Of a stretch of DNA of 64,000 bases, positions 1 to 64,000 are shown in pieces (the stretch's first letter is position 1; each line of letters starts with the position of its first letter). The translations under genes were made by a program, and so were the position numbers. The notes under the pieces were generated by a model. That model saw only the letters and a program-made list of their open reading frames with translations, was not told where the DNA came from and made no database searches. The stretch spans positions 1 through 64,000 of the forward strand of contig JAGMCR010000015.1 in assembly GCA_023129115.1 (NCBI GenBank). Direction: 5' to 3'. The DNA is from Candidatus Iainarchaeum sp. GTDB taxonomy: Archaea; B1Sed10-29; WALL01.

Positions 1-2
1 AG

Positions 3-3000
3 GCAGGTGCAGCCGAGCCAGAGGCTCCGGCAGAAGCCCCCGAAGAGGTTCGTCTCACCGAAGACTCGCTCGCCGAGGCGACGGAGAAGCAGTTGCGTGG
101 CGAGGACATTCAGCTGTTCCGCGACAAGGTTCATAAAGTGGCGGAGGATGCGCTTGTAGGCAGCGAGGAAGCGATGCTGCAGATTTATGATGTCTTCAAC
201 GACCCGAGCAAGTACGCGTGGATGAATGACGTCGAAAAGCAAGCGATTGTGAAAATCCGCACGGACGCTTCAATCGTCAAGAAGGTTGGCGACGCGCTCG
301 AGCCGAAGGGCTTGGCACGCGAGAAAGTCGGTGCGGCGATTGAGCACCTCGAGTCCTTGAGGGGGGGATGGATTATCCGGAGGAAGCCGGAGTACCGCGA
401 CATCACTGACGTCGCTAATGCGGTGTACGGAGAGCTTGACAAGCCCGTGCCAATGAAGATTAAGGCTGATGACCTCAAGGACGCATACGACTTGATTAGG
501 GAGGGTACTGCAGAAGACCTTCTCGGGGAAATGGCCGAGAAGGCTGACGCGAAGGAGAAGAGAGATAAGACTGCCGCGGAAAAGAGGGACATAGCGGCTA
601 CCGCGGCTGCCACGGTTGCCAGGCTTACGGCGAGAAAGGCGCAGATGGAGGCCGAGGCAAACAGGCTTGCCGGGGAAGTGGCTGACGCCAAGCTGGCGGA
701 CGAGCAGCTCAGCAAGGACTACTTTGAAGAAGCTGTTGCCCAGATGGAGGCGGGCGACCCCACCAACGAAGCGTTCTTCTTTGATTTCCTCAACAAGGCC
801 AGGGAGAAGCTTGAGGCGCTCGGCGTCGGCGAAACAGCCATTGACAACTACATTTCGGTAGTGAGGGAGAATACGCTTCCGGTTGATACCAGGAAGACCG
901 CGCTCGAAGGCCTGCGCAACCTTCTCGTTTCGGAAGTAACGAAAAACGTTCGGGACGCCGAGAGAGTGAAGGCGGAAGAGGCGGAGCAGCTCCGCATTGA
1001 GCAGGAAGCGCAGAAGAAGATTGAGGAAGAGCAGAAGAAGCGCGACGAAGAACAGAAGAAGATTGAGGAAAAGGAAAAGAAGAAGCGCGAGGAAAAGGAA
1101 AAGAAGAAACTCGAGAAAGAAGAGAAGAAGCGGCTCAAGGACGAGTACAGCCGCTCCAGCGAGTCGTTCATGCAATTGATGTTTGTCGGCGACAAAGTCA
1201 AGGACAGGGCCCTTGCAGAAGTGGAAAAGAAGAAGAAAGGCATTGAGACGCGCGGCATGGATATGGGACTGTTTGGGAGGACAATGAAGAAGGGCAAGCC
1301 GAAGAACCAGGACAAGCAGTCGGTCGTGTATGCGAACCGGCTATACCAATTGATTGGCGAGGAAGTCCCACGGTGGCTTACCCCCGATAAGCTGGAGAGC
1401 GCGCACGACAAGCTGATTGATATGGAGGAGAAGAAGGCCAAGAAAAACCTGCCCGCCTACTCCGACCTTGTCGCGGGGAGGGCTAACAACGTAAGGAGCA
1501 TCGTGGCTGATGCAGCAGGCAAGGCCCTCACCTCAGGAGACACTGCCTCGAAGAATCGGCTTATCGGGCTGCTCAGGGATGGCGTGCTGGACAGCGAGGA
1601 GCTGGCTGACTCCCGCCTGGCCGCGGCCAAGGCGCTCATGGAAAGGGGCGCACTGGTCAACAGGGAGTGGTTCACTGACGAGGACATGGAGAAGCTTGCG
1701 CCCGACATCCGCGCGATTTCGAATCACTTCATAAGCACAATTGTGGCAGCGCGAGAGCCTGTGGAGCCTCCTGAAGAAGGCGCTGGGCCGAAGGGCCTGA
1801 CCACGAAAGAAGCCGAAGAGCTGGACTTCGAGAACTACAGGGAGACGGGCAAGCTCTTCAGGCTGTTCAACAGTGGCATGCTTGCCGGCGACGAACTCGC
1901 CGACGAGCGCGTCAAGGCCGCGAAAGAGCTTGGCACCAGGCACTGGTTCGTCAGCCGCAAGCGGCTTACCGAAGAGGACAAGAAAAAGATGACCGAGTAC
2001 GTCGAGACAATGTCCAAGCTTGATGACACGACCGAGGTCATCATGCTGAACATGGAGAACCTCATCAGTTCGCGGGCGCTTTCCCCGGAAGACAAGAAAA
2101 AAGGCGAGGCCACGCTCACGAAGTGGAGGAAGGCCAAGGTGGAAAAGGAAGAGAAGGAGCGGAAGCGCATCAAGCGCGAGGCGCGCCAGCCGATACTTGC
2201 TAATACCCTGATGTCTAACCTAACTCCCAAGCCCGAGCGCGACGAGGTCGAGGCCAAGCTCACGAAGATGTTCAACAACAAGTCCCTTGTGGGGAGCGCG
2301 CGCGGCAACTTCATTTATTACGAGCTGTCGCACGGCAAAAAGTTGGACAAGGGCAAGTTTGGCGCTGGCGAAGTCGGTGCCAACGACAAGGCAAAGCTCT
2401 TCGAGAGGGTCGAGGACTTGCTTACCCGGGACTATACCGAGGAAATGGAGGACAGCCTCTCGAACATCCTGGACGCGGACGTCCTGACGGCCGACCAAAT
2501 TGGCAAGGTCCGCAACTTCCTCGAGGCGGGCAAGGCCGAAAAGGAGCGGCTGGCCGAAGAAGAGAGGCTCCGGCAGGAAAAGGAAAAGCAGGAGCAGGAG
2601 GCAGAGGCGGAGCGCCAGAAGCAGGCCGAAGAAGAGCGCAAGAGGCAGGAGGCCGAGGCAGAGGCCGAGCGCAAGAAACAGGCGGAACTCCAGAAGGCCG
2701 AAGCGGAAGAGCAGCAGGTCAAGGACGAGATTGCGTCGTTGAAGCTGGAAGACCTCGAAAACGCCCTTAAGGAAGGCGATGACTACAAGACCTACTTGAT
2801 GACGCGGAAGGGCTTCAACGATACACAGGCGGACTCGTTCATGTCCAAGCTCGAGACCACGATAGAGCTCAAGGCGGGGCAGATGAAGGCGGCTGCCGAG
2901 AGCCAGTACAAGGACAAGATTCTCACGGCGCAGCGCTTCAAGGGCCGTGAGTTCACTGACCTTATTGCCTTGATTAACGCTGCCAAAGCGGGTACAGTGT

Positions 3001-4817
3001 CTGCGTATCGTGGGCTTGGGATAAACGCGGGCAGGACGGTTTCCGACAGGCGGATGGAGATGGAGCTCAACCTGCTCATAGGCGACCGTCGTGAGATGGA
3101 GGACGAGATTAAGGCCCAGCAAAAAAAGAAGGCGGACGCCATCAAGCTGGGGGACACCCATGTTGCGCTTCACCCAGTAGAAAAAATGGAACTCCCTGAG
3201 CTGAAGAAGCTCTCGCGGCAGGTGGAGGAGACAAAGGCTGCTGACTCGAAGAAGGACTTCGATTACGTTATTGAGCGCGGCAGGGGAATCTCGACGGAGC
3301 AGGCCGAGCACGAGCTTGGGCGGTACAGGGCCGAGAAGGATAAGATAGCCCTGCGGATAAGCGTGGAGAAGGCCAAGCTGGAGAAGGAGCGCCTCGAGAA
3401 GCAAAAGGCTGAGGCCGAGAAGCAGGGGCGCGAGGACAAGAGGACAGAGGCCGAGAAAAAGAAGGCCGACGAGGAGAGGGCCAAGCGCATGGCAGCCATC
3501 ATGCCTGCGGGCTGGGAGGCAAAGAAGGGCGCTGACTTCGACGCATTTTACGCAGACGCCATAAGCAAAATAGGCCCCCTTACTGTTCCAGGCATGGACC
3601 CAAAAGAAAAAGAAGCCCTTGAAAATACCAAGGAAGAGCTCCAGGCAGAAGTCTACAGAAGGGCGCTGCGGACTGCCGTGGACCGCCTCACCGGCTTGTC
3701 CGACAATGACTTCGGGAGGGCGAGGCTGCTCTCCCAGGACCTAAGGGCCTATGGAAACGAGATTTTGACTGGCATCAGGAAGGAAGACGTGGACGAGCTG
3801 AACAGGGGCCGGATGGACCGTGAGCTGAAGCAAATCAACTTCGAGGCCGCGCTTTTGCAGGGCAAGGAGGCGGGGGGGGAGTCCGCGTACTTCTTGAAGG
3901 AGCAGGGCAGCATCACGCTTCCGGCGGACCAGGTCGCGCTGCTGAAGGAGCGCAACGTAAGCCTAGAGAAGCTTGGCGTCAAGGTAGAGGCAGAGCCCAA
4001 GGTCGTCACGGTGAAGAGGAAGGGTAAGAAAGTACCAAAGAAGGAAGAAAAAAAGAAGCCCAAGAAAGAAGAAAAGCCCAAGGAGCCAGCCAAGGTCAAG
4101 GGAAAGAAGGCGACAGAAAAGGAAACAGCAGCGCCTGAAGAGATTGCCGCGGACGTCACTTCCGAAGAGAAAGAAAAGAAAACAGTCACGCCGATGAAAG
4201 TGAAAATGCCCAAGGGCGCAAAGAAGCCGACCAAGAAAAAGCCTGCGACGCCTGACGAGATAGTCGATGACATCAAGGGTGAGGGCACTGGCAAGGAAGA
4301 GCCGAAGTCAGAAAGAGAGGAGCAGCGAAAAGAGGCGAATGAGCTTATCGAGGACCTTTCTGCGCTTATGGGGGGCTTTTTTGAGAGTAGGTTTGAGGTA
4401 GAAGGATATCGTAAAACCTTTAAAAAGATGTTCGAAGAAGAGCCGTATCATGTTTTCCTTGAACAGATAGATAAGTTTAGGGATAACGTGGCAGACACTA
4501 AACAACAGAAGGCCGACAAGGAGTTCATGGCAAGGCAGAAAAAAGAGCAGGACGCCCGGGAAAGAAGGAAAAAAGCCGAAGAACAAATGGAGGCAGACCG
4601 AAAACTAAGAAACACGCGGAGGAAAGTGACCATTACAAAAAGCGAGCTTTTGAAAATTGGGGGCGAGCCCGAGAAAAAGAAGCCCGCGCCGAAGGAAGAG
4701 CCCAAGGAAAAGAAGCCAAAGAAAAAGAAGAAGCCTGAGGAAGAAGGCGAAAGCGCCGAGGACAAGAAACTCGCGGAGATGCTGGCCAAGCAGGAACAAA
4801 AAAAGACGGAAGAGTGA
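3..4817 (+). CDS. Giant Lys/Glu-rich coiled-coil hypothetical protein, 5'-truncated by the window edge
   Basis: Frame is open from position 3, upstream of the TTG at 93. Over 1570 aa of EK-rich helical sequence with an internal duplication (LxDGxLxxxELADxRxxAAKxL twice). Confidence 0.85.
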   Translation, partial: AGAAEPEAPAEAPEEVRLTEDSLAEATEKQLRGEDIQLFRDKVHKVAEDALVGSEEAMLQIYDVFNDPSKYAWMNDVEKQAIVKIRTDASIVKKVGDALEPKGLAREKVGAAIEHLESLRGGWIIRRKPEYRDITDVANAVYGELDKPVPMKIKADDLKDAYDLIREGTAEDLLGEMAEKADAKEKRDKTAAEKRDIAATAAATVARLTARKAQMEAEANRLAGEVADAKLADEQLSKDYFEEAVAQMEAGDPTNEAFFFDFLNKAREKLEALGVGETAIDNYISVVRENTLPVDTRKTALEGLRNLLVSEVTKNVRDAERVKAEEAEQLRIEQEAQKKIEEEQKKRDEEQKKIEEKEKKKREEKEKKKLEKEEKKRLKDEYSRSSESFMQLMFVGDKVKDRALAEVEKKKKGIETRGMDMGLFGRTMKKGKPKNQDKQSVVYANRLYQLIGEEVPRWLTPDKLESAHDKLIDMEEKKAKKNLPAYSDLVAGRANNVRSIVADAAGKALTSGDTASKNRLIGLLRDGVLDSEELADSRLAAAKALMERGALVNREWFTDEDMEKLAPDIRAISNHFISTIVAAREPVEPPEEGAGPKGLTTKEAEELDFENYRETGKLFRLFNSGMLAGDELADERVKAAKELGTRHWFVSRKRLTEEDKKKMTEYVETMSKLDDTTEVIMLNMENLISSRALSPEDKKKGEATLTKWRKAKVEKEEKERKRIKREARQPILANTLMSNLTPKPERDEVEAKLTKMFNNKSLVGSARGNFIYYELSHGKKLDKGKFGAGEVGANDKAKLFERVEDLLTRDYTEEMEDSLSNILDADVLTADQIGKVRNFLEAGKAEKERLAEEERLRQEKEKQEQEAEAERQKQAEEERKRQEAEAEAERKKQAELQKAEAEEQQVKDEIASLKLEDLENALKEGDDYKTYLMTRKGFNDTQADSFMSKLETTIELKAGQMKAAAESQYKDKILTAQRFKGREFTDLIALINAAKAGTVSAYRGLGINAGRTVSDRRMEMELNLLIGDRREMEDEIKAQQKKKADAIKLGDTHVALHPVEKMELPELKKLSRQVEETKAADSKKDFDYVIERGRGISTEQAEHELGRYRAEKDKIALRISVEKAKLEKERLEKQKAEAEKQGREDKRTEAEKKKADEERAKRMAAIMPAGWEAKKGADFDAFYADAISKIGPLTVPGMDPKEKEALENTKEELQAEVYRRALRTAVDRLTGLSDNDFGRARLLSQDLRAYGNEILTGIRKEDVDELNRGRMDRELKQINFEAALLQGKEAGGESAYFLKEQGSITLPADQVALLKERNVSLEKLGVKVEAEPKVVTVKRKGKKVPKKEEKKKPKKEEKPKEPAKVKGKKATEKETAAPEEIAADVTSEEKEKKTVTPMKVKMPKGAKKPTKKKPATPDEIVDDIKGEGTGKEEPKSEREEQRKEANELIEDLSALMGGFFESRFEVEGYRKTFKKMFEEEPYHVFLEQIDKFRDNVADTKQQKADKEFMARQKKEQDARERRKKAEEQMEADRKLRNTRRKVTITKSELLKIGGEPEKKKPAPKEEPKEKKPKKKKKPEEEGESAEDKKLAEMLAKQEQKKTEE

Positions 4818-4855
4818 ATAATCATTAACCCCACCCACGCGCAAAAAGTGAGCCA

Positions 4856-7639
4856 ATGCGTTACGATTTTAGTGCAGCAGAAAAAAAGTGGCCCGAGAAA
4901 TGGGAGGGACTAGGCGCCTCGATGCAGGCCGACGCTGACGCCAAGTCAGCGTCCCCGCCACGCGACAAAAAGTTCTTCATGCACTTCGCCTACCCCGGGA
5001 TTTCCGGGTACCAGCACGTGGGCCACATGCGCGGCTTCTCGTATACTGACATCATTTGCCGGTACAAGCGAATGACCGGCCACTCAGTGTTCTTCCCGAT
5101 TGGCACGCACGCCACGGGCAACCAGGCCCTCGGGTTCGCCAGCAAGGTAAAGAAAAAAGACAAGACCTGGCTCGACTACCTCGAGGCCAACGGCTACCCC
5201 ATGAACGAAATCAAGAAAATGGAGAGCGTCGACACCGTCGTCGACTACTTCAACAAAAACTACCAGGAAAACTGGAGGCTCTTCGGCTTCCTCGCAGACT
5301 TCAATTCATTCACCTGCACGACTTACCCCGAGTACCAAAAATTCATCCAATGGCAGTTCCGCAAGCTCAACGGGCTCGGCCTCCTCGTGCAAAAGCCGTA
5401 CTACGCCACGTTCTGCCCCAACTGCGGCCCGGTGGCAGTCGACCCCAGCGAGACCGACATCTCCAGGGGCGGCACCGCGGAAAAGCACGAGTACACCCTC
5501 CTGAAATTCAAGCTCGGCAGCGACTACATAGTCGCGGCCACGCTCCGGCCCGAGACCGTGTTCGGCCAGACCAACCTCTGGGCAGACCCGTGCCAGGAAT
5601 ACGTCAAAGTAAAAGTCGGCAATGAAACGTGGATTTGCTCGCCCCAGTGCGCCGAAAAATTGTCGTTCCAGAAAGAAGGCGTCAAGACCATCGCGAAAAC
5701 AAGCGGCAGCGAGCTAATCGGCCTCAAAGCGCTCGCGCCCGGGGTCGACCGCGAAATCCCAATCCTGCCCTCCAAATTCGTTGACCCGAACGTCGGGACC
5801 GGGCTCGTGACAAGCGTTCCCAGCGACGCGCCGTACGACTGGATGGCTCTCCACGACCTGCAGAAAGAGGGCAAGCACAAGGACATAAAGGTAATCCCAA
5901 TCATCAAGTCCAGGGGATGGGGCGACACCGCCGCGCTCAGGATTTGCGGGCAAATGAAAATCAAGGACCAGAACGACCCCCGGCTCGAGGACGCCACAAA
6001 AGAAATCTACAAGAGCGGCTTCCACACCGGCGTCATGAACGAGAACTGCGGCGAGTACGCGGGCATGCCGGTCGAGCGGGCCAAGGACCAGGTCAAGGAA
6101 TGGCTCATCTCGGAAAACAAGGCCGACATAATGTACGACCTCAGCGAAGAAGTCGTGTGCCGCTGCGGCGGGCACGTCGTGGTGAAGCTAATCCCGGACG
6201 CGTGGTTCATCAACTACGCGGACGAAGAGCTCACGCTCAAGTCCAAGGGCCACGCAGAGGGCATGGACATAATGCCCGGCCAGTACAAGGAAAACATTGA
6301 GGGCGTCCTCGACTGGTTCCAGGAGCGCGCGTGCGCTCGGCTCGGCAACTGGCTCGGCACGCCCCTTCCGTTCGACGAGAAGTGGACCATCGAGCCCATT
6401 TCCGACTCCACTCTTTATCCGGCGTTCTACGTGGTGTCGCGCTTCGTCAATAATGGAGAGCTGAAAACAGAGGACCTCACCGAAGAGTTTTTCGACTACG
6501 TCTTCCTCGCCAAAGGAAAAGGAAGGCCCGCGTGGGACAAGGTCCGCAAAGAGTTCGACTACTGGTACCCAGTCGACATCAACCTCGGCGGCAAAGAGCA
6601 CCAGACAGTGCACTTCCCGGTCTACATAATGAACCACGTTGCCATACTGCCCGCGGACAAGTGGCCGCGCGGCATTTTCGTGAACTACTGGATAGTCGGC
6701 AAGGGCGGGAAAATCTCCAAGTCCAAGGGCGGCGCGTCCGCCTCTCCACAGGAGGCGGCCAAGCGCTTTTCCGTGGACGGGCTCCGCCTCTACTACGCGC
6801 ACGTCGGCTCGCCGCACACCGACATCGAGTGGGACGAGGACACCGCGTTCTCGTACAAGTCCCACATTGAGGGCATTTACTCGCTGGTGCACCGGTTCAA
6901 GGGCTTCGACAAGGCTTCTTCGCCGATGGACGCCTGGCTCGTCTCGCGCTTCAACACGCGCCTGAAGCAATACACCAAAGCGATGGAAAAATACGACTTG
7001 CGCACCGCGGTTGGTTCCATGCTATTCGACTTCCAGCGCGAGCTCGCGTGGTACGAGAAGCGCGGCGGCAACAGCAAGGCCGCCAAGGCAATAGTCATGG
7101 ACTGGCTGAAATGCCTCACCCCGTTCATTCCCTTCGTCGCGGAAGAGTGCTGGGAAATGCTGGGGTGCAAGGGATTGGTTTCCACGCAGGAAATCCCGGC
7201 GGCGGACGAAACAAAAATCGACGCCCGCGCAGAGCTCGCAGAAGAAATCACGCGCTCTGTCGAGCAGGACATTCTGCACGTAATCCGCCTCGCCAAAATC
7301 CAGCCGAAGAAAATAACTCTCTTCGTCGCCCCTGCGTGGAAGCGCACTGCGTGGGAAAAGGCGCGCTCGCTCGGCCGCAAGACATTGATGCCCGAATTAA
7401 TGAAGCTGCCCGAGCTAAAGTCCAAAGAAGGCGCCGCGTTCGCGGGCTTTCTCCAGAAAAAGTTCCACGAGCTGCGCGACATTCCTGGTGAGGCAGAAGA
7501 AAAAGAGGCGCTGGAGACAGCGGCGGGCTATCTGTCAGGGAAGTTCAATTCAAAAGTTGAAGTAGTACTGGCGTCAGCGTCCAAGCCGCCAAAATCAAAG
7601 AACGCGGTTCCCGGCAAGCCGGCTATTCTAGTTGAGTGA
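4856..7639 (+). CDS. leuS: Leucine--tRNA ligase, archaeal type
   Basis: HVGH and KISKS class I motifs; CP1 editing motifs TLRPETVFG and GTGLVTSVPSDAPYD; C-terminal AVPGKPAI. Confidence 0.97.
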   Translation: MRYDFSAAEKKWPEKWEGLGASMQADADAKSASPPRDKKFFMHFAYPGISGYQHVGHMRGFSYTDIICRYKRMTGHSVFFPIGTHATGNQALGFASKVKKKDKTWLDYLEANGYPMNEIKKMESVDTVVDYFNKNYQENWRLFGFLADFNSFTCTTYPEYQKFIQWQFRKLNGLGLLVQKPYYATFCPNCGPVAVDPSETDISRGGTAEKHEYTLLKFKLGSDYIVAATLRPETVFGQTNLWADPCQEYVKVKVGNETWICSPQCAEKLSFQKEGVKTIAKTSGSELIGLKALAPGVDREIPILPSKFVDPNVGTGLVTSVPSDAPYDWMALHDLQKEGKHKDIKVIPIIKSRGWGDTAALRICGQMKIKDQNDPRLEDATKEIYKSGFHTGVMNENCGEYAGMPVERAKDQVKEWLISENKADIMYDLSEEVVCRCGGHVVVKLIPDAWFINYADEELTLKSKGHAEGMDIMPGQYKENIEGVLDWFQERACARLGNWLGTPLPFDEKWTIEPISDSTLYPAFYVVSRFVNNGELKTEDLTEEFFDYVFLAKGKGRPAWDKVRKEFDYWYPVDINLGGKEHQTVHFPVYIMNHVAILPADKWPRGIFVNYWIVGKGGKISKSKGGASASPQEAAKRFSVDGLRLYYAHVGSPHTDIEWDEDTAFSYKSHIEGIYSLVHRFKGFDKASSPMDAWLVSRFNTRLKQYTKAMEKYDLRTAVGSMLFDFQRELAWYEKRGGNSKAAKAIVMDWLKCLTPFIPFVAEECWEMLGCKGLVSTQEIPAADETKIDARAELAEEITRSVEQDILHVIRLAKIQPKKITLFVAPAWKRTAWEKARSLGRKTLMPELMKLPELKSKEGAAFAGFLQKKFHELRDIPGEAEEKEALETAAGYLSGKFNSKVEVVLASASKPPKSKNAVPGKPAILVE

Positions 7640-7760
7640 TGAGCGCGTCCAGCTTGTTGCTCTCGTCAAGCAAGTTCCTGACTACCTTCGGGACGTCGCT
7701 CACCGGCACGCCGAGTATTTCCGCGACCTGCTTCAGCAGTGCCTCGCTCTCCCTCGTCAT
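7623..7760 (-). CDS. 45-aa protein resembling the AlaRS C-terminal helical linker (not in the ORF track)
   Basis: MTRESEALLKQVAEILGVPVSDVPKVVRNLLDESNKLDALITQLE; its ATG overlaps the alaS stop (ATGA); aligns by eye to AlaRS EMDRLLGEAAGLLMVGDEGVPRAVEKLMADWKAKRKKVDEL. Confidence 0.65.
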   Translation of the reverse strand: MTRESEALLKQVAEILGVPVSDVPKVVRNLLDESNKLDALITQLE

Positions 7761-10474
7761 TTCAGCGTCGCCTCCACGCGCCTGTTCACGTCTTCCATGA
7801 GCTTGTCAATCGCGGCCTTTTGCGACAGCGGAATCACGCCCTCGCCCTTCGTTGGCGGGCCGCCGCCCCCACCGCCGAGCTTCTTGCACAGCTCCTGGAC
7901 TATCTTGCCCGAGCTGATCCCCTCCTTGAGGAACTCTTCGCCAGTGGAAGAGAACACGTACACCTGGTCCTTGATGCCGACCAGGAAAAGGAACGTCCTC
8001 GGGCCGCTCAGCTGCCTCGAAATCTCGCGCAGGTAGTCCATGTTCGCGTTGTCCACTTTGGTAATCAGCACGCGGTACTTCTTGAGCGCGCGCATCTGCA
8101 TCTGCTTTATCTTGCCCTTCGCATTTTTCCTGCGGAGCTCGTCCACTTTTTTGCGCTTGGCCTTCCAGTCCGCCATGAGCTTTTCCACTGCCCTGGGAAC
8201 TCCCTCGTCGCCCACCATCAGCAGGCCCGCGGCCTCGCCCAGCAGCCGGTCCATCTCGCCCAGGTAATTGTCCGCCGCCCTGCCCGCGCGGAACCAGACG
8301 CGCACGATGCCGTCCTGGATTTTTTCGGTGGAAGTAATCACGACTTTCTCGACTTCGCCCGTATTGTCCGCGTGCGTCCCGCCGCACGCCTCTGTGTCCC
8401 AGTCCGGGATGCTGACTATCCGCAATTCCCTTTCGGGGACCGCGCCGCCCTGGTAAAGCCTGAACCCGTACTCCCTCTCGGCCTCGGCGCGCGGCATCAC
8501 TGCCTTGTGCACAGTGCGGCCCTCGGCGACTACCTTGTTCGCGAGGCCCTCGATTTCCTGTACCTGTTCCGCACCCGGGTTTTCGTAATGCGTAATGTCA
8601 AGGTGCGCCTTGGAAACGCCTTTCTGCGCGCCGGCCTGCCACACGTGCTCGCCGAGCACCCTCCTCGCCGCGCCGTTGACCAGGTGCGCCGCAGTATGGT
8701 GCTGCGTCAGCTGCTTCCTCCGCTCGGCGTCGACCTCGCCCTGCACGTCGCCGCTCAGGCGCTTGTCCACCTGGTGCAGTATGACGCCGCTGACAATCTG
8801 CACGTTGTTCACGCGCTCCTTGTTCAAGTACCCGGTGTCGTGGTCCTGCCCGCCGGACTCTGCGTAGAACGCGCTCCTGTCGAGCACGGCCCAGTCCTTG
8901 CCGCCAATCCTCTTGTTGCCCAGGACTTTTGCCTTGAACTTCAGCGGCTTGCCGTAAAACAATTTCTTTGTCTGCGGCAAATCGCCCACGTCAATTACTT
9001 CGGCTTCTTTGTCTTCCTTCGTCATGTGCCTCTCGGTCATTTTCGAGTAAAAGTCCGCGGGCACCTCGAACTTTTTGCCGCTCTTTTCGGCGACTTCCTT
9101 GATTAGTTCGGGCGTGATGCCCTGTGACTCGTAAAGCTCCTGCATCTTGTCCGCGCCAATCGGCTTCTTCGACGCGATGAGGCTCGTGACCACCCTCCGC
9201 GCGCGGTGCATGGTCTGCTTGTACTTTTTCTTCTCCACGCCAAGGATTTCTTTGTACTGCTCCTTGTGCTCCGCGAGCTCGGGGAACAGCGGCTTCAGGT
9301 AGTCCGCGTGCCATGCGCTCACCTCGGCGAGGTCCAGCCCGAAGTTGAACTTTTCGTTTAATCCCATCGCCCTGCGCGCGATTACGCGGAGGTTGTACCC
9401 GCCGCCCACGTTGCTCGGCAGGCCCGAGTCGCTGATTGCGAACGCGAGCGCCCGCGCGTGGTCCGCAATCGCGTAAAGCGCCTCCATTGGCGCGATTTGG
9501 GCGGACAATTCCCTTGCGCCGAGGCCCATTTTCTTGGCAACGCCCGCCCGCGACTTCTCGAGGTCGCGCTCGTCCGCGTTGATTGACCCAGCGAGCTTCG
9601 AGTACTCCAAAAACAATTTCTCGTCGTACTTGACCCCGCTCTCTTTCTTTAGCCTGCCCATCACGGGCCCGAACACCGCGTCGTACGCCGTCGGGGTGCC
9701 CTGCGTAATCCACGTGAACCGCTCGTGGCCCGCGCCCATGTCGATTACTTTCTGGTCCATTACTTTGTAGTTGTCGATTGTCCCGAGGAATTCGGTGAAC
9801 ACCGCGTTGCCGAGCTCGAGCCCGTCCACATAATACTCGAGGCTCGACCCGAACGCGTTTGGCCCCGCCCAGATGTCCTCCGTCCACACGACTTTTTCTT
9901 CTGGAATCCCGAGCGCCTCGGTGAGGAACCGCTGGTCCAGGTCGACGCACCGGTCCTTCCAGTACCCGCCTTTTTCGCCGCTTATCGCGTGCTGGCCAAT
10001 CATGGTGAAGCACGACATGTGCCTCCCCGACACGCCGATGTTGGGGATGTCGTTGAACCGCAGGCAAACCTGCGGCACAACAAGCGGGTTCGCCGGCAGC
10101 TCGAACACGGTCTTCCCCCCCGCGCTGCGCTGGAAGTCCACAATTGATGCAACAGTAAAGTACAGCCCGGGGAACCACCTGCAAATCACGGGGTACCGCT
10201 TTATGGGCGTGTGCCCTTCCTTGGAAAAGAACTTTTCAATCGCGTCCCACGTCTGGATGTAGTCCAACTTCTTTTTTGTTGGCGGCTTGCCGAGGAACTC
10301 GTACTCTCCGCACGGCGGGTCGCCGCACAACTCCCGGTCGGTGAGGCTCCAGAACCACTTGCCGCAGTTCGGGCACTTTTTCCTTGTCCAGCCCTCGTCG
10401 AAGAGCGATACCCTCCAGTACCTGTCCGGGTCCTTCTGGAATAATTTCATGACTCGGCTCTTGTCGATTCCCAT
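7757..10474 (-). CDS. alaS: Alanine--tRNA ligase, archaeal type
   Basis: N-terminal CxxC..CGDPPC; QVCLRFNDI; IDMGAGHER; editing motifs QHHTAAH and ACGGTH; C-Ala GGGGGG. Confidence 0.97.
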   Translation of the reverse strand: MGIDKSRVMKLFQKDPDRYWRVSLFDEGWTRKKCPNCGKWFWSLTDRELCGDPPCGEYEFLGKPPTKKKLDYIQTWDAIEKFFSKEGHTPIKRYPVICRWFPGLYFTVASIVDFQRSAGGKTVFELPANPLVVPQVCLRFNDIPNIGVSGRHMSCFTMIGQHAISGEKGGYWKDRCVDLDQRFLTEALGIPEEKVVWTEDIWAGPNAFGSSLEYYVDGLELGNAVFTEFLGTIDNYKVMDQKVIDMGAGHERFTWITQGTPTAYDAVFGPVMGRLKKESGVKYDEKLFLEYSKLAGSINADERDLEKSRAGVAKKMGLGARELSAQIAPMEALYAIADHARALAFAISDSGLPSNVGGGYNLRVIARRAMGLNEKFNFGLDLAEVSAWHADYLKPLFPELAEHKEQYKEILGVEKKKYKQTMHRARRVVTSLIASKKPIGADKMQELYESQGITPELIKEVAEKSGKKFEVPADFYSKMTERHMTKEDKEAEVIDVGDLPQTKKLFYGKPLKFKAKVLGNKRIGGKDWAVLDRSAFYAESGGQDHDTGYLNKERVNNVQIVSGVILHQVDKRLSGDVQGEVDAERRKQLTQHHTAAHLVNGAARRVLGEHVWQAGAQKGVSKAHLDITHYENPGAEQVQEIEGLANKVVAEGRTVHKAVMPRAEAEREYGFRLYQGGAVPERELRIVSIPDWDTEACGGTHADNTGEVEKVVITSTEKIQDGIVRVWFRAGRAADNYLGEMDRLLGEAAGLLMVGDEGVPRAVEKLMADWKAKRKKVDELRRKNAKGKIKQMQMRALKKYRVLITKVDNANMDYLREISRQLSGPRTFLFLVGIKDQVYVFSSTGEEFLKEGISSGKIVQELCKKLGGGGGGPPTKGEGVIPLSQKAAIDKLMEDVNRRVEATLK

Positions 10475-10531
10475 AACCAGCCCTTATTGACATGGGCAGG
10501 CTTTAAAAAGATTGTCCAATTATCCTATTGC

Positions 10532-11674
10532 GTGTATATAGACCCTTCCTTCCTGATTCAGCTTGGCGTGGTCCTGATTTCCGCCAAAGCCATGGGCGAG
10601 CTCTTCACGAAGTTCCGCCAGCCCTCGATGCTCGGCGAGATACTGGCCGGCGTAATCCTGGGCCCGTTCGCCCTCGGCTGGGTGGCTGCCACGCCCGGGC
10701 TCGAGACCCTTGCCGCGATTGGCATATTGTCTATGATTTTCCTGATTGGCCTAGAGTTCAACATCCGCTCCATCTTCAGGATGGGCGCCACCACGTTCCT
10801 CGTGGCCGCGGGCGGCATAACCCTGCCCATTGTAATGGCAGTCGTGCTCCTGCCGGGCGAGGGCGCGCTCTTCATTGGCGCGGCAATGGCCGCGACCTCA
10901 ATCGGCGTCGCGGCGCGCGTATTGGCTGACATGGGTCGCCTCAAGTCCGAGGAGGGCCGGCTGGTGACCACCGCCGCCGTGGTTGACGACATCGTGGGCG
11001 TGATTATCCTGGCGGTAATCACTGTCGCCACCACTGCGTGGGCAGTGGCCCAGATGGTCCTGCAGACCGTGGCCTTTTTGGCCCTCATTGTCTTCGCAGC
11101 TATTTCTTTCTCGTATTTCTGGGGCTACAAGGCCCTCTCAATCAAGCGCAGCATCCACGAGTCCTCGCTCCTGCCCCTGTTCCTGGGGGGGTGTTTCCTC
11201 CTGGCGTGGCTTTCGACACAGATACAGCTCGCTGCCGTCGTGGGCGCCTTCACAGCTGGCGTGTTTTTCTCTGAAATCCACGACAAGAAGCACGTTATGC
11301 AGGAGCTGAAGCCTTTTTACGAGGTATTTGTGCCCATTTTCTTCTTCTATATCGGCATGCACGTCAACCTCGGCGCGGCCCTGGGCGCCGGGCTGGCCGT
11401 TGTGTCCCTGTTGGCAATCGCTTTCCTCGGAAAGCTCGTGGGCAGCGGCCTGCCGGCGCTTTTGTCGCTCCCGCCGCGCAAGTCCCTCGTGGTCGGCCTC
11501 GCCATGGTTCCCCGGATGGAGCTCGCGCTCGCCATTGTTTCTGCGGGCCTGCTGGTGGGCAAGGTCGACGCCGCCCTGTATTCCTCGTTCGTGATTGTCG
11601 TGCTCGTGACGCTTGCGGCGTCGCCGTGGCTAATCGAGAAAGCGTATTCTTTCGAGATAAAGAAGCACCTTTAG
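10532..11674 (+). CDS. Cation:proton antiporter, CPA2/NapA-Kef family
   Basis: About 12 hydrophobic segments; GEILAGVILGP, ATSIG, AAVVDD, MVPRME motifs. Start codon uncertain. Confidence 0.9.
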   Translation: MYIDPSFLIQLGVVLISAKAMGELFTKFRQPSMLGEILAGVILGPFALGWVAATPGLETLAAIGILSMIFLIGLEFNIRSIFRMGATTFLVAAGGITLPIVMAVVLLPGEGALFIGAAMAATSIGVAARVLADMGRLKSEEGRLVTTAAVVDDIVGVIILAVITVATTAWAVAQMVLQTVAFLALIVFAAISFSYFWGYKALSIKRSIHESSLLPLFLGGCFLLAWLSTQIQLAAVVGAFTAGVFFSEIHDKKHVMQELKPFYEVFVPIFFFYIGMHVNLGAALGAGLAVVSLLAIAFLGKLVGSGLPALLSLPPRKSLVVGLAMVPRMELALAIVSAGLLVGKVDAALYSSFVIVVLVTLAASPWLIEKAYSFEIKKHL

Positions 11675-12210
11675 CCGTCCCACTTTTTCCTTAGCTCTGG
11701 CATTTCCTTGTAGAGCCACTGCGCCCACTCGAGGAACGCCTCGGCCTCTGCCTTTATGTAGTCTTCAATCCGCCAGTGCTCTTTTTCCTTGTACCAAAAG
11801 GGAATGCCTTTGCCGCTGAACGGCTTCTTCGTTATTTTATCTAATCCCGACCCGAGGAACTCGCCCTTGTTCATCAACACCCCGATTGTCTGCAGGTCAA
11901 TGAACGGCTTGTCGAGTATGTCGACGCGCGGCAGCCCGTACGCCGCGAGCCTCTCGCGCAAAAAGTTGTGCTCGAACACTAGGTTGTACCCCATGGGCAC
12001 GAACGCGAATGGGTACGGGTCCGTGATTCTTGTCGAGCCGAGAAAGTCCTGGAGCATGTCGCGCTCGCTGGACTCCCACTCCTTGTGGATCACGAGGTCG
12101 CCAATCGGCTTGGCTGTGTTACGGTCGACTTCCTGGTACTGGACAGTGATTATCTTGTCCTGCTCGGGCTTGACGCCGGTGGTCTCGATGTCGAAGTAGT
12201 AAGTGGGCAT
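11671..12210 (-). CDS. RNase H-like (DEDD/YprB-type) 3'-5' exonuclease domain protein
   Basis: YFDIETTG (ExoI), GYNLVFE, FIDL, IEDY; start moved to ATG 12210. Confidence 0.75.
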   Translation of the reverse strand: MPTYYFDIETTGVKPEQDKIITVQYQEVDRNTAKPIGDLVIHKEWESSERDMLQDFLGSTRITDPYPFAFVPMGYNLVFEHNFLRERLAAYGLPRVDILDKPFIDLQTIGVLMNKGEFLGSGLDKITKKPFSGKGIPFWYKEKEHWRIEDYIKAEAEAFLEWAQWLYKEMPELRKKWDG

Positions 12211-12264
12211 TGCTAGCCTTATGGCGGGGAATTGATTTAAAGGTTGGGGGGCATAACTATACCC

Positions 12265-13029
12265 ATGCCAAAAGGATTGGAGAGGGCCAAGACGTTCGTC
12301 CGCAGCAAGTTTTTCCGGCCGAAGAAGGAAAAGAAGCCGGAGAAGCCTCTTGAGGAGCGGAAGAAGAGCATAACAGGCCATCACGAAAAGATACTCGATG
12401 GCATGAAGGCAATCGCTAAAAAGGCCGGGGTGGGTCCAGCCGCCCGGGAAAAGGTGTGGGGGGAAAAGTGGGCGGAGCTAATCGAGAAAAAAGGGGAGTA
12501 TACCCCGGGCCTTACGACTGAAGAGTCCATGAAGGAAATAAATGCAAAAGTAGCTGAGGACTCTAAGGAGGTCGAGCGCACCGTAAGGGCAGCGGAGGCC
12601 GAGATGAACGCGGAAATCCAGAAAGTCTCCAAGGTAATCCTAACTTCTGCGCCGGAGTACTTCAAGGAGTCTGGCGCCTACCTCCAGCAGGTAATGGCGG
12701 AGGTGAAGGCCGGCGGCGACAGGGGGGAGTACGAGGCGGCGGTCAAGCACCTGATGAAGATTAACACTGAGCTGCTGTTGCAGATGGGTGATACCAGCGC
12801 GTCCATGTGGGGCTACAGGAAAAAGATCAGCTCTGAAGGCACGGAATTTGTCAAGCGCAACATGGACAAGATGGAGGACCAACTCCGGGAACAGGACGCG
12901 GCCCTTAAAAGCGCACTCGAGCAAAAGCCAAACGTCTTCACGCGATTCAAGAAGGCCGCCGCGGCAAAGAACCCGTTCAGGGCGATGGTGAAGAAGCCAA
13001 CGCCCAAAGGAAAGCCCACAAAGGCGTAA
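12265..13029 (+). CDS. Hypothetical helical protein with basic termini
   Basis: Long ORF; TTTAAA box about 25 nt upstream of ATG 12265. Confidence 0.75.
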   Translation: MPKGLERAKTFVRSKFFRPKKEKKPEKPLEERKKSITGHHEKILDGMKAIAKKAGVGPAAREKVWGEKWAELIEKKGEYTPGLTTEESMKEINAKVAEDSKEVERTVRAAEAEMNAEIQKVSKVILTSAPEYFKESGAYLQQVMAEVKAGGDRGEYEAAVKHLMKINTELLLQMGDTSASMWGYRKKISSEGTEFVKRNMDKMEDQLREQDAALKSALEQKPNVFTRFKKAAAAKNPFRAMVKKPTPKGKPTKA

Positions 13030-13063
13030 CACTCTTTTATATTGCGGCTGCGTAAACTAATTG

Positions 13064-13747
13064 ATGAAGAAGATTTTTGCGAGAACACTCATGCGTGGCG
13101 GCAGGAAAAAGGGCAAGAGCAAGAAAGAGGCCCAGCCCACCAAAGCCAAGCCGGAAAAGAAAGAGTCGGCCCACGTGGACACTATACTCGGCCGGGGCAC
13201 GGCGGTGCAGGCGCGGCTTGCGCCGGCAAAGGCGCCCAAAGAAAACATTTTTCGGGACAAGAACCTGTCTGCCTTCGGGGACTTGAAGAGCGCGGCCAAG
13301 CACGTGGAGGGGATGAAAAAAACCATTAACGCGGGCCACAGCTATTTGAAGGAATACACCGGCCTTGTCCGGGAGCACAAGAAGAACTTCACCGAGGCCG
13401 ACGTCAAGAGAGTGGTCGAGAAGAACGTCGCAATCAAGCAGAGCATGGAAGAGGCCCATAACGAAGTGGACAAGTCTTTGGGCGAGCTGGACCTGTTTTT
13501 CAAGGAGAGGAAGGGGCTCATGCTCAAGGCGGACGAATTGAACATGACGCCGGAACAGCGAGAAATACTAGGTGGCGAAATCAGGCAATTGGACTCCCTG
13601 GTGTCGAAGATGGAGCGCGTCAAGGCCAATTCCCTGAACACCGCCAACTTGTTCGAGAGGCAGCACGAAGGCCTCGCGGTGCCAGAGAGATACATGGAAG
13701 CACTCTACAAACAGTTCCCCAAAATGAAAGAAGCAGAAGCGGCTTGA
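13064..13747 (+). CDS. Hypothetical coiled-coil protein with basic N-terminus
   Basis: ORF with TTTTATA box about 25 nt upstream. Confidence 0.75.
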   Translation: MKKIFARTLMRGGRKKGKSKKEAQPTKAKPEKKESAHVDTILGRGTAVQARLAPAKAPKENIFRDKNLSAFGDLKSAAKHVEGMKKTINAGHSYLKEYTGLVREHKKNFTEADVKRVVEKNVAIKQSMEEAHNEVDKSLGELDLFFKERKGLMLKADELNMTPEQREILGGEIRQLDSLVSKMERVKANSLNTANLFERQHEGLAVPERYMEALYKQFPKMKEAEAA

Positions 13748-13760
13748 TTGGTGATGCCTA

Positions 13761-13916
13761 TTGATTAAAGAGCCGAGAAAACAAAGGGAAAAGCAACTGG
13801 GAGACAAAGTGCACGACATGCTTAGGAAAGAAAAGCCCCCCGAGGAAACCCCCCCGCAGCAGAGATTTATCCTACACGAAGTAATCCTCCGGTGGCTCCG
13901 CAAGAAAAAAGACTAG
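13761..13916 (+). CDS. Small hypothetical protein (51 aa)
   Basis: TTG start preceded by GGTGA; fills the gap after 13747. Confidence 0.4.
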   Translation: MIKEPRKQREKQLGDKVHDMLRKEKPPEETPPQQRFILHEVILRWLRKKKD

Positions 13917-13924
13917 TTTTTCCA

Positions 13925-14038
13925 CAGCTGAAACCCAGCTGGCACGTTAGGCTTGGGAGCCTAACGGCTCCCAGAGACAATTTACTGAGGGGGGTGCGGC
14001 TTCCCAGGGTAGCCAGGGGGGAGCTGCGCTCCCCCCTA
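13925..14038. repeat. Hairpin cluster including one copy of the CAGCTGAAAC(C/T)CAGCTGGCACGTT module
   Basis: Inverted repeats CAGCTG-AAACC-CAGCTG, TGGGAGCC-TAAC-GGCTCCCA and AGGGGGGAGC-TGC-GCTCCCCCCT; the first module recurs at 28917, 33429 and 44270. Confidence 0.7.
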
Positions 14039-14049
14039 AGGACGCTGAT

Positions 14050-14319
14050 GGGCAGGGAGACATAGTCTGCCTTCTGTTTCACAGGGAAGCTAGGTTCCCA
14101 AGTGGCATTCGACTTAGCGGGGCAATCCCCTTGCACGCCTTTGGACCGTGGGCCGTTTCATCCGCTGCATTCTCCACTCATGCATAGCAATCATCGCTTA
14201 ACGGTGAACCGCGGTATCGTTTCTGCTCCCGCGGGAAGCCTCTCGACTTCGTGTTTGTCTGAACGGCGTGGGCAGAACTTCCTCAGCACATAAGTGCCGC
14301 AGCCACTCGCTCCCTACCC
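14050..14319 (-). ncRNA. rnpB: RNase P RNA, archaeal, type-M-like
   Basis: Minus strand has P1 GGGUAGGGAG/CUCCCUGCCC, CR-I GAGGAAGUUCUGCCC, GCAGAAAC, GAUGAAAC, GUGCAAG, GCUAAGUCGAAUGCCAC and CR-V ACAGAAGGCAGACUA. Confidence 0.93.
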
Positions 14320-14423
14320 GACGACGCAAGCGCCGCCGCCTCCAGTTACGGAAGCACAAAAATTACATTTATTGCACTTTATAAAGGTAACCCTTAAAAG
14401 CACTCACCGAGAATCATTCCCCG

Positions 14424-14963
14424 ATGAAGGCCACACTCAAGCTCGCGCGGTTCTGGTTCACCTCGCTCTGGGAGCCAAAGAAGCTATTGAAGGAGCTCAA
14501 GCGCCCGAGCTACGCCATCACTCTCCTGAACGTGCTCGTGCCCTCCATTGCCGCGTCCTTGTTCGCCATATTCGTGCTCGCTGGCGGGCTCCACAGGGTC
14601 GACACGTGGGCGTACGGCAAGACCATCCTCTTCTCCACAGTGAAGTACTTCGCGCTCGCCGTAATCTACGGCCTCGGCGTGGCCTCCGGCCGCAAGGCCT
14701 CGCTGCGGCGCATGGCCTGCCTCGTCTCGTTCCCAATCACGGGCTACCTCTTGCTCGTGGACGCCGCGCTTATCATGGGCAACCCAATCGCCGGCGTCCC
14801 CATCTCAATCGTGCTCAAGACCCTGCTCGTGCTCTTCGCCCTGGCGGCCGCGGGCATCGCGCACGCCGAAGCAAAGATGGAGTGGTGGAAGGCAGGGGCA
14901 TGGCTCGCGGCCGTGCTCGCCATCGTCGACTTCATTTCGCCTTTCCTCAGCGCGATGCTCTAG
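14424..14963 (+). CDS. Hypothetical membrane protein (Yip1-like topology)
   Basis: About 5 hydrophobic segments. Confidence 0.75.
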   Translation: MKATLKLARFWFTSLWEPKKLLKELKRPSYAITLLNVLVPSIAASLFAIFVLAGGLHRVDTWAYGKTILFSTVKYFALAVIYGLGVASGRKASLRRMACLVSFPITGYLLLVDAALIMGNPIAGVPISIVLKTLLVLFALAAAGIAHAEAKMEWWKAGAWLAAVLAIVDFISPFLSAML

Positions 14964-15556
14964 CGCTTGGAGTAAAGCCCAATGTAAAAAGTCCCCTCGG
15001 AGTGCAGCTCTTCTACTTCTTGGGGTAGGGGCACGGGCTCAAACTGGTTTTCTCTCGCGATTTTGTCGTAATGCTTCCTGTTGTTCTCGACGCCCACGCC
15101 GAATGGCTCTGCCGCCAGCGCGAAAAACTTGCCGGGCTTCAGGTGCTTTGCCGCCGCGCTGAACACGTCTTCCTCGTCGAACGGGTAGCTGCACACCACG
15201 AGATCCGCGTCGTCCGTCGCCTCCGCATGGAAGTCGCCGCGGTACTCTACGGGCAGGCCCTTCCTGATGTTCTTTTTCAGGAGTTTCGTATACCCTGGGT
15301 TGTGCTCGTACATGACGTACTTGCCTCGGGCAAACACTTTGGACACTGCCTTGTGCACGCCTGCGTCGCCGGCTGGCCCCAGCTCGTGCACGGTTGGCTT
15401 CTTGAGCTTTAGGCCCCCAGCCAGCTTGCCGAACACCGCGGCCAAGAACTTTCGCCGCGCTTTTCCCGCCTTCTCAAGGTCGCCTCGGGTGTTTGACTTG
15501 CCCGGCCACCACCTGGTCAGCGAATGCCACTCCTCTTTCATCTCGTGCAAGCCCAT
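14960..15556 (-). CDS. Putative class I SAM-dependent methyltransferase-like protein
   Basis: VHELGPAG (motif I-like), YRGDF, DLVVCSYPF, HLKPGKFF; start moved to ATG 15556. Confidence 0.6.
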   Translation of the reverse strand: MGLHEMKEEWHSLTRWWPGKSNTRGDLEKAGKARRKFLAAVFGKLAGGLKLKKPTVHELGPAGDAGVHKAVSKVFARGKYVMYEHNPGYTKLLKKNIRKGLPVEYRGDFHAEATDDADLVVCSYPFDEEDVFSAAAKHLKPGKFFALAAEPFGVGVENNRKHYDKIARENQFEPVPLPQEVEELHSEGTFYIGLYSKR

Positions 15557-15610
15557 GCTATTGATAAGAAAAAAGTAAGTTAATAAACCCCCACTGGCTA
15601 TCTCTTTTTC

Positions 15611-16912
15611 GTGGTTAGGAAGTCCGTCAAGAAAAGCGTCGGCAGTTACGTTAAGCGCAGCGTGCGCAAGGTCGGCGAAGAACGGGAAGAAAAAAAGGAC
15701 TTGCTGGAGAGCATTCCCGTCGACAAAATCAAGAATGAGTGGGAGAGGCAGAAGCGCGAGCGCGCGGCGGCAGCAAAGAAGCAGCGCGAGGCCAGGGCCG
15801 CCGCGGCAAGGAAAATGAAGAGGCGCAGGGAAGAGGCGGCGAAGAAGGCCCGGGCAATGGCGGCCAAGATAAAGAAGCCGAAGCCCCTCGTCGAGCTGCC
15901 CAAGCTGCCCTGGGTGGCGATTGCCCGCGTGGTTATCGGGCTGTTCGTGGTTGCCATAGTGGCCTCCATGATTGTGAGCCTCGTCTTCGCGGTACATCTT
16001 TGCGAAGACGGCACGCCCTACGGCCAGTGCTCGGACACACACCCCTACGTCTGCACGGACGGGAGGCTGGTCCTCGCGGTGTCCAAGTGCGGCTGCGGCG
16101 AAGGCGAGAGGGAGTACAAGGGCAGCTGCATTCTGTCAGTGCAGTGCTTCGACGGCACGCTCGAGCCAGAGTGCTCGCTGACCAAGCCGCTGCAGTGCGT
16201 CGGCGGCGAGCTCGTGGAGAACGCGGGCATGTGCGGATGCCCCAGCGATTACGAGGTCGTGGGAGACTTCTGCGAAAAAATCGAGAAGTGCGTCGACGGC
16301 ACGAGGGAGGGCTTCTGCTCCAAGACGAAGCCATACCTTTGCTCCGGCGGAGAGCTTTCTCCGAAGGCAAGCGTGTGCGGCTGCCCCCTGGGCGAGATTG
16401 GGTACGGGGACCTGTGCGTGCCCCAGAGCGAGGCCTCGGTGCGCGAGGCGTTCGACCACATCAACTCCCTCCGCGCGGAGTACGGGCGGAATGAAATTTT
16501 GTGGGACAGCCGCGCGAGCGACCTCGCACTCGACCGCTCGCGGGACATGTTCGTCCGCGGCTACACAGACCACGTCACTCCGGAGGGCGAGTGCGCCAAG
16601 ACCATGAAATCCGACTACGGGCTCTCGAGCAAAGAGATAGTCGCGGAGAACATCCTGCGCATCTGGTACGCGAGCGGCCTGCCCGCGCCGACGCTGGACC
16701 CCATGTTTGCTGTGGACGAGTGGATGACGAGCCGCGCGCACCGCTACAACCTCCTGTACGAGTTCCACGAGCGCGGCGGCCTTGGGTGCTACAAAAACTA
16801 CTGCGTATTCCTGGGGGTGCACACGAAGAAGGGCGGGTTCGGGGACGGCCCGTGCTCGGCGTGGAACGAGACCTATTGGGAGACTGCCCCGCCGCTCCCG
16901 GGCGAGGCCTAG
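15611..16912 (+). CDS. Membrane-anchored CAP/SCP-domain protein with three Cys-rich repeats
   Basis: TM segment; 3x C.DGT....CS...P..C..G.L....CGC; CAP motifs INSLRAEYG, AENI, WMTSRAHRYNLL. Confidence 0.85.
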   Translation: MVRKSVKKSVGSYVKRSVRKVGEEREEKKDLLESIPVDKIKNEWERQKRERAAAAKKQREARAAAARKMKRRREEAAKKARAMAAKIKKPKPLVELPKLPWVAIARVVIGLFVVAIVASMIVSLVFAVHLCEDGTPYGQCSDTHPYVCTDGRLVLAVSKCGCGEGEREYKGSCILSVQCFDGTLEPECSLTKPLQCVGGELVENAGMCGCPSDYEVVGDFCEKIEKCVDGTREGFCSKTKPYLCSGGELSPKASVCGCPLGEIGYGDLCVPQSEASVREAFDHINSLRAEYGRNEILWDSRASDLALDRSRDMFVRGYTDHVTPEGECAKTMKSDYGLSSKEIVAENILRIWYASGLPAPTLDPMFAVDEWMTSRAHRYNLLYEFHERGGLGCYKNYCVFLGVHTKKGGFGDGPCSAWNETYWETAPPLPGEA

Positions 16913-17229
16913 AGCGCGGTGCCAATCATCAGGTATATCAGTACCGCGAACACAGAGGCCGCCAGGATTATTCCCGTGACCATGAGGAGGAACATTGTGA
17001 TTATGGCGTACCCCGAGATGTCCCAGATTGCCGTTTCGACTCCTTCCTTGACAGCGTCGCGCCAGAGCTCTTCCTTGAGCGACTCGCCGCGGATTACTTT
17101 TCTGACTATGTCGGAGACCTCGTGTGCGCTCACGGGGTTCGGGTTTTCCTCACGTATTACCCGGCGGACTGTCTGTGCGACGTCCTGGGAGGTGAGAGGG
17201 CCGGAGTTTTTCTTTTTGGGAACAGGCAT
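16909..17229 (-). CDS. Small hypothetical membrane protein
   Basis: Hydrophobic C-terminus; internal repeat DVAQTVRRVIRE/EVSDIVRKVIRG. Confidence 0.65.
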   Translation of the reverse strand: MPVPKKKNSGPLTSQDVAQTVRRVIREENPNPVSAHEVSDIVRKVIRGESLKEELWRDAVKEGVETAIWDISGYAIITMFLLMVTGIILAASVFAVLIYLMIGTAL

Positions 17230-17320
17230 TTTGAATCACCGCAGCCAATTACTTCGAGGAACTAAAAAAACTTTTCGGACGCAAGCCATTAAATAGTGCA
17301 AATGGATTAACCAATCCGGA

Positions 17321-17626
17321 GTGTTTTGGTTGGAAGAGGTCAAGAAAGAGAAGACCCGAAGGTCTCCGTTCGTGAATCCCACGGAGTACAAGCCCGTGGA
17401 CGAAAAGGAAAGGGAGATTAAGCAGATAGCGGACAAGTTGAGATTGGACGATGCGACGAAAGCAGTTTCCGACAAGGATTTCCATGAGGCGCTTGAGCTG
17501 GTGCAGAAAAATCAGCCCATTAGAGAAGTAACCGAGAAATTGCACAACATTACGGACGGGGCGCTGCTGCTCCAGGTCTACAAGGACCTGAAAAAGATTG
17601 CAGGCCTCCGGAAACCAGAAGAGTAA
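17321..17626 (+). CDS. Hypothetical protein
   Basis: ORF with core-like codon usage. Confidence 0.6.
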   Translation: MFWLEEVKKEKTRRSPFVNPTEYKPVDEKEREIKQIADKLRLDDATKAVSDKDFHEALELVQKNQPIREVTEKLHNITDGALLLQVYKDLKKIAGLRKPEE

Positions 17627-17666
17627 AACCAGAAGAGTAAAACCAGAAGAGTAAAACCAGAAGAGT
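17612..17666 (+). repeat. Tandem repeat AAAACCAGAAGAGT x4 (14 bp)
   Basis: Directly visible; runs from the stop of 17321-17626 to just before the next start. Confidence 0.95.
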
Positions 17667-17673
17667 GATTGTT

Positions 17674-19788
17674 ATGTCAAGGAAGAAAAACGTGATAGAC
17701 CAGGTTGCGGGCTTAGGGCTTTTGCTCGTCGCGGTCGTGATAATGGTGTCGGCCGTCGTGATGATTGACATGCCCGACGTGACAGTGATTTCGGCAGGGA
17801 TTCTCGCGCCGCCAGTGGTCCTGCCGACGGGCGAATACACTGCGGCCGCCTTTAACCCACTGGAGGAATTGGCCGCCCGGAGCTTCGCGAGCGACGAAGA
17901 GTTCGCCGCGTTCGCGAGGGACTACGAGGACGCCTACTACGGCTACCGCGGCTTTGAAATGACTGACGCAGTAATCGGCGCGCCCATGCCCGGGATGGCA
18001 ATGGCAGAAGGCGGGGCCGGGGAAAAGCAGGCAATCGACTTCTCCGAGACAAATGTCCAGGTCGCGGGCATCGACGAGGGCGACCTAATCAAGACGGACG
18101 GCGACTACATCTACACAGTCTCCGGCGACACTGTATATATAATCAAGGCCTATCCCGGCGAGGACGCGGAAATCGTTTCCAAGATTGAGTACGACTACGA
18201 GCCGTCCGAGCTATTCATCCACGGCGACAGGCTCGCCGTGTTCGGCAACTACTACGGCGACGTCGCGGGAATCGACTTCGTGCCCCAGAACGGCATGTCA
18301 TTCTTCGACGTCTATGACGTGAGCGACCGCTCGAGCCCCAAGCCAGTGAAGGAATACCTCTTCGAGGGGCGTTTCTTCCGCGCGCGGATGTACGGCGACT
18401 ACGCCTACTTCGTGGCCACGAACGGGTTCGACTACCGCCCGATTTATCCCACGCCGCTCATCATCGAGGACGGAGAAGTGCGGGCCATGCCCGCCCCGGA
18501 CATCCATTACTTCCCAATCCCGTACCACTACCCCGACTTGCTCACGGTGCACGCCATCGACCTGGCCAACCTGGGCGAGGAGAGCTCGAAGGCCATTGCG
18601 GTCGAGGGCGGCCAGAGCCTCTACATGTCGGCCGAGAACATGTACATTACATATACCGAATATGTAAACGAGTACGACCTCCGGAACGACATCACGAAGT
18701 CGCTCCTCGAGGACGAGCTGACGCGGACGGACCGGGGGCTCATCGAGCTGATTGTGGGCTTGCCCGCAGAAATCCTGACGCACCACGAGAAGGAAGCCAA
18801 AATCCTGGGCATCTACACCAACCACTTGAACTACATGACGCAGAAGGAGCGGGACGAGCTCGAGGACGAGATTGAGGTGCAGCTCAAGAAAAAGCTCAAG
18901 GAATACGAGTACTTCGAGTTCACGGTAATCAGCCAGCTCGGCATCAAGGGCGGCGAGATAACCATCGGCAGCACGGGCAAGGTCCCGGGCCACGTCGTCA
19001 ACCAGTTCTCGATGGACGAGCACGGGGGAGTGTTCCGCATCGCGACCACGGTGAGCCCGCGCTGGTCGTGGAGGTGGAAGGACCGCAGCGAGTCCGTGAA
19101 CAACGTCTTTGCGCTGGACTCTTCGCTCAAGGTAATCGGCGAGCTCGGCGAGGTCGCGGAGGGCGAGCAAATCTATTCGACCCGCTTCATGGGCGACAAA
19201 TTGTACATGGTGACATTCCGCCAGGTCGACCCGTTCTTTGTGATTGACTTGTCGGACCCCACGGACATAAAGTCGCTCGGCGAACTGAAGATTCCAGGCT
19301 TCTCGCGCTATTTGCACCCCTATGACGAGACAACCATTATCGGCATCGGGCAGGAGACCACCGAGACCGGGCGCGTCATGGGCCTCAAGGTCTCCTTGTT
19401 CGACGTGACTGACGTGTCGGACCCGCAAGAAGTAGCGAAGTTCGTGACCGAGGAGCGCTACGCCCAGTCCACCGCGCTGACCGAGCACCACGCGTTCCTG
19501 TTCTCGAAAGAAAAGGAGTTGATGGTGATTCCGGTGTACAGCGGGTGGGGCGCTGACGGGGACTATGACGGCGCGTTCGTGTTCCGCATCAGCAAGGACG
19601 CGATTGAGCTGCGTGGCCTCGTGGACCACTCGTCGGGCGGCCGGTACGGCCCGTCTGTGCAGCGAAGCCTCTACATCGAGGAATTATTGTACACGAAGTC
19701 GCCGAGCTTACTTCGCATCAACGAGATTGAGGACTTGTCGCCGGTGAAGGACATCAAGCTCGGGGCGACGGACTTCCCGGTGTTCTAG
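17674..19788 (+). CDS. Secreted beta-propeller domain protein (Beta_propel/PF09826-like)
   Basis: FSETNVQVAGIDEGDLIKTDG, NQFSMDE, FRIATT, YMVTFRQVDPFFVIDL, GELKIPGFSRYLHP. Confidence 0.9.
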   Translation: MSRKKNVIDQVAGLGLLLVAVVIMVSAVVMIDMPDVTVISAGILAPPVVLPTGEYTAAAFNPLEELAARSFASDEEFAAFARDYEDAYYGYRGFEMTDAVIGAPMPGMAMAEGGAGEKQAIDFSETNVQVAGIDEGDLIKTDGDYIYTVSGDTVYIIKAYPGEDAEIVSKIEYDYEPSELFIHGDRLAVFGNYYGDVAGIDFVPQNGMSFFDVYDVSDRSSPKPVKEYLFEGRFFRARMYGDYAYFVATNGFDYRPIYPTPLIIEDGEVRAMPAPDIHYFPIPYHYPDLLTVHAIDLANLGEESSKAIAVEGGQSLYMSAENMYITYTEYVNEYDLRNDITKSLLEDELTRTDRGLIELIVGLPAEILTHHEKEAKILGIYTNHLNYMTQKERDELEDEIEVQLKKKLKEYEYFEFTVISQLGIKGGEITIGSTGKVPGHVVNQFSMDEHGGVFRIATTVSPRWSWRWKDRSESVNNVFALDSSLKVIGELGEVAEGEQIYSTRFMGDKLYMVTFRQVDPFFVIDLSDPTDIKSLGELKIPGFSRYLHPYDETTIIGIGQETTETGRVMGLKVSLFDVTDVSDPQEVAKFVTEERYAQSTALTEHHAFLFSKEKELMVIPVYSGWGADGDYDGAFVFRISKDAIELRGLVDHSSGGRYGPSVQRSLYIEELLYTKSPSLLRINEIEDLSPVKDIKLGATDFPVF

Positions 19789-20294
19789 AGCAGCCGCTCA
19801 AGCACTTCGATGAGGCTGCCGCCGCCGTAGACGTGGGGGATTGCTTCTTCGAGAATCGGCTCTATGTCTTGCTTCTGGTCTTCCGGCAGGGTGTTCTCGA
19901 GGTACATCCTTAGGTAGTGCCTGCCGTCTGCCTTGTCCTGCCGGATGAGGCCTTCGGCCTCGGCGAGCATGCCTTTGCCAATCGCGTAGTTGTTGTAGTG
20001 CTTTTCGAAGGCCTTGTCGAACCCTTCTTTTCCTGCGTCGTCCAGGGTTCCTTCGATAATGAATTTTGAGAGCACGCCGGCGTATTCGGGCGTGGCAGAG
20101 CCACCGATTTTTTCGTCTACGTGCTTCTGGAGCGCGTTCCTGACCTTGGTTTTTGTCTGGAAGACGAGGTCGTCCAGTTTCTTGCGGCGGGCGGTGAAGG
20201 CGATTCCTTTTGGCATTTCGTCCCGGTTTTTCTCGTGGCTCACTAGCTCGCCGAAGTGCTTCTTGGCCTTTTGGTAGTGCTCTTCTGCCATCAT
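19785..20294 (-). CDS. Hypothetical protein, paralogue of 20291-20626
   Basis: Shares YxKAKxH, ALQKH and GFDxA..xHYNxY with its neighbour. Confidence 0.7.
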   Translation of the reverse strand: MMAEEHYQKAKKHFGELVSHEKNRDEMPKGIAFTARRKKLDDLVFQTKTKVRNALQKHVDEKIGGSATPEYAGVLSKFIIEGTLDDAGKEGFDKAFEKHYNNYAIGKGMLAEAEGLIRQDKADGRHYLRMYLENTLPEDQKQDIEPILEEAIPHVYGGGSLIEVLERLL

Positions 20295-20626
20295 TCCAAT
20301 CCCGCTTTTTTCAATGTATAGTAATTGTAGTGCTCGAAGTACGCGTTGTCGAACCCCTTGACCTTGGCGTCCGCCAATACCTTTTTGGCAATCACTTCCG
20401 CCACTACATCTGGGTCTGCCGCTATGTCCCTCAGCTCCAATTGTTTCTTGATGTGCTTCTGCAAAGCATTCAGCGATTGGGCTATTTCGCCCTCAATCTT
20501 GTTGGAGAGGCTTTGCTGCCGCCTCTGCTCGGAAGGGGGCCATTTTTTCCCGCCGGTCCAAATCTCGCGCTCCAGCTTCAAGGCGTTGTTGTAATGTTCC
20601 TTCGCCTTCTCGTACTTGAGGGCCAT
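20291..20626 (-). CDS. Hypothetical protein, paralogue of 19785-20294
   Basis: Same shared motifs; ATGA-type overlap with the downstream gene. Confidence 0.7.
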   Translation of the reverse strand: MALKYEKAKEHYNNALKLEREIWTGGKKWPPSEQRRQQSLSNKIEGEIAQSLNALQKHIKKQLELRDIAADPDVVAEVIAKKVLADAKVKGFDNAYFEHYNYYTLKKAGLE

Positions 20627-20694
20627 GCACTAACTATCGATTTCCTGCTTTAAAGCCTTAAGCATAAATACTCATTTTTGGATAATTTAGTGCA

Positions 20695-21999
20695 ATGAAG
20701 AAAAGGCCCTCAAAGCCGGGCAAAAGGGCGCCCGAAAAATATTCGCTCGCCGAGAACGGCGTCTTGACGCCAAAGCGCCGCAAGCGCGTCGACAGTTCCC
20801 TGAAGCGCCTGGACAACCGCTGGATAGTCCGCAGTGTCCGCGGGCTTGGCATCAAGATGCACGTTAGGTCCATGCGCTTCGACCTGGACGGGAAGGTCGT
20901 GCGGGCCCGGCTCGCCGGGCTCACCGGGGGCGTTGCCGGAAAGATTTTCCCGCCGCACATGGACGCCACGCGCGCCGTGCTCACGGCCTTCGGCGGCAAA
21001 AAGGGCCGTGCCGAGGCCAAAGAAATAAAAGAGTCCCAGGTCGAGCGCAAGGAAAAAAAGATATTGAAGCACCTCGACGACCAGGTCAAGCACATCGTGG
21101 AAAAGAACGGGTGGCACCTTTCCTCCGAAGAGATAATCAAGCTCAAGAGGGTCAAGAACAAAATGGGGGACAGGCGCGCCAGGGCCGCTTGGTTCATGGA
21201 CCACCCCGCGTACTGGATTAGCCTGGCCACCATGCTGGTCCCCGTGGGAAAAGCCGGCAAGGGAGTGGCAATCAAGGCCGCGGAGGCGGGAGTGGCCGAG
21301 CTGCTCGAGGAGGGCATGGGAGTGCTCGGCCGGGAAGCAGTCGATGGCATTGAAGACGTTACGCTGGACACTGTTCTTGAGGACGGGTCAATCCGGTTCA
21401 CCGAGGCAGGCCTTAAGGACGCGCCGCACACCAAGCTCGCGAGGATTAGGCACGCGGCCGAGACCCATTACCTCGAGCACAAGCTGAACGTGGCGCTTGG
21501 CCATACCCCTTCTCTGGCGAGCCGCGTCAAGGGTTTCCCAGAGTGGTACCAAAAGCAAAGGATTGCCCACCGCCTGACGGACGGCGAGCTCACGGAAATC
21601 CAGGCGGAGACCAAAGAAAAGCGCGACACTGGCTTTGTGTTTTGCTATAACCACCAGCTGGACTCGCCAACTGTTTCGTTTTATTCCCTCGTGAAGAGGG
21701 GGCACAACTATGAGGTCATTGGCAAAGACGTTCGGGTAAGGGGGACGAGGGTGAAAATCCGCCTCGGGCCAATGGGGAACTTGCATGCCGACGGCCCCAA
21801 AGAAGTAACCAGGACCTTTCCTGCGACGCACGGCACAGTGCAGTACCTGCCGCAGGACGCGGAGCACTTCGAGCAATACGTCGTGAGGCAGCTGAGCTAC
21901 ATCGAGGGCAACAAGAAAAAGCGGGAGAGGCTGACGAGGCGGGTCATGGAAAAGCTGGGCAAGCACCTTGCCTTTGCCAAGGAGCATGGCTCACCCTAG
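20695..21999 (+). CDS. Hypothetical protein with basic N-terminus
   Basis: 434-aa ORF; ATAAATA box upstream. Confidence 0.7.
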   Translation: MKKRPSKPGKRAPEKYSLAENGVLTPKRRKRVDSSLKRLDNRWIVRSVRGLGIKMHVRSMRFDLDGKVVRARLAGLTGGVAGKIFPPHMDATRAVLTAFGGKKGRAEAKEIKESQVERKEKKILKHLDDQVKHIVEKNGWHLSSEEIIKLKRVKNKMGDRRARAAWFMDHPAYWISLATMLVPVGKAGKGVAIKAAEAGVAELLEEGMGVLGREAVDGIEDVTLDTVLEDGSIRFTEAGLKDAPHTKLARIRHAAETHYLEHKLNVALGHTPSLASRVKGFPEWYQKQRIAHRLTDGELTEIQAETKEKRDTGFVFCYNHQLDSPTVSFYSLVKRGHNYEVIGKDVRVRGTRVKIRLGPMGNLHADGPKEVTRTFPATHGTVQYLPQDAEHFEQYVVRQLSYIEGNKKKRERLTRRVMEKLGKHLAFAKEHGSP

Positions 22000-22029
22000 C
22001 CTTCTTAACCCTCCAAAAACCGTGGGGCC

Positions 22030-22227
22030 TTAAGTTGATAACTTCTGGACTTTGGTGGCCTTGGGCCCCTTGTCGCTCTCGGCAACCTCGAACTCGACTT
22101 CATCGCCCTCGTTCAGCCGCATGTCCTCGGGGAGGTCACTGACGTGAACGAAGATGTCTGTCCCGTCTTCCTTTTCGATGAATCCAAATCCCTTCATGGG
22201 GTTGAACCACTTTACTTTGCCTTTCAT
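22030..22227 (-). CDS. csp: Cold-shock domain protein
   Basis: MKGKVKWFNPMKGFGFI...DIFVHVS...GPKATKV (RNP1/RNP2). Confidence 0.95.
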   Translation of the reverse strand: MKGKVKWFNPMKGFGFIEKEDGTDIFVHVSDLPEDMRLNEGDEVEFEVAESDKGPKATKVQKLST

Positions 22228-22314
22228 AAAGAAAAACTCCTATTGGGGCTTGGTTAAGCCGTCCCTCCTTTATAAAACAGCATGATTTTATACCTCCACG
22301 CCAAAAACAAACCC

Positions 22315-23166
22315 ATGAAGCGCGCTATACTTTCCCTACTGCTCATGCTGTCCCTCGTGGCCGCAGAATCCGCGGGCATGCAACTAATGCGGTTCGCCGG
22401 CGACAGCGAAATCGACACGACAATCGACCAAATGGACGCCGCGTACGGACTCGACCTCTCGCCCATGGAGAAAAAAGTAGTCCGCTACTGCATCCGCCGC
22501 GACTGCCCGTACATGAAAAACCCCACTGTCCGCGAAAAAACGGGGGCCATCATGGACAAGTACCTCGAGTACCAGCTCGCCAGCGACGAGGACAGGCCCC
22601 GCATCGAGCGGGAAATGGCTGCAATGGGCGAAGAGCTCAAGGCCATTCTCCCACGCCTCCGCCAAAAGCTCGCCCAGGACATAGTAATCCGCACCCAATC
22701 AATGACCGCCGAGCAGCGCCAGCGCATCCGCGAGCGCCACCCCCGCATCGGCAACATAATCGACAACGCCAAACAAGTCCAGGTCACCCGCCGCGTCAAC
22801 GTCTACCAGTCCGAAGACCCCGCAACGGGCGCGACAGACGAATGGACCTTCGTCACCCTGGAGGCAACCGGCGGGAACTCCCTCGTCGAAATCATTCCCA
22901 AAGAAGTCGCCGCGTCGGCCTCGCTCGTGTCAAGCGACCAGGAATTCACCGTGCTTGAGGACGACCCCATACTCGAGTGGGACATCTCGGCCAGGAGTGA
23001 AGTGACTTATTCCGTGCCCGGCGACAAGAGCGCCCTCGTGACCGACGGGCCGGCAATCGTCTACGACAAAAGCGGCAGCCCGTTCCTGATTATTGGTGTC
23101 GTGCTGCTCCTCGTGCTGGTGGCGGGGGGCGCGTTCTTCCTGAGCAAGAAGAAAAAAGGAAAGTAA
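22315..23166 (+). CDS. Secreted, C-terminally membrane-anchored hypothetical protein
   Basis: Signal peptide MKRAILSLLL..; C-terminal TM followed by KKKKGK. Confidence 0.8.
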   Translation: MKRAILSLLLMLSLVAAESAGMQLMRFAGDSEIDTTIDQMDAAYGLDLSPMEKKVVRYCIRRDCPYMKNPTVREKTGAIMDKYLEYQLASDEDRPRIEREMAAMGEELKAILPRLRQKLAQDIVIRTQSMTAEQRQRIRERHPRIGNIIDNAKQVQVTRRVNVYQSEDPATGATDEWTFVTLEATGGNSLVEIIPKEVAASASLVSSDQEFTVLEDDPILEWDISARSEVTYSVPGDKSALVTDGPAIVYDKSGSPFLIIGVVLLLVLVAGGAFFLSKKKKGK

Positions 23167-23167
23167 T

Positions 23168-25186
23168 ATGCGGCGGCTCATTGCATACGCATTCCTGCTC
23201 CTCGGCGTACTCGACACGCTCGGCCTCCTCACCGGCGCGCTTGACGTCGGGGAGCGCGTGCTTTCCTCGGTGCTGCTCCTCCTCCTTTGGTACGGCACAG
23301 ACCTCCCAAAGCACTTGTTCGGCGAGAGCAACCGCTTCGAGAACATAGCTTTCCTCGCCATCCTGTACACGCTTTCCCTGAAAAACCTCTTGTACCACTT
23401 TGGCGGCTTCCTCCCCCCCGCAGCCCTGTCGATGCTCAGTTACGGGTCGCTCCTAATCGGCTTCGCCGCACTCAATATATTTTTGGTCTACATCGCGCTG
23501 AAGAAGCGCTTCCGCAAAAAGTCCATTGTACATCGCGCCGTCCTCTCCGCCAAAAAATACTTGCCACTGCAGTTCAAGAGCGACGCCCTCCAGTTCGTTG
23601 CACTGAACTTCGTGTGCGTCACTTTCTTCTTGTTCGTGTTCGACCCGATTTCGCAGTGGCTCATCGCCAGCCTCGACAAGTCCCTCCTGATTATCGCACT
23701 CGCCTACCTGGCCCTGAACCGGGGCGGGGTCAAGAAGGCGGTTGACGCCGAAGAGTCGCTAATCAATACTCTCCTGCGCACGTTCAAGGCGCGTGCCCCC
23801 CTCGCGCTATCGCTTGTCGTGCTGGTCTTCTTCCTCAGCGAAATCGGCTTCTTCCTCGTGCCCCTGTTCACGGGCGCGTTCGACCCCCAGCTCGAGGGCG
23901 CCTATGCGTCCCTCCCGGGGCTAATCGCGCAGTCCGGGGCCCCCTCAATCCCCGTCTACTTCCTCTCCATAACTGCATTCCTTCTCTTCGTGGCCGTGCC
24001 CGGCTACCTGCTCGCCAGCCAGGCAATCAACCGCCGCGTCGACGGCCGGCTAATCGCCCGCATTTCGCCGCTCGCGCTCGCGTCGTTCTTCGCGTACTTT
24101 GCCTCGGGGGTGTTCCACGTCGAGTCCCTCGCGTCCAAGGCCATGATTGGCGTCGCCATCTGGCTCTCGCCGTTTCCCGGCGGCTGGCTAATCACGTTCG
24201 CTGCGCTGGCAGTCCTCGCCGCCTCCGCCATTGGCGTCTGGGCGTCGCGGCGCTTCCGCGAGGCTGCGTCGGTCGCGACGGTCCTGGTCTCGCTCGTGTT
24301 CTTCGGCGACTACTTCGCCAAGTTCTTTGTGTCGTCGTTCCAGTACTTTTCGTCCGGCCTCTCGGGCGCCATTGGCATAGTCTTCGCGAACTACCTGCTC
24401 GTCACAATCGTTTTCTTTGCCGCCACCGCCGCCGCGTTCATGCGCTACTGCTCCAAGGCGGCGGCAAAGTTCGCGGGCGAGAGAGTGGTCCTCTTCACGC
24501 TGTGCGCCGGCTACCTCATCGCGTTCGCCTCTTACAGCTCCACCCCGGCCGCTGGCGTGCTTGGCGTGCTGGCCAACCCCGTGCTGATTGCGTTCGCCGC
24601 GCTGGCCGCCGTGGCATACGCAAAAAAGGCCCTGAGGCCCCTCGCCATGTTCTTCGCGGCCAGCGCAGCAATGTTCGTCGTGGCCTACGCTGGCGCCTTC
24701 GCCGGGCTGCCCGCGGCTGCGAGGCTTTTGCTGCCGGGCGGCGTGATGCTCGCGTTCGCGTGGAAAAAGCTGGGACTGCCGCGCCTGTCCTCGCGCGGCC
24801 TGGTGCTCTCCGGTGCCGCCGGAATCGCAATCGGCCTGCTGAGCTTTGCCTCGGGGGAGTCGGCGACCCTCGTGTTCGCCAACAGCCCGTGGCCGTGGAT
24901 ACTGTTTTTTTCGGCGTTCACTGCCGTGAGCGAGGAAGCGTTTTTCCGGGGCATGCTGTTCTCGTCGCTGCGGCGCGGCTACGGGTTCATGGGTGCCGCG
25001 GTCCTGTCGTCGGCGTTGTTCGCCGCGGCGCACCTCGCGAAATTCGCCGGGCTTGAAGTACTTGCCGTGCTCTTCGCCGCGGGCCTTGCGTTCGCGTGGC
25101 TCTGCGAGAGGCATTCCATTGGCTACGCCGTGCTGGCGCACTTCGCGTCCAACGTGGTGCTGCTCTCGCTGCTCTATTTCGTGTAA
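23168..25186 (+). CDS. Large polytopic membrane protein with C-terminal CPBP (CAAX/Abi) intramembrane protease domain
   Basis: EEAFFRG, FAAAH and AHFASN motifs. Confidence 0.85.
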   Translation: MRRLIAYAFLLLGVLDTLGLLTGALDVGERVLSSVLLLLLWYGTDLPKHLFGESNRFENIAFLAILYTLSLKNLLYHFGGFLPPAALSMLSYGSLLIGFAALNIFLVYIALKKRFRKKSIVHRAVLSAKKYLPLQFKSDALQFVALNFVCVTFFLFVFDPISQWLIASLDKSLLIIALAYLALNRGGVKKAVDAEESLINTLLRTFKARAPLALSLVVLVFFLSEIGFFLVPLFTGAFDPQLEGAYASLPGLIAQSGAPSIPVYFLSITAFLLFVAVPGYLLASQAINRRVDGRLIARISPLALASFFAYFASGVFHVESLASKAMIGVAIWLSPFPGGWLITFAALAVLAASAIGVWASRRFREAASVATVLVSLVFFGDYFAKFFVSSFQYFSSGLSGAIGIVFANYLLVTIVFFAATAAAFMRYCSKAAAKFAGERVVLFTLCAGYLIAFASYSSTPAAGVLGVLANPVLIAFAALAAVAYAKKALRPLAMFFAASAAMFVVAYAGAFAGLPAAARLLLPGGVMLAFAWKKLGLPRLSSRGLVLSGAAGIAIGLLSFASGESATLVFANSPWPWILFFSAFTAVSEEAFFRGMLFSSLRRGYGFMGAAVLSSALFAAAHLAKFAGLEVLAVLFAAGLAFAWLCERHSIGYAVLAHFASNVVLLSLLYFV

Positions 25187-25219
25187 GGCTTTTATATGAA
25201 TGCGGGCTTATTGAGTGGC

Positions 25220-25477
25220 ATGAAGAAAAAGCACGTGCCTGTCCTGTTTTTGATGGCGCTTGTCGCCCTGATGTTCTCCGCGGTATTCGTGAACATGGAC
25301 GTGCTGGCGTGCGTGGCCGGCGAGCCCGCTGATGCCATACCCTGCATCCAGTCGCTGTGGAAGGCTCCGCTCGACTACCAGTGGCAGATTGCGATGACTT
25401 CGGTGCTGGTGCTGGCTGCGCTGGTGGCTCTTGTTCTTGTGCTGCGGCAGTCGCTGTCCTCGCGCCTATGCAAGTGA
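25220..25477 (+). CDS. Small membrane protein
   Basis: Two hydrophobic segments. Confidence 0.55.
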   Translation: MKKKHVPVLFLMALVALMFSAVFVNMDVLACVAGEPADAIPCIQSLWKAPLDYQWQIAMTSVLVLAALVALVLVLRQSLSSRLCK

Positions 25478-25981
25478 GACAAGCCCGCCCAGGAGAATTA
25501 TTCCCACGGCTATTGCCGCCGCAATCATCACGAGGAACGAGTAGAACGCGTGCTTGAGCTCGGTCTTGTAGTAGGCCTGGAACGCGAGCACCCACAGGAT
25601 TCCGCCGAACACCATGTTTATCGAGTCCCAAATGGGCAGGTCAATCACGCCAATCATCTGGCTGCCGAAGGTGAACACGAACCCGATTGCGTTCAGGCTG
25701 CCGACGATGCCGGCCCAGCCCTGCCAGCGCTGCTTCTTGCCCCAGCGCCCGCCCGCCCACTTGCCGACGGCCGTGCCGAGCACTGCGGACACCAGCGCGA
25801 AGCCGCCAATCATCGTGATTGACACGAGCGCCATTTCCATCAGCTCTGCGTCGGCGTACGTGAGCACCATGGCCGACACAATGGCCGCGCCCACGATTAT
25901 GATGATGGCCGTGCCAAGCTCCATTTTCCGGTATGGCTTTATCCACTTTTCAGGCACTGTCTGCTGCATTTCATACACCAC
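25466..25981 (-). CDS. Membrane protein, paralogue of 51877-52401
   Basis: PEKWxKP, WGKK..WQG and FQxYYxT..KHAxY shared. Confidence 0.8.
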   Translation of the reverse strand: MVYEMQQTVPEKWIKPYRKMELGTAIIIIVGAAIVSAMVLTYADAELMEMALVSITMIGGFALVSAVLGTAVGKWAGGRWGKKQRWQGWAGIVGSLNAIGFVFTFGSQMIGVIDLPIWDSINMVFGGILWVLAFQAYYKTELKHAFYSFLVMIAAAIAVGIILLGGLVSLA

Positions 25982-26798
25982 ACTCGAATTCTATCGAGTT
26001 GAACAGCACGTCTCCAGAGATGGGCACGAGCCTGTACTTGCCCGTGGTGTAGTCGCACTCGTCCACGCCGTACTTGCTGTTCTTGATGGTGATTTCCACT
26101 TTGCTGTTCTTGGGTATGTTGGACGGCAATTCGAACTCGAGGCACGTCTTGGTTATTTCGCCGCTGGCGTCGAGCTCGTATACGCGGACCATTGGCTTGC
26201 CTGTGGGGTACCCCCCGGTGTTCCACAGGTTGAACACGAGGTTGGTTGCGCCGCACCACTTTTCTATGACTGTGAGATAGGTGTACACGCCCTCGGGCGT
26301 GGGGACTGGCGTGGGCTTCACGCACTCCTCGTCCTTTATGCACTTGTTCATGGGCTCGCACCACTCGTAGCCCCTGCCGGTGTCGCAGCCGTGCTCGTCG
26401 ATGCCGCCCCCGGCCTGCCCGCCGGGGGGCTCGTCAGTGATTTCCCAGTTGTCGAGGTATACCTGTATTTGCTCTCCCGCGAGCGCGAAATGGACTGTGA
26501 AGCAGCCCGTGCAGCCCGCTGTGTCTACCCTCGTGAGCGTCAGGCCGTCCTGGCTGCCCAGGTGCTCGACCGCTGTTTTGGCGGCTGCCCTGTCGTCGTC
26601 TCCTGTTATCTCCCACGTGCGCAGGCACACGCCTAGTTCGCTGTCCCACGAATAGCCCGCGGGCCCGAGGCACCCGTGCTCGTCGGTCTCTCCCCCAATT
26701 GGCTGTTCTCCGCCGCCGGGCTGTCCGTTGCCGGCCGGCGCCTCCTGCACGCAGCCAACGGCGAGTATAAGCATGATTAGCAAAGCAATCTTTTTCAA
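25971..26798 (-). CDS. Lipoprotein/secreted protein with GG..DEHGC....GYxW repeats
   Basis: Signal KKIALLIMLILAVGC; two DEHGC repeats; GAGGTG RBS. The longer N-terminal extension in the ORF track overlaps another gene. Confidence 0.8.
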   Translation of the reverse strand: MKKIALLIMLILAVGCVQEAPAGNGQPGGGEQPIGGETDEHGCLGPAGYSWDSELGVCLRTWEITGDDDRAAAKTAVEHLGSQDGLTLTRVDTAGCTGCFTVHFALAGEQIQVYLDNWEITDEPPGGQAGGGIDEHGCDTGRGYEWCEPMNKCIKDEECVKPTPVPTPEGVYTYLTVIEKWCGATNLVFNLWNTGGYPTGKPMVRVYELDASGEITKTCLEFELPSNIPKNSKVEITIKNSKYGVDECDYTTGKYRLVPISGDVLFNSIEFECGV

Positions 26799-26836
26799 CA
26801 AAAACACCTCATCCCTTATTGTTTGCGTACGGGTTT

Positions 26837-27457
26837 TTATTGGTTTTCGTCTTCTGCGCGGCTTTGCTTCCATTCCTCGACCGCGTTTCTCCACACGCGC
26901 CACTCTCGTTTGTTCTTGGCCATGGGGTACATGGTGCCGAGGTTGCCCGGCTCGCCTTTCTTGCGGAGTGCTTTGTCGATAGTGTTGAGTGCTTTTGGCT
27001 TGCCTTTTTCGTCGTAGAGCCCGACTAATTTGTTTGCCTCGTCGAGGCGCTGGAACAGTATTTCGACGCGGTCGCCGTTGAGGCGCCTCGGCGCCGGCTT
27101 TTTCTTGAGGTGGTGGCCGTAGTGGAGCTGCAGGGCTTTGCCGAGGTGCGGGTCCTGGATTAATTCCCTGAACTGGGTGTAGAGCCACGAGTCGCTTCTC
27201 TTGAACTTTTTCAGGAGCTTCCATTCGAGTGACGCCCATGTTGGACGCTTGGTGGGGTGGCTCATTTCGCTGTACAGCACGGTGCCGGCCTCGTGCGCGA
27301 TTTTCTTGACGTCGCCGATTCTGATGAGGCCCTTGTGTGCCTTGAGCTTTTTGAGCGCGGCCTTGAGCTTTTTTTCTGTGTGCCCGGCAGCTGCTTGCTT
27401 GTGGGTGCAGTACTTGCTGTTGCGCAGGCTCTTGACGCGGCCCTGTATTTTTTCCAT
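26837..27457 (-). CDS. Hypothetical basic protein (cargo)
   Basis: ATG lies about 22 nt from the GGAATAAAAA promoter repeat. Confidence 0.7.
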   Translation of the reverse strand: MEKIQGRVKSLRNSKYCTHKQAAAGHTEKKLKAALKKLKAHKGLIRIGDVKKIAHEAGTVLYSEMSHPTKRPTWASLEWKLLKKFKRSDSWLYTQFRELIQDPHLGKALQLHYGHHLKKKPAPRRLNGDRVEILFQRLDEANKLVGLYDEKGKPKALNTIDKALRKKGEPGNLGTMYPMAKNKREWRVWRNAVEEWKQSRAEDENQ

Positions 27458-27478
27458 TAGCAATAATTACACTTCCAC

Positions 27479-27493
27479 GGAATAAAAACCCTA
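27479..27493. promoter_or_regulatory. First of about 15 copies of a back-to-back TATA-like motif GGA(A)TAA(G/A)AAAC(G/C)CTTTTATCC
   Basis: Copies at 27479, 27929, 28361, 28898, 29494, 30095, 31428, 32626 (half), 33408, 35101/35138 (split), 35996, 39215, 41507, 42928, 48028; related AACGCTTTTATTC at 50285 and 52491. Start codons lie about 20-30 nt away on either side. Confidence 0.8.
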
Positions 27494-27907
27494 GGCTTCC
27501 TCTGCTTCTGATGCGCTTGGCTTGAACGCTTCTGTGTCCTGCTGGACCGGCTCTTCTTTTGCCTCTGGCTCGCCTTCCCCTAGCCCCGGCTCCTTTTTTT
27601 GTAGCTCGAACCGGCCTATCTCGAACAAGTGGCTTTTGTGCCATAGGCTGGCGCTGAAGAGCACAGTCGCGAGCACGATGGCGCCGAGGGCGTACCCGAG
27701 GAGCATGGCGATGTCGGAGTGCATTTGGCTGCCTGCCATGAACAAGACAATGACTACGACGCCCAGAATGGTTGCGGCCCTGAAGAAGCCGAGTGCTTCG
27801 TCGCCGAGCCTCTCGGCTTCTGCGCCGGGTATCACTACCCGCCCGTCGGCCAGCGTAACAACTTCTTTTTGCCCGGCCATGGTCTTTGTTACCGGAACTA
27901 TGGGCAT
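27491..27907 (-). CDS. Small membrane protein (cargo)
   Basis: Two TM segments; stop abuts the promoter repeat. Confidence 0.7.
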   Translation of the reverse strand: MPIVPVTKTMAGQKEVVTLADGRVVIPGAEAERLGDEALGFFRAATILGVVVIVLFMAGSQMHSDIAMLLGYALGAIVLATVLFSASLWHKSHLFEIGRFELQKKEPGLGEGEPEAKEEPVQQDTEAFKPSASEAEEA

Positions 27908-27941
27908 AGCCCTGCCTAATGCGCCCGTGGAATAAAAACCC

Positions 27942-28340
27942 TTACATGCAGACGCAGTCCATGCGCGTAGTCATTTCGTCGCACATGAGCGAGCCCAGGC
28001 TCTTGCCCTGGGCCTCACAGTAATTTGCGCAGGCGGCGTGGACCTCGCTTTTTTGTTCCATGGTCCCCATTTCATAGTACGAGCAGTGCTGGGGGATGTC
28101 TTCCCACGCGCGTGGCTCCGGCGTTGGCTCTGGGGTTGCTGTTGGCGTTGCGGTTGGCTCTGGCGTTGCGGTTGGGGTTGCCTCTGGCGTCGGCGTGGGG
28201 GTTGGCGTTGGCGTCGCGGCTGGCGTCGCAGCGGGAGTGGATATTATTTCGGCACCGGGCTCGCCCATTTTAGGGGTTTCCTTCACGCATCCCACGAGCA
28301 CTACCAGCACAACAACAATGAGCAGCGTGGGCCTTCTCAT
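27942..28340 (-). CDS. Lipoprotein with PT-rich linker and Cys-rich tip (cargo)
   Basis: Lipobox LVGC; TP repeats; 6 Cys at the C-terminus. Confidence 0.8.
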   Translation of the reverse strand: MRRPTLLIVVVLVVLVGCVKETPKMGEPGAEIISTPAATPAATPTPTPTPTPEATPTATPEPTATPTATPEPTPEPRAWEDIPQHCSYYEMGTMEQKSEVHAACANYCEAQGKSLGSLMCDEMTTRMDCVCM

Positions 28341-28373
28341 GCTTTTTTCAACTCGCTTGTGGAATAAAAGCCC

Positions 28374-28877
28374 TTATGCGCGGACTGGCTTTGCCTCGCG
28401 CACGTGCTTTTTCACGCCTATTTTTTTGGCGTATTCTTCGCGCTTTTCAAAAAATTTGTTTCTTTCCTGGGACAAGCTGTTTTTTTGGTGCCACTTGGGC
28501 GTGTATTCCACAAGGGCGTCGTAGAATTCGTCGAGCCTCGCGCGCTCTTTTTTGTTGAGCTTGCTGTCTGCCGCTGTCTGGTGCATGTCGTGGAGTGCGT
28601 TTACATGGATTAGTTGCTTGAGGCCGCCGGGGGTCCTGAATGACTCGACAGCCCTCTTGAACAGCGCCGTTTTTTCGCCTCCGGGCTGGGCTTGGATTGC
28701 TTGCTTGTACACGAAGTCGATGTGGTCTTTCAGGACGTTTACGGGCTCGTACAGCTCGTTGCTTATTCCTTTTTGCTCTTGGTCGTAGTATTCCTCGTAG
28801 TCGTTGACGTCTCGCTCGCTGGGGTGTACCCCAAGGAATCCGAGGAGCTTGTGGTGCCTGACTTTCCACGCCGCCAT
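28374..28877 (-). CDS. Hypothetical protein (cargo)
   Basis: ATG 28877 is about 21 nt from the promoter repeat; the stop lies inside the previous repeat. Confidence 0.7.
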   Translation of the reverse strand: MAAWKVRHHKLLGFLGVHPSERDVNDYEEYYDQEQKGISNELYEPVNVLKDHIDFVYKQAIQAQPGGEKTALFKRAVESFRTPGGLKQLIHVNALHDMHQTAADSKLNKKERARLDEFYDALVEYTPKWHQKNSLSQERNKFFEKREEYAKKIGVKKHVREAKPVRA

Positions 28878-28916
28878 GCAGTAATTACTGCTTTTCTGGA
28901 ATAAAAACCCTTTTAT

Positions 28917-28975
28917 CCAGCTGAAACTCAGCTGGCACGTTGTCCGTAGCCGCTTACGCGGCCAGCGGACTAACC
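28917..28975. repeat. Modular hairpin repeat copy
   Basis: CCAGCTGA-AAC-TCAGCTGG then GTTGTCCGT..GCGGACTAAC; homologous to 13925, 33429, 44270. Confidence 0.8.
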
Positions 28976-29052
28976 TTCTTTTATAGTTACGTCGAGAACC
29001 CATGGTGTGGGGGGGCCATGCTTATAAATATGTGTTTTGATAATGTGTTTGT

Positions 29053-29253
29053 ATGAAGTTTAGTGTTGTTCTTGAGAAAGAGGACAAGGGTTATTCTGTT
29101 AGTTGTCCTGCTCTTCCGGGGTGCCACTCACAAGGCGAGACGAAGAAGGGGGCGCTTAAGAACATTAAAGAGGCTATTGAGCTGTATGTGGAAACCCTTA
29201 ACACGCGGGTCAGGCCGCACGGAGCCGTGTCCGTTGCCAAAGTAATGGTTTGA
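29053..29253 (+). CDS. hicB: HicB-family antitoxin
   Basis: YSVSCPALPGCHSQGET...ALKNIKEAIELY. Confidence 0.9.
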   Translation: MKFSVVLEKEDKGYSVSCPALPGCHSQGETKKGALKNIKEAIELYVETLNTRVRPHGAVSVAKVMV

Positions 29254-29256
29254 GCC

Positions 29257-29475
29257 ATGAAGCTGCCGGTTGTTTCGGGGAGAGATGCTGTCAAAGCATT
29301 TTCTAGGGTTGGGTGGAAGCCGACCCGGCAGAGGGGGAGCCATGTTGTCCTGGAAAAAGCTGGCGAGGAAATAGTCCTGACAATCCCTCTTCACAACGAG
29401 CTAAAGAAAGGGCTGCTGCACGGCCTAATCAAAGACGCAGGCCTAAGCGTTGCGGCGTTCACACGGCTGCTATGA
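29257..29475 (+). CDS. hicA: HicA-family mRNA interferase toxin
   Basis: RQRGSHVVL...TIPLH..LKKGLL..LIKDAGL. Confidence 0.9.
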   Translation: MKLPVVSGRDAVKAFSRVGWKPTRQRGSHVVLEKAGEEIVLTIPLHNELKKGLLHGLIKDAGLSVAAFTRLL

Positions 29476-29586
29476 CGCTTGAGCCACCCACGCGGAATAA
29501 GAAACTCTTTTATCCCTCTTTAAATCTTGTAACTCCTACAAAATTACCGAAAGCTTTATATTTTGTAGCTTCTACAAAATTGGGTA

Positions 29587-29952
29587 ATGGTCGAGGTGGA
29601 AGCGCTTGGCAAAGAAGCCCTTTTGCGGATTAATGAGGCGATTCCGTACAAGTCTGGCGAGGGAGTGGTTTCGGACGCGAACCTGGATTTTGTGGTTTAC
29701 CGGACTGGGGCCACGCGTGGCGTCAACCGGAAGGCGGCTGTGTTGATGAAGTCGCTTGTCGAGAGCCATGCGTTCAGGGACGGGAACAAGCGGACTGCGT
29801 TTGTCGCGGCCAAGGCTTTGCTGGAGGCGAACGGCAAGAGGCTGGACAGGATTCACGAGTACACGAAGATTGAGTTCACTCTTGCTGTGGCTGGGGGGAA
29901 AGTGCCCGTCAACAAAATGGCGATGTGGTTCGCCAACCACTCGAGGAAGTGA
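29587..29952 (+). CDS. Fic/Doc family toxin
   Basis: HAFRDGNKRTA motif. Confidence 0.9.
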   Translation: MVEVEALGKEALLRINEAIPYKSGEGVVSDANLDFVVYRTGATRGVNRKAAVLMKSLVESHAFRDGNKRTAFVAAKALLEANGKRLDRIHEYTKIEFTLAVAGGKVPVNKMAMWFANHSRK

Positions 29953-29958
29953 GTTGCA

Positions 29959-30087
29959 GTGAAGGAGATTAAGGTGACCGGGAAGAAGCGGCCGGTGAAG
30001 GCGGCCGAGTGGAAGGACGTCAGCAAGATAGTGAAGCGCATCATCAAGGAAGAGCGGCGTTTCCTGTCGGCAATGGCGCACCTCTAG
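29959..30087 (+). CDS. Putative 42-aa Doc antitoxin (not in the ORF track)
   Basis: MKEIKVTGKKRPVKAAEWKDVSKIVKRIIKEERRFLSAMAHL; amphipathic C-terminal helix like Phd-type antitoxin tails; directly follows the toxin. Confidence 0.55.
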   Translation: MKEIKVTGKKRPVKAAEWKDVSKIVKRIIKEERRFLSAMAHL

Positions 30088-30121
30088 CCACGCGGGATAA
30101 GAAACGCTTTAAATCCGTGGG

Positions 30122-31405
30122 TTACTCGTTGCTGGTGAAGCTGAACCCAAATTTGGCGTTTGTTTTGCGGGATTGCCTGTTGGTGTACCCCTTGATCTCG
30201 CTTTGCAATGTTTTTGCCGTGTTTTCTAGGGATTCCGCGAATTCCCGGCCTTGCGGCGAGTCTCTCTCTTCTATGTGCTTGTGGGCGTGCTTTTCGACGC
30301 TTATGCCTATTTCCATTGCTTTTTGGGCGGCTTTTTCTTCGAAGTGGGGGCTTGAGTTGAGCAGGGAAACAATTTCTTCTGCTTCTTTGAGCTTGAGCAT
30401 GCAGTATGCCCCACGGTAGCGGTGAGAGACAATAAACTCCATTATTTCTCTTTCTCTTGGTGTCCCAAGGCTTTTTTGGAGTTCTTGGTTGAGGTATCCG
30501 ACTGCTTCGTCGAAGTCTTTTGCCATTGGGGGCGGCCAGTTTTTTTGTTTGGGCTTGTTTTTTGCCAGTTCGTTGTCTACGTGTCCCATTATTTCGCCGA
30601 AGTCGTTGAATTCTTTTGTCGCCAGTGAGTACACGATTTCTCTGGCGTGTCTTTTTGACTTGGATTCTGCAAGTATGCGGAGCATGACCGCGTCGGCTTT
30701 TATGTGGTGGGGGTTTCCGCTTACTTCGTTTTTGTGCTTTGATGGTTTTTTGCCGTGGAGGAATTGGAACCACTGGTCGAATACTTCGTGTACTGTGTGG
30801 TTCGCTTTTATTCCCCTGTGGTCACATGCGACTTGGTATACTGCGTGGCCGGTTTCTGATGCTACCGTGCTTTCGTCTTGCTTGCTTTTGTCCCAGTATG
30901 GGATTAAGAGGCCCACCGCTTTTTCTCGTGGGAAGAGGACTTTGGCGTGGGTGGCGCCTTCGATGGCCCGCAGCCCGAGGGTTATTTGCCCTTGGTCGAG
31001 CCCCTCGGTTTTTGCGTATTCGACCCAGATGAACGGGTGGGTGTAAAACCCGTGGAAGCCTTGGCCGTGCCTCCGCCGGGTTTTCATCAAGTTTCCGGTG
31101 ACTATCATGACGTAGGGGTTGTTTTTGTTGTGTTTTAGTTCGTGTTTGTGCCCGGGTTTTCCTGTTTTGTTGTACCATTCCATGAGGGTTTTGTGGGTTT
31201 GCTTTATTTTTTTGAGTTTTTTTGGGTTGGTTTCGCCTTCTTCGGCGTTTTGCATTACCCTGGCCACCTCGCGCTTGAAGGCTTGGCCTCGGCTGAGTAG
31301 CTTGAGCTTCCACTTGGTCTTGATGCCCATTTCCGCGAGTGTTTGGTTGACTTCTTTTTTGATGCGGGTGTGGATTGCTTTTTTTGCCTCAAGGAGTCTC
31401 GCCAT
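30122..31405 (-). CDS. Hypothetical protein (cargo) with a possible degenerate zincin motif
   Basis: Start moved to ATG 31405 beside the promoter repeat; ASETGHAVY...HEVFD. Confidence 0.7.
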   Translation of the reverse strand: MARLLEAKKAIHTRIKKEVNQTLAEMGIKTKWKLKLLSRGQAFKREVARVMQNAEEGETNPKKLKKIKQTHKTLMEWYNKTGKPGHKHELKHNKNNPYVMIVTGNLMKTRRRHGQGFHGFYTHPFIWVEYAKTEGLDQGQITLGLRAIEGATHAKVLFPREKAVGLLIPYWDKSKQDESTVASETGHAVYQVACDHRGIKANHTVHEVFDQWFQFLHGKKPSKHKNEVSGNPHHIKADAVMLRILAESKSKRHAREIVYSLATKEFNDFGEIMGHVDNELAKNKPKQKNWPPPMAKDFDEAVGYLNQELQKSLGTPREREIMEFIVSHRYRGAYCMLKLKEAEEIVSLLNSSPHFEEKAAQKAMEIGISVEKHAHKHIEERDSPQGREFAESLENTAKTLQSEIKGYTNRQSRKTNAKFGFSFTSNE

Positions 31406-31469
31406 TAGCCAATAATTACTCGCCCACGGAATAAAAACCCTTTTATCCTTGTTTCGCCTTAATCCGGTT

Positions 31470-32618
31470 GTGGCAAAAAGAAAGTCCAAGGGTTCTTGGT
31501 TGGGTGGCCTAAGGCGAGAAATGGCTGAGGACGCGGAAAGAAAAGATGCTGTTGAGCGGAGAGAGCTATCAGAGGCTCTTGCGCGAGAGCGAGCGAAAGA
31601 GCGTGAGCAAGAAGACAAAACGCATAATGAGGAAATGGAGAAGCTAAGAGCTGAATTGGACGAGAAACGGGCCGAGAGAGAAAGAAAGGATACCGAGTTT
31701 GAGGAGAAGGTGAAGTCCTTTGGTGAAGTGAGGGGGTCTGATGATGAATTCCGGAAACTTATGCGGCATGACCCATTCGCAATGGAAGAGCTTTTTGAGC
31801 AAATGAAAAAAGACGAAGGATTAACGGAGTTACACAGAGTAGTCACCGAAATAGAGGAAAATAAAGACGTTGAGCGGGCCGAGGAGTACTTCAACGCAAA
31901 GACCAGAATCCACGAGGAATTGAGGTCCAAAATCGCCAAGAAGATGGAGCCCGTTGATTCAGAAGCCCGGGCAAAAGAATTCCAAGCGCTATTGGCGAAG
32001 AAACTCGAGGGGGACTTGGAGTTCAGAAGCCTGCACGAAGCGATAAAAACAGAGGCCGACAAAACCGGGGCAACGGTCCTTGAGTATATGCATAAGAAAG
32101 TCAGTAGTGAGCGATGGCTACAAAAACAAGCAGAGGTGGGCGGGGAGCGGGAAAGGGACACAAAAGAGCTGGCTTACGCAGTAAACCAATGGAAACTGCT
32201 GTTTGAAGACGAGGGTTTCCAGCGGCCCGAACTGGTTGACTCTTTTGCTGGTTCCATGAAGCGCGTCTATGAGAGATTTACTTCCCTGTTCGACATAACG
32301 GTTTCGAGCCCAAACGACGATGTTGTTGAACGAGTCCTAAGGCTGGCAAATGACGATTATAACCACCAGCTGTATAACGAGGTTCACAAAGACTTGCCTA
32401 AAGAAGTGGAAAAAGCGCACGCTGGACTCAAAGACGAGTTGAAGGAGCAATACCTAATCCGTTCCACGTTAAGGGGCTTAACTGACGGACAGCTTAGGGA
32501 CAAAATAAAAGAGAACCCCCAAATCGTCGGTGCGATGAGAAAAATAGGCAAGCGAGTCCGTGGAAAAGTCAATCAAACTCACGTGAAAAAAGAGGGCAAG
32601 TGGACACCAAGAAAATGA
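31470..32618 (+). CDS. Hypothetical coiled-coil protein (cargo)
   Basis: GTG about 25 nt downstream of TTTTATCC. Confidence 0.75.
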   Translation: MAKRKSKGSWLGGLRREMAEDAERKDAVERRELSEALARERAKEREQEDKTHNEEMEKLRAELDEKRAERERKDTEFEEKVKSFGEVRGSDDEFRKLMRHDPFAMEELFEQMKKDEGLTELHRVVTEIEENKDVERAEEYFNAKTRIHEELRSKIAKKMEPVDSEARAKEFQALLAKKLEGDLEFRSLHEAIKTEADKTGATVLEYMHKKVSSERWLQKQAEVGGERERDTKELAYAVNQWKLLFEDEGFQRPELVDSFAGSMKRVYERFTSLFDITVSSPNDDVVERVLRLANDDYNHQLYNEVHKDLPKEVEKAHAGLKDELKEQYLIRSTLRGLTDGQLRDKIKENPQIVGAMRKIGKRVRGKVNQTHVKKEGKWTPRK

Positions 32619-32630
32619 GGCTCGCAAAGC

Positions 32631-32713
32631 CTTTTATCCCTCCACCGCATTACCTGTACTCGATGCCAACCTGGTCCCACTCCCGCATTTCGGCGAGTGA
32701 GTCCCTGCCCCCC
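32631..32713 (+). pseudogene. Promoter plus 5' remnant of the PD-(D/E)XK nuclease gene
   Basis: ATG 32663 reads MPTWSHSRISASES.. versus MPTWSHSRISTYENCP at 49136. Confidence 0.9.
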
Positions 32714-32736
32714 GTAATTTTGTAACTCCCACAAAA

Positions 32737-33009
32737 TTACGTTTTGTATGCCTTGTCGTGGTGCTCAAAGTCGTAGAACTTTACCAAGTCTTTTGTTTGG
32801 TCGTACTTGAACACTAACACGAAGCTTTTTTGTATGTGTACTCTTTTGAAGTCCTGGAGTGGCTTCCGCAGGTTTTTGTAACGAGTTATTTTTGGGCTAG
32901 AAACAATCTCGGCTATTTTTGCCATTACTGCCGTGTATGTCTTCCCGTCTTTTTTGTGGAGCTTTTTGAGCTTTGTTTCGAGGCGCTTTTCTATGGCAAA
33001 GTCATGCAT
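32737..33009 (-). CDS. RelE/ParE (YafQ-like) toxin
   Basis: YKNLRKPLQDFKRVHI..FVLVF...HHDKAY. Confidence 0.85.
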   Translation of the reverse strand: MHDFAIEKRLETKLKKLHKKDGKTYTAVMAKIAEIVSSPKITRYKNLRKPLQDFKRVHIQKSFVLVFKYDQTKDLVKFYDFEHHDKAYKT

Positions 33010-33247
33010 GCTCTATCTCGTCCATTAGCTTCTTGACGGACGCGTATTCCTTGAACTTCCCGGTTTTTTCGATGCCCCTAAGCTTTTTCACGAACTCAGG
33101 CCTCAACTCTTTTTCCATTATTTCGTGGCCCATTTCGTCAATAATTAGCTGGATTGCCTTGTCCTTGGACGGCAGGCTGTACACGCTTTTCACCACGCCT
33201 ACGACGCGGTCAAGGTCCTTGCTCAGGGTTACTGTGACTTGAGTCAT
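33002..33247 (-). CDS. Antitoxin (DUF2683-like)
   Basis: Small gene overlapping the toxin; ELRPEFVKKL..IE; palindrome TACTACATTTTGTAGTA upstream. Confidence 0.75.
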   Translation of the reverse strand: MTQVTVTLSKDLDRVVGVVKSVYSLPSKDKAIQLIIDEMGHEIMEKELRPEFVKKLRGIEKTGKFKEYASVKKLMDEIEHA

Positions 33248-33428
33248 TCACAACACCTACTACATTTTGTAGTAAAATGTAGTATAAATGCTTTTTGGTC
33301 CGCCTTTGCTTTCTTCATACCCAACGGCTTAAAAACGGCTTTGCATACGCCTTGCCGAGACCCTCCACGTGCCTTGGAATGGGTGACCACGGCGTGGTCA
33401 CCCACGAGAATAAGAGAACCCTTTTATC

Positions 33429-33576
33429 CAGCTTAAACTAAGCCCAGACGAGAATCCCTGCGGGGATTCACGTCATGCCCCGGCAATCCTTTGGGATTCG
33501 CCAGGTGGCACGACAATCCTTTGGGATTCGCCAGGTGGCACGTTGTCCGTGCCTCCGCAGGGCCAGCGGACTAACG
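33429..33576. repeat. Modular hairpin repeat, expanded copy
   Basis: GCTTA-AAC-TAAGC, two CAATCCTTTGGGATTCGCCAGGTGGCACG units, GTTGTCCGT..GCGGACTAAC. Confidence 0.85.
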
Positions 33577-33579
33577 CCG

Positions 33580-35079
33580 TCACCTCGGAAAGGGGTACCG
33601 AGGGTCTTCTTCTTCTCGGGCGTGTTGGCGCCTCACGGCAATTACTCTCAAGAGAAAATCTTTTTCTGACTCGCCGGGCGCAGGCCTCATGCCTGCGGCT
33701 GGGTCATCGATTGACTCGTCCATGTACTGGTTGCCGAGGCTCTCGCGGTAAGTACTTCGCGTGGGGCTTCGTTCATAAAGCTGGTCGGCTTCCAGGCGAA
33801 GCAGCCCCAGCTCACGGTTGCCGCTGGATGGCCCGATGGAAACGCAGCCGTTGAGGATGCTGGTGGTGTTGATTTTTTCTTGGACTGTTTTTTTGACTTC
33901 TTCTTTCTTGATTTTGTCGCCGAGTTTTTTTGCGACCGAGTCGCTTATGTCTTCGACGAGTTTTTTGCGTTCAGCTTCGCGCTGGGCTCGTTCGTTGTTG
34001 CGACGCAGTTCCTCGAGCATGCTTTTGGAAAGTGCTTGTTTCGCTTCCTTGATTTTTGTGGTGGCTCCGGGGTGCTCTGGGACGAGTTGGAGGGCTCGGT
34101 TGTATAGGTCAATGGCCTTGTTGTAGTCGGGGATTGCAAATGGGTTGCCTTCGCCCATGGAGTTGGCTTTTTTGTGGGTTTCGTGTGCGTCTTGGAACAA
34201 CTGTGCCGCCTTTTGTTTGTTGAGGCGCTTTTGTTCGGCGAGGGCTTTTTGCTTGACGGCTTCCATGTTTTTTTGGGCGAGCGCGATTCCTTTTTTTGCT
34301 TCTGTGGAGGTGGTGTGGTACTCGAGGGCTTGGCGGTAGAGTGAGATGGCTTCTTCGTAGTTCTGGAGTTTTTGATTGGCTTGCCGGATGGGGAATTTTC
34401 GGGCGGCTGTTTGGAGGTCGTGGCCTTGCTGGGTGAGGGCTGCCGCGTGTCTCTTTTTTTGGTTGTGGATGTATACTTGCTCGTTGTGCTTGGCCAAGGC
34501 CATGTTTTTTTTGCTTGTTTGCGCGTGGCGTTTGGAGTAGTCGTTGGCTGGATCCACTTCAATGGTTCTGTTGAAGTGCTTGATTGCTTCTTGATATTCT
34601 TCTTGGGCGTTTTTTGCGCCTTGGATGGTGTACTGGTCGAAGTAGTCATTGGCATTGGTGAAGTGGTAGTAGCCCCGGAGTTGGTGCAGGCGGCGGGTTT
34701 CTTTGCCGGTGAGCCAGTAGTCATGTTCTGCCTTGATTGCGGCGTATAGGCCGCCGTAATTTGCTTTGGCGTGGGCGAGGACTGCGTTGATTTTTTGGTT
34801 GAAGCGGTTTGCTTCTTGCTGGAGCAAGTCGTTGTCGGGGCATTCCGAAAAGTGCTTTATGTATGACTCAATGCTTTTTTTGGATTGGTGGAACGCGGCG
34901 AGCAATGGGAGGGTGTCGGCTTTGTGGAGCTTGCGGACGCCGTTGGGGCGGACGTCGTTCTCGTGGCGCGTCTTGGCTTGGCGAGTGTGTCTGGTCAAGC
35001 GGCTGTGGAGTTCGCCGTAGCTCTTGTCCACGTTCAAAAAGTAGTACTTCTTGCGCTTGATTTCCCTCAACAAGCCCAT
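33580..35079 (-). CDS. TPR-repeat protein (cargo)
   Basis: YQEAIKHFNRTIEVDP, YEEAISLYRQALE, YNKAIDLYNRALQLVP; start moved to ATG 35079. Confidence 0.8.
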   Translation of the reverse strand: MGLLREIKRKKYYFLNVDKSYGELHSRLTRHTRQAKTRHENDVRPNGVRKLHKADTLPLLAAFHQSKKSIESYIKHFSECPDNDLLQQEANRFNQKINAVLAHAKANYGGLYAAIKAEHDYWLTGKETRRLHQLRGYYHFTNANDYFDQYTIQGAKNAQEEYQEAIKHFNRTIEVDPANDYSKRHAQTSKKNMALAKHNEQVYIHNQKKRHAAALTQQGHDLQTAARKFPIRQANQKLQNYEEAISLYRQALEYHTTSTEAKKGIALAQKNMEAVKQKALAEQKRLNKQKAAQLFQDAHETHKKANSMGEGNPFAIPDYNKAIDLYNRALQLVPEHPGATTKIKEAKQALSKSMLEELRRNNERAQREAERKKLVEDISDSVAKKLGDKIKKEEVKKTVQEKINTTSILNGCVSIGPSSGNRELGLLRLEADQLYERSPTRSTYRESLGNQYMDESIDDPAAGMRPAPGESEKDFLLRVIAVRRQHAREEEDPRYPFPR

Positions 35080-35138
35080 ACACCTAATAATTGTTGCCAC
35101 GGAATAAAAAAAGATGCCTCGATGACCCCCCACCAGTA

Positions 35139-35221
35139 ACGCTTTTATCCCTCTACCGCATTACTTGTACTCGATGCCAACCTGGTCCCGCTCCCGCGTT
35201 TCGGCGCACGAGTCCCTGCCC
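35139..35221 (+). pseudogene. Promoter plus 5' remnant of the PD-(D/E)XK nuclease gene
   Basis: ATG 35174 reads MPTWSRSRVSAHES..; upstream sequence nearly the same as the 32631 copy. Confidence 0.9.
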
Positions 35222-35229
35222 AAATAAAA

Positions 35230-35550
35230 CTACGCGACTGCCTCAACAGTTTTCTTCCCGGCAGCCTGATTAGCATGTTGAACGCTGATGTCCGTGTCCA
35301 GCTTCAAAAGAGTCTGTACAACCGGGCTTTCCTTGTTTAGCTGGTACAGCTGTGCCTTTCCCACTTTTCTGGTCGGAACAAGCAGCTTATCCCCCACCAT
35401 ATCCTCAAAAACGCGCTTTATTGTGACCCTGGCCATTCCTATGCCCTTGGAAACATCTGCCATGGAATAATCAAATAAATCGTTTTCTATAAAGAAGTCC
35501 AGCGCCCTTAGCTCAGGGGTCTCGCCCAGGAATTCCAGCAACAACGACAT
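35230..35550 (-). CDS. Winged-helix DNA-binding protein
   Basis: YSMADVSKGIGMARVTI...PTRKVGKAQLYQLN. Confidence 0.8.
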   Translation of the reverse strand: MSLLLEFLGETPELRALDFFIENDLFDYSMADVSKGIGMARVTIKRVFEDMVGDKLLVPTRKVGKAQLYQLNKESPVVQTLLKLDTDISVQHANQAAGKKTVEAVA

Positions 35551-35681
35551 ACACCCCCCTATAACAAAAGAACTATTAATAGCTAACTGTTGTACGTTGA
35601 GCAACTAAACGTTGTATTTATGTGGGCTCTCGGCAGGGCGTATCCCCCTGTGTTTTAAACCCCTCCCACACTTGGTCTTCT

Positions 35682-35954
35682 GTGGCGCGTTCTTTTGGTG
35701 AACTGGGTGCTTGGCTGCTCCGGAAATTGATGCGCAGCAGGCCTGCTTGTTGGGGCGGTGCTTACCAAAGCAAAGACGATATATTCCGTAACCTAAGGCG
35801 TTTTCCACTGGACAAAAAAACCCTGGAAAAACAAGTCATCCCAGGTTTATTGAACCGGGGCTGGCTCATTCCCCACAAGAAAGGGAACTGCCTGTCGCTG
35901 AACGCGCACCACAAAAACGAAATAATCGGTTTCGTCAAGAAGTACTACCCTTGA
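35682..35954 (+). CDS. Small hypothetical protein, divergent from the HTH gene
   Basis: GTG about 25 nt after TTTTAAA; wHTH-like LLNRGWLIP..K. Confidence 0.55.
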   Translation: MARSFGELGAWLLRKLMRSRPACWGGAYQSKDDIFRNLRRFPLDKKTLEKQVIPGLLNRGWLIPHKKGNCLSLNAHHKNEIIGFVKKYYP

Positions 35955-36006
35955 TCGGGCGACCACTTCCCACAGTTTTGTGGTCACCCAACGGGGGATA
36001 AGAAAC

Positions 36007-36046
36007 GCTTTTATCCCTCTCCCGCATTTCGTGCGAGTCCTGCCCT
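36007..36046 (+). pseudogene. Internally deleted 5' remnant of the nuclease gene
   Basis: CTTTTATCCCTCT joined directly to CCCGCATTTCG..GAGTCCTGCCC; consistent with deletion between the two CCGCATT direct repeats seen in the 32631 copy. Confidence 0.75.
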
Positions 36047-36109
36047 TGTTTTTGATATTTAAACCCCTCCAATAACTTTAAAAAGGGTGTTTTTGTGAAC
36101 CTGTTCTTA

Positions 36110-36198
36110 GTGCTCGAGGCGTTTGCGTATCGGCCCTTGGGTTTTACGCGCACGCGCTTGCGACGGCGCTCGCCCCGGGCTTCTGGCCCGGGCCTTTC
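36110..36198 (+). ncRNA. Candidate structured small RNA (orphan copy of the DUF3800-associated RNA)
   Basis: 36047-36167 is identical to 47121-47241; CTTTAAAAA box upstream; long hairpin, GC hairpin, U-tract. Confidence 0.6.
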
Positions 36199-36238
36199 AC
36201 TCTATTTTTTTGGTGGTTAGTCGGTCTATTGCCTGGCT

Positions 36239-37873
36239 TTACCCCGTGGCCGCGAACCGGTCCCCGGCTTTTCTTATCCTGCCTTTCTTTTCCAGTCTTT
36301 TCAGGGCGCTGCGTATCCTATAGCGGGGGAAGCCCACCAGCCCATCCAGCTCCCCCAAGGTTTTTGGCTCCCGGAGGGCGAGCACGAGCATGCCCTCGAG
36401 GCAGTGGGAAACCAGCTTTCTCTTCAGCGGGATTTTTATCCCAAGGCGCCCCTCGAGGACCTCCACTGTGTCGAGGACCAAGACGGAAAACATTTTCCCG
36501 GTTTCCTCTTCCTGCCGCAACATTTCATCAAAGACGGCACCCCAGTCGAGCCTGACCTTCCTCACTATTGCCGCAGCATCCTCCAAGTCGCCCTCCCGCT
36601 CGGTAATGCTCTTGAACAGAAAAATGTGCTCCAGGGAAACCAACCCCACAGCCAATTTTCCATAATTAACTGTTCTTGAGTCTTCCTTCATATGCCCAGT
36701 TAGGACCATTGCCTTGCAGATGACCCTCGTGAATACATCGACCCGCGGGAAACCCTGTTTCTCGAAGATGGCGTTCGGGTGCATTTTCTTGTACGCTAGG
36801 GAAAACTTTGTTGTTTTCCTGAACCCAAGCTTTTCCAGTGCCCTTGACAGGGCTTCAAACTCCGGTCCAGTGGCGACGACGACGTCAATGTCCTTGGTGC
36901 TCGTCTTGAGGCCCCGGAGAATAAGGTTCTGCCCGCCAATGAGGTAGACCGCCAGCGGCTCCTCAAGAGCATTCCCGAGCTGTCCCAAGACTCCAGCGGT
37001 TTCTTCGCCCGAATAGTAGACAGGTATGCCGACATTGTAGAGCGCTGCCTTTTCCAGGAACTCGCCCCACGGCAAAAACTTTCCCCGGTCGTCGTGGTCC
37101 CGGATGTAGGACAGCATGTCCGCGAAGTCGGTTCCCCCTGCTTCGTCGTAGGCCTTGCGCAATTCAAAGCCGTTCTGGTTTTTCAGGAAGAACAGCGCGC
37201 AAAGCGAGCGCTCGGCCTTTGTTTCTGAACAGGCAAGTGCGTGGACCAGGACTTCTTCCATGCCGGGCTTTTTGTCGGAATAAAAGTCGTAAACGGCCGA
37301 GACGGGGATGCCGTGGCTCGGGAACATCGAGAACGCCGTCAAAAACCCCTTTGCCTCTTTTGCTTTGGGGACTTTTTTCAGCCTATTCCCGTCCGAGTGG
37401 ACGAGCACGGCGTACTCCTCCAGCCCCTCTGCCGCTTTTTCCTCTTTGAGGATTGAGAAATATTTTTTGATGAGTGGCTCGTCGCTGAGGAAGTAGTCTT
37501 CTGCTTCTTTCCTCGCCGCGCCGACTTCCCCCAGTTCCTGTAACGCGTCGTAAACAGCAGTTTTTTTTAGTCCGGTCGCCTCCATTATTTCTCTGGCTGT
37601 CTTGGGCGAGAGCAATTGGAGTGCCACTTCTTCGTTTGGCTTGGAAAGCAGTTTTTCGAGCGAGTATTTTGCCATTAGTGCAAGCAATGCCCGGGTCTTC
37701 GCGGCCTCGGCCAGCCTGATTTTCTTGTTTTTTGTCACGAGTCCCTTCTTTTCTAGGCTGGACACGAGTTCTGAAACGTATGAGGTGCTCAGCCCCAGGG
37801 CCCTGCCCAGCTGGCTGACACTAGCCTCTTTTTCCGTTAGTGCCTTGAGCAGGTTTACCTCGGAACTCAACAT
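36239..37873 (-). CDS. HTH plus nucleotidyltransferase fusion (AbiEii/DUF6036-like)
   Basis: Two N-terminal HTHs; VYLIGG...TKDIDVV; LFKSITEREGDLED. Confidence 0.8.
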   Translation of the reverse strand: MLSSEVNLLKALTEKEASVSQLGRALGLSTSYVSELVSSLEKKGLVTKNKKIRLAEAAKTRALLALMAKYSLEKLLSKPNEEVALQLLSPKTAREIMEATGLKKTAVYDALQELGEVGAARKEAEDYFLSDEPLIKKYFSILKEEKAAEGLEEYAVLVHSDGNRLKKVPKAKEAKGFLTAFSMFPSHGIPVSAVYDFYSDKKPGMEEVLVHALACSETKAERSLCALFFLKNQNGFELRKAYDEAGGTDFADMLSYIRDHDDRGKFLPWGEFLEKAALYNVGIPVYYSGEETAGVLGQLGNALEEPLAVYLIGGQNLILRGLKTSTKDIDVVVATGPEFEALSRALEKLGFRKTTKFSLAYKKMHPNAIFEKQGFPRVDVFTRVICKAMVLTGHMKEDSRTVNYGKLAVGLVSLEHIFLFKSITEREGDLEDAAAIVRKVRLDWGAVFDEMLRQEEETGKMFSVLVLDTVEVLEGRLGIKIPLKRKLVSHCLEGMLVLALREPKTLGELDGLVGFPRYRIRSALKRLEKKGRIRKAGDRFAATG

Positions 37874-37984
37874 GATTCCGTTATTAGCGAAAACATATAT
37901 AAACATTTCGCCCTAAACGGAATCTTTCGCACTGCCGAAACAATGGGCGGGAAAAAGCGTGTTTCGGCTGGAAAATATTCAGTA

Positions 37985-38019
37985 TTTATATGTTTCGGAA
38001 AAACCGAAACATATATAAA
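37985..38019. promoter_or_regulatory. Inverted-repeat operator/promoter between divergent NTase loci
   Basis: TTTATATGTTTCGG-AAAAA-CCGAAACATATATAAA; further CGAAA(A)CA half-sites at about 37888, 37935 and 38036. Confidence 0.7.
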
Positions 38020-38042
38020 CAAAGAGCCACTTAAACCGAAAC

Positions 38043-38591
38043 ATGCGGAAGCGCGTGCTCGTGTGCGTTTGGCTCATGGAGAACAGGGAGACGACGCAGA
38101 AGGCGGCGGCCGAGGCACTGGGCGTGTCGCTCAGCACGGTGAACGCTACTGTGAAGGCGCTCGAGAGGATTGGGGCTGTGGACGTGCGGCAGAGGGGCCT
38201 TCGCGTGGTTGACCCCGAAAAGGCGCTGATGTGGCTCGCGAACATGCGGGACGTGTACCGGGACGTGGTGTACAGCACGAGGGCGGTGGCGGCGGTGGGG
38301 GAGATTGAGAAGGGCATGCCGCCGGGCACGGAGTTCACTGCCTTCACTGCGTACAAGTTCAAGTACAACGACGTGCCGGCGGATTACTCGGAGGTATACG
38401 TGTACGCGGACGAGGAGGCGTTGGGGGAGATAAAGAAGAGGTTCCCGCCGCGGAAGGGGCCCGCGAATTTGTTCGTGCTGGAGAAGGATGGGGAAGTGAC
38501 GGACGCGCTGGTGTTCGCGGACCTGTGGAACCTGCGGGAGTGGTACGCAAAAGAGTTTGTGGGGGCGTTGCGTGACAGAATTCTGGAATGA
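38043..38591 (+). CDS. Winged-helix protein, AbiEi-like antitoxin
   Basis: TQKAAAEALGVSLSTVN HTH; FTAFTAY; overlaps the NTase gene. Confidence 0.75.
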   Translation: MRKRVLVCVWLMENRETTQKAAAEALGVSLSTVNATVKALERIGAVDVRQRGLRVVDPEKALMWLANMRDVYRDVVYSTRAVAAVGEIEKGMPPGTEFTAFTAYKFKYNDVPADYSEVYVYADEEALGEIKKRFPPRKGPANLFVLEKDGEVTDALVFADLWNLREWYAKEFVGALRDRILE

Positions 38592-39186
38592 GCAATTGAC
38601 TGCTGCGAGCTGGGAAAAGCTGCAGGAAATGGCGAAAAAGTATGACTTCGTGTTGATTGGGGGTTGGGCGGCGTTTTTGTGGACCGGGATGCACAGGTCG
38701 AAGGACATTGATATCGTGGTCGGCTACAAGGCACTGGAGCGGCTTAGGCAGGACTACGCGCTCACGAAAAACGACCGCCTCAAGAAGTACGAGGCAAAGC
38801 TTGACAAGTTCGATATTGATATCTACGTGCCGTTTTACTCTGTGCTGTCGCTGCCGCTGGAGTCGCTGGAGTCGACGAGGATTCAGGGGATAACCACGGT
38901 GACGGCCGAGGGATTATTGGTCTTGAAGCAGGGCGCGGAAATCGACAGGCGGGGGAGCGTGAAGGGGAGGAAGGACGCGATAGACATTGTGACGCTGCTT
39001 GTGCACGGCGGCGTGGACCTGGAGAAGTACGCGGGGCTGGTTGAAGAGCACGGGCTGGAGTACAAGAAAGAGCTGGAGCGCGTGGTCAAGGAGTTCGACG
39101 TCAAGGACCTCAAGTTCCTGGGCATGAACCTGAAGCAGTTCAGGGACTGGCAGAAAACGGTTTTGGGGCAACTCAAGCCGCTTTGA
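38572..39186 (+). CDS. Nucleotidyltransferase, AbiEii-like toxin
   Basis: FVLIGGWAA...SKDIDIVV; LVLK...KGRKDAIDI. Confidence 0.75.
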   Translation: MTEFWNEQLTAASWEKLQEMAKKYDFVLIGGWAAFLWTGMHRSKDIDIVVGYKALERLRQDYALTKNDRLKKYEAKLDKFDIDIYVPFYSVLSLPLESLESTRIQGITTVTAEGLLVLKQGAEIDRRGSVKGRKDAIDIVTLLVHGGVDLEKYAGLVEEHGLEYKKELERVVKEFDVKDLKFLGMNLKQFRDWQKTVLGQLKPL

Positions 39187-39229
39187 GGGACAATGCTTTC
39201 GGTTGCCACTTTGTGGATAAGAAACGCTT

Positions 39230-41437
39230 TTATCCCTTTTTTCTTCTGTGGTAGCCGTCGCGCTTCCACGCCTTGAACACTTTTTCCCGGGTGCGTTGCT
39301 TCACGCCCATTGCCTCTGCCAGCACGCTTGCCGTGAACGGGTCAACGCCGTGTTCCGCATGAATCCTGAGCAGCGCGTCACGCTCTTGCTGCTCTGTCCG
39401 GCTCTGCGAAAGGGCGTCACTAATTGTCCGCAATACCCTCTGCGCTTCTGTCCTATCCTTCTTGCCAAACTTCTCCACTCCCTCAACCGCTTTTTCCCTG
39501 GCGGCGATTTCCGTGCTGGGGAAGTGGTCTTCCACGATGCACACCGGTTCGCACTTCGCTTTTAGTTGTGTGAATTGAACCAGTTCGCCCGGCGTGATAA
39601 CCAGTTTGCCGAACGAGTCCCTGAACACCTTGTCGCCGATGAACTCGCCGACGTACTTCAGCATGGTCTTCTGGCTTTTTATGCCGAGGTAGTCCATGTA
39701 GTGCTGCACAGTGTTTTTTTCGCGCGCCGGGTTTTGGCTTGGAATGGTCCGCGTGACATGGTCGTAAAACTTTTTCTTCCTCGCCTCCATGGAGCGCGGC
39801 GGCCTCCGCTCCGTGGTTTCGCGCCTGTCGCCCCACTTTCGTGTACTCGGAACCCCCAGTTTGAGCCTATGCCTGAGCATGCTAAAGTTTATTTTTTCAA
39901 CGCTGTTCTGGAATCCCCAGCGCTTCCAGTTGTCGAGCATACTGGTCTTGGTTCGCTGGGGCAGGTCCAGTGCACTGGCGAGCACTGTCGCCATCAATGG
40001 CGTGACCCCGTGGTCGAGGTACACGTCATAAATCCTCTCCCTTTCTTCTTCCGCTGACCTGCTCTCCTGGACTGACCTCGCGATGTGCTTGAGGACGTGC
40101 TTGGCTTTTCTGAGGCCGAAGGACTGCAACAGCTTGAAGCTATTGGCGAACCTCCTCTTCGGTATCTTGGCTTTTTTGCCCTTCCTGCCGCCGTAATAGG
40201 GGCAGTACTCCACAGTAAGAGAGTGGGGGTCGGTCATCATCCTCTTGGCGACTACCCCGATGTTGTTGCTGACTGTGGGCTCAAACAATTGGCTGTACTT
40301 GTCCCTGAAGTCCTTGTGCCTGAACAATTCCACGACATAGTCCTGGACAGTGTCCACCCAGTCCACCCCAAGCATTTGCCGGTAGTACTCGAGCACGTCG
40401 CCTCCTGCCGCCTCGTGTTCTTTGGCGTCTGTCTGCATGACGTGCTCGAACAGCATTTGCTTGCGCTTTTGCCTGGAATAGCTGGACTCGTGCTTGACCC
40501 TGGCCTTGATGATGAAAGCGTGGCCCTGATTTTTCTTGAGCTCCTTCAGGTCCCCGCGCAGCGTGTTTTTTTGGATGCCCAGTTTTTTGGCGAGGCGGGG
40601 GATTGTCGTCGGCCCTTCCTGCAGGGCCTCGATTATTCGCCTGTGCCGCATCTCCTGCTCCGGCTCTGTCAGTTCCCCGTGCTTTTCCCTGAATTTTTTG
40701 TCCTTGAGCAATTCATTTAGGTCGAGGTAGTACGGCCCGCCAGTGACCCCTGCTTCGGCGAGCTTGTTTTGCACGTGTTCTTTGAGGCCGTGGCCCATCC
40801 ACTCCTCGGTCTCCATAATGATTTTGCGCATGAGCTTTTGCCGGGCGTATTTAGTGGTGTATTGTGACTTGTACAGCGCGAGCTTCTTGGGCTTGGCCCA
40901 CAGGTTGTCGTCGTCGATTACTTCGCGTATCTGCCGTTCTGTCGCGCCTTGCGACAGCCCGAACTCTTCTGCCAATTCCTCTGCAGTAAACGCTTTTCCT
41001 GACCCGAACGATTCTTTTATTCGTGCCTCGCGCTCTTCTTTCGTCAGCTCGACTGCCGCGGCAAAGTCTTTTTTGAAGTCTTGTTCTTGTGCCAGTTCTG
41101 CTCTATAGACATCTATTCTTCGTGTGGTAAGGCCGAATTTTTTCTTGAGTTGTTTTTTGGTGGTGACCCATGACTTTCGCTTGCCCTTGGCCGCGGCTTT
41201 TTTCATGTACTTGCGCATCAAGTGCTTGGCCATGGTCTTCCTGAACCCGAGCGAGGGCTCCCACTGGATTTCCTCAAGCTTTTTCTGTACCACGGGGTCT
41301 TCCTTGAGCGCCTTGAAGTCCAGCTTTATCATGCCGTGGGTCACCCCAAACTCGCTGGCGAGCTCCCGGGGCGTGAAAAGCTCTTCCTTAAGCAGCTTCT
41401 TCTTTATCGATTTCCTGCGCTTCTTCTGGATATTCAC
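39230..41437 (-). CDS. Multi-HTH basic protein with duplicated C-terminal domain
   Basis: Several HTH-like units (ELASEFGV, ELAEEFGLS, LAKKLGIQKNTLRGDL); two copies of HGVxP..A.VLA.A....QRT.....WKR.G. Confidence 0.75.
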   Translation of the reverse strand: MNIQKKRRKSIKKKLLKEELFTPRELASEFGVTHGMIKLDFKALKEDPVVQKKLEEIQWEPSLGFRKTMAKHLMRKYMKKAAAKGKRKSWVTTKKQLKKKFGLTTRRIDVYRAELAQEQDFKKDFAAAVELTKEEREARIKESFGSGKAFTAEELAEEFGLSQGATERQIREVIDDDNLWAKPKKLALYKSQYTTKYARQKLMRKIIMETEEWMGHGLKEHVQNKLAEAGVTGGPYYLDLNELLKDKKFREKHGELTEPEQEMRHRRIIEALQEGPTTIPRLAKKLGIQKNTLRGDLKELKKNQGHAFIIKARVKHESSYSRQKRKQMLFEHVMQTDAKEHEAAGGDVLEYYRQMLGVDWVDTVQDYVVELFRHKDFRDKYSQLFEPTVSNNIGVVAKRMMTDPHSLTVEYCPYYGGRKGKKAKIPKRRFANSFKLLQSFGLRKAKHVLKHIARSVQESRSAEEERERIYDVYLDHGVTPLMATVLASALDLPQRTKTSMLDNWKRWGFQNSVEKINFSMLRHRLKLGVPSTRKWGDRRETTERRPPRSMEARKKKFYDHVTRTIPSQNPAREKNTVQHYMDYLGIKSQKTMLKYVGEFIGDKVFRDSFGKLVITPGELVQFTQLKAKCEPVCIVEDHFPSTEIAAREKAVEGVEKFGKKDRTEAQRVLRTISDALSQSRTEQQERDALLRIHAEHGVDPFTASVLAEAMGVKQRTREKVFKAWKRDGYHRRKKG

Positions 41438-41543
41438 ACTAGACAGTAAGAGTTTCTACTAGATAAAGGTTTTGGTCTAATAACCCCTTTAAACTGGGTT
41501 TTTCGGGAAACCCTTTTATCTCTCCAGTGCATTAATTGTTGTT

Positions 41544-42929
41544 ATGGCCAGGAAAGCGGGGCCTTTGCCTAGACGCGTGATGGAGCTTTGGAACGCGAAG
41601 GCGCGGATTCCCGGGAAAATAAAGGATGTCGTTGTTTCTACTGCTGGAAAGCTTCGGACCAAAAAAGTAATTAAGCGGCTTAACAAGAGCAAGAACCCGG
41701 AGCACCGGAAACTGGCCAAGTGGCTGAAGAAAAACAATTATCACGTGCTTGACGTGAACGAAGAGTTTTTTTCGAGTGGTTTCAAGGACTCGTTTCTGTT
41801 GTATGGTGAGTCTCACCGCAACGAAGAGATGGCGCGTGACCAGGCAGGCCTTGTGCGGAGCATGAAGATTCGGCGCGTTATGCGTGAGGGGTTTGGTCCC
41901 AAGGAGAACTACGATTTTTCGGAGAATCCATTCCCGGCGCCTTATACGCTGCGGGGGATTGTTGAGGGTGCGCCTGAAATGTTGCCGGAAGAGGATTTGA
42001 ATCGCTTGAAGAAAGACTTCAAAAAGACGTTTAGTCGGGACGTGCTTCTCATGGATCGGTTCGAGAACACGTACGAGTCAACTTTGGGCATGTTCCGAGA
42101 GGGAATGAGTCCCGGAGGGCCTCCACACCCACGGTTTCCGGGGCTGGAAAAAGAGGTGAGGGCGGAGTACAAAAAAGCTGGTTGGAAGCACACTGGTGAC
42201 ATTGCAATGGACTTTCTGAAGCGCCTGGAGAATGGAAAAGGCGGGAAAGTTTTGAAGTCTCTTTTCAAGAAGTATGTGCACGATGGCAAGGGAGTAGAGT
42301 CGCATGTTCAGGAACACGTGCTTGGCTTGAACACGTTGCCTGGGTCTTTTGATGAGTTGATGGACACGCCGTTTTATGCGTGGCACCCGGCGATTTATGA
42401 TGCTTTGAAGAAGGGGAAGTACGTGCCGTCGGTTTTGCTGTCGCGGGAGACTGGTTTTGGTGAGTTGGTTCCTACTCGTACGGTGACGGGCCTTAGTGCG
42501 TACTTGGATGGTGCGGAGAACCAGAACGAACGGCTTGATCACGCGATGCAGGACATGCGTGCAGCTAATTTGGGGGTTGAGGATTTGGGGCTGCACAAAA
42601 AGTGTTTAATGGTGTTGGGTCGGCTTCAGGACGTGAGTGGTGAAAAGAAGAAAGAGAAAAAGTACCAGGCAAAATTGGATAAGGTCTTGGCAGATAGGGA
42701 GACAGCGTTTTTCAAGAATGCTATGATGCAGGTCAAGACGACTCCTCACTTGCCTGGCTTAAGCATAATACTTATGGGGGTTGAGCACGCAAAGAAGTCG
42801 TCGAACGTGAACAAACGGCTCAAAAGGCGTGGGGTGGGGTTCATTTCAATAAGGAAGCAAGTCCCACGAGAGCGGGGTGGAGACTTTCTGTACCACCTGG
42901 TTGTCGCAAAGGAAATAATGAAGAAGTAA
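41544..42929 (+). CDS. Hypothetical protein with TraB/ChaN/EreA(TIKI)-like motifs
   Basis: LLYGESH, VMREG, DRETAF, IILMGVEH. Confidence 0.55.
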   Translation: MARKAGPLPRRVMELWNAKARIPGKIKDVVVSTAGKLRTKKVIKRLNKSKNPEHRKLAKWLKKNNYHVLDVNEEFFSSGFKDSFLLYGESHRNEEMARDQAGLVRSMKIRRVMREGFGPKENYDFSENPFPAPYTLRGIVEGAPEMLPEEDLNRLKKDFKKTFSRDVLLMDRFENTYESTLGMFREGMSPGGPPHPRFPGLEKEVRAEYKKAGWKHTGDIAMDFLKRLENGKGGKVLKSLFKKYVHDGKGVESHVQEHVLGLNTLPGSFDELMDTPFYAWHPAIYDALKKGKYVPSVLLSRETGFGELVPTRTVTGLSAYLDGAENQNERLDHAMQDMRAANLGVEDLGLHKKCLMVLGRLQDVSGEKKKEKKYQAKLDKVLADRETAFFKNAMMQVKTTPHLPGLSIILMGVEHAKKSSNVNKRLKRRGVGFISIRKQVPRERGGDFLYHLVVAKEIMKK

Positions 42930-42963
42930 AAGCTTTTATCCCTCCATTTCCTATTCTTTGTTA

Positions 42964-44214
42964 ATGTCTATTGACACTCGCTTGGAAGCGCTTCTTGTTG
43001 GTGAGCTGCGGGGCGAGAACAAGAAGGTCCAGAAGCTGTGCATGGACTGGCTTAAGAAGGCCTCGAAAAAGCACAATATTTGGAACGGGCACGCCGAGGC
43101 AGTCATGATTCTTCTGGGGCACCCGCTCGTCAAGACTGATAAAGAAAACATGATGAAGGTCTTGTTGAGGGACACGGCTGACGTGGACCTCAATTTCTTG
43201 TTGAACGTGGGCCCGGCGTTAGCGACGCAGATGAGGCCCCGGGACGTCCCACGGGCGCTGAAGATGGGCTCACAGCTCTACGCGAAGAGGGGCAGCCCTG
43301 AGCACGACCCTGATTTTTTGAGGGGGATTAGGGATATGGCTCGTTCAGAGGGCGGGCTGGTGAAGCTCGAGAACGCCAACAGGATTGGAAACCACATCAT
43401 GAGCCTGGCACCCCAGCATGAGCCAAACATGATTCCTTATATCCAGAGCCTTGGCCAGGAAATGCCCGAGCAACTGGGATTTATCGCGAGCCTGCAGCAC
43501 GTGAAGACGCCTTCGTCGTACTTGTGGCAGCACAACCAGTTACTGAAGACGTTGTCGCGGTACGTGGTTGAGGGTAGGATTGGCGCGGGTGAAATGAAGA
43601 AGTTGGGCGGCCGGTTGATTGATTTGCCGCCGCCGATGGCGTTGACTGCGTTGGCGACGCGGGTGCTTCCTGCGGTGGAGAGTGGTAGTGACTTGAAGCC
43701 TGTGTTGCACGAGCTTGGGCTGAAGCGCGAGAAGAAGCGGCTTGCTGAGGAAACGGTTGCGGAGAACGAGAGGTTCGAGGAGGCGATGCGCAGCATTTGG
43801 CGGGGGAAGCAGGTGAAGCGCGAGGAGTTCGTGAAGGCAGTGAACCACGTTATTGACCATTGCGTTAAGGAATTGAAAATCATTAACGCGGAGTTCAGTG
43901 GCTTGAATTTTGTGTTGGCTCCTGTGGCTGCTCACGAGGCGGATGTTCGTGCGGGCCAGATTTACTCTATTTTGTATGGTTGTGACTTGCGTGGGTTGCT
44001 TGAGAAAGAGGACGTAAAAAAATTCACTAAGCGGATTTTGCGTGAGGTGCATCCGGGTGGCAAGCACGAGGGGTTGAAGCCCGTGTACAAAAAGTGGTTT
44101 CCGATGCTCAGCTACCGGCTTGAGGAAGGCGTGCGTGCTGACAGGGAAGTGTACTTAATCCCGAAGCACCCCGAGTCAATCAAGCGCAAAAAAACAAAGC
44201 GATTAAAGAAATAA
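42964..44214 (+). CDS. Hypothetical helical protein (cargo)
   Basis: ATG about 25 nt after CTTTTATCC; its stop overlaps the ATG of the nuclease remnant. Confidence 0.75.
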   Translation: MSIDTRLEALLVGELRGENKKVQKLCMDWLKKASKKHNIWNGHAEAVMILLGHPLVKTDKENMMKVLLRDTADVDLNFLLNVGPALATQMRPRDVPRALKMGSQLYAKRGSPEHDPDFLRGIRDMARSEGGLVKLENANRIGNHIMSLAPQHEPNMIPYIQSLGQEMPEQLGFIASLQHVKTPSSYLWQHNQLLKTLSRYVVEGRIGAGEMKKLGGRLIDLPPPMALTALATRVLPAVESGSDLKPVLHELGLKREKKRLAEETVAENERFEEAMRSIWRGKQVKREEFVKAVNHVIDHCVKELKIINAEFSGLNFVLAPVAAHEADVRAGQIYSILYGCDLRGLLEKEDVKKFTKRILREVHPGGKHEGLKPVYKKWFPMLSYRLEEGVRADREVYLIPKHPESIKRKKTKRLKK

Positions 44215-44276
44215 TGCCCACTTGGTCCCACAGCAGAATCAGCATTTACGAGTCCTGCCCCCTCAACTTCAGCTGA
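44214..44276 (+). pseudogene. 5' remnant of the nuclease gene
   Basis: MPTWSHSRISIYESCPLNFS* matches the nuclease N-terminus at 16 of 20 aa with many synonymous changes. Confidence 0.92.
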
Positions 44277-44368
44277 AACTCAGCCCAGACGAGAATGCCC
44301 CGGCGTTTTCCTTTGGGAAATTCGCCAGGTACCCCGGCAATCCGTTGGGATTCGCCAGGTGGCTCGTT
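44270..44368. repeat. Modular hairpin repeat copy
   Basis: CAGCTGAAACTCAGCCCAGACGAGAAT plus two CC(T/G)TTGGGA..TTCGCCAGGT units, as at 33429. Confidence 0.85.
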
Positions 44369-44507
44369 AGACGAGGGCGGCACAAGTTTATGGGTAGATT
44401 GTGGCAGTATTGAGACACATTTGGGTTAAGCGAGAAAACAAATGTCATTCTGGATGAGCTCTAAACGGAATTGAAAGCTTAAATATTAGAAAGATTAAGA
44501 TTTATGC

Positions 44508-44596
44508 AGAGCTGGAGTCTTTGTGGAATCCCCTGGTGGGTAACCTAAAAGGCGTCGAAGGCTTACCACCCACCCGTTGAGGGTGGGGCCATTTTT
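44508..44596 (+). ncRNA. Candidate small RNA convergent with a DUF3800-like ORF
   Basis: CTTAAATA box at 44478; AGUCUUUG/CGAAGGCU stem; CCCACCC-GUUGA-GGGUGGG hairpin; U-tract. Confidence 0.5.
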
Positions 44597-44615
44597 ATTG
44601 CCATTAGCCCTAACT

Positions 44616-45149
44616 TTATATCGTGTGTTCTTCAACAAAGGAGCAAGCACTCTTTTGGCGGGTATACATGCCCAGCATGACATCACTAAGCTGGACTGCC
44701 CTAGAATAAGAATCAACCTCATGCCCATACACGCTAAGGGTTTGGTCCAACTTATTCTTAATCGTAATCTGGATTTCATTTGATTTGTGGCGGATTGGGA
44801 CTGTTTTTCCTGTTATCTCTATAGCCAGTTCTTTCAACAATCGTTCCAGGAAACAATACGTGCTATCTTTCACTTTTTTAACTGCATAGTCCCCCCGGTG
44901 AACATCTATGCTGATAGCCCCATGACGCTCTTCAAAGAGGGGAATCAAAATTTTGCCCATCTCGTGAGGCACAGTCTTCAAATAGTAATATTTTGCAGGC
45001 GTGTCCGGGGGTTTGACGTGATAAAACACAAAACATCTAACGGGAGACGCATCAAAAATGGGGGGAGCATCCTTGAGGATTACTTGCTTCGCTTGACTTG
45101 GCCCGGGGGCCGTGGAAGGCTGTTGGATGGGTTTGTGAGGGACTCTCAA
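44616..45149 (-). CDS. DUF3800-like protein, possibly 5'-degraded
   Basis: C-terminal SRAVQLSDVMLGMY matches SPEVQAADIMLGMY of 47272-47958; no N-terminal acidic motif visible. Confidence 0.55.
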   Translation of the reverse strand: MRVPHKPIQQPSTAPGPSQAKQVILKDAPPIFDASPVRCFVFYHVKPPDTPAKYYYLKTVPHEMGKILIPLFEERHGAISIDVHRGDYAVKKVKDSTYCFLERLLKELAIEITGKTVPIRHKSNEIQITIKNKLDQTLSVYGHEVDSYSRAVQLSDVMLGMYTRQKSACSFVEEHTI

Positions 45150-45472
45150 TCCTCTTCCATTATTCTCGCCGATTTAATTTTGGGGATGAACAAAGATTAC
45201 GGGAAGATGGATGGGGTGATAACAAAAAGCATTTAAGGGCGATGGATGCGGGGAATTATGGCCCCCCGCAGGCCACAAACCTTCGACGGTTCAGTGGGTG
45301 AAGCCCTCTGGGGCAATCCCATGAACCTCCAGTTCCGCTGTTTACTTTCGAAACCCTATTTATATGCCTAACCGTTAGGTTTAAAAAGGGGTCGTGGGGG
45401 CAAAACCAGGAAGAGGTGGCCACGCCGCTGCTTTTTGCGGTCACCCAAGAACCACAAAATCTAGCGAAAGGC

Positions 45473-45682
45473 TTAATCCAAAATATTCTTGATGTCACTC
45501 AAACTGTTTTCCAAATCAGTGATATTCTGGGTTATGTCCTGTTCTACATCGGCAACATCTGGTTCGATTGTTGGCTCAGGTGTCGGGGTTGGCGTTGAGG
45601 CCTCTTCTGTGCCACTTATACATCCCATCATAAAAACCATGCAAATAATGGTTGAAACAGCAAATAATTTCCGCATATTCAT
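45473..45682 (-). CDS. Small lipoprotein
   Basis: MMGC lipobox; PT linker. Confidence 0.7.
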   Translation of the reverse strand: MNMRKLFAVSTIICMVFMMGCISGTEEASTPTPTPEPTIEPDVADVEQDITQNITDLENSLSDIKNILD

Positions 45683-46983
45683 TCCCCCGTTATCTTGTTG
45701 AACACGTTCTCAAGCTTACGTTCCAAACGGCTCGCATAGTTCTTCAGCTTTAGTTTGTTGCCTTTGGTGTCATTCGGGCCAAGGCCCTTGGTTATGGAAA
45801 GCATTTCGTCGACTTCCAATTGTGTGTCATCTATTGCCCCCATTACCCTTTGCCATTTCATTGCTTTGTTCTCTTCGCCTTTGTTTTGGTAATGTTCGTG
45901 AATGAATTGGACTTTTCCTTCAATAGTATCAAGAAGGATTTTTATCTCCTCGAGCTTGAGGACTATCAACGCCAACTCAGACGAAGGAACGACTTCGTCT
46001 GCCTTGCATTCCCCCAAATAACCCCCCTGAGCCAAGTGTGCGTCAACTGCTGCTTCTGCGACACACATGGTCATATTGGAGTTCGATTGGGTGTGGCATA
46101 GTTGCACCTGGCCGTTTGGACAAGGGTTTGGGGTTGGCCCGGGCGTTGGGCTTGGGGTCGCGGTCGGTGAGGGGCTTGCTGTGGGCGAAGGTGTGGCTGT
46201 TGGGCTCGGCGTGGGGGTGGGCGAGGGTGTGGCTGTTGGTGTCGCGGTCGGAGTGGGTGTTGGGCTCGGGGTTGCTGTAGGTGAGGGGGTTGGAGTAGGT
46301 GTTGCCGTTGGAGTTGGAGTCGCTGTAGGCGTTGGAGTCGCTGTAGGCGTTGGAGTCGCTGTAGGCGTTGGAGTCGGAGTGGGAGTTGGAGTTGGCGTGG
46401 GAGTCGGTGTTGGCGTGGGGGTTGGGCTCGGGTCCTCGTAAACCAATCGAATGAAATCTATCGAGGCTGCGTTATGTTTCGTTAGTTCGGAGTCTTCCAC
46501 GTATACATGAAACTCGGAAGAATTTGGGGTTATCTCGCCATAGTATGTTTCATAGGTATAAGCCACTCCGGTTAATGGCTTGATGGCGTGCACCGGCGTG
46601 CTATTCGCCTCGGTATATACCTTGGTCCCAAAATGCCAGGTGTTCGGCCCGATGTAGGTAGTAAAGTACATGTCATATGTTTGTTCTGCAGTCAAACCTG
46701 TAAGCTTAATATCAAATACTGGCCCACCTGTCCCAAGTGGATCGGTGTATAAACAATCTCCTTCTCTGCAGTTGTCATTATAATTAAGAGCAGCAGCATG
46801 ATATTCTCCCAGAGTACTGGGGACATATTGCCACATATTGTAAGAGCCACCCGGATTGGATTGGAGTGGGATACTCCAATAAGCAGTAACTGCATAATCC
46901 TCTGCCTCGAAATACGCCTCTCCCGCCAGAACTCCAGTAAATAAAACTAAAAGAGCCACTGAAAATAACGCCAATCGATTCAT
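45679..46983 (-). CDS. Secreted surface protein with a long Pro/Thr linker
   Basis: Signal MNRLALFSVALL; (PT)n tract at about 46130-46435; LCH...MCV...AVDAHL..G.YLGEC module. Confidence 0.8.
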   Translation of the reverse strand: MNRLALFSVALLVLFTGVLAGEAYFEAEDYAVTAYWSIPLQSNPGGSYNMWQYVPSTLGEYHAAALNYNDNCREGDCLYTDPLGTGGPVFDIKLTGLTAEQTYDMYFTTYIGPNTWHFGTKVYTEANSTPVHAIKPLTGVAYTYETYYGEITPNSSEFHVYVEDSELTKHNAASIDFIRLVYEDPSPTPTPTPTPTPTPTPTPTPTPTATPTPTATPTPTATPTPTATPTPTPSPTATPSPTPTPTATPTATPSPTPTPSPTATPSPTASPSPTATPSPTPGPTPNPCPNGQVQLCHTQSNSNMTMCVAEAAVDAHLAQGGYLGECKADEVVPSSELALIVLKLEEIKILLDTIEGKVQFIHEHYQNKGEENKAMKWQRVMGAIDDTQLEVDEMLSITKGLGPNDTKGNKLKLKNYASRLERKLENVFNKITGE

Positions 46984-47062
46984 AGAAACACCCGGGTTTA
47001 AGGGAGGGCTTTTCTGGTATTTACGGGTTTTGGTAACCATTAAATTCCCCCTCCACCTATCC

Positions 47063-47120
47063 CTATCCAATGCCTATCTGGCTCCACTCCCGCATTTCGG
47101 CGAGTGAGTCCCTGCCCCCC
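47063..47120 (+). pseudogene. 5' remnant of the nuclease gene
   Basis: CTATCCAATGCC is identical to the intact start context; reads MPIWLHSRISASES..; 3' part identical to the 32663 remnant. Confidence 0.88.
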
Positions 47121-47183
47121 TGTTTTTGATATTTAAACCCCTCCAATAACTTTAAAAAGGGTGTTTTTGTGAACCTGTTCTTA

Positions 47184-47272
47184 GTGCTCGAGGCGTTTGC
47201 GTATCGGCCCTTGGGTTTTACGCGCACGCGCTTGCGACGGCACTCGCCCGGGGCTTTGGGTCCCGGGCTTTT
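47184..47272 (+). ncRNA. Candidate small RNA convergent with a DUF3800-like gene
   Basis: TATA-like box upstream; long GUGC...GCAC hairpin; GCCCGGGGC-UUUGG-GUCCCGGGC plus UUUU ending at the stop of the opposite gene. Confidence 0.65.
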
Positions 47273-47958
47273 CACTTTATTTCTCTTAGCGCTACGCGGT
47301 TGAGCCGCTGGTTTTTGGAGCGGGCGAGAGAGTACATGCCCAGCATTATGTCGGCGGCCTGGACTTCGGGCGATGACTGTGAGCCAATCGAGCCGGACAG
47401 CTTGATCCTTCTGCCGTTTTTGCGGTAAGCGGATAGTGAAGTGCTGTGTTTTTTACGGATTGGCGCAATGTAGGCACCCACCACAGCAAATGAGAGGTTG
47501 GACAAGAGTTCGCTTAGGAATATGTTGGATGGGCGTTGTGAGGAGGGGCTGGGGCTTGGAACCAATGCGTCAAAGTCCGTGTCCGGCACGACTGTAATAC
47601 TGTCAGTGCGTTCGTTGATTAAGTAGCCAATGTCTGCAGCGATGGCGGCGGGGCATTCTTTGAGGTAGTAGTTTCTTCTTGATTTTTCGCCTCTTGTTGC
47701 CAAGAATATGATTGCCCTGAGCCCGAGTGCCTCAAGGGCGTTGTGGTGTTCGGCCAGTATGCGCTCCCTCAGTGGCGCTTTTATGTGTTTCCAGTGGATG
47801 CTGCCGGTGTAGCCGTTCAAGCGAGCGGTGGATTCAATGCTGGAAACAAAGCGGTTGATTGCTTCCGGGCTTCCGACTACTGCACAGATGAGTCTCCGCC
47901 CTTTGCTGTGCCTGCCCTTGTCTTTTGACGTGTCGATGCCGACAGCAATGTTTCCCAC
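47272..47958 (-). CDS. DUF3800-like (RNase H fold) protein
   Basis: N-terminal VGIDTS, IHWK, VVPD, C-terminal EVQAADIMLG. Confidence 0.65.
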   Translation of the reverse strand: MGNIAVGIDTSKDKGRHSKGRRLICAVVGSPEAINRFVSSIESTARLNGYTGSIHWKHIKAPLRERILAEHHNALEALGLRAIIFLATRGEKSRRNYYLKECPAAIAADIGYLINERTDSITVVPDTDFDALVPSPSPSSQRPSNIFLSELLSNLSFAVVGAYIAPIRKKHSTSLSAYRKNGRRIKLSGSIGSQSSPEVQAADIMLGMYSLARSKNQRLNRVALREIK

Positions 47959-48051
47959 TGGCCTTAAACACGATTGGACGCCTTAAAAACGGCTTTGCAT
48001 TTGCCTTGCCGAGGCCCCGCAGAGGCAGGAAAAGGTTTTTATCCCGCTTCG

Positions 48052-49077
48052 TCAGGTTTCGTCCGCGCCGCCACCCCACCCGTATGTGGGACCCTCATCA
48101 TCAACTTCTGCAGTGTCTGCTGAGCCCTCGAGGAACCCCGCGCCCCTAGATTTTTTTGGCTTGTCTGGCATGTTTGTGCCGTCAATGTTTCCACCCGAAA
48201 TGGGGTGTATCATCCTTCCGCCTTTGCGTATCTCCATGCCATCAATGTTTCCACCAGAAATCGGGTGAGGGCTGTCTTTTGGCTCACCAGGGTATACCGT
48301 TTCGCTGCGCGTCCCCCCTATGCTGCTGCCCCACTGGATTTTTTCTTTGGGCTTGCTCGGCTTGGCCGGGGCTTTGGTTGCCGGCAGCGTGGAAGCGCTA
48401 CTGTATCTCGAGGGCCTGTCGTCGAGTGCATCCCGCCGTGGCTTTTCCCAGTCCTTTGTCTGGGGGTATGTGGCTGGCCGGGGGAGTGGTGGAGGAGGCA
48501 TATCTACTTTTATGCCGTGGAAGGCGAGGACTGCAAGTAGTTCTCTTTGCATTTCAGGAGAAAGTTTTCGTATTCTGAGGACGAGGTCTTTTTTGTCGAG
48601 GTTTTTGAGGTCTTCGAAGGTCGCTTGTTTGGCGGATTGTTGGCGCTGGGCTTGGGCTGCTTGTTGGCGCGCGACTAGGTATTCGCGCAGTCGGTCGGCG
48701 TTTCTTATGTACACTGGGTTGGGGTGGACTTTGGCTGCTTCTTCGTATTTGGCGAGTGCTTCTTTGTATCGCCCGGCGTCGTGGAGATTGATTCCTTCGT
48801 TGTGGATGCGGCGGGCGAGTTGCTTGGCAGTGGGCGGACCGTACCCCAGTACTTTCCGGATTCTGCTGTCGTATTCTTGGCGTAGTGTTTTGAGTACGGG
48901 GCTGTCCGGATACATTCTTTCTACTCGTATGAGCAGCCGGATCGCGTCAGTCTCCATCCCCTTCTTGAACAAGCGCTTGAAGTCACCTTCACACTTTTCC
49001 GGTGAATAGGTGCCCCTCTTCATCTGTGATTTTCGGACCACGCCCCGAATGCCTTCCCCAATCTCCTTCAGCACCAT
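48052..49077 (-). CDS. TPR-containing hypothetical protein (cargo nearest the anchor)
   Basis: HNEGINLHDAGRYKEALAKYEEAAKVHP; repeated HPISGGNIDG. Confidence 0.75.
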   Translation of the reverse strand: MVLKEIGEGIRGVVRKSQMKRGTYSPEKCEGDFKRLFKKGMETDAIRLLIRVERMYPDSPVLKTLRQEYDSRIRKVLGYGPPTAKQLARRIHNEGINLHDAGRYKEALAKYEEAAKVHPNPVYIRNADRLREYLVARQQAAQAQRQQSAKQATFEDLKNLDKKDLVLRIRKLSPEMQRELLAVLAFHGIKVDMPPPPLPRPATYPQTKDWEKPRRDALDDRPSRYSSASTLPATKAPAKPSKPKEKIQWGSSIGGTRSETVYPGEPKDSPHPISGGNIDGMEIRKGGRMIHPISGGNIDGTNMPDKPKKSRGAGFLEGSADTAEVDDEGPTYGWGGGADET

Positions 49078-49135
49078 TCAACCACAACTAACGCACCCAA
49101 AACACTTAAAACTAACGCCCACCTTTAGCTATCCA

Positions 49136-50284
49136 ATGCCCACCTGGAGCCATAGTAGAATCTCGACGTACGAGAATTGCCCCCTGAAATTTTATTACAC
49201 TTACGTCGAGAAGCCGGACGTGGAGGAGGTATTGGGTGACAATATCGCTCTTGTGCTGGGCAAGAGCTGTCACGAGGCGCTCGAGTGGCTGTACAAAGAG
49301 CTGTCCTTCGGCCGGGAGCCGTCCCTGGACGACGCCATCGACTATTATACCCAATCCTGGGGCAAGATGTGGACTCCGGACGTGATTATCCCCCGTTTTG
49401 ACGAAAAAACGTGGAAAAAGCTTGGCATCCGGTACCTCGGCGACTTTTACAACCGGCACTCGCCGTTTATCGAGGACCGTACCGTGGCCCTCGAGAGAAT
49501 GGTTCGCCTTAAAATCGGCAAGTACTCGTTAATCGGGTATATTGACCGTGTTGCCGAGGCTTCTCCGGGCCACTACAAAATCATTGATTACAAGACGACT
49601 AAGAGGCTTCAGGGGCAGGACTGGTTTGACAGTGACCGCCAGCTCGCTCTCTACGAAATTGGCTTGCGCCAGATGTTCAGGGACGTGGAGGAGGTGGACC
49701 TCGTGTGGCACATGCTTCACTTCAACAAGGAGATTGTTTCTCGCCGGACTCCGGGGCAGCTGGAGCAGTTGAAGAGTGACACGATTGAATTGATTAGTAC
49801 TATTGAGGCTGCTGAAGAGTATCCCGCCAAAGTGTGTGGGCTTTGCCCGTGGTGCAGCTTCCAAGAAATCTGTCCCAAAAAAAAGCACGAGCGCGCCACC
49901 ACGCGCATGACCGTCCGCGAGTTCCGCAGGGACGAGGGCGTTCGCGTGGCGAACAAGTTTGTGCAGACGAAGCTGAAGCTGGACGAGTGGGGGATAAAGA
50001 ACGCGGACGCGCGGAAGGACGTGCTGGCGTATTCGAAGCAGCACGACACCAGCAAAGTCATTGGGTCGAAGGCGGCTGTGGCCGTCTCGACGATGAAGAG
50101 GGTATCGTTCGACCCCAAAGTGGAGAAATTGTTGAAGAAAGAGGGGTTGTGGGAGAAGTACTCGAAGTTGGATTCTGCTGCTCTTGTGCGTGAGCTTGAG
50201 GGCCTTGACCCGAAAATCAGGGGAAAGCTTGTCAAGCTTGAGGAGACTAAAGAGTCTAAAGCTGTGCGTGTTGTGAAGAAGTGA
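49136..50284 (+). CDS. PD-(D/E)XK nuclease (PDDEXK_1; Cas4/AddB-like, Fe-S Cys pattern); anchor of the array
   Basis: SHSRISTYENCP, G..H, GYIDRV, IIDYKT, QLALY, CGLCPWCSFQEICP; start moved to ATG 49136. Confidence 0.92.
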   Translation: MPTWSHSRISTYENCPLKFYYTYVEKPDVEEVLGDNIALVLGKSCHEALEWLYKELSFGREPSLDDAIDYYTQSWGKMWTPDVIIPRFDEKTWKKLGIRYLGDFYNRHSPFIEDRTVALERMVRLKIGKYSLIGYIDRVAEASPGHYKIIDYKTTKRLQGQDWFDSDRQLALYEIGLRQMFRDVEEVDLVWHMLHFNKEIVSRRTPGQLEQLKSDTIELISTIEAAEEYPAKVCGLCPWCSFQEICPKKKHERATTRMTVREFRRDEGVRVANKFVQTKLKLDEWGIKNADARKDVLAYSKQHDTSKVIGSKAAVAVSTMKRVSFDPKVEKLLKKEGLWEKYSKLDSAALVRELEGLDPKIRGKLVKLEETKESKAVRVVKK

Positions 50285-50333
50285 AACGCTTTTATTCTTT
50301 GTCTTCGTTTTGTTTTGTGTGGAGTTGAGGTGA

Positions 50334-51833
50334 ATGCCTAGGAAGAAACACACGGCCGTGCGCCACCCGGACATTGAGTTGGGGGTCAAGAGGGTTACTG
50401 ACGGGAGCATCGAAAAGCTCACTGATGCGAGGGGGGAGCCTTTCACTAGGTCCGAACGCATCAAATTGATGGCGGGCGACCGCAAGGTCTTCGGGAAGGG
50501 CATTGAGGAATTGTTTGACAAGGCAATCAGGGAACTGAAAAAGATTCCTAAGGAAAAGATGGAGCGGCGGAAGCTGATTTACGAGGGCTTGCTCGGCGAG
50601 GTGGAGTCCAAGCTCAAGATTGGTGACTCCGACCGGTTTTTGGCGCACGAAATGATGGTCCAGACTGATTTGGGCAGCATGGTCAAGGCGATTGCGCAGG
50701 GGTCGGACATTAATTTGGACACTGTTGACACCCAAGCAGTGGACAAGGCGGTTGGTACCGCGAGGGACATGTATTACGGCACGAATAAGACAAAGGACGA
50801 GGCCTTGACGAAGAGCCTTGAGGTCTTGATGGCGGACGAGGGCGTCTCGAAGCAGTTCGATGGGGAGTGGGAGGTGGCCGCGCACTTGTCGCCCAAGGAC
50901 CGGGCAAGGTTTTTGATGGCTGTGATGCACAAGGACGATTACTTGATACACCAATTAATCCAGCAGAGGGACGAGAACAAGGAAATGACCAAGGACCAGC
51001 TCCAAAGCATGCTGGATAATTTTGGTTTAACTGAAAAAGATTTTTCGAAGAAAGAGTTGGAGGAGTTGGGGGTTACTATTCACATGGGCAAGAACAAAGA
51101 GATTTTGTTGGACATGGCCAAGATTCTTATCATGGCTGACCTGGACCCCCACAAGCTTTTGGAGTTGCCCAAAGAAGAGAAGCGCACTGCTGTGCTCAGC
51201 ATTTTTTCTCATGAAGCCCTTGACCCCTTGAAGGTGCTGCAGAAGCTTCCTTCTGTCGCGAGGGGCTTGGCGTTGAGGTCTCTTGAGGGCATAAGCAAAA
51301 ATGCTAAGGAGGGGGACAAGGAGGCCAAAGACATGCATAGGTCCAGCCTTATGCTGCACAGCCTTAACATACACAACCCGAGGGAGCGGGAGGCCTTGGC
51401 CGAGATTGTGGCGCTTGCTGACGATAGTGCTGAGTGGGACAAAGAGCTGTCCGCCAGCATAATCAAGAGGCATGGGCTGGAGAAAGAAGCCGAGTTCAAC
51501 AGGTACATGGTGAACCTACGGGACATTGTCGACCAGCCGGCCCACTTCAACCGCTTTTTGGAGCTGGCGTGGGACTTGGATGACAAGGACAAAGTTGGGG
51601 AGATTGGCTTTGACGCGTCGAACCCTGACCACAAAAAGGCGTTCATGAAGATTAGGGGCGAGCTCTTGAAGATAAAGCTTGGCAGTGGGGGCCTCAAGGA
51701 CAATAACGCCGAGGCCGTGGAAAAGCGGGTGCTGACGGAAATGGGCTTGCTCGAAGAAGTCACGAAAAGGCGCAAAAAGAAAGAAAAAAGCGAGAAACGC
51801 GTCAAAGAGCGGTGGAAAAACATTTACGCTTGA
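50334..51833 (+). CDS. Hypothetical helical protein (cargo)
   Basis: GAGGTGA RBS; stop overlaps the nuclease 3' remnant. Confidence 0.8.
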   Translation: MPRKKHTAVRHPDIELGVKRVTDGSIEKLTDARGEPFTRSERIKLMAGDRKVFGKGIEELFDKAIRELKKIPKEKMERRKLIYEGLLGEVESKLKIGDSDRFLAHEMMVQTDLGSMVKAIAQGSDINLDTVDTQAVDKAVGTARDMYYGTNKTKDEALTKSLEVLMADEGVSKQFDGEWEVAAHLSPKDRARFLMAVMHKDDYLIHQLIQQRDENKEMTKDQLQSMLDNFGLTEKDFSKKELEELGVTIHMGKNKEILLDMAKILIMADLDPHKLLELPKEEKRTAVLSIFSHEALDPLKVLQKLPSVARGLALRSLEGISKNAKEGDKEAKDMHRSSLMLHSLNIHNPREREALAEIVALADDSAEWDKELSASIIKRHGLEKEAEFNRYMVNLRDIVDQPAHFNRFLELAWDLDDKDKVGEIGFDASNPDHKKAFMKIRGELLKIKLGSGGLKDNNAEAVEKRVLTEMGLLEEVTKRRKKKEKSEKRVKERWKNIYA

Positions 51834-51876
51834 GGAGACTAAGGAGTCTAAAGCTGTGCGTGTTGTGAAGAAGTAG
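51828..51876 (+). pseudogene. 3' remnant 1 of the nuclease gene
   Basis: LEETKESKAVRVVKK*; 46 of 49 nt identical to the gene end (one synonymous change, TGA to TAG). Confidence 0.95.
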
Positions 51877-52401
51877 GTGATGTTAATGGCGGGTAAAAAA
51901 AAGAAAAAGGGAAAAGCTTTTCAGGCTCTGCCTGAGAAATGGGTGAAGCCGTTGAGGGAGCTTGACGTGTACAGTGCCTTGGTCAAGGTGCTGGGGTTGA
52001 CGTTGTTGGGGGTTTTCCTCTATTCCTGGTTGTGGGCACCAGACGAGAGGTGGATTGTAGTGCTGCCCCTCGCGTTCGCTTCGATTTCACTGGGTAATTT
52101 GCTCCCGATAGCCGTTGGCAATTTGTTGGGGAACAAGTGGGGGAAGAAAGCGCCGTGGCAGGGCTTCGCTGTTTTAGTGACTGCGTATTCGGTGGTGTGG
52201 TCCGTGGTTGTGTGGCTCTTTAGCCGGTTGAACGCCGGTTTAATCGCGACTGTTTTGGGCCTAATCCTGTTCTACTCCATCTTCCAGTCTTATTACCAGA
52301 CGAGCCACAAGCACGCGGTATACGCGGCACTCTTGTTTGGCCTGCTATTGCCGGCTTTGGTGCTCGGGATGCTGATGGGCATGATAGGGGCGTTGCCGTA
52401 A
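51877..52401 (+). CDS. Membrane protein, paralogue of 25466-25981
   Basis: Shared motifs; about 5 TM segments. Confidence 0.8.
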   Translation: MMLMAGKKKKKGKAFQALPEKWVKPLRELDVYSALVKVLGLTLLGVFLYSWLWAPDERWIVVLPLAFASISLGNLLPIAVGNLLGNKWGKKAPWQGFAVLVTAYSVVWSVVVWLFSRLNAGLIATVLGLILFYSIFQSYYQTSHKHAVYAALLFGLLLPALVLGMLMGMIGALP

Positions 52402-52403
52402 CC

Positions 52404-52504
52404 CGGGAACTTGTGGGCTGTAATCCGGGGCTGAAGAAGAAGCTTGAGGAAACAAAAGAGTCTTTGTCTGTGCGTGTTGTGAGGAAGTGAAACGCTTTTA
52501 TTCT
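52404..52504 (+). pseudogene. 3' remnant 2 of the nuclease gene plus downstream promoter
   Basis: RELVGCNPGLKKKLEETKESLSVRVVRK* followed by AACGCTTTTATTCT, as after the intact gene. Confidence 0.92.
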
Positions 52505-52526
52505 GCTGCCTGCTTATCCATTAGTG

Positions 52527-53255
52527 ATGGCAGTGAGTAAGTTTGATTGGAGTTCAGTGGATTTGGAGGGCCCGGAGGCAGTGGGCCGCATTGCTGAGAA
52601 CGTTTCGTTAAGGGAAATTGACAAGCACTTGGAGGCGGGCAACGAGGCGCTTAGGAATAGTGAGGGTGCTGGCGTCCAGGCCGTGTTGGCGGCGGCTTTC
52701 GGTGGCGTGGACGAGGTGAATGCCGCCAATCTCCCGAAGGCGGTGGAGGGTGTTGCTGAGGGCCGGGCTAAGCTGAAGAGGATTATGGGTGTTCTTTCCG
52801 AGGCCAGGGAGAGGCGGGAGGAAGTGGTGGCAAGCGATGCGCGGAGGTATGCGCGCGAGAACGACTTGTTCAGTGTCCACAAGAAGCTGAACAGTGTTGA
52901 GGAAGCGCTTTTGGGCACGCGTGGGGGCCAGGCCGCTGATGCGGAGGTCATCCAGCGGAGTAATATGCACAGGGTTTTCATGCAGCGGCTTGCCGAAGAA
53001 AAAGCGGTGCCTGTTGCTGGTGGAGTGGCTCTTGCTCGCCTGAGGGAGATGGATGCGGCGCTTGAGAGGGACGTCAAGCGCTTTCGGAGGGGTCGGCTGG
53101 ACAAGGCGTTGGAGCGTGCGGCCGGGTTCCAGGGCCTTGTGCGGCAGCGCATCGAGCTCACTGAGAAGGCTTCGGTGCTCAAGTCCCCCAAACGCTCCAC
53201 GGGGAAGAAGCGCGGGTTCGTAATGGCGCAGCCAAAAGAAAAGCCAAGAAAGTAA
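52527..53255 (+). CDS. Hypothetical protein (cargo)
   Basis: ATG about 25 nt after TTTTATT; stop overlaps remnant 3. Confidence 0.75.
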   Translation: MAVSKFDWSSVDLEGPEAVGRIAENVSLREIDKHLEAGNEALRNSEGAGVQAVLAAAFGGVDEVNAANLPKAVEGVAEGRAKLKRIMGVLSEARERREEVVASDARRYARENDLFSVHKKLNSVEEALLGTRGGQAADAEVIQRSNMHRVFMQRLAEEKAVPVAGGVALARLREMDAALERDVKRFRRGRLDKALERAAGFQGLVRQRIELTEKASVLKSPKRSTGKKRGFVMAQPKEKPRK

Positions 53256-53280
53256 GGCTGTTAGGGTGGTTAAGAAATAA
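53248..53280 (+). pseudogene. 3' remnant 3 of the nuclease gene
   Basis: ESKAVRVVKK* with mostly synonymous codon swaps. Confidence 0.85.
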
Positions 53281-53301
53281 ACTTCTTTCTAGTGACTAAC
53301 T

Positions 53302-53895
53302 TTACAAAAGAAAAAGCTCGCGGAATGTGAACGATAAATCCATCATCAAAAAATAGAAGTAATACTGCAGTACAGTATGATACAATTTTTTACGTTTGTT
53401 TGTCCCTCTCACCTTCTTAATTTTTGCGAACATCTTTTTCAAAGAGGGGTTAGGAATCTTTTCTAGATCTTCCATAGTATAGTCTAATCTGTGGGCGTAT
53501 TGGTTTCTAAGATAATTCACGAACTTAAGCTCCCGATAGAGCTCATTATCCAGAATACCCAAAGCGGAAATTATCTCTAGCTTTAGGTAATACCTTTCAT
53601 CTAGTAGCCTTTTTGGGTTTTTTAATCTTTTAGTTATGATTGCATCTAAAAAACGTTCAAAATACAGGTGCATAACCAAAACTAGATGCAACGTGTTTTG
53701 TATCTCTAAAACATCTTTAAAAAATTTCCTTCCCAAAACCCTAGTCTTTTTTGGAAGACGAGAACGAATAATATCCTGCGTGGCCTCACTAGTTAGTATA
53801 AACTTTTTTGTCCAAGGCATATCTGTCTCGATAGTCCTAGCCATCGCCTTTAATATGCCTAGTGACCTATCTGGGACAGGGTACCATTTTGTCAT
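53302..53895 (-). CDS. MtlR/HEPN-like protein
   Basis: HLYFE..L, ALGIL, LRNQYAH (RxxxxH); low GC. Confidence 0.6.
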   Translation of the reverse strand: MTKWYPVPDRSLGILKAMARTIETDMPWTKKFILTSEATQDIIRSRLPKKTRVLGRKFFKDVLEIQNTLHLVLVMHLYFERFLDAIITKRLKNPKRLLDERYYLKLEIISALGILDNELYRELKFVNYLRNQYAHRLDYTMEDLEKIPNPSLKKMFAKIKKVRGTNKRKKLYHTVLQYYFYFLMMDLSFTFRELFLL

Positions 53896-53938
53896 AATTT
53901 GTTAATTCATATTGGCTATAAAAGGTTTTTGCCAAGAA

Positions 53939-54217
53939 CTAGCTCTTGGCTTTCATCCTCGCCCTAACCACCTTCTTCAGCGGCTCGACCCCATAGTCAT
54001 AGATATCGGGGATGTCCAGGTTCACGACTTTGCCATAGAACCGGAAGAAATGCTCCATTATGTACGTCTCGTGCTTTTTCTCGAACACGTACACCTTGTC
54101 GGCCCACTTCAGCGCCGCGTCCGTTAAGTCGTACATGCCGCAGTACTTGCCGCCGTACATCTCGGCCGCCGTGCGGCTCCGGTTCTCGCCGGCCGTGCAG
54201 ACGAAGAGGAGGTTCAT
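53939..54217 (-). CDS. Low-molecular-weight phosphotyrosine phosphatase-like protein
   Basis: LLFVCTAGENRSRTA (CX5R); WAD; LDIPD. Confidence 0.85.
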   Translation of the reverse strand: MNLLFVCTAGENRSRTAAEMYGGKYCGMYDLTDAALKWADKVYVFEKKHETYIMEHFFRFYGKVVNLDIPDIYDYGVEPLKKVVRARMKAKS

Positions 54218-54819
54218 TTTTTCCTCTGGGACAGGGTAAATTTTACATAGTTGTATTCATCTATAACTTTAGCTAGTGGTGTTTGTTTACTCCGCCATAG
54301 CACGCCACCAAACTCCTCTTGCATTTCTTTGAGAAATCCCAAGTAATCATTTGCTGTGGGTTGTGATTTTTTTATTCCATAGTGTCGCCTGATATTGGTG
54401 TCCCACATTACGAAGAGGGCGGGGTTGAATATACTCATAACTTTGGAAGAGCCAGTGTATTTTACTCCCGGAACCTTGGAAAGCTCTGCATAAATCTTCT
54501 TGATATCGGAGCCCAAACCATCATTCTCATCGAGGTTAGCTGTTTGTAATGTTTCTTTTTTGAGTTTCTTGAAAATAGGAAGACATGTCTTGATAGCATT
54601 TTCGAGTTGACCGAGAGTCTCTTTTTCAGAAGAGAGGTAATGGAACCGCGCTTTATTCCATGTGGCAAGTATCACTATGGCTGCTTGTAGGGGATAGTCC
54701 TCAACTGCCTCACAGGCAACGCAGTAAAAATTGACTCGTCCTTCTCTCTTAGTAAATTTTTTGTGGGCACTTTTTAAGGAACCGCTAGTGTGTGGCATAG
54801 CCATCCAATACACGTCCAA
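54214..54819 (-). CDS. Hypothetical protein with an HhH-glycosylase-like motif
   Basis: LSKVPGVKYTGSSKVM..FNP.LFVMWD. Confidence 0.55.
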   Translation of the reverse strand: MDVYWMAMPHTSGSLKSAHKKFTKREGRVNFYCVACEAVEDYPLQAAIVILATWNKARFHYLSSEKETLGQLENAIKTCLPIFKKLKKETLQTANLDENDGLGSDIKKIYAELSKVPGVKYTGSSKVMSIFNPALFVMWDTNIRRHYGIKKSQPTANDYLGFLKEMQEEFGGVLWRSKQTPLAKVIDEYNYVKFTLSQRKK

Positions 54820-54860
54820 AACACTTAAATATAGCCCCGGGGTAGTTGATATCCACCTAG

Positions 54861-54977
54861 CTAAACGCGGGGGCGTTGGCGAGGGAGCTTGATGGGCTTG
54901 ACGAGGGGCTGAGGAAGAAGCTGGAAAAACTTGAGGAGACTAAGGAGAGTAAGGCTGTTAGGGTGGTTAGAAAATGA
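54861..54977 (+). pseudogene. 3' remnant 4 of the nuclease gene
   Basis: LNAGALARELDGLDEGLRKKLEKLEETKESKAVRVVRK* versus LDSAALVRELEGLDPKIRGKLVKLEETKESKAVRVVKK*; ATGA overlap with the RM gene. Confidence 0.95.
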
Positions 54978-57900
54978 CTGAGAAAGAACAACTGGCCGGG
55001 GAGCCCTTATTTAACAAGTTAGTTGTTGAATTTCAATTGCGGAGTTTTGATAGACCTCTACATTCCTTTGGAAAAGAGCAAAAAACTGAATATGAATTAT
55101 TTAAATCGACGGTTCTTGATGATTTGCCAGAAGTTCTGATGGGAGATATTGGGAAAGAGAACCCAACCGTCATAGCCCAGTATCTGTCTGGGACAGAGGA
55201 GAATGTTAAGAATAAAGTGATAGAACCTTTACTATGCCAGTTTTTAGGGTTTAAGAAAAAACAATTTCAGTATGAACCTGCAGTTAGAATGGAAGATGGA
55301 ACAGGCCATATAGATATCGTAATCAACGTAGATCCAAAATACAAGATATTAGTAGAAACAAAGAGTTGGAGGACTGATCTCAATAAACGGGTGGGAAAAT
55401 ACAAGAAAAGTGCCATCGTCCAAGCATTTGAGTATGCTGAAGCACACGGGATCAATTGGGTAGTTGTGACAAATGGCTATGAACTGCGGCTATATAATCG
55501 TAAAGAAGGTAGTACAAAATATGAGAAGTTCCTTTTAGATGATCTAAACAACCCTCTGGCAGTTGGTAGAACATCGGCTTTCCATCCTAAGAGAGTTTAT
55601 ACCCTATTATCCAATGAGTCTTTTGTTAGCCGAATCCAAGATAAGATATTGGAGCAAAGTGAGGAACACCTAAATGATTTAGGGGAATACATCTATGAAG
55701 TGATAAAGGAACTACGGAATGAATTGGCTAATAACATACTCCGTAAAGACAAACAAATAATCCAGAGGTATATGGAATCTTCAGGACTAACTGAAAAGCA
55801 GAGTAATCAGCTTGTTTTGGATATAATACAAACGTTCATAGATAGATTAATCTTCATTCGCTTTGCAGAGGGCAGGGGGCTTCTACCTGAACCCTATGAC
55901 GCAAACTTTACAGCTCACTTAAAGGAGCTCTGGCAGACAGCAAGAGCGGATATACCAGATTTAACGTTTTTTGATTACCTAAGAAAACTATTTAGAAAGA
56001 TTGATGAAGGCAACTTCAAAGACCCAAACCGGCGATTCTTTGGCTATAATGGTGGACTTTTTGCCCCTAACACCATTCTAGACAATCCCCACTTCCAGAT
56101 AGACGACCACGTAGTTTGGGATGTCATATTGAGATTAAATAAATATGCGCCGAAAAAAAAGACAAAAAAGATTAAACATTTGATGTTAGAAAAAAATGAG
56201 AAGATCAACTTCTCTGAAGTTCCAGTGGAGGTTCTTGGACATATTTATGAAAAGTACTTAGGTCTATCCATTGACCTAGATTGGAAGAGTATCCACCCCA
56301 AAGTCATAATCGACGAGACTAAAGAAAAAAGAAAGGAAGCTGGAGTGTATTACACGCCCAAACATATCACAGAGTACATAGTTAAAAATACTGTTGGAAG
56401 CTTTTTGAAAGAAAATCTAGATAGGTTAGATAACATAAACGTGGTCGATCCAGCTTGTGGTTCTGGGACCTTTTTGCTAAGCGCTTACGAATATTTGTTT
56501 GATAACCAGATTGAAACAACCGCTCTTTCAGATAAGTCACTTAAAAGTTACGTTGTCAGAATCAAAAAACTAATCAAGATACTCAGTCAAAGAGATACCG
56601 CCATCAAAGACAAGGAAAAACTTGCGGAAAAGGTTGGCCTTTCTTTGTTCGAAATAAACAATACTATCCAAGACCTGCTCGGAAAGAACATTCTTCTTAT
56701 AAGCCCAGACGGGTATTATCGACTATCCCCCAAAATGTATGATAAAGAGATGATAAACGAGGACTTACTAACGCAGTATTTGAAAAGTAAGTTACGTTTC
56801 CTTGCTTTAGATATGGTTACAAACAAAAAAAAGGTGCACATAAACGAACATATACTGAAAACTAATCTTCATGGGGTGGATCTCCAATCTCGTGCTGTTG
56901 AAATAACAAAACTGAGCTTATGGCTTAAAACGGCGATCAAGAACGCAAAACTCATAAATCTTGGCACGCAGATTCTAGAAGGTAACTCTCTGATAACGGG
57001 TGTTGAAGGCCCAGAGGAACTGAAGCAGTTCAAAACGGAACTAAATGAAATAATTAAATTAGAAGAACATCTTGAAAGCTTAGATGAAACAAAAGAGTCT
57101 CACCAAAAAATACGCAAACTAGTCAATGAAATAAAATCTGATAAGAAAGAACTTGTTGAGTTATTGGATAAAAACCTTGTTAAAGAGGATGACGAAGGTT
57201 ATTTTGACAATATAAAAAACATAAAACCGTTTGACTGGGAAGTTGAGTTTCCGACCGTATTTGATGATGGGAATAATCCCGGATTTGATGTTGTTATTGG
57301 TAACCCACCATATAGCGCTAAGTTGTCTAAAGCGGAAAGAGGCTATATACGGGATACTTACCCCGCAACAAAAGGAAACACGGATACAGCTATAGCATTT
57401 ATCAACCATGCGTATACCTTATTAAAAAAAGGTGGTTATCTCGGTTTTATTGTGCCAAAATCGCTTTTGTACAGTGATACGTGGGTGGCATGTCGAGAGT
57501 TTATTTTACCGGATCTAGTGAAACTGGTCGATGTTAGCAAGGCTTTTGAGGGTGTCCGGCTTGAACAAGTTATTATAATCCTAAAGAAAGGCAGTGCTTC
57601 AAAGACTTACGCAATTGAATTTTTGGGTTCCACAAAACATCACGAAATAAAAAAGAGCAACTTGAAGAAATTCGGTATAATCCTTAATGAGATTGGACAA
57701 GACGAATTAAAACTCGGCCTGAATCTTTCGGGTAAAGCTAGACTCTCTGACGTTGCTGATTTAGAACGCGGACTGGGCCTACAAGATGAGCTCTCTCAGA
57801 CAGGATCTAAACGGATTTATGGTGGTTCCAGTGTTGGGAGATTCTTACTAAAACCTACGGATAGGTTCATAAGCAGCACTACCTACGCAAAACATGCGAA

Positions 57901-58387
57901 TAAACTACGTGTACAAGAAACTCCTAAGGTTATAATGCAGAACATCGTTGCCCACGTAACCAAACCGAAGGACCACTTGCTGTTTATCTCAACATTTGAT
58001 TATGAGGGGATCTTAACTTTAGATACGGTTGTGAACATCAGTCCCAAAGCGGATTTCGACCCGTTTGTTTTAGTGGGAATACTCAATTCTAAACTATTTT
58101 CTTGGTATGCGTACCGATTCATTTACGCCAAAGCAATAAGAAATATGCATTTTGACAAATGCCATCTGAATAAATCGCCTTTGTGTAAGCTCCCAATCAA
58201 CAAAAGAGTTTATAACCGATTGAGATCTTTGGTTGATGAATGCTGCACTATAGGGAAAAATGGTCAAATCCCCAAAAATCTTGAAGAAGAATGGTCTACA
58301 AAAGAAAAGGAAATAAACGAATTAGTTTATGAGGCGTATGGGCTTGGTAGAGAGGACAGCAAAATTATAGAGCGTAGTTTCCGTTAA
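54974..58387 (+). CDS. Type IIG (Eco57I-like) restriction-modification fusion enzyme
   Basis: N-terminal D..ETK..Q...Y..TNG nuclease; YNGGLF, LGHIYE, GVYYTP, DPACGSG, IGNPPY; TaqI-like C-terminus GILNS. Confidence 0.92.
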   Translation: MTEKEQLAGEPLFNKLVVEFQLRSFDRPLHSFGKEQKTEYELFKSTVLDDLPEVLMGDIGKENPTVIAQYLSGTEENVKNKVIEPLLCQFLGFKKKQFQYEPAVRMEDGTGHIDIVINVDPKYKILVETKSWRTDLNKRVGKYKKSAIVQAFEYAEAHGINWVVVTNGYELRLYNRKEGSTKYEKFLLDDLNNPLAVGRTSAFHPKRVYTLLSNESFVSRIQDKILEQSEEHLNDLGEYIYEVIKELRNELANNILRKDKQIIQRYMESSGLTEKQSNQLVLDIIQTFIDRLIFIRFAEGRGLLPEPYDANFTAHLKELWQTARADIPDLTFFDYLRKLFRKIDEGNFKDPNRRFFGYNGGLFAPNTILDNPHFQIDDHVVWDVILRLNKYAPKKKTKKIKHLMLEKNEKINFSEVPVEVLGHIYEKYLGLSIDLDWKSIHPKVIIDETKEKRKEAGVYYTPKHITEYIVKNTVGSFLKENLDRLDNINVVDPACGSGTFLLSAYEYLFDNQIETTALSDKSLKSYVVRIKKLIKILSQRDTAIKDKEKLAEKVGLSLFEINNTIQDLLGKNILLISPDGYYRLSPKMYDKEMINEDLLTQYLKSKLRFLALDMVTNKKKVHINEHILKTNLHGVDLQSRAVEITKLSLWLKTAIKNAKLINLGTQILEGNSLITGVEGPEELKQFKTELNEIIKLEEHLESLDETKESHQKIRKLVNEIKSDKKELVELLDKNLVKEDDEGYFDNIKNIKPFDWEVEFPTVFDDGNNPGFDVVIGNPPYSAKLSKAERGYIRDTYPATKGNTDTAIAFINHAYTLLKKGGYLGFIVPKSLLYSDTWVACREFILPDLVKLVDVSKAFEGVRLEQVIIILKKGSASKTYAIEFLGSTKHHEIKKSNLKKFGIILNEIGQDELKLGLNLSGKARLSDVADLERGLGLQDELSQTGSKRIYGGSSVGRFLLKPTDRFISSTTYAKHANKLRVQETPKVIMQNIVAHVTKPKDHLLFISTFDYEGILTLDTVVNISPKADFDPFVLVGILNSKLFSWYAYRFIYAKAIRNMHFDKCHLNKSPLCKLPINKRVYNRLRSLVDECCTIGKNGQIPKNLEEEWSTKEKEINELVYEAYGLGREDSKIIERSFR

Positions 58388-58466
58388 GTATCCAGAGCTG
58401 GCACTCTATAATGAGCAGTTTGTATAAATGAGATTGCCGATATTTTTCGCCTTTTTGCATAGAGCT

Positions 58467-58757
58467 TCACAATATACCTTTTTTCATTGCTTTCTTAACT
58501 AACTGCTTTGCTATCCGCTTATCACAAGACAAGGGCCTCTGGCCGTAGATCCAGTGGTTTTTTCCTTCTGGTTTAACCCAATAAGTAAATCGGACTCCAG
58601 TTTCTCCTTCATCCCATTTTATTAGCTGTATCTTACGCTTAAACGTTCCTTCGCCGGGATAGGACGTTGTATGCTCTACTTCATCCAACACGGTGCCTTG
58701 AACTAATTCACCACTGAGAGCAGTATACTCCGTACGGTCACCAATAGTTTGCACCAT
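58467..58757 (-). CDS. Small hypothetical protein (cargo)
   Basis: 96-aa ORF after Ada remnant 3. Confidence 0.65.
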   Translation of the reverse strand: MVQTIGDRTEYTALSGELVQGTVLDEVEHTTSYPGEGTFKRKIQLIKWDEGETGVRFTYWVKPEGKNHWIYGQRPLSCDKRIAKQLVKKAMKKGIL

Positions 58758-58799
58758 AAAACTAATTAAAGCGAACAGAGTTATATTCCTATCGGTAGC

Positions 58800-58881
58800 C
58801 TAGCAATACGCCGCCCGCCTATACCCCTTATACCCCCTATCCCGCCCTCTCGAAGCAAAGCTGGTTTTCCTGCTTTAGCCT
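58800..58881 (-). pseudogene. 3' remnant 3 (degenerate) of the Ada-domain gene
   Basis: RLKQENQLCFE ... frameshift ... GYRRAAYC*. Confidence 0.75.
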
Positions 58882-58938
58882 TGGGAGAAATCTTGGGTTT
58901 GAACATAGGAATAAAAAGTAGTTTGGGGTGGATAACTT

Positions 58939-59712
58939 GTGTTAAATGAACTGGAAGAGTACTATAAGGGCCAAGGCATATACTCTATTGGTTTCCATTG
59001 TAAACATCTTGAGTCATGCCTCTCAAAAGTAGATAACCCCCATGAGTTCACTAAAGGTAAAGCTGCTTATGTAGGCCAAAAATATGAAGAGGGGCTCGTG
59101 CCCCGGCTGCTCTTCTTATCACTAGATGCAGGCGCACAGAACGAAGATCCTGTCAAACGAACACTTATTGGGGTTAGGGGAGAAACTGAAAAAAACCCCT
59201 TAACTGATGGCAAACACAAACACTGGTATAAAACACATGAATTTGCTTGTAGTGTGTTTAATGAGCTTTGTGGTGAAAAACGGTTTGGTGTACACCAAAT
59301 AAAACCGTATTTTGCTCATACTAATAGTGCCAAATGTTGTATGAATAACCCCCATAATGCGGAAGCAAACTCTACTTTGTTCCACAATTGTAGGGAGTAT
59401 ATCCTGCCTGAAATTGAAATCTTGGCACCAGAAGTGGTTGTAACACAAGGGAATCGCGCGTGGGACGTCATTGCCACAGAATTAAACAAGAAAATAACTC
59501 CATTATCAAAAGAGATGAACCTATCCCACAACCCAGACTACGATTTAAGAGAGATTGAGTACCCAAAAAATAAAAGAGTTATGTGGGTTCATCACTACCA
59601 CCCCCGCAGTGGGAGGTACTTTGCTAAAAATCTTGAGAAGTATGAAGTATATGCAAAAGAAATCGCTACTTTTTTAAGAAAACATTATCCAAAAAAAGTT
59701 AAGAATGTGTAG
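58939..59712 (+). CDS. Uracil-DNA glycosylase superfamily protein
   Basis: LFLSLD, TNSAKC, NC..Y...EIEIL.PEVVVTQG, HHYHP. Confidence 0.7.
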   Translation: MLNELEEYYKGQGIYSIGFHCKHLESCLSKVDNPHEFTKGKAAYVGQKYEEGLVPRLLFLSLDAGAQNEDPVKRTLIGVRGETEKNPLTDGKHKHWYKTHEFACSVFNELCGEKRFGVHQIKPYFAHTNSAKCCMNNPHNAEANSTLFHNCREYILPEIEILAPEVVVTQGNRAWDVIATELNKKITPLSKEMNLSHNPDYDLREIEYPKNKRVMWVHHYHPRSGRYFAKNLEKYEVYAKEIATFLRKHYPKKVKNV

Positions 59713-59734
59713 AACGAAACGGCTCAATGATGGC

Positions 59735-59764
59735 CTAAGACCACGCCGCCTTCCTATAGCCCTG
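59735..59764 (-). pseudogene. 3' remnant 2 of the Ada-domain gene
   Basis: QGYRKAAWS*. Confidence 0.75.
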
Positions 59765-59777
59765 AAGCGATTTTGTT

Positions 59778-59915
59778 TCATGCTTCATTGAGGGCGTCTT
59801 TTAATTGTTTCAGGCAGCCATCACAAAGGAGTATGTTACCTACTTTATGACCCATAGTCCCCTCATCATCTAGTTCATCCATAACTACATCATCACAAAA
59901 CGCACATTTGGACAT
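59778..59915 (-). CDS. 45-aa Zn-finger protein (not in the ORF track)
   Basis: MSKCAFCDD...LLCDGCLKQLKDALNEA; TTTAAATA box upstream on the minus strand. Confidence 0.65.
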   Translation of the reverse strand: MSKCAFCDDVVMDELDDEGTMGHKVGNILLCDGCLKQLKDALNEA

Positions 59916-59954
59916 GAACAGACTTTACACTAAAGTATATTTAAAGTTGACTGT

Positions 59955-60038
59955 TCAACACCACACCGCCTTCCTATACCCCTCACCCTCCGCTTGTTGA
60001 GCCGTCTCGAACCAAACCCTGTTCTCCGGCTTAATCCT
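59955..60038 (-). pseudogene. 3' remnant 1 of the Ada-domain gene
   Basis: RIKPENRVWFETAQQAEGEGYRKAVWC* versus RIKPENRIYFDNTVEAEDAGYRKALVC*. Confidence 0.92.
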
Positions 60039-61887
60039 TAACCCTTTGATTTAAGTTTTTTACAAACTCGACATAAAGTGGGTATCTTTCTTTTACTTGG
60101 GAGATACTTTTATTTTTGATGTCCAAAATAACCGCTCTCACGATTTGTTTCTTTAACTCTTCAAGACGCCCATCTGTATGGATTTTTTCTCGTTTTTTTA
60201 TCGTTTTTATGTGACTAAGAATCGCTGCATCACCCGGAGAATTAAACGTATATCCGTACAGTTTATTTGCAAGGGATAGGACAATCTCCTCAGGTAATAA
60301 GTCCTCTGTAGTAGCTTTAGGTTTAGGTACGTCAACGAGGTCCTTTAATTCAAAAGTCTTGTTTTTGAAGGCTGTGTCGGTAGTGACAATAGTTCTTTTG
60401 ACACCTTGACCGTCTTTATCTGAGTCAACTACTACAAACCCTTTCACTAATTTTTGATCAAAGAACTTGGCGTATCTAGGTATTTGTTTTACTCCCGTTG
60501 CAAAGATTGTTTTTATTCGAGAGGGTTTAATCTTAGTTTTAAATTTCCGGGTGAATGTATCAAATAAGTCTTTATCAATTCTTCCTTCAAATATGATGAC
60601 ATTTGGCTCAATGAGTTCATAAATCGTTGTACCGAGTGCTTCGTATATTACCTCTTCTTGGAGGGGGTCGTCTCTACTAACTCTCTGGATTTTGGTTTCG
60701 CCGTTTTCCTTAATCACGTTATAATGGCGGTCTATGTCTTTTTTATCTACCATAAATATTGAATGTGATGCGCAAAATACTATGTTATTTTTCGCTATAT
60801 TCAGTAGTTCATCTCTAAGGTATCTCACGCTACTAGGATGTAAACTTCTTTCAGGTTCGTCAAGAAGGATGACTTTATTTCTCAGTTGGTTTATTTTGTT
60901 CTCAACTGAAAGAGTAAGTAGTATAGATATAAAATGCTGGAAACCATCACTCCGCTGTTTCATAGTAAACTTTGGCGTGACGTTATCTTTATCTTCTACA
61001 AAGACAATACATTGATTATTCGCTTCGAACCTTAGGGATATGTTAATCTTGTGTTCTGGCCATAACTCGTTTAAGTGTTTGGTTATCGCTTTTGATAATA
61101 TCCCTTCCATTTCAGCTCTATCTCCAGGACTTTTTTGTATCCGGTCTAGATTAGTGATTAAGGCCTCCCCCTCAAAACCCGCTAAGTGGAAAATATTCCT
61201 CAGAGGGATAGAAGTGTCTAGATTCTGTCTAAATTGCTCTAGATTAATTGGTTCATTTATTAAGTGTTTGGGGTCTGGTTTCCATAGAATCACTTCAGGC
61301 AGTAGGGCATCTAACTGTCCGCCTATTTGGGGTCCAACATTCTTACTTAAAATAGCTTCATCAAGCTTAGTATACCTATCATCTAAAGGGTCATTTAAAC
61401 GGTTTAAAATCTCCTTAGACTCATCGGACTTATCCAACGAAACTTCAAGCGAGATCTTATTCTTTTCGCTATCGTAAATAAAGTGGTCGTATTTGATTCC
61501 TCCAAAATGGAGGTTGTAACTGTCTTCCTTTTTCGAATTTTTATCAAATGAAACTAGTTTTTCAACTCCAGTTATCTTAATTTGCCGACGTAGCGAAGGA
61601 GGCCCATCAATCTTTTCAACAATCTTGGGGAGATCACCATCTTCTAATCCGAAAAGATAGTTTAGTTCAACCTTTTCGTTTTGAGAACGGGCTTTTTTGT
61701 TGCAGTCAACATCGTATTGGAAGTCTAATCCGCTCTGTAGGAGGCTTATGGCTCGCAGAATATTGCTTTTACCTGTTCCATTTATACCAAAAAACATGAA
61801 GCACTTTTTGTCAGCTATTTCTTCGATACTCACCTCTAAATCCTTTACACAACGATAATTAGATATCGTAATTTTCTTAAGTAACAT
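60031..61887 (-). CDS. OLD-family ABC ATPase plus TOPRIM nuclease (defence)
   Basis: GINGTGKS Walker A, RSDG, LLDEPE..LHP, SHS; TOPRIM IFEGRID and VDSD. Confidence 0.85.
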   Translation of the reverse strand: MLLKKITISNYRCVKDLEVSIEEIADKKCFMFFGINGTGKSNILRAISLLQSGLDFQYDVDCNKKARSQNEKVELNYLFGLEDGDLPKIVEKIDGPPSLRRQIKITGVEKLVSFDKNSKKEDSYNLHFGGIKYDHFIYDSEKNKISLEVSLDKSDESKEILNRLNDPLDDRYTKLDEAILSKNVGPQIGGQLDALLPEVILWKPDPKHLINEPINLEQFRQNLDTSIPLRNIFHLAGFEGEALITNLDRIQKSPGDRAEMEGILSKAITKHLNELWPEHKINISLRFEANNQCIVFVEDKDNVTPKFTMKQRSDGFQHFISILLTLSVENKINQLRNKVILLDEPERSLHPSSVRYLRDELLNIAKNNIVFCASHSIFMVDKKDIDRHYNVIKENGETKIQRVSRDDPLQEEVIYEALGTTIYELIEPNVIIFEGRIDKDLFDTFTRKFKTKIKPSRIKTIFATGVKQIPRYAKFFDQKLVKGFVVVDSDKDGQGVKRTIVTTDTAFKNKTFELKDLVDVPKPKATTEDLLPEEIVLSLANKLYGYTFNSPGDAAILSHIKTIKKREKIHTDGRLEELKKQIVRAVILDIKNKSISQVKERYPLYVEFVKNLNQRVKD

Positions 61888-61967
61888 GCCCTACACCCTG
61901 CCTTCAAACGTTAGCATTCTTTCTAAAAAAGCGTATTTATAATTGTTTGTTACTCCTTGCCGAGGGT

Positions 61968-62186
61968 TTAACAAACCAAAGCTTTCCTATACCCCGCATC
62001 TTCTGCCTCAACAGTGTTATCAAAATAGATTCGATTCTCCGGCTTAATCCTATTAGCATACATGCACCCCGGCCGGTGATAAACGTCCGAGTTCTTGCTG
62101 CCCACGAACGGGCCTTCGTAGGTCAAGTCATCCCACTGCAGGGCGAGGACGAGGAGCACAACGACAAAGACAAGCCACAGCTTCAT
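61968..62186 (-). CDS. Small secreted Ada-type metal-binding domain protein; second array anchor
   Basis: Hydrophobic N-terminus; FVGSKNSDVYHRPGC...IKPENRIYF...A..AGYR...C. Confidence 0.85.
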   Translation of the reverse strand: MKLWLVFVVVLLVLALQWDDLTYEGPFVGSKNSDVYHRPGCMYANRIKPENRIYFDNTVEAEDAGYRKALVC

Positions 62187-62281
62187 TCCTTGACCCCCGC
62201 GATTTTCTCGAGCGCCACGGCTATGCGCTCAAGCAGAGAAAGGGCTTTTTTGGCGAAGGAGAGGCGGTTGGGGTCTGTCAT
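62183..62281 (-). CDS. 32-aa peptide ORF
   Basis: MTDPNRLSFAKKALSLLERIAVALEKIAGVKE; ATGA-coupled to the Ada-domain gene. Confidence 0.5.
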   Translation of the reverse strand: MTDPNRLSFAKKALSLLERIAVALEKIAGVKE

Positions 62282-62289
62282 GGCACCAC

Positions 62290-62311
62290 TATTGCACTAT
62301 ACAGTACAATA
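62290..62311. promoter_or_regulatory. Imperfect palindrome, putative operator
   Basis: TATTGCACT-ATAC-AGTACAATA between divergent genes next to a wHTH regulator. Confidence 0.5.
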
Positions 62312-62355
62312 TTATACAATACACTATATTTAATGATTTCGGTTAAGCCTTTCCG

Positions 62356-62601
62356 ATGAGAAAAAAGCGTAGCAGCATGGAGATAAAGAGGGTAATCCTA
62401 GAGACGCTCAGTAAGCAGAATGAGCTCTCGTTTTATGCCTTGGCGAAGGCAGCAAAAACCGGCTTCAGGAGCATCAAAAATAACTGTGAAGAGCTCCAAG
62501 CAACAGGAGACATAAACATAACCAAAATTGGGGCAAGGCCGTTCTATTTTGTCTCTATAACAAAGAAGGGAAAAACTACGTTGAAACACTTGAAGAAATA
62601 A
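62356..62601 (+). CDS. Winged-helix transcription regulator
   Basis: KRSSMEIKRVILE..LSFYALAK...ITKKGK. Confidence 0.8.
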   Translation: MRKKRSSMEIKRVILETLSKQNELSFYALAKAAKTGFRSIKNNCEELQATGDINITKIGARPFYFVSITKKGKTTLKHLKK

Positions 62602-62647
62602 AATGTTTAAACTCGATTTTTTATACTACAGAACTCCAATAAGGACT

Positions 62648-63139
62648 ATGCCCTGCAAACCGGATTTAACCCTCTTGATTGGATTGGTGGCTATTGTTTT
62701 AGCAATCAGCATTTATCTGAATACTCTTGCCTTTAACGATTTTGAGTCAGCAAACCACAAATGCCAGGACACTAAAGTCACAGATTGCTTTAAGACTCAT
62801 AATCTGACAAAGATTGCTAATGGAGTATTGGGTTTGCAGAGGGTATTTCATACTCTTTTCTTCATTGGTGTTATAGCCTTGGTCTTGAAAGTCAGTGACA
62901 GACCAAGGGAAGGACATGATGCCAGTTTGGCAAAAAGTTCAGAAGACTGTTACATTCGCTTGGTGTTCTGTGCCATGGCCTTATGGGCTTGTTTCCTGTT
63001 CCTACAAGAACTATTGCAACAAAATCTGTATCCCTCACTAGCAATACTTGACGGATTATCTTCGTCAATTGTATTAGTCTCCGCTTACAGTGCTATTTCT
63101 CTTTTTCTGCTGTGCGGGGATGTAAAAAAAGATTGTTGA
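62648..63139 (+). CDS. Hypothetical membrane protein
   Basis: Four hydrophobic segments; low GC; start uncertain. Confidence 0.6.
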   Translation: MPCKPDLTLLIGLVAIVLAISIYLNTLAFNDFESANHKCQDTKVTDCFKTHNLTKIANGVLGLQRVFHTLFFIGVIALVLKVSDRPREGHDASLAKSSEDCYIRLVFCAMALWACFLFLQELLQQNLYPSLAILDGLSSSIVLVSAYSAISLFLLCGDVKKDC

Positions 63140-63140
63140 A

Positions 63141-63227
63141 CGGACCACTCAGAAGACTAAGTCGTTTAAGGGGATGAGTGAGTGTGTGGCTGAGGCGTTG
63201 GGGGAGTGGTTGGATAGGAACAAGTAA
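63141..63227 (+). pseudogene. Probable 3' remnant of a ribbon-helix-helix-like gene
   Basis: RTTQKTKSFKGMSECVAEALGEWLDRNK*; no upstream in-frame start; G-rich patch in AT-rich context. Confidence 0.45.
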
Positions 63228-63284
63228 GCCTCAGACAGTAAAAACGAAGAGGATATTAAGCATGCCCTCGTAAGTAATACACCC

Positions 63285-63962
63285 ATGTTCAATATAGAAG
63301 AAGAAAACATAAAACTAACGCGACACGGAATGCCAGATTTAATTGAAACTACAAAAGGCACAACCCGTTACCTCAAAAAAACGTATGGGGACGCAAAGAA
63401 GAAAATGCGGATAGACGATCCTTTTTTTATTGCTTTTAGTTACTTTCTCCTTGTACCTATGTATGCCCGATCAGCATATGAACAAGCACTTTTAGGGCGT
63501 TATGCTGTTTCTCTCAATAACACCCGTTTCATTTTTGAAACAGCGTGTATGATGCGGCATTACCGAATCCGCCCAACTACTTTTAAAAGATGGTTAAAAG
63601 AAGAAAAGAGATATGGGCAAGTATACCAAGGCCTGATTGGTGATGCAGAGGTTGACGCTAATTATCGAGAGTTTTACGTCTTCTTATGTGATCATTGTCA
63701 TCCTACCCGCCAAACCCTAGCCCCATTCTTCAGAAAAGATTCCAAAACTAGAAAGATTATCTACGAACCATTCCACAGATTTGACGAAAAAAAGGCGATT
63801 GTGTCTTTGATTAGCTTACTAAAAAGCTGTGTCTATGTCATTAAAGAGTGTAGATATGTATTATTCCAAGAAAGTGACGAGGGGTTTGACACAACGACAA
63901 AGGAGATACTTAAGGATATAAAAGAAAAGGGAGAGATATATAAATATGCATACAAAAATTAG
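63285..63962 (+). CDS. Hypothetical protein, DUF5677/HEPN-like
   Basis: RFIFE and Y.FLCDHCHP patterns. Confidence 0.55.
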   Translation: MFNIEEENIKLTRHGMPDLIETTKGTTRYLKKTYGDAKKKMRIDDPFFIAFSYFLLVPMYARSAYEQALLGRYAVSLNNTRFIFETACMMRHYRIRPTTFKRWLKEEKRYGQVYQGLIGDAEVDANYREFYVFLCDHCHPTRQTLAPFFRKDSKTRKIIYEPFHRFDEKKAIVSLISLLKSCVYVIKECRYVLFQESDEGFDTTTKEILKDIKEKGEIYKYAYKN

Positions 63963-64000
63963 GTTATCAACCACATGGACCAAAAACTCGTGGACTGGAT

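Follow-up and report, generated by a model that had tools for sequence, protein, structure and literature searches.

The window analysed here is a 64,000-nt stretch of one contig (C7) of a small archaeal genome of 1.25 Mb (G000), which was compared with two further genomes of the same genus, G001 and G002, the latter a single-cell genome (SAG) assembled independently of G000. The window carries an intact gene for a Cas4-like nuclease, hereafter the anchor, which scores 44.2 bits against the TIGR00372 cas4 profile, under its cut-off of 65, and which has a homologue of 81% identity in G002 (C6:22923-24068). The anchor belongs to an island of approximately 45 kb (~28.4-73.07 kb of the contig) bordered by conserved genes on one side and by the 3' end of an rRNA operon on the other (Table 1). 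The island reaches 73.07 kb and therefore lies partly outside the window, and the span of 27450-58387 given in the preliminary description is too small. Its cassettes measure 0.2-8 kb, many of them with their own promoter, and the cargo occupies both strands; downstream of the anchor (50305-64000) the G+C content drops to 37-42%. No integrase or transposase domain was detected when 38 ORFs selected from the 26-73 kb interval were searched against Pfam (E up to 0.01 or 0.001).

Table 1. Features of the island in G000 (positions on contig C7)
Feature	Position	Strand	Remarks
Upstream cargo	28400-49135	both	HicAB-like pair (named by eye), YafQ/RelE-like toxin with DUF2683, TPR proteins, TrmB/wHTH proteins, DUF6036/AbiEii-like nucleotidyltransferase, Pro/Thr-rich secreted proteins, many family-less proteins
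Promoter motif cut just past TATA-like part, then REP (28917-28977), then nuclease codons 19-27 (28976-28998)	28898-28998	+	
Promoter motif, leader and 5' piece	32626-32713	+	ATG 32663, ~51 nt; repeat family D7; joined to a hairpin and a convergent YafQ/RelE-like toxin gene with DUF2683 partner
Promoter motif joined to REP-like variant with 30-nt hairpin modules	33408-33575	+	repeat families D8, D9
Promoter motif, leader and 5' piece	35136-35221	+	ATG 35174, 48 nt
Promoter motif directly fused to start-less 5' fragment (36021-36045)	36002-36045	+	repeat family D5
5' piece	44214-44269	+	56 nt
REP-like hairpin element (variant), after 44214 piece	44270-44375	+	repeat family D9
Second promoter type, leader and 5' piece	47038-47120	+	ATG 47070, 51 nt
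Intact anchor gene, Cas4-like PD-(D/E)XK nuclease	49136-50284	+	382 aa, C-terminal extension; PF12705 E 5.4e-29
Promoter motif beginning inside anchor stop codon	50283-50304	+	heads cargo gene 50334-51833
Downstream cargo	50305-64000		unknown proteins, MmeI-like type IIG enzyme (54974-58387), UDG-like protein, OLD-family ATPase/TOPRIM protein
3' piece (LEETKESKAVRVVKK, stop)	51828-51876	+	46/47 nt equal to anchor end
3' piece (52395-52490) and promoter motif also found after anchor	52395-52510	+	~34 aa, ends in stop
3' piece (ESKAVRVVKK, stop)	53248-53280	+	90% identical to 54945 copy; repeat family D11
3' piece	54861-54977	+	38 aa; stop overlaps ATG of type IIG restriction-modification gene
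rRNA-trailer pieces, five	67240, 68542, 69599, 70437, 71947		15-36 nt; true copy at 73075

All the remnants of the nuclease gene listed in the preliminary description, five from the 5' end and four from the 3' end, were found at the positions named there, and the rest of the 1.25-Mb genome contains none. In six-frame searches of G000, all five matches to the motif M[PS][TPI]W[SL][HR]S (four pieces and the anchor) and all five to [KL][AS]VRVV[KR]K followed by a stop fall on the + strand of C7. All 9 pieces in G000 and all 8 in G002 have the correct orientation and sidedness; no 5' piece lies downstream and no 3' piece upstream, as reported, with the nuance that the internal bit of codons 19-27 stands after a REP element (described below), and these 23 nt match the piece at 10227 of G002 (compared by eye). 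The earlier figure of about 15 promoter-like motif copies was roughly right, the repeat listing for 27-59 kb containing 12, all on the + strand. The strict form of the motif, AAANNCTTTTATCC, is island-specific, with seven of seven genome-wide matches inside the island, all on the + strand, while the looser form [AG]AAANNCTTTTAT has 12 of its 22 genome-wide matches there, 11 of those on the + strand.

Compared with the present anchor, the 5' pieces of G000 are identical at only 21-26 of 36 nt, and few pieces equal the present sequence. Pairwise comparison of the codons of 5' pieces gave 357 synonymous versus 210 non-synonymous differences, the synonymous ones occurring throughout, and the allele types are common to G000 and G002; hence the pieces stem from once-functional alleles. 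The copy at 35136-35221 is 91% identical over 80 nt to that at 32631, and the pieces at 36021 and 47070 have their outer joint in common, the adjoining 155 nt being 95% identical (second copy 47117-47271). The ATG of the 44214 piece abuts the stop of a cargo gene (42958-44214), and a REP-like element is joined to this piece at +56, the same joint as at 14136 and 19001 in G002. On the downstream side, the allele of the 52395 piece is nearer to the anchor end of G002 than to that of G000. Throughout the island the ends of the pieces are variable, from -27 to +84.

A third remnant array, missed by the preliminary description, consists of pieces of the rRNA operon trailer. The notion of an island built around the nuclease alone is contradicted by this array and by small REP insertions with duplicated gene or tRNA ends across the genome; the role that we assign to the nuclease gene is that of a favoured (hot) insertion target only.

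REP is a 60-nt two-hairpin repeat, both stems of which covary (21 copies). It is restricted to the genus, with 47, 32 and 6 copies in its three genomes and none in the 58 other archaeal genomes searched. The outer joint is the 5' end of REP in 6 of the 13 5' pieces and in 6 of the 7 trailer pieces, but in none of the four 3' pieces; this end is joined to the pieces at variable positions (+19, +30, +41 and, three times, +56) and also to promoter-only stumps. About half of the outer joints thus coincide with this fixed end; 11 of 24 pieces, including all four 3' pieces, have no REP there, so that REP cannot be a requirement.

In 15 of 35 REP copies the 12 nt that immediately precede the element recur downstream on the same strand, as against 2, 2, 0 and 0 of 35 in controls shifted by 60-400 nt. 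These flanking repeats are mostly 13-21 nt long for small elements, and the cargo-bearing elements span 1.2-3.5 kb. Some of the 15 repeat-flanked copies stand in tandem, with a portion of REP itself inside the repeat (C9:44360, C1:39043, C7:67276), and these are not simple target duplications. Two sites of G000 have empty counterparts: G002 and G001 carry a single copy and no REP at the site corresponding to C19:13132 (16-nt repeat), as does G002 at that corresponding to C19:64320, where the repeat (50 nt identical, ~90 nt in all) covers a gene 3' end including its stop. An empty site could in principle reflect precise loss, and the pattern of 50 identical and 40 diverged nucleotides at C19:64320 fits allele recombination as well as duplication. 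REP is mobile in the genus, duplicating 13-50+ nt of target at tRNA ends and gene ends genome-wide.

As the preliminary description had anticipated, the same gene is surrounded by different cargo in a relative. The anchor of G002 has eight 5' pieces upstream, all on the + strand, and the two islands (62 and 42 ORFs compared) share only the nuclease and a type IIG enzyme of 26% identity; the full pattern is present in only these two genomes. Whole-genome searches for integrase (PF00589) found none in G002 and, in G000, only that of a tRNA-Thr array on C12; the approximately 20 island cassettes of G000 gave no match. The tRNA-Thr array is integrase-made, and its four displaced pieces all end at one point to within a single base, in contrast to the variable piece lengths of the island. 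Only one of its four elements retains the integrase, and the sequence beside each displaced piece starts with a CAGCT-type hairpin or REP.

Our analysis reveals a small archaeal genome in which foreign genes were repeatedly added beside both ends of a nuclease gene and the end of an rRNA operon, each addition leaving a short copy of the end. DNA was inserted repeatedly at three fixed anchor ends (nuclease start, nuclease end and rRNA trailer), and each insertion left two copies of the anchor's last 15-115 nt, of which the inner keeps the anchor whole and the outer is displaced outward with the older cargo. At approximately half of the joints the inserted DNA starts with the fixed 5' end of REP, and REP also generates duplications of this kind at other gene ends and at tRNA ends across the genome. 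We give an even chance to the reading that the island arose by a series of insertions at favoured gene ends, with long target duplication and often REP-linked, a kind of event described for bacterial restriction-modification units. Repair of a break close to or at the gene end might draw on a foreign segment, REP-headed or not, the end thereby being copied on both sides; only insertions leaving the anchor intact and short repeats would survive, and later homologous exchange among co-occurring strains could swap anchor alleles and shuffle cassettes. Plain target duplication does need such later swaps to account for how seldom a piece equals the present anchor. Neither G000 nor G002 yielded a Pfam match to Y1/Y2 transposases, Rep_trans, Rep_1, Cas1 or resolvase, nor did RVT_1 match in the three genomes of the genus; Y2_Tnp and Rep_1 were silent in control genomes too, and those two negatives therefore say little.

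The observations of the preliminary description are confirmed with corrections, and its interpretation is supported in part: the pieces are scars of repeated additions beside the anchor, but homology-facilitated illegitimate recombination (HFIR) is judged a less likely mechanism than the insertion reading above. The present analysis adds the larger island, the trailer array, REP at the joints, REP mobility with target duplication and empty sites, and the contrast with the tRNA-Thr array. Under HFIR, which we consider unlikely, linear DNA of a relative would pair with the nuclease gene via one homologous stretch, its far end being joined illegitimately just inside the resident gene end. The island without integrase, the variable joint positions, the four 3' and seven 5' pieces without REP, and the nature of the pieces as diverged functional alleles of types common across species all agree with this model. 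It was put forward likewise in Vibrio to explain displaced ends of effector genes and arrays of orphan immunity genes, with displacement of Rhs C-termini cited as a further case (PMC5361080), and in the form outlined in that paper it does not predict a duplication of recipient sequence. The products found here do duplicate it (46/47 nt at 51828; 26-36 nt at the trailer). HFIR in its classic form is known for the deletion of recipient DNA next to the joint. Moreover, the joint would have to lie within the paired region, microhomology at REP joints is merely 1-3 nt, half of the joints share one fixed, non-random sequence end, and 60-nt REP insertions without a homologous arm leave the same signature.

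Rather improbable, in our judgement, is a Campbell-type integration of small circular cassettes by host homologous recombination, each cassette carrying its own short anchor-end copy (promoter and start, or end and downstream motif, often beside REP), entering by a single crossover in 35-150 nt of homology and able to exit between two pieces. It predicts exactly the topology and polarity observed. Joints would move with their cassettes, as the recurrent +56 REP joint (44214 in G000, 14136 and 19001 in G002) and the joint with its neighbouring 155 nt shared by the pieces at 36021 and 47070 suggest, and the C19:64320 repeat resembles a crossover between alleles. A low-depth contig of run X2 also links 51843 to 50252 via a shared 31-mer, as a circle or tandem copy would; with a depth of 3 and a path through a 31-mer repeat of the k-mer graph, this contig may be artefactual. 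The first joint of piece and REP would still require an illegitimate event, 60-nt REPs with repeats of 13-17 nt are too small and too poorly matched, and no free circles were seen.

Classical site-specific integrative elements, with integrase genes lost or acting in trans and attachment sites copying the nuclease-gene ends and the rRNA trailer, are very unlikely to account for the island. As the Islander work sets out, islands of this class are recognised by a displaced fragment of the target next to the restored target, and the tRNA-Thr array, with its one retained integrase, shows that they exist in G000, likewise with a CAGCT-type hairpin or REP beside each displaced piece. However, the piece ends of the island scatter where the boundary at tRNA-Thr is constant within one base, no conserved DNA core is present, the 5' pieces differing at synonymous positions throughout, and the three anchors are unrelated in sequence; PF00589 had no match in G002 or in the approximately 20 G000 cassettes, and resolvase had none in either genome. 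A chimeric contig, joined from several strains via short repeats, is an extremely improbable explanation: contigs of the likely source run do break at repeats of 31-155 nt (36076/36138, 44301-18, 47113-47241, 50253-81, 51845-73), so that the segment order across them is without independent support, but depth is even (17-21) over most of 36-56 kb, with 3 of the 30 bins, which hold repeats, higher, four joints lie within single contigs (44214, 52440, 53248, 54861; a 15.4-kb contig holds all of the last three), and the independent single-cell assembly has the same architecture.

Integrons grow beside a fixed point as polar arrays of small cassettes, many of whose borders carry structured repeats. 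The likeness to them drawn in the preliminary description is valid for the picture of a growing polar array, with small cassettes and structured repeats at many cassette borders, and fails for the parts: the island has no IntI, its cargo lies on both strands, many cassettes have their own promoter, and REP, unlike attC, occurs genome-wide, is absent from many borders and does not have the attC layout. As a short, high-copy, structured and mostly intergenic repeat with filled and empty sites, REP resembles MITE/REP-type non-autonomous repeats. It differs from MITEs in target duplications that are long and variable (13-50+ nt) instead of short and fixed, in that no terminal inverted repeats were seen by eye and no transposase was found (Pfam), and in that some copies head kilobases of cargo.

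As in the Vibrio T6SS orphan immunity arrays and the Rhs loci cited with them, in the account given in PMC5361080, a conserved gene serves as homology anchor without a recombinase, and old gene ends and their neighbours are moved outward. In those arrays the displaced ends are variable toxin tips with immunity genes, on one side only, whereas in the island conserved ends are displaced on both sides of the anchor, together with cargo unrelated to it, and recipient sequence is duplicated. The tandem islands made by integrases, in the features that Islander/TIGER describes, also share with our island that an insert restores the target, the old end moves outward and reuse of the site gives a tandem array; the island differs from them in the lack of an integrase and of a conserved core, in variable fragment boundaries, in its 0.2-8 kb cassettes and in targets at both ends of a protein gene.

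Bacterial restriction-modification units inserted with long target duplication, 'with no other mobile elements', were described in PMC2853133 (2010), where the authors suggest a double-strand break as a candidate mechanism and no archaeal restriction-modification system is reported to have passed the repeat-flank screen. The island shares with these units insertion free of integrase and transposase, direct repeats made of tens of nucleotides of target that often overlap a gene 3' end, and restriction-modification genes among the cargo. The cases in PMC2853133 are, as presented there, single events in bacteria, whereas the island represents serial events at the same ends, which have built polar arrays flanking one gene on either side and a further array at an rRNA operon, with inserts often headed by a defined hairpin repeat and with repeats as short as 13 nt.

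The intact Cas4-like nuclease gene that serves as anchor is accompanied by displaced copies of its own ends in a strictly sided manner, with all 5' pieces upstream of it and all 3' pieces downstream. A tblastn search with the nuclease protein against the whole source genome placed the short matches on the plus strand of contig C7 only, and the six-frame search returned five of five matches on the same contig and strand both for the motif of the first seven residues (four pieces and the anchor) and for that of the last eight residues plus stop. The remnants thus cluster around the gene on the sides expected in the preliminary description, whose integrase-free, two-sided accretion array proved right: the pieces are sided and none of the 38 ORFs scanned between 26 and 73 kb carries an integrase or transposase domain. 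Serial insertion took place beside fixed ends, the end being present on both sides, and the finding is real and unusual. A blastn candidate for a further 3' piece (C5:49115-49137) was rejected as the end of a different gene followed by the common promoter.

The anchor product belongs to the PD-(D/E)XK superfamily (PF12705); it scored 44.2 bits against the CRISPR Cas4 model TIGR00372, under the cut-off of 65, and no Cas1 was matched in the source genome or in the single-cell genome of the same genus, G002. Proteins of this family, about 400 aa long, occur widely among archaea with identities of 35-40%; 192 of them were retrieved at E up to 1e-10. Sequence search of PDB with the nuclease gave no match, and phage records contained distant RecB-like exonucleases only. 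An identical nuclease protein was present on two contigs; the longer measures 519,437 nt and seems to represent a much longer assembly of the organism. Nothing links the activity of the nuclease to the arrays.

The pieces share neither a common boundary nor a conserved DNA core; their boundaries are scattered from -27 to +84, and the 3' pieces measure 33 to 117 nt. When the opening 36 nt of the 5' pieces were compared, most differences fell at synonymous positions, with 357 synonymous versus 210 non-synonymous pairwise codon differences (14 sequences, the pairs being non-independent), which indicates that the pieces derive from alleles that were once functional. Certain pieces of the source genome are nearer to G002 sequences than to their own anchor, hence alleles move between lineages. 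Among the 5' pieces no age gradient was found when looked for; identity of the 3' pieces drops with distance (98%, 89%, 66-68%).

The left flank of the cargo island (window 14.4-28.3 kb) is syntenic with contig C16 of G002, and its right flank (C7 73074-74155) shows 92% identity to the 23S end of the same genome, so that the island spans approximately 28.4-73.07 kb. The window is the first 64,000 bases of contig C7 (74,155 nt), in an archaeal genome of 1.25 Mb on 19 contigs; its G+C content is 57-63% left of 28 kb, 47-57% at 28-54 kb and 37-42% at 54-64 kb. The stretch 36-56 kb is covered by contigs from the likely source run, in most bins at a depth of 17-21, and no variant letters occur in the listed pieces. 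These contigs break at repeats of 31-155 nt, and four joints lie inside single contigs. Support for the segment order across these repeats comes from the original assembler and the parallel in G002. Read run X2 represents the same strain at low depth with no second strain, and X3 contains it as a small share only. One 266-nt contig of X2 (depth 3) joins 51726-51843 to 50252-50399 via a shared 31-mer; a circle, a tandem copy and a graph artefact are all candidate origins, and it was given no evidential use.

Coordinates of the nuclease gene, displaced pieces, repeats and cargo (window positions equal positions on C7 of the source genome, G000)
Feature	Location	Strand	Remarks
Nuclease gene (anchor)	window 49136-50284	+	382 aa; PF12705, E 5.4e-29, 102 bits against a cut-off of 22
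N-terminal matches (tblastn)	window 32663, 35174, 44214	+	
C-terminal matches (tblastn)	window 51805, 52395, 54861	+	
Extra pieces from direct reading of DNA	window 47070, 36021-45, 53248		36021-45 is a start-less fragment
5' pieces in G002	7360, 10038, 10227, 11465, 14136, 18247, 19001, 21230	+	n=8, all upstream of the nuclease
rRNA-trailer pieces	C7 67240, 68542, 69599, 70437, 71947		cut to 15-36 nt
rRNA-trailer pieces in G002	21644, 35432		
MmeI-like type IIG restriction-modification gene	window 54974-58387	+	Eco57I, N6_Mtase, MmeI_N, TaqI_C domains
HicB/HicA-like pair (by eye)	window 29053-29475	+	no NCBIfam family match
YafQ/RelE-like toxin and DUF2683 partner	window 32737-33247	-	TIGR00053, E 4e-17, under cut-off
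Secreted-looking proteins with long Thr/Pro/Ala repeats	window 45679-47070, 27942-28340	-	
OLD-family ATPase/TOPRIM protein	C7:60031-61887	-	
HTH and DUF559/Vsr-like endonuclease	C7:72088-73062	+	last cassette ahead of the rRNA operon
Archaeal RNase P RNA	window 14051-14318	-	Rfam, 107 bits; REP 65 nt off its 3' side
REP examples	window 13924-13986; C19:13065-13132; C19:64317-64381; C4:6965-7031		
30-nt hairpin modules, AATCC...GGGATT type, tandem	window 33455-33542, 44309-44366		part of longer REP variants
tRNA-Thr displaced copies	C12 77538, 83599, 90336, 92839		array C12:74872-92839, locus L031
Nuclease fragments in G031	C26:27223-27357, 29354-29416	-	two 5' pieces in tandem, 2 kb apart
Nuclease 3' part in G031	C27:778-1392		
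Nuclease copy in G019	C7:28412-29413		lacks first 59 residues; separate start C11:32-109 running off contig end

The ATG of the type IIG restriction-modification gene shares bases with the stop codon at the end of the outermost 3' piece, as if the gene had formerly been in an operon with a nuclease allele. The DNA repeats of the Thr/Pro/Ala proteins reached very high depth in all three read runs (bin 46005-46671), most likely originating from other organisms. PHROGs and PADLOC searches returned nothing naming the cargo or a mobility function. The promoter-like motif of the preliminary description is real: in its strict form, AAANNCTTTTATCC, all seven genome matches (7/7) fall inside the island on the plus strand, and the looser form, [AG]AAANNCTTTTAT, has 12 of its 22 genome matches there, 11 of those 12 on the plus strand. 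By our own reading it lies about 27 nt upstream of the ATG in several pieces and several plus-strand cargo genes and therefore looks like a strong archaeal promoter over-used in the island, which we take to be of BRE/TATA type.

Recombinase families were searched in Pfam as well. The integrase family PF00589 had no match in island ORFs or in G002, its sole match in the source genome lying on C12 at a tRNA-Thr array; Y1_Tnp, Rep_trans, Cas1 and Resolvase (PF00239) gave none in either genome, and RVT_1 none in the three genomes of the genus. Y2_Tnp and Rep_1 were likewise silent in both genomes, and in the control genomes too. These results stand for no match in genomes 84-89% complete and are not proof of absence.

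Besides the arrays at the two nuclease ends, a third was found towards the rRNA operon, made up of displaced pieces of the rRNA trailer, the 36 nt just beyond the 23S 3' flank (true copy at C7:73075). One of the two trailer copies of G002, that at 21644, is found upstream of the nuclease; a cassette is therefore not strictly bound to one anchor. The proposal of an array built around the nuclease is not established.

A nuclease match was obtained in 6 of 41 relatives' genomes, a close copy only in G002 (81% identity, C6:22923-24068); within the class (31 genomes) close homologues occur in the source genome and G002 only, and the nuclease proteins of closer relatives show 63%, 62% and 52% identity. 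Contig C6 of G002 also carries archaeal 23S and 16S rRNA (Rfam), and no 3' pieces were seen in this genome. At the DNA level the contigs of the two genomes share the nuclease, short repeats and the rRNA flank only. At the protein level, the 62 and 42 island ORFs share the nuclease, a type IIG enzyme at 26% identity, which in G002 directly follows the nuclease on the opposite strand, and one small domain; the cargo thus differs between genomes, as anticipated. By these sequence comparisons, the nuclease is the single conserved gene within the island. Our search for further genomes retrieved one 1.28-kb contig from metagenomes and, as species genomes, only G002 and an unrelated bacterium. In the distant genome G031 the nuclease is fragmented, whereas the G035 homologue is clean and without pieces, which hints that the gene start may be rearrangement-prone elsewhere too, a suggestive observation at most.

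Directly after many pieces lies REP, a repeat of 60 nt with two hairpins whose stems both covary across 21 copies. The covariance model detected 47 copies in the source genome, 32 in G002 and 6 in G001, the third genome of the genus, whereas a search of 58 other archaeal genomes gave none; Rfam returned no family for REP, its matches being RNase P, rRNA and one tRNA only. In both islands every copy is on the plus strand, despite cargo on both strands. The 5' end of REP is fixed, and the preceding piece stops at +19, +30, +41 or +56 (three times); other copies are preceded by a promoter stump only. REP forms the outer joint with its 5' end at 6 of 13 5' pieces and at none of the four 3' pieces (0/4); in the trailer array it does so at 6 of 7 pieces, a truncated REP being present at one of them. 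Of the seven REP-free 5' pieces, five end 1-26 nt from where a convergent cargo gene has its 3' end, by our own reading. The AATCC...GGGATT-type modules are present also on C2, C4, C5 and C17.

REP is mobile, with target duplication. For 15 of 35 copies with an intact 5' part, the 12 nt just upstream are found again on that strand no more than 12 kb downstream, against 2, 2, 0 and 0 of 35 in controls shifted by 60, 120, 200 and 400 nt; three of these 15 repeat-flanked REPs are tandem copies in which the repeat contains part of REP. REP frequently adjoins tRNA genes and RNase P RNA, with target repeats of 13-50 nt; small REP elements (61-294 nt) are flanked by repeats of 13-21 nt with outliers of 35-50 nt, and in several of them the repeat takes in the final 13-17 nt of a tRNA gene. 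Two REP insertions on C19, which are not island cassettes, could be compared with an empty site: at C19:13132 REP lies between 16-nt repeats and the sequence is single-copy without REP in G002 and G001, and at C19:64320 a repeat identical over 50 nt, about 90 nt overall, spans a gene 3' end and stop and is single-copy without REP in G002. The outer copy at C19:64320 translates to a slightly different C-terminus (by eye), and this site is a small-scale version of the nuclease pattern. The mobile hairpin repeat leaves the same scar as the island insertions. Longer REP-headed segments, 1.2-3.5 kb in size and with repeats measuring 18-60 nt, compose the trailer array and a portion of the upstream one, and inserts of 1.2-3.5 kb with flanking repeats of 21-60 nt occur in the island and on C12.

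The better-supported reading, to which we give about an even chance, is a REP-linked insertion that duplicates the end it targets. A break near a gene end would be repaired with copying of that end, the insert often being REP-headed; surviving insertions would be those leaving the anchor whole, and long repeats would be lost again through recombination, which may explain the piece maximum of about 115 nt. Homology-facilitated illegitimate recombination, the mechanism favoured in the preliminary description, combines a homologous anchor with an illegitimate distal joint, where microhomology of a few bases is seen and recipient DNA beside the joint is lost. The homologous anchor is plausible, microhomology at REP joints amounts to 1-3 nt (own reading), and recipient sequence is duplicated here, not lost. 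This mechanism, proposed for Vibrio effector/immunity arrays (PMC5361080), is a live rival that is not established. Campbell-type entry of circles through short homology is a live rival as well, and two genomes do not separate either of them from end-duplicating insertion.

Rather unlikely, in our estimate, is the farther-reaching proposal that REP heads an undescribed archaeal insertion system in which an as yet unrecognised structure-specific enzyme opens gene ends and joins REP-headed DNA to them, copying the end and thereby sparing the target gene; that enzyme could conceivably be the Cas4-like nuclease with a partner, or a host or virus factor. If true, such a system would build, at favoured ends, integrase-free, integron-like cassette arrays through which a reduced genome of symbiont size stocks genes for defence and the cell surface. 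The locus presents some 20 long-target-duplication events side by side in two genomes, together with a same-scar repeat with filled and empty sites, which makes the mechanism testable (ends used, copy length, insert head). The locus also illustrates how an archaeal genome of very small size, in which the families searched include one recognisable recombinase at most, can still stock toxin-antitoxin, restriction and surface genes. For annotation, caution is advisable, since short start or stop fragments and orphan promoters of this kind are scars, not genes.

Among the papers listed in a literature search, none described REP or arrays of both-end remnants. Integrons differ by their IntI tyrosine recombinase gene next to the array, of which the scanned island ORFs gave no match, and their attC site ends every cassette and is restricted to arrays, whereas REP is genome-wide (47 copies) and absent at 11 of 24 piece joints. 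SCC-type accretion, which occurs at the 3' end of a conserved gene, involves a short direct repeat of fixed type and a serine recombinase, Ccr; neither genome has a PF00239 match and the 3' pieces vary in length. Casposons have a Cas1-type integrase and duplicate 14-15 bp of target where a tRNA or another gene ends at its 3' side; no Cas1 was matched here, though several small REPs do occupy the 3' ends of tRNAs and have 13-17-nt repeats. Integrase tandem islands share the displaced target fragment and the restored target, and the C12 array is a classical example and an in-genome control for the integrase model: behind the tRNA-Thr gene (C12:74872-74945) come four displaced copies of its final 15-16 nt, whose cut points agree to within one base, with one tyrosine integrase among four elements (L031:4360-5529; PF00589, E 5e-24) and cargo of subtilase, carotenoid-type enzymes and an AAA ATPase. 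Its outermost piece adjoins REP and the remaining three adjoin CAGCT-type hairpins. In contrast to this single boundary, the island has scattered ones and no integrase in the scanned ORFs. For insertions with long target duplication the mechanism is described as unexplained, with a double-strand break suggested, and no archaeal case survived the screen of that work (PMC2853133). With these insertions the island shares the lack of a mobility gene in the scanned ORFs and the flanking repeats, and the two REP insertions on C19 share the single-copy empty site in a relative.

Follow-up and report, generated by a model that had tools for sequence, protein, structure and literature searches.

The nuclease gene and the array behind it

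The window analysed here comprises 64,000 nt of Candidatus Iainarchaeum sp. (GCA_023129115.1, contig JAGMCR010000015.1, positions 1-64,000, forward strand), whose genome assembly measures 1.25 Mb and is 88.6% complete. The array is anchored by a gene for a Cas4-like nuclease, which matches PADLOC Cas4 models with E values down to 2e-13. Counted from the conserved MPTWSHS start, the protein has 382 aa (the longest ORF starts at 49010), and the gene is intact and full length relative to its homologues, which occur at full length (~400 aa) in many archaea. It is 81% identical to the orthologue of the sister species G002, the single close genome (n = 1) in the collections searched. The coordinates of all features are collected in Table 1.

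Downstream of this gene, its last 10-38 codons recur four times on the same strand. A six-frame scan of the whole window with the peptide LEETKESKAVRVVKK, allowing at most five substitutions, returned exactly five matches, all on the plus strand and each followed by a stop codon: the present gene end R0 (50237-50281) and the copies R1 (51829-51873), R2 (52443-52487), R3 (53233-53277), and R4 (54930-54974). A repeat search recovered the same copy families, and the raw sequence agrees with them. Within the window, tblastn gave E values of 4.9e-10 for R4, 2.6e-4 for R1, 3.4e-4 for R2, and 0.72 for R3; the last is weak alone, yet R3 matches R4 at 28 of 31 nt. For the other neighbours, the matches are 46/49 nt (R0/R1), 39/47 (R1/R2, blastn), and ~17/33 (R2/R3). 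Only R1 shares an identity block with R0, of 31 nt. The copies flanking the cassettes are 33-117 nt long, and their starts vary from about codon -10 (R3) through -15 (R1) and -28 (R2) to -38 (R4), a spread of up to 28 codons. Additionally, R1 shows weak similarity (17/30 nt) ~30 nt further left, beneath the end of the cassette 1 ORF, and thereby weakly extends to ~25 codons. R0 and R2 have 14 nt past the stop in common (to 50298 in R0), including a TTTTAT box.

The four cassettes between the copies measure 0.5-1.6 kb, and the first three contain one ORF each. Their borders are tight. The stop codons of the cassette 1 ORF (TGA, 51831-51833) and of the cassette 3 ORF (TAA, 53253-53255) fall within R1 and R3, respectively, while the GTG of the cassette 2 ORF begins at the base directly after the R1 stop, and its TAA (52399-52401) lies 2 nt ahead of R2. 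The translated cassette 2 ORF is hydrophobic on inspection. Among 8000 scored candidates, the sole match of the cassette 1 ORF, the cargo presumed newest, was itself; the cassette 4 ORFs gave no match above the curated cut-offs of Pfam and PADLOC, and searches with both found no mobility genes among the cassettes. The ATG of the restriction-modification (RM) gene overlaps the stop of R4 (ATGA); its product matches Pfam Eco57I, N6_Mtase, MmeI_N, and TaqI_C as well as PADLOC REase_MTase_IIG (E 7e-51). The GC content of the cargo is ~0.50-0.56 up to 53.3 kb and 0.37-0.47 beyond, and this break coincides with the two blocks of allele classes described below. The outer cargo is foreign in composition and defence-related in content.

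Table 1. Positions in the window of the nuclease gene, its end copies, and the cargo.
Feature	Position	Strand	Evidence
5'-end copy, start codon and ~17 codons, promoter-like box upstream	32663..32713	+	tblastn E 2e-4
5'-end copy of nuclease gene	35174..35221	+	tblastn E 6e-4
5'-end copy, 19 codons, joined to two-hairpin element variant	44214..44270	+	E 1e-5
5'-end copy closest to nuclease gene	47070..47120	+	
Anchor gene, Cas4-like PD-(D/E)XK nuclease with Cys motifs	49136..50284	+	PF12705 E 7e-29; PADLOC Cas4 models
R0, present 3' end of nuclease gene	50236..50284	+	
Cassette 1, one 499-aa ORF (50334-51833), no known family	50285..51827	+	
R1, last 15 codons and stop	51828..51876	+	46/49 nt identical to R0
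Cassette 2, 174-aa ORF, no family match	51877..52403	+	
R2, last 28 codons with 3-codon gap, stop, 14 post-stop nt	52404..52504	+	
Cassette 3, 243-aa ORF (52524-53255), no family match	52505..53247	+	
R3, last 10 codons and stop, allele class II	53248..53280	+	
Cassette 4, three ORFs (53302-53895, 53939-54217, 54214-54819), GC 0.43-0.47	53281..54815	-	
Copy of nuclease promoter region (TCCAAAACACTTAAAT box) and decayed start	54816..54856	+	alignment
R4, last 38 codons and stop, allele class II	54861..54977	+	
Type IIG RM enzyme, MmeI/Eco57I-like, 1137 aa, GC ~0.38	54974..58387	+	Pfam, PADLOC
UDG superfamily protein, low-GC cargo	58939..59712	+	PF03167 E 2e-6
OLD-family ATPase-TOPRIM nuclease, low-GC cargo	60031..61887	-	AAA_15, OLD-like_TOPRIM; PADLOC Old E 3e-26

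The locus forms a hypervariable island. In the comparison with G002, two conserved features remain, the nuclease gene and a block at C7:73145 that resembles rRNA; besides these, G002 shares one small ORF (61971-62207) and some weak matches. Inside the island, GC drops from 0.58 to 0.37-0.53, and many ORFs belong to no family. An independent assembly of run X1, probably the source sample, yielded one 15.4-kb contig that covers 51845-63000, from R1 to R4 and the RM gene, with zero differences, and two more contigs that cover 47212-50281 and 50253-51873.

Allelic origin of the copies

An earlier note on this DNA had described a remnant nearest the gene that differs by 3 of 49 nt, codon swaps in the farther ones, and differing stop codons, and all three descriptions agree with our alignments. 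R1 differs from R0 by AAA/AAG and TGA/TAG, the latter counted as two. R3 and R4 read AGT AAG GCT GTT AGG GTG GTT in the stretch where R0, R1, and R2 read TCT AAA/TTG GCT/TCT GTG CGT GTT GTG, and the stops from R0 to R4 are TGA, TAG, TGA, TAA, and TGA. As for the polarised series that it proposed, the distant copies are indeed more diverged, but they fall into two classes (R0/R1/R2 and R3/R4) rather than along a smooth gradient. Similarly, its mostly synonymous divergence holds for R3 and R4, whereas R1 and R2 are uninformative alone.

R3 differs from R0 at 10 of 30 nt and at none of 10 residues. R4 differs at 42 of 114 nt, with changes in 11 of 38 residues, just one of them among the final 15. 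In 50,000 simulations, equal numbers of random substitutions never kept the peptide as well as R3 and R4 do, and a Fisher test of synonymous versus nonsynonymous changes between R4 and R0 gave p = 8e-8. With a single synonymous change across its 15 codons (p = 0.23), R1 resembles the gene end too closely to inform; the synonymous bias of R2 has p = 0.09 to 0.16. Between R4 and R0, pS is 0.81 and pN is 0.23, and this ratio of 0.28 equals that between the intact orthologues of two species; for the whole intact gene of this genome and G002, pS is 0.53 and pN is 0.15. Over 114 nt, R4 is identical to the resident end at 72 positions, to the G002 allele at 75, and to a metagenome allele (L026, 62% identical) at 60. 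Furthermore, R2 departs from the anchor at two residues (K to L, A to S), and at both it agrees with the intact G002 orthologue down to the codons (TCT TTG TCT GTG); R2 as a whole combines R0-like with G002/R4-like stretches in a mosaic.

Collectively, these comparisons support, at the level of sequence, the view that the copies are ends of formerly functional alleles and that the two farthest derive from related lineages, because R3 and R4 show a synonymous bias, pN/pS is that found between species, and R2 carries G002 codons. The earlier note had drawn the same conclusion, against decayed local duplicates. The substitutions are not random, and an intact orthologue resembling the remnants exists.

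Local duplication through slippage or unequal crossing-over, in which extra copies of the gene end later decayed, would suit R1 with its 3 differences in 49 nt, which are uninformative on selection. However, R3 and R4 have diverged almost solely at synonymous sites and as far as the allele of another species, which contradicts a local origin of these two, and different foreign cargo lies between the copies; we regard local duplication as very improbable. An expressed gene with partial 3' copies behind it also resembles, in layout, the silent cassettes that switch a C-terminus in phase or antigenic variation. Such switching would alter nothing here, because the copies encode almost the same peptide (0/10 residue changes in R3, 1/15 in R4), and its probability is negligible in our judgement.

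Gene-start copies and recombinase searches

Fragments of the nuclease gene are not confined to its 3' end. Four 5'-end copies lie upstream of it in this genome, and 8-9 in G002. Between the two species, pS drops at the point where the 5' copies end, being 0.77 over codons 1-22 and 0.22 over codons 23-80; a rise towards the 3' end of the intact gene (0.44 to 0.61) is not clear-cut. The TCCAAAACACTTAAAT box is common to the gene, the copy beside R4, and the 5' copies in G002, and the decayed start region ahead of R4, about four start codons long, matches ATGCCCACCTGG at 9 of 12 positions. No such promoter or start remains precede R1, R2, or R3. On contig C9, the PCNA gene has two 3'-end copies that begin at most 2 nt apart, one of which has synonymous differences alone and a changed stop; between the copies lie a gene for a surface protein and an MNT-HEPN pair, and no integrase was found near them. 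The displacement process is general, occurring also at the nuclease 5' end and at PCNA. A two-hairpin element is present in 21 copies on 10 contigs of this genome, not restricted to cassettes, and none lies in the 3' array.

The promoter copy and decayed start fit an internally deleted second gene copy better than a displaced end, so R4 looks like the former, a whole copy that would have kept its promoter. Extended to the entire array, this becomes the proposal that blocks or circles carrying a complete nuclease gene recombined inside the resident gene and produced tandem full copies, in which internal deletions left the ends. Besides the R4 locus, with its last 38 codons, the placement of 5'-only fragments before the intact gene and of 3'-only fragments behind it is as expected. 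The nuclease is patchy, being found in 4 of 31 genomes of the class, as for an accessory or mobile gene. The gene is also a mosaic in pS. In contrast, R1, R2, and R3 bear no start of a gene copy, no remnant exceeds 38 codons, and no nuclease relative was found on viral contigs (0/133 candidate stretches). We therefore consider this origin of the whole array unlikely.

Tandem integrase islands, small elements whose att sites overlapped the gene's 3' end and which have since lost their integrases and the bulk of their other genes in this streamlined genome, or whose integrase acts in trans, would provide another source of such fragments. A restored target with a displaced fragment at the island end is the known mode of such islands (Islander report, PMC4383910). 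The same genome has a classical array on contig C12, where four tRNA 3'-end copies surround its single PF00589 gene, so integrase-type events do occur in this organism. The identical 31-nt block of R0 and R1 and the nearly coincident starts of the two PCNA remnants are also in keeping with integration at a fixed site. On the array contig, however, no tyrosine or serine recombinase and no Y1 transposase was detected: the C12 gene is the only PF00589 hit in the genome, PF00239 and Y1 transposase searches gave zero hits, TnpB hits were confined to contigs C3 and C13, and none of the 40 Pfam-scanned contig ORFs (25971 to 73062) has a recombinase domain. At 88.6% completeness, the assembly could lack the gene of a recombinase that acts in trans, or such an enzyme could belong to an unrecognised family. 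The 10 inverted-repeat pairs detected in 50200-55100 all lie away from the four cassette borders. Moreover, cassettes 1-3 are single ORFs (0.5-1.5 kb), and the remnants start up to 28 codons apart. A DNA-specific att site is unlikely because the shared segment is conserved as peptide and not as DNA, R0 and R3 differing at 10 of 30 nt. Collectively, the evidence makes integrase islands a doubtful explanation.

Order of the array, proposed insertion route, and known systems

The earlier note equated array order with acquisition order, newest beside the anchor. A chronological record is plausible, but the copies show no decay gradient, and the farthest is the longest and best kept. Block transfer could explain the two-class pattern equally well as ordered acquisition. 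No strain with an empty site or with reordered cassettes was seen, G002 being the sole close genome; there, the 16 kb after the nuclease gene contain no 3' copies, and the DNA is unrelated.

The reading that we favour, with about an even chance of being right, is serial target-restoring insertion at the end of the nuclease gene, driven by homology and without a dedicated integrase. We infer the recombination route, the order of events, and cargo expression as follows. An incoming piece would bring a substitute for the gene end, derived from a strain or species related to the host, with a cargo gene directly behind it. After recombination, the gene would remain whole, the cargo would lie right behind it, and the earlier end would have moved outward. 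General homologous recombination by the host would drive this, using the conserved gene end as its homology arm; it could proceed by a single crossover with a circularised fragment, by a double crossover with a cassette that already has an end copy on either side, or by one homologous and one illegitimate join. Loss of recombination with the gene might explain why short, synonymously diverged remnants persist, and cargo co-oriented tightly behind the preceding stop may be expressed from the nuclease promoter or its copies. For the junction of cassette 3, crossover by homology inside the end copy is excluded, because R2 and R3 agree at only ~17/33 nt; this junction needs an illegitimate join or replacement of a larger block.

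The end of the nuclease gene thus has the appearance of a site at which new genes have landed repeatedly, and no recombinase was detected there. A wider reading, which we put forward tentatively as improbable, makes the nuclease gene a hub in small archaea of this kind, an integrase-free capture platform with landing sites at both ends. If so, DNA with a matching gene end and a neighbour gene would insert by homology and displace the old end, defence and surface genes would accumulate on both sides by arrival, and the displaced ends would name the donor lineage. The nuclease itself may then process incoming DNA ends and favour recombination at its own gene, while PCNA, and possibly other conserved genes, would be minor platforms.

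Several known systems share parts of this layout. Integrons rely on an IntI integrase with attI and on an attC hairpin for each cassette. As in integrons, the cassettes here are compact, mostly single-ORF, and co-oriented with an anchor whose promoter is usable, and the newest is presumed nearest. In contrast, PF00589 and attI are absent from the contig, no attC hairpins occur at the four cassette borders, and the repeat is a fragment of a coding region. CRISPR arrays consist of identical short repeats and invader-derived spacers added by Cas1-Cas2 at the leader. The likeness to them that the earlier note suggested extends to layout and polarity alone, as here diverged stretches of coding DNA, 33-117 nt long, take the place of the repeats, and whole genes that of the "spacers". 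In the rhs/cdiA C-terminal displacement arrays attributed to Jackson et al. 2009, a new 3' part reportedly recombines through shared upstream sequence, and the former 3' part is orphaned downstream. The orphaned tips stack downstream, as here, but the incoming tip is variable and functional, a toxin with its immunity gene, whereas in the present array the tip is conserved, and what is new is the unrelated gene that follows it. No alternative toxin tips with immunity genes were found: the remnants encode the same conserved peptide, and the cassette cargo ORFs match no family.

Islander/TIGER islands at the ends of tRNA, tmRNA, and protein genes likewise restore the target, leave the displaced fragment at the far end, and stack fragments outward. 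The present locus agrees with them in having an intact 382-aa gene and four 3' fragments downstream on the same strand. It differs in that the contig has no integrase, the inserts are single genes, the fragments are uneven in length, the peptide rather than the DNA is conserved, and 5' fragments lie upstream too; neither a fixed crossover start nor a common DNA identity block was found among R1-R4. Furuta et al. 2010 (PMC2853133) describe RM inserts of <20 kb with direct repeats of >30 bp, sometimes overlapping a gene's 3' end, and no mobility gene; by their account, no archaeal case passed the screen. The present array resembles these long target duplications in size, repeats, lack of a mobility gene, and RM cargo. 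There, the repeats are near-identical copies of one target. Here, R0/R1 (46/49 nt) and R3/R4 (28/31) match closely, R2/R3 (~17/33 nt) appear to be different alleles, the inserts are stacked, and the organism is an archaeon.

Two classes of gene ends behind the nuclease gene

Homologues of the Cas4-like nuclease, about 400 residues long and matching most or all of the nuclease, occur in many archaeal lineages. In a six-frame scan of the window allowing at most 5 substitutions, the last 15 residues of the nuclease were found at the present end of the gene (R0) and in exactly four more copies (R1 to R4), all on the plus strand downstream of the gene and each directly followed by a stop codon. The copies and the cargo DNA between them (cassettes 1 to 4) are listed in the table. 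In an independently made assembly of what is probably the source run, a single 15.4-kb contig holds everything from R1 to the restriction-modification (RM) gene with zero differences. The host genome (G000) comprises 1.25 Mb in 19 contigs and is 88.6% complete; its contig C7 is 74 kb long, and the window covers the first 64 kb of it.

Features of the nuclease locus and related elements (C7 positions unless another contig is named)
Feature	Position	Strand	Description
RNase P RNA, archaeal	14051-14318	-	Rfam RF00373, 107 bits
5'-end copy	32663-32713	+	begins with start codon
5'-end copy	35174-35221	+	begins with start codon
5'-end copy	44214-44270	+	begins with start codon
5'-end copy	47070-47120	+	begins with start codon
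PT-rich protein	45679-47070	-	463 aa, long PT-rich repeat
Nuclease gene	49136-50284	+	382 aa; PD-(D/E)XK PF12705 E 7e-29; PADLOC Cas4 models E down to 2e-13
Cassette 1	R0 to R1		499-aa ORF
R1	51828-51876	+	about 15 codons
Cassette 2	R1 to R2		174-aa ORF, hydrophobic look by eye
R2	52404-52490	+	about 28 codons, 3-codon gap
Cassette 3	R2 to R3		243-aa ORF
R3	53248-53280	+	about 10 codons
Cassette 4	R3 to R4	-	three minus-strand ORFs
R4	54861-54977	+	about 38 codons
Type IIG RM gene	after R4		its ATG overlaps R4 stop
UDG-superfamily gene, then OLD-family nuclease	after RM gene		
PCNA gene	C9:62222-62971		Pfam PCNA_N, PCNA_C

The description in the earlier note proves correct. Between R1 and the gene end, 3 of 49 nt are different (one AAA/AAG; TGA/TAG), R3 and R4 read AGT AAG GCT GTT AGG GTG GTT where the gene has TCT AAA GCT GTG CGT GTT GTG, and the stop codons vary, being TGA, TAG, TGA, TAA and TGA from R0 to R4. 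Additionally, weak similarity (17 of 30 nt) extends for another 30 nt at R1. R3 and R4 agree with each other at 28 of 31 nt, and the copies fall into two allele classes, class I with R0, R1 and R2 and class II with R3 and R4. Relative to R0, R3 has 10 of 30 nt and no residue changed, and R4 has 42 of 114 nt and 11 of 38 residues changed. In 50,000 simulations with an equal number of random substitutions, the peptides of R3 and R4 were never kept as well. C-terminus switching is barely conceivable as an explanation of the array. By the Nei-Gojobori method, pS is 0.81 and pN 0.23 between R4 and R0 over 38 codons, and pS is 0.53 and pN 0.15 over the whole intact gene between G000 and the sister-species genome G002 (81% amino acid identity), with pN/pS at 0.28 in both comparisons. 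Counted per copy as synonymous versus nonsynonymous, the substitutions in R3 and R4 are not random (Fisher's test for R4 and R0, p = 8e-8), while R1 (p = 0.23) and R2 (p = 0.09 to 0.16) have too few changes for testing.

Over the same 114 nt, R4 shares 72 positions with R0 and 77 with G002, R0 shares 75 with G002, and 60-69 are shared by a metagenome allele of 62% identity (L026). The source of R4 was therefore roughly as distant as a different species of the genus. The distinctive residues L and S of R2 (ESLSVRVV) occur with identical codons in the intact G002 gene, other stretches of R2 resemble R0, and R2 is thus a mosaic. The synonymous bias of R3 and R4 and the codons common to R2 and G002 support the earlier proposal that the copies are ends of formerly functional alleles. 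In contrast, local duplication of the gene end followed by decay is excluded for R3 and R4 by their pattern of divergence, is unlikely for R2 and is possible for R1; for the array as a whole, we regard it as highly improbable. A metagenome scan yielded 24 loci, among which only L026, on a 1.3-kb contig, is close, and a scan of the genome collection yielded only the single-cell genome G002. Because close alleles were too few, the copies were compared by pairwise distances rather than on a tree. None of 133 candidate stretches from viral contigs encodes a relative of the nuclease, and end copies were found at none of six distant orthologue loci (L006, L007, L009, L026, L027 and L028; flanks of 1-10 kb).

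Cargo, hypervariable surroundings and 5' copies

Each cargo begins 0-50 nt after an end copy, and R0 and R2 have 14 nt after the stop codon in common. The cassette 1 ORF has no homologue other than itself, and cassettes 1 to 4 are without counterpart on the sister contig. The surroundings of the nuclease gene form a hypervariable island. Over roughly the first 29 kb, GC is 0.55-0.66; it is 0.37-0.58 thereafter and 0.37-0.44 past 55 kb. The window holds no tRNA gene. When C7 and the 64.6-kb contig of G002 were compared in translation, strong conservation was limited to the nuclease gene and an rRNA-like block (C7:73145, matching G002 C6:35656); the two contigs further have in common one small ORF (61971-62207) and a few weak matches. 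The nuclease itself is patchily distributed, occurring in 9 of 61 sampled relatives, in 4 of 31 genomes of the class and, within the family, in this genus alone. Among the 31 genomes, its end copies are found in G000 and G002 only. Over the repeat region of the PT-rich protein (46202-46802), contig depth is very high in each of the three runs (330-455), probably owing to similar low-complexity repeats in other organisms.

Four copies of the nuclease 5' end lie upstream on the same strand, and the G002 contig has eight or nine. Several are cut at differing codons (7, 10, 13 and 19) and joined to a two-hairpin element, which reads CAGCT[T/G]AAACT[A/C]AGCTG, then GCACGTT and then a GC-rich hairpin. 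The element is present in 21 copies on 10 contigs of G000, including 13925 and 28918 in the window, and is absent from the 3' array. Some copies directly follow the stop codon of a non-array gene, as read by eye in the flanks; the element is therefore not confined to cassettes, and its behaviour is that of a terminator-like or REP-like element spread over the genome. Rfam gave no match to it, RNase P being the only match in the window. The 5' copies at 32663, 35174 and 47070 share nonsynonymous changes (STYESCP to SASESLP, with loss of Cys); either they were thus copied among themselves or their lineage of origin is degenerate. Whereas similarity rises towards the gene on the 3' side, the 5' copies show no such gradient. 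Where the low-GC island begins on the left (28906-28998), a truncated promoter box precedes a two-hairpin element (28918-28975) and 23 nt (28976-28998) that match nuclease codons ~19-26, are 91% identical to the G002 gene and form the complement of the part retained in the 5' copies.

Within the intact gene, pS between the species drops from 0.77 over codons 1-22 to 0.22 over codons 23-80, and this break coincides with the end of the 5' copies. The rise at the 3' end is weaker (0.44 to 0.61). By segment, pS reads 0.77, 0.22, 0.42, 0.77, 0.44 and 0.61, a mosaic that suggests frequent recombination inside the gene and not just at its ends.

Mechanism and order of arrival

The explanation that we prefer, with evenly balanced confidence, is that homology in the gene end drives serial target-restoring insertions. 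It is based on the stacked differing alleles, the intact gene, the short distance from end copy to cargo, a remnant length particular to each cassette and the lack of a recombinase and of sites. A cassette would consist of a gene end and the gene behind it in some donor, and it would enter by a crossover in the nuclease gene, whereupon the resident gene end would stay behind as the remnant. The right-hand join could arise in one of three ways: the cargo already has an end copy behind it and a second crossover takes place there, a circularised fragment contributes its closure point, or the join is illegitimate. Recombination would remove copies that are long or identical and leave those that are short and diverged.

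Two sites are weak points of the insertion model. At the junction of cassette 3 and R3, the alleles brought together are unlike (about 17 of 33 nt); this and the GC break at 53.3 kb suggest at least one block replacement, in which a class I gene and cassettes 1-3 would have come over a class II resident locus. Furthermore, a copy of the nuclease promoter region lies 19 to 45 nt before R4. Its box TCCAAAACACTTAAAT is common, by alignment, to this copy, the nuclease gene and three G002 copies, and the gene start ATGCCCACCTGG is matched at 9 of 12 positions at the expected spacing. The R4 locus, which now directly precedes the RM gene, therefore resembles a whole gene copy minus codons 5 to about -39 and points to whole-copy intermediates. 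Tandem copies of the whole gene, later shortened by internal deletion, are a doubtful origin for the array.

Integrase islands, decayed or served in trans, also seem unlikely. The genome has one match to PF00589, on contig C12, and none to PF00239 or Y1 transposase, and TnpB matches are confined to C3 and C13. Pfam searches of 40 ORFs of C7 (25971-73062) detected no recombinase; most ORFs had no match at all, and the others included regulators, TPR proteins, defence genes and an HTH-NUMOD3-Vsr-like endonuclease. Inverted repeats are absent from the cassette borders. On C12, however, four ~40-nt copies that look by eye like a tRNA 3' end (74931, 83599, 84832 and 92840; span 74931-92884) surround the sole tyrosine recombinase gene of the genome (78765), and a classical tandem version of the integrase type would thus be present in the same genome.

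Serial insertion predicts that the newest cassette lies nearest the gene. Identity to R0 is 46 of 49 nt for R1, 58 of 65 for R2 and about two thirds for R3 and R4. The polarised series described in the earlier note thus holds as a similarity ranking that fits this order, but what underlies it is two allele classes without a decay gradient. Since two blocks explain the ranking equally well, it is not decisive for the order of arrival, and a chronological reading of the array is a plausible hypothesis.

The sequencing data consisted of contigs assembled from three runs of a single study. In run X2, one 266-nt contig at 3x depth links 51843 back to 50252 through 31 shared nt, which could reflect cassette 1 in circular or tandem form. 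The length of this stretch is presumably also the word length of the assembler (31); a graph artefact is therefore as likely, and the join was not counted as evidence. Contigs of X1 (depth 18) and X2 (depth 6) also link position 47120 directly to 47978, the shorter side measuring only 30 nt, and so omit 857 nt with a 228-aa ORF (47272-47958). The stretch 47978-48017 (40 nt) is repeated at 33324, and the join may represent a strain variant without that cassette or a repeat artefact.

Known systems and further arrays

Insertion with long target duplication has long been known for bacterial restriction-modification genes, its mechanism being unsolved. If integrase-free landing at conserved gene ends is true, it would extend this process to archaea and explain the fast turnover of defence and surface genes in ultra-small archaeal genomes that carry very few mobile-element genes. 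The displaced ends would serve as practical markers, each naming the source allele lineage of its cassette, and with enough genomes the order of arrival, rarely recoverable for horizontally acquired genes, would become readable.

Among the closest kinds are the tandem target-restoring islands of the Islander paper (PMC4383910) and rhs C-terminal displacement (Jackson et al. 2009, PMC2935791). The study of Furuta et al. 2010 (PMC2853133) reports repeats >30 bp, without mobility genes and sometimes overlapping a gene 3' end, and states that its screen left no archaeal case. Homology-facilitated illegitimate recombination (PMC3240628) has one homologous and one illegitimate end. The nuclease 3' array departs from integrase islands in both integrase and fixed crossover; judged by attC it is not an integron, nor is it a CRISPR array. 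The locus differs from all four closest kinds jointly in its protein-coding anchor, arrays at both ends, allelic rather than duplicated repeats, single-gene cassettes, and an archaeal host with a very small genome. A non-exhaustive literature search found no description of arrays of this kind for these archaea.

Two further arrays, that on C12 and one behind the PCNA gene, emerged when short direct repeats were sought across the whole genome. The last ~20 PCNA codons recur downstream at 65091 (frameshifted) and 66254, the latter with 4 synonymous differences and a changed stop codon and nothing else. These copies flank the gene of a PT-rich surface protein and a nucleotidyltransferase-HEPN (MNT-HEPN) pair, GC dips to 0.45, and no PCNA end copies were found in the DNA examined of G001, G002 and G004. 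A possible third trace of 8 residues lies directly after the first cargo ORF of this array (C9:62222-66324).

Finally, just past the window, C7 carries three long copies (~110 nt, 88-92% identical) of a repeat unit at 67240, 68535 and 71950 and a partial fourth at 69614. The unit combines a gene-end-like conserved stretch, a two-hairpin element and a promoter box, its copies separate small genes, and the region (67240-72064) may be a further cassette series in the same island. Directly before the rRNA-like block at the contig end, positions 72088-73062 encode a 324-aa homing-endonuclease-like protein with HTH, NUMOD3 and Vsr/DUF559-like endonuclease domains.
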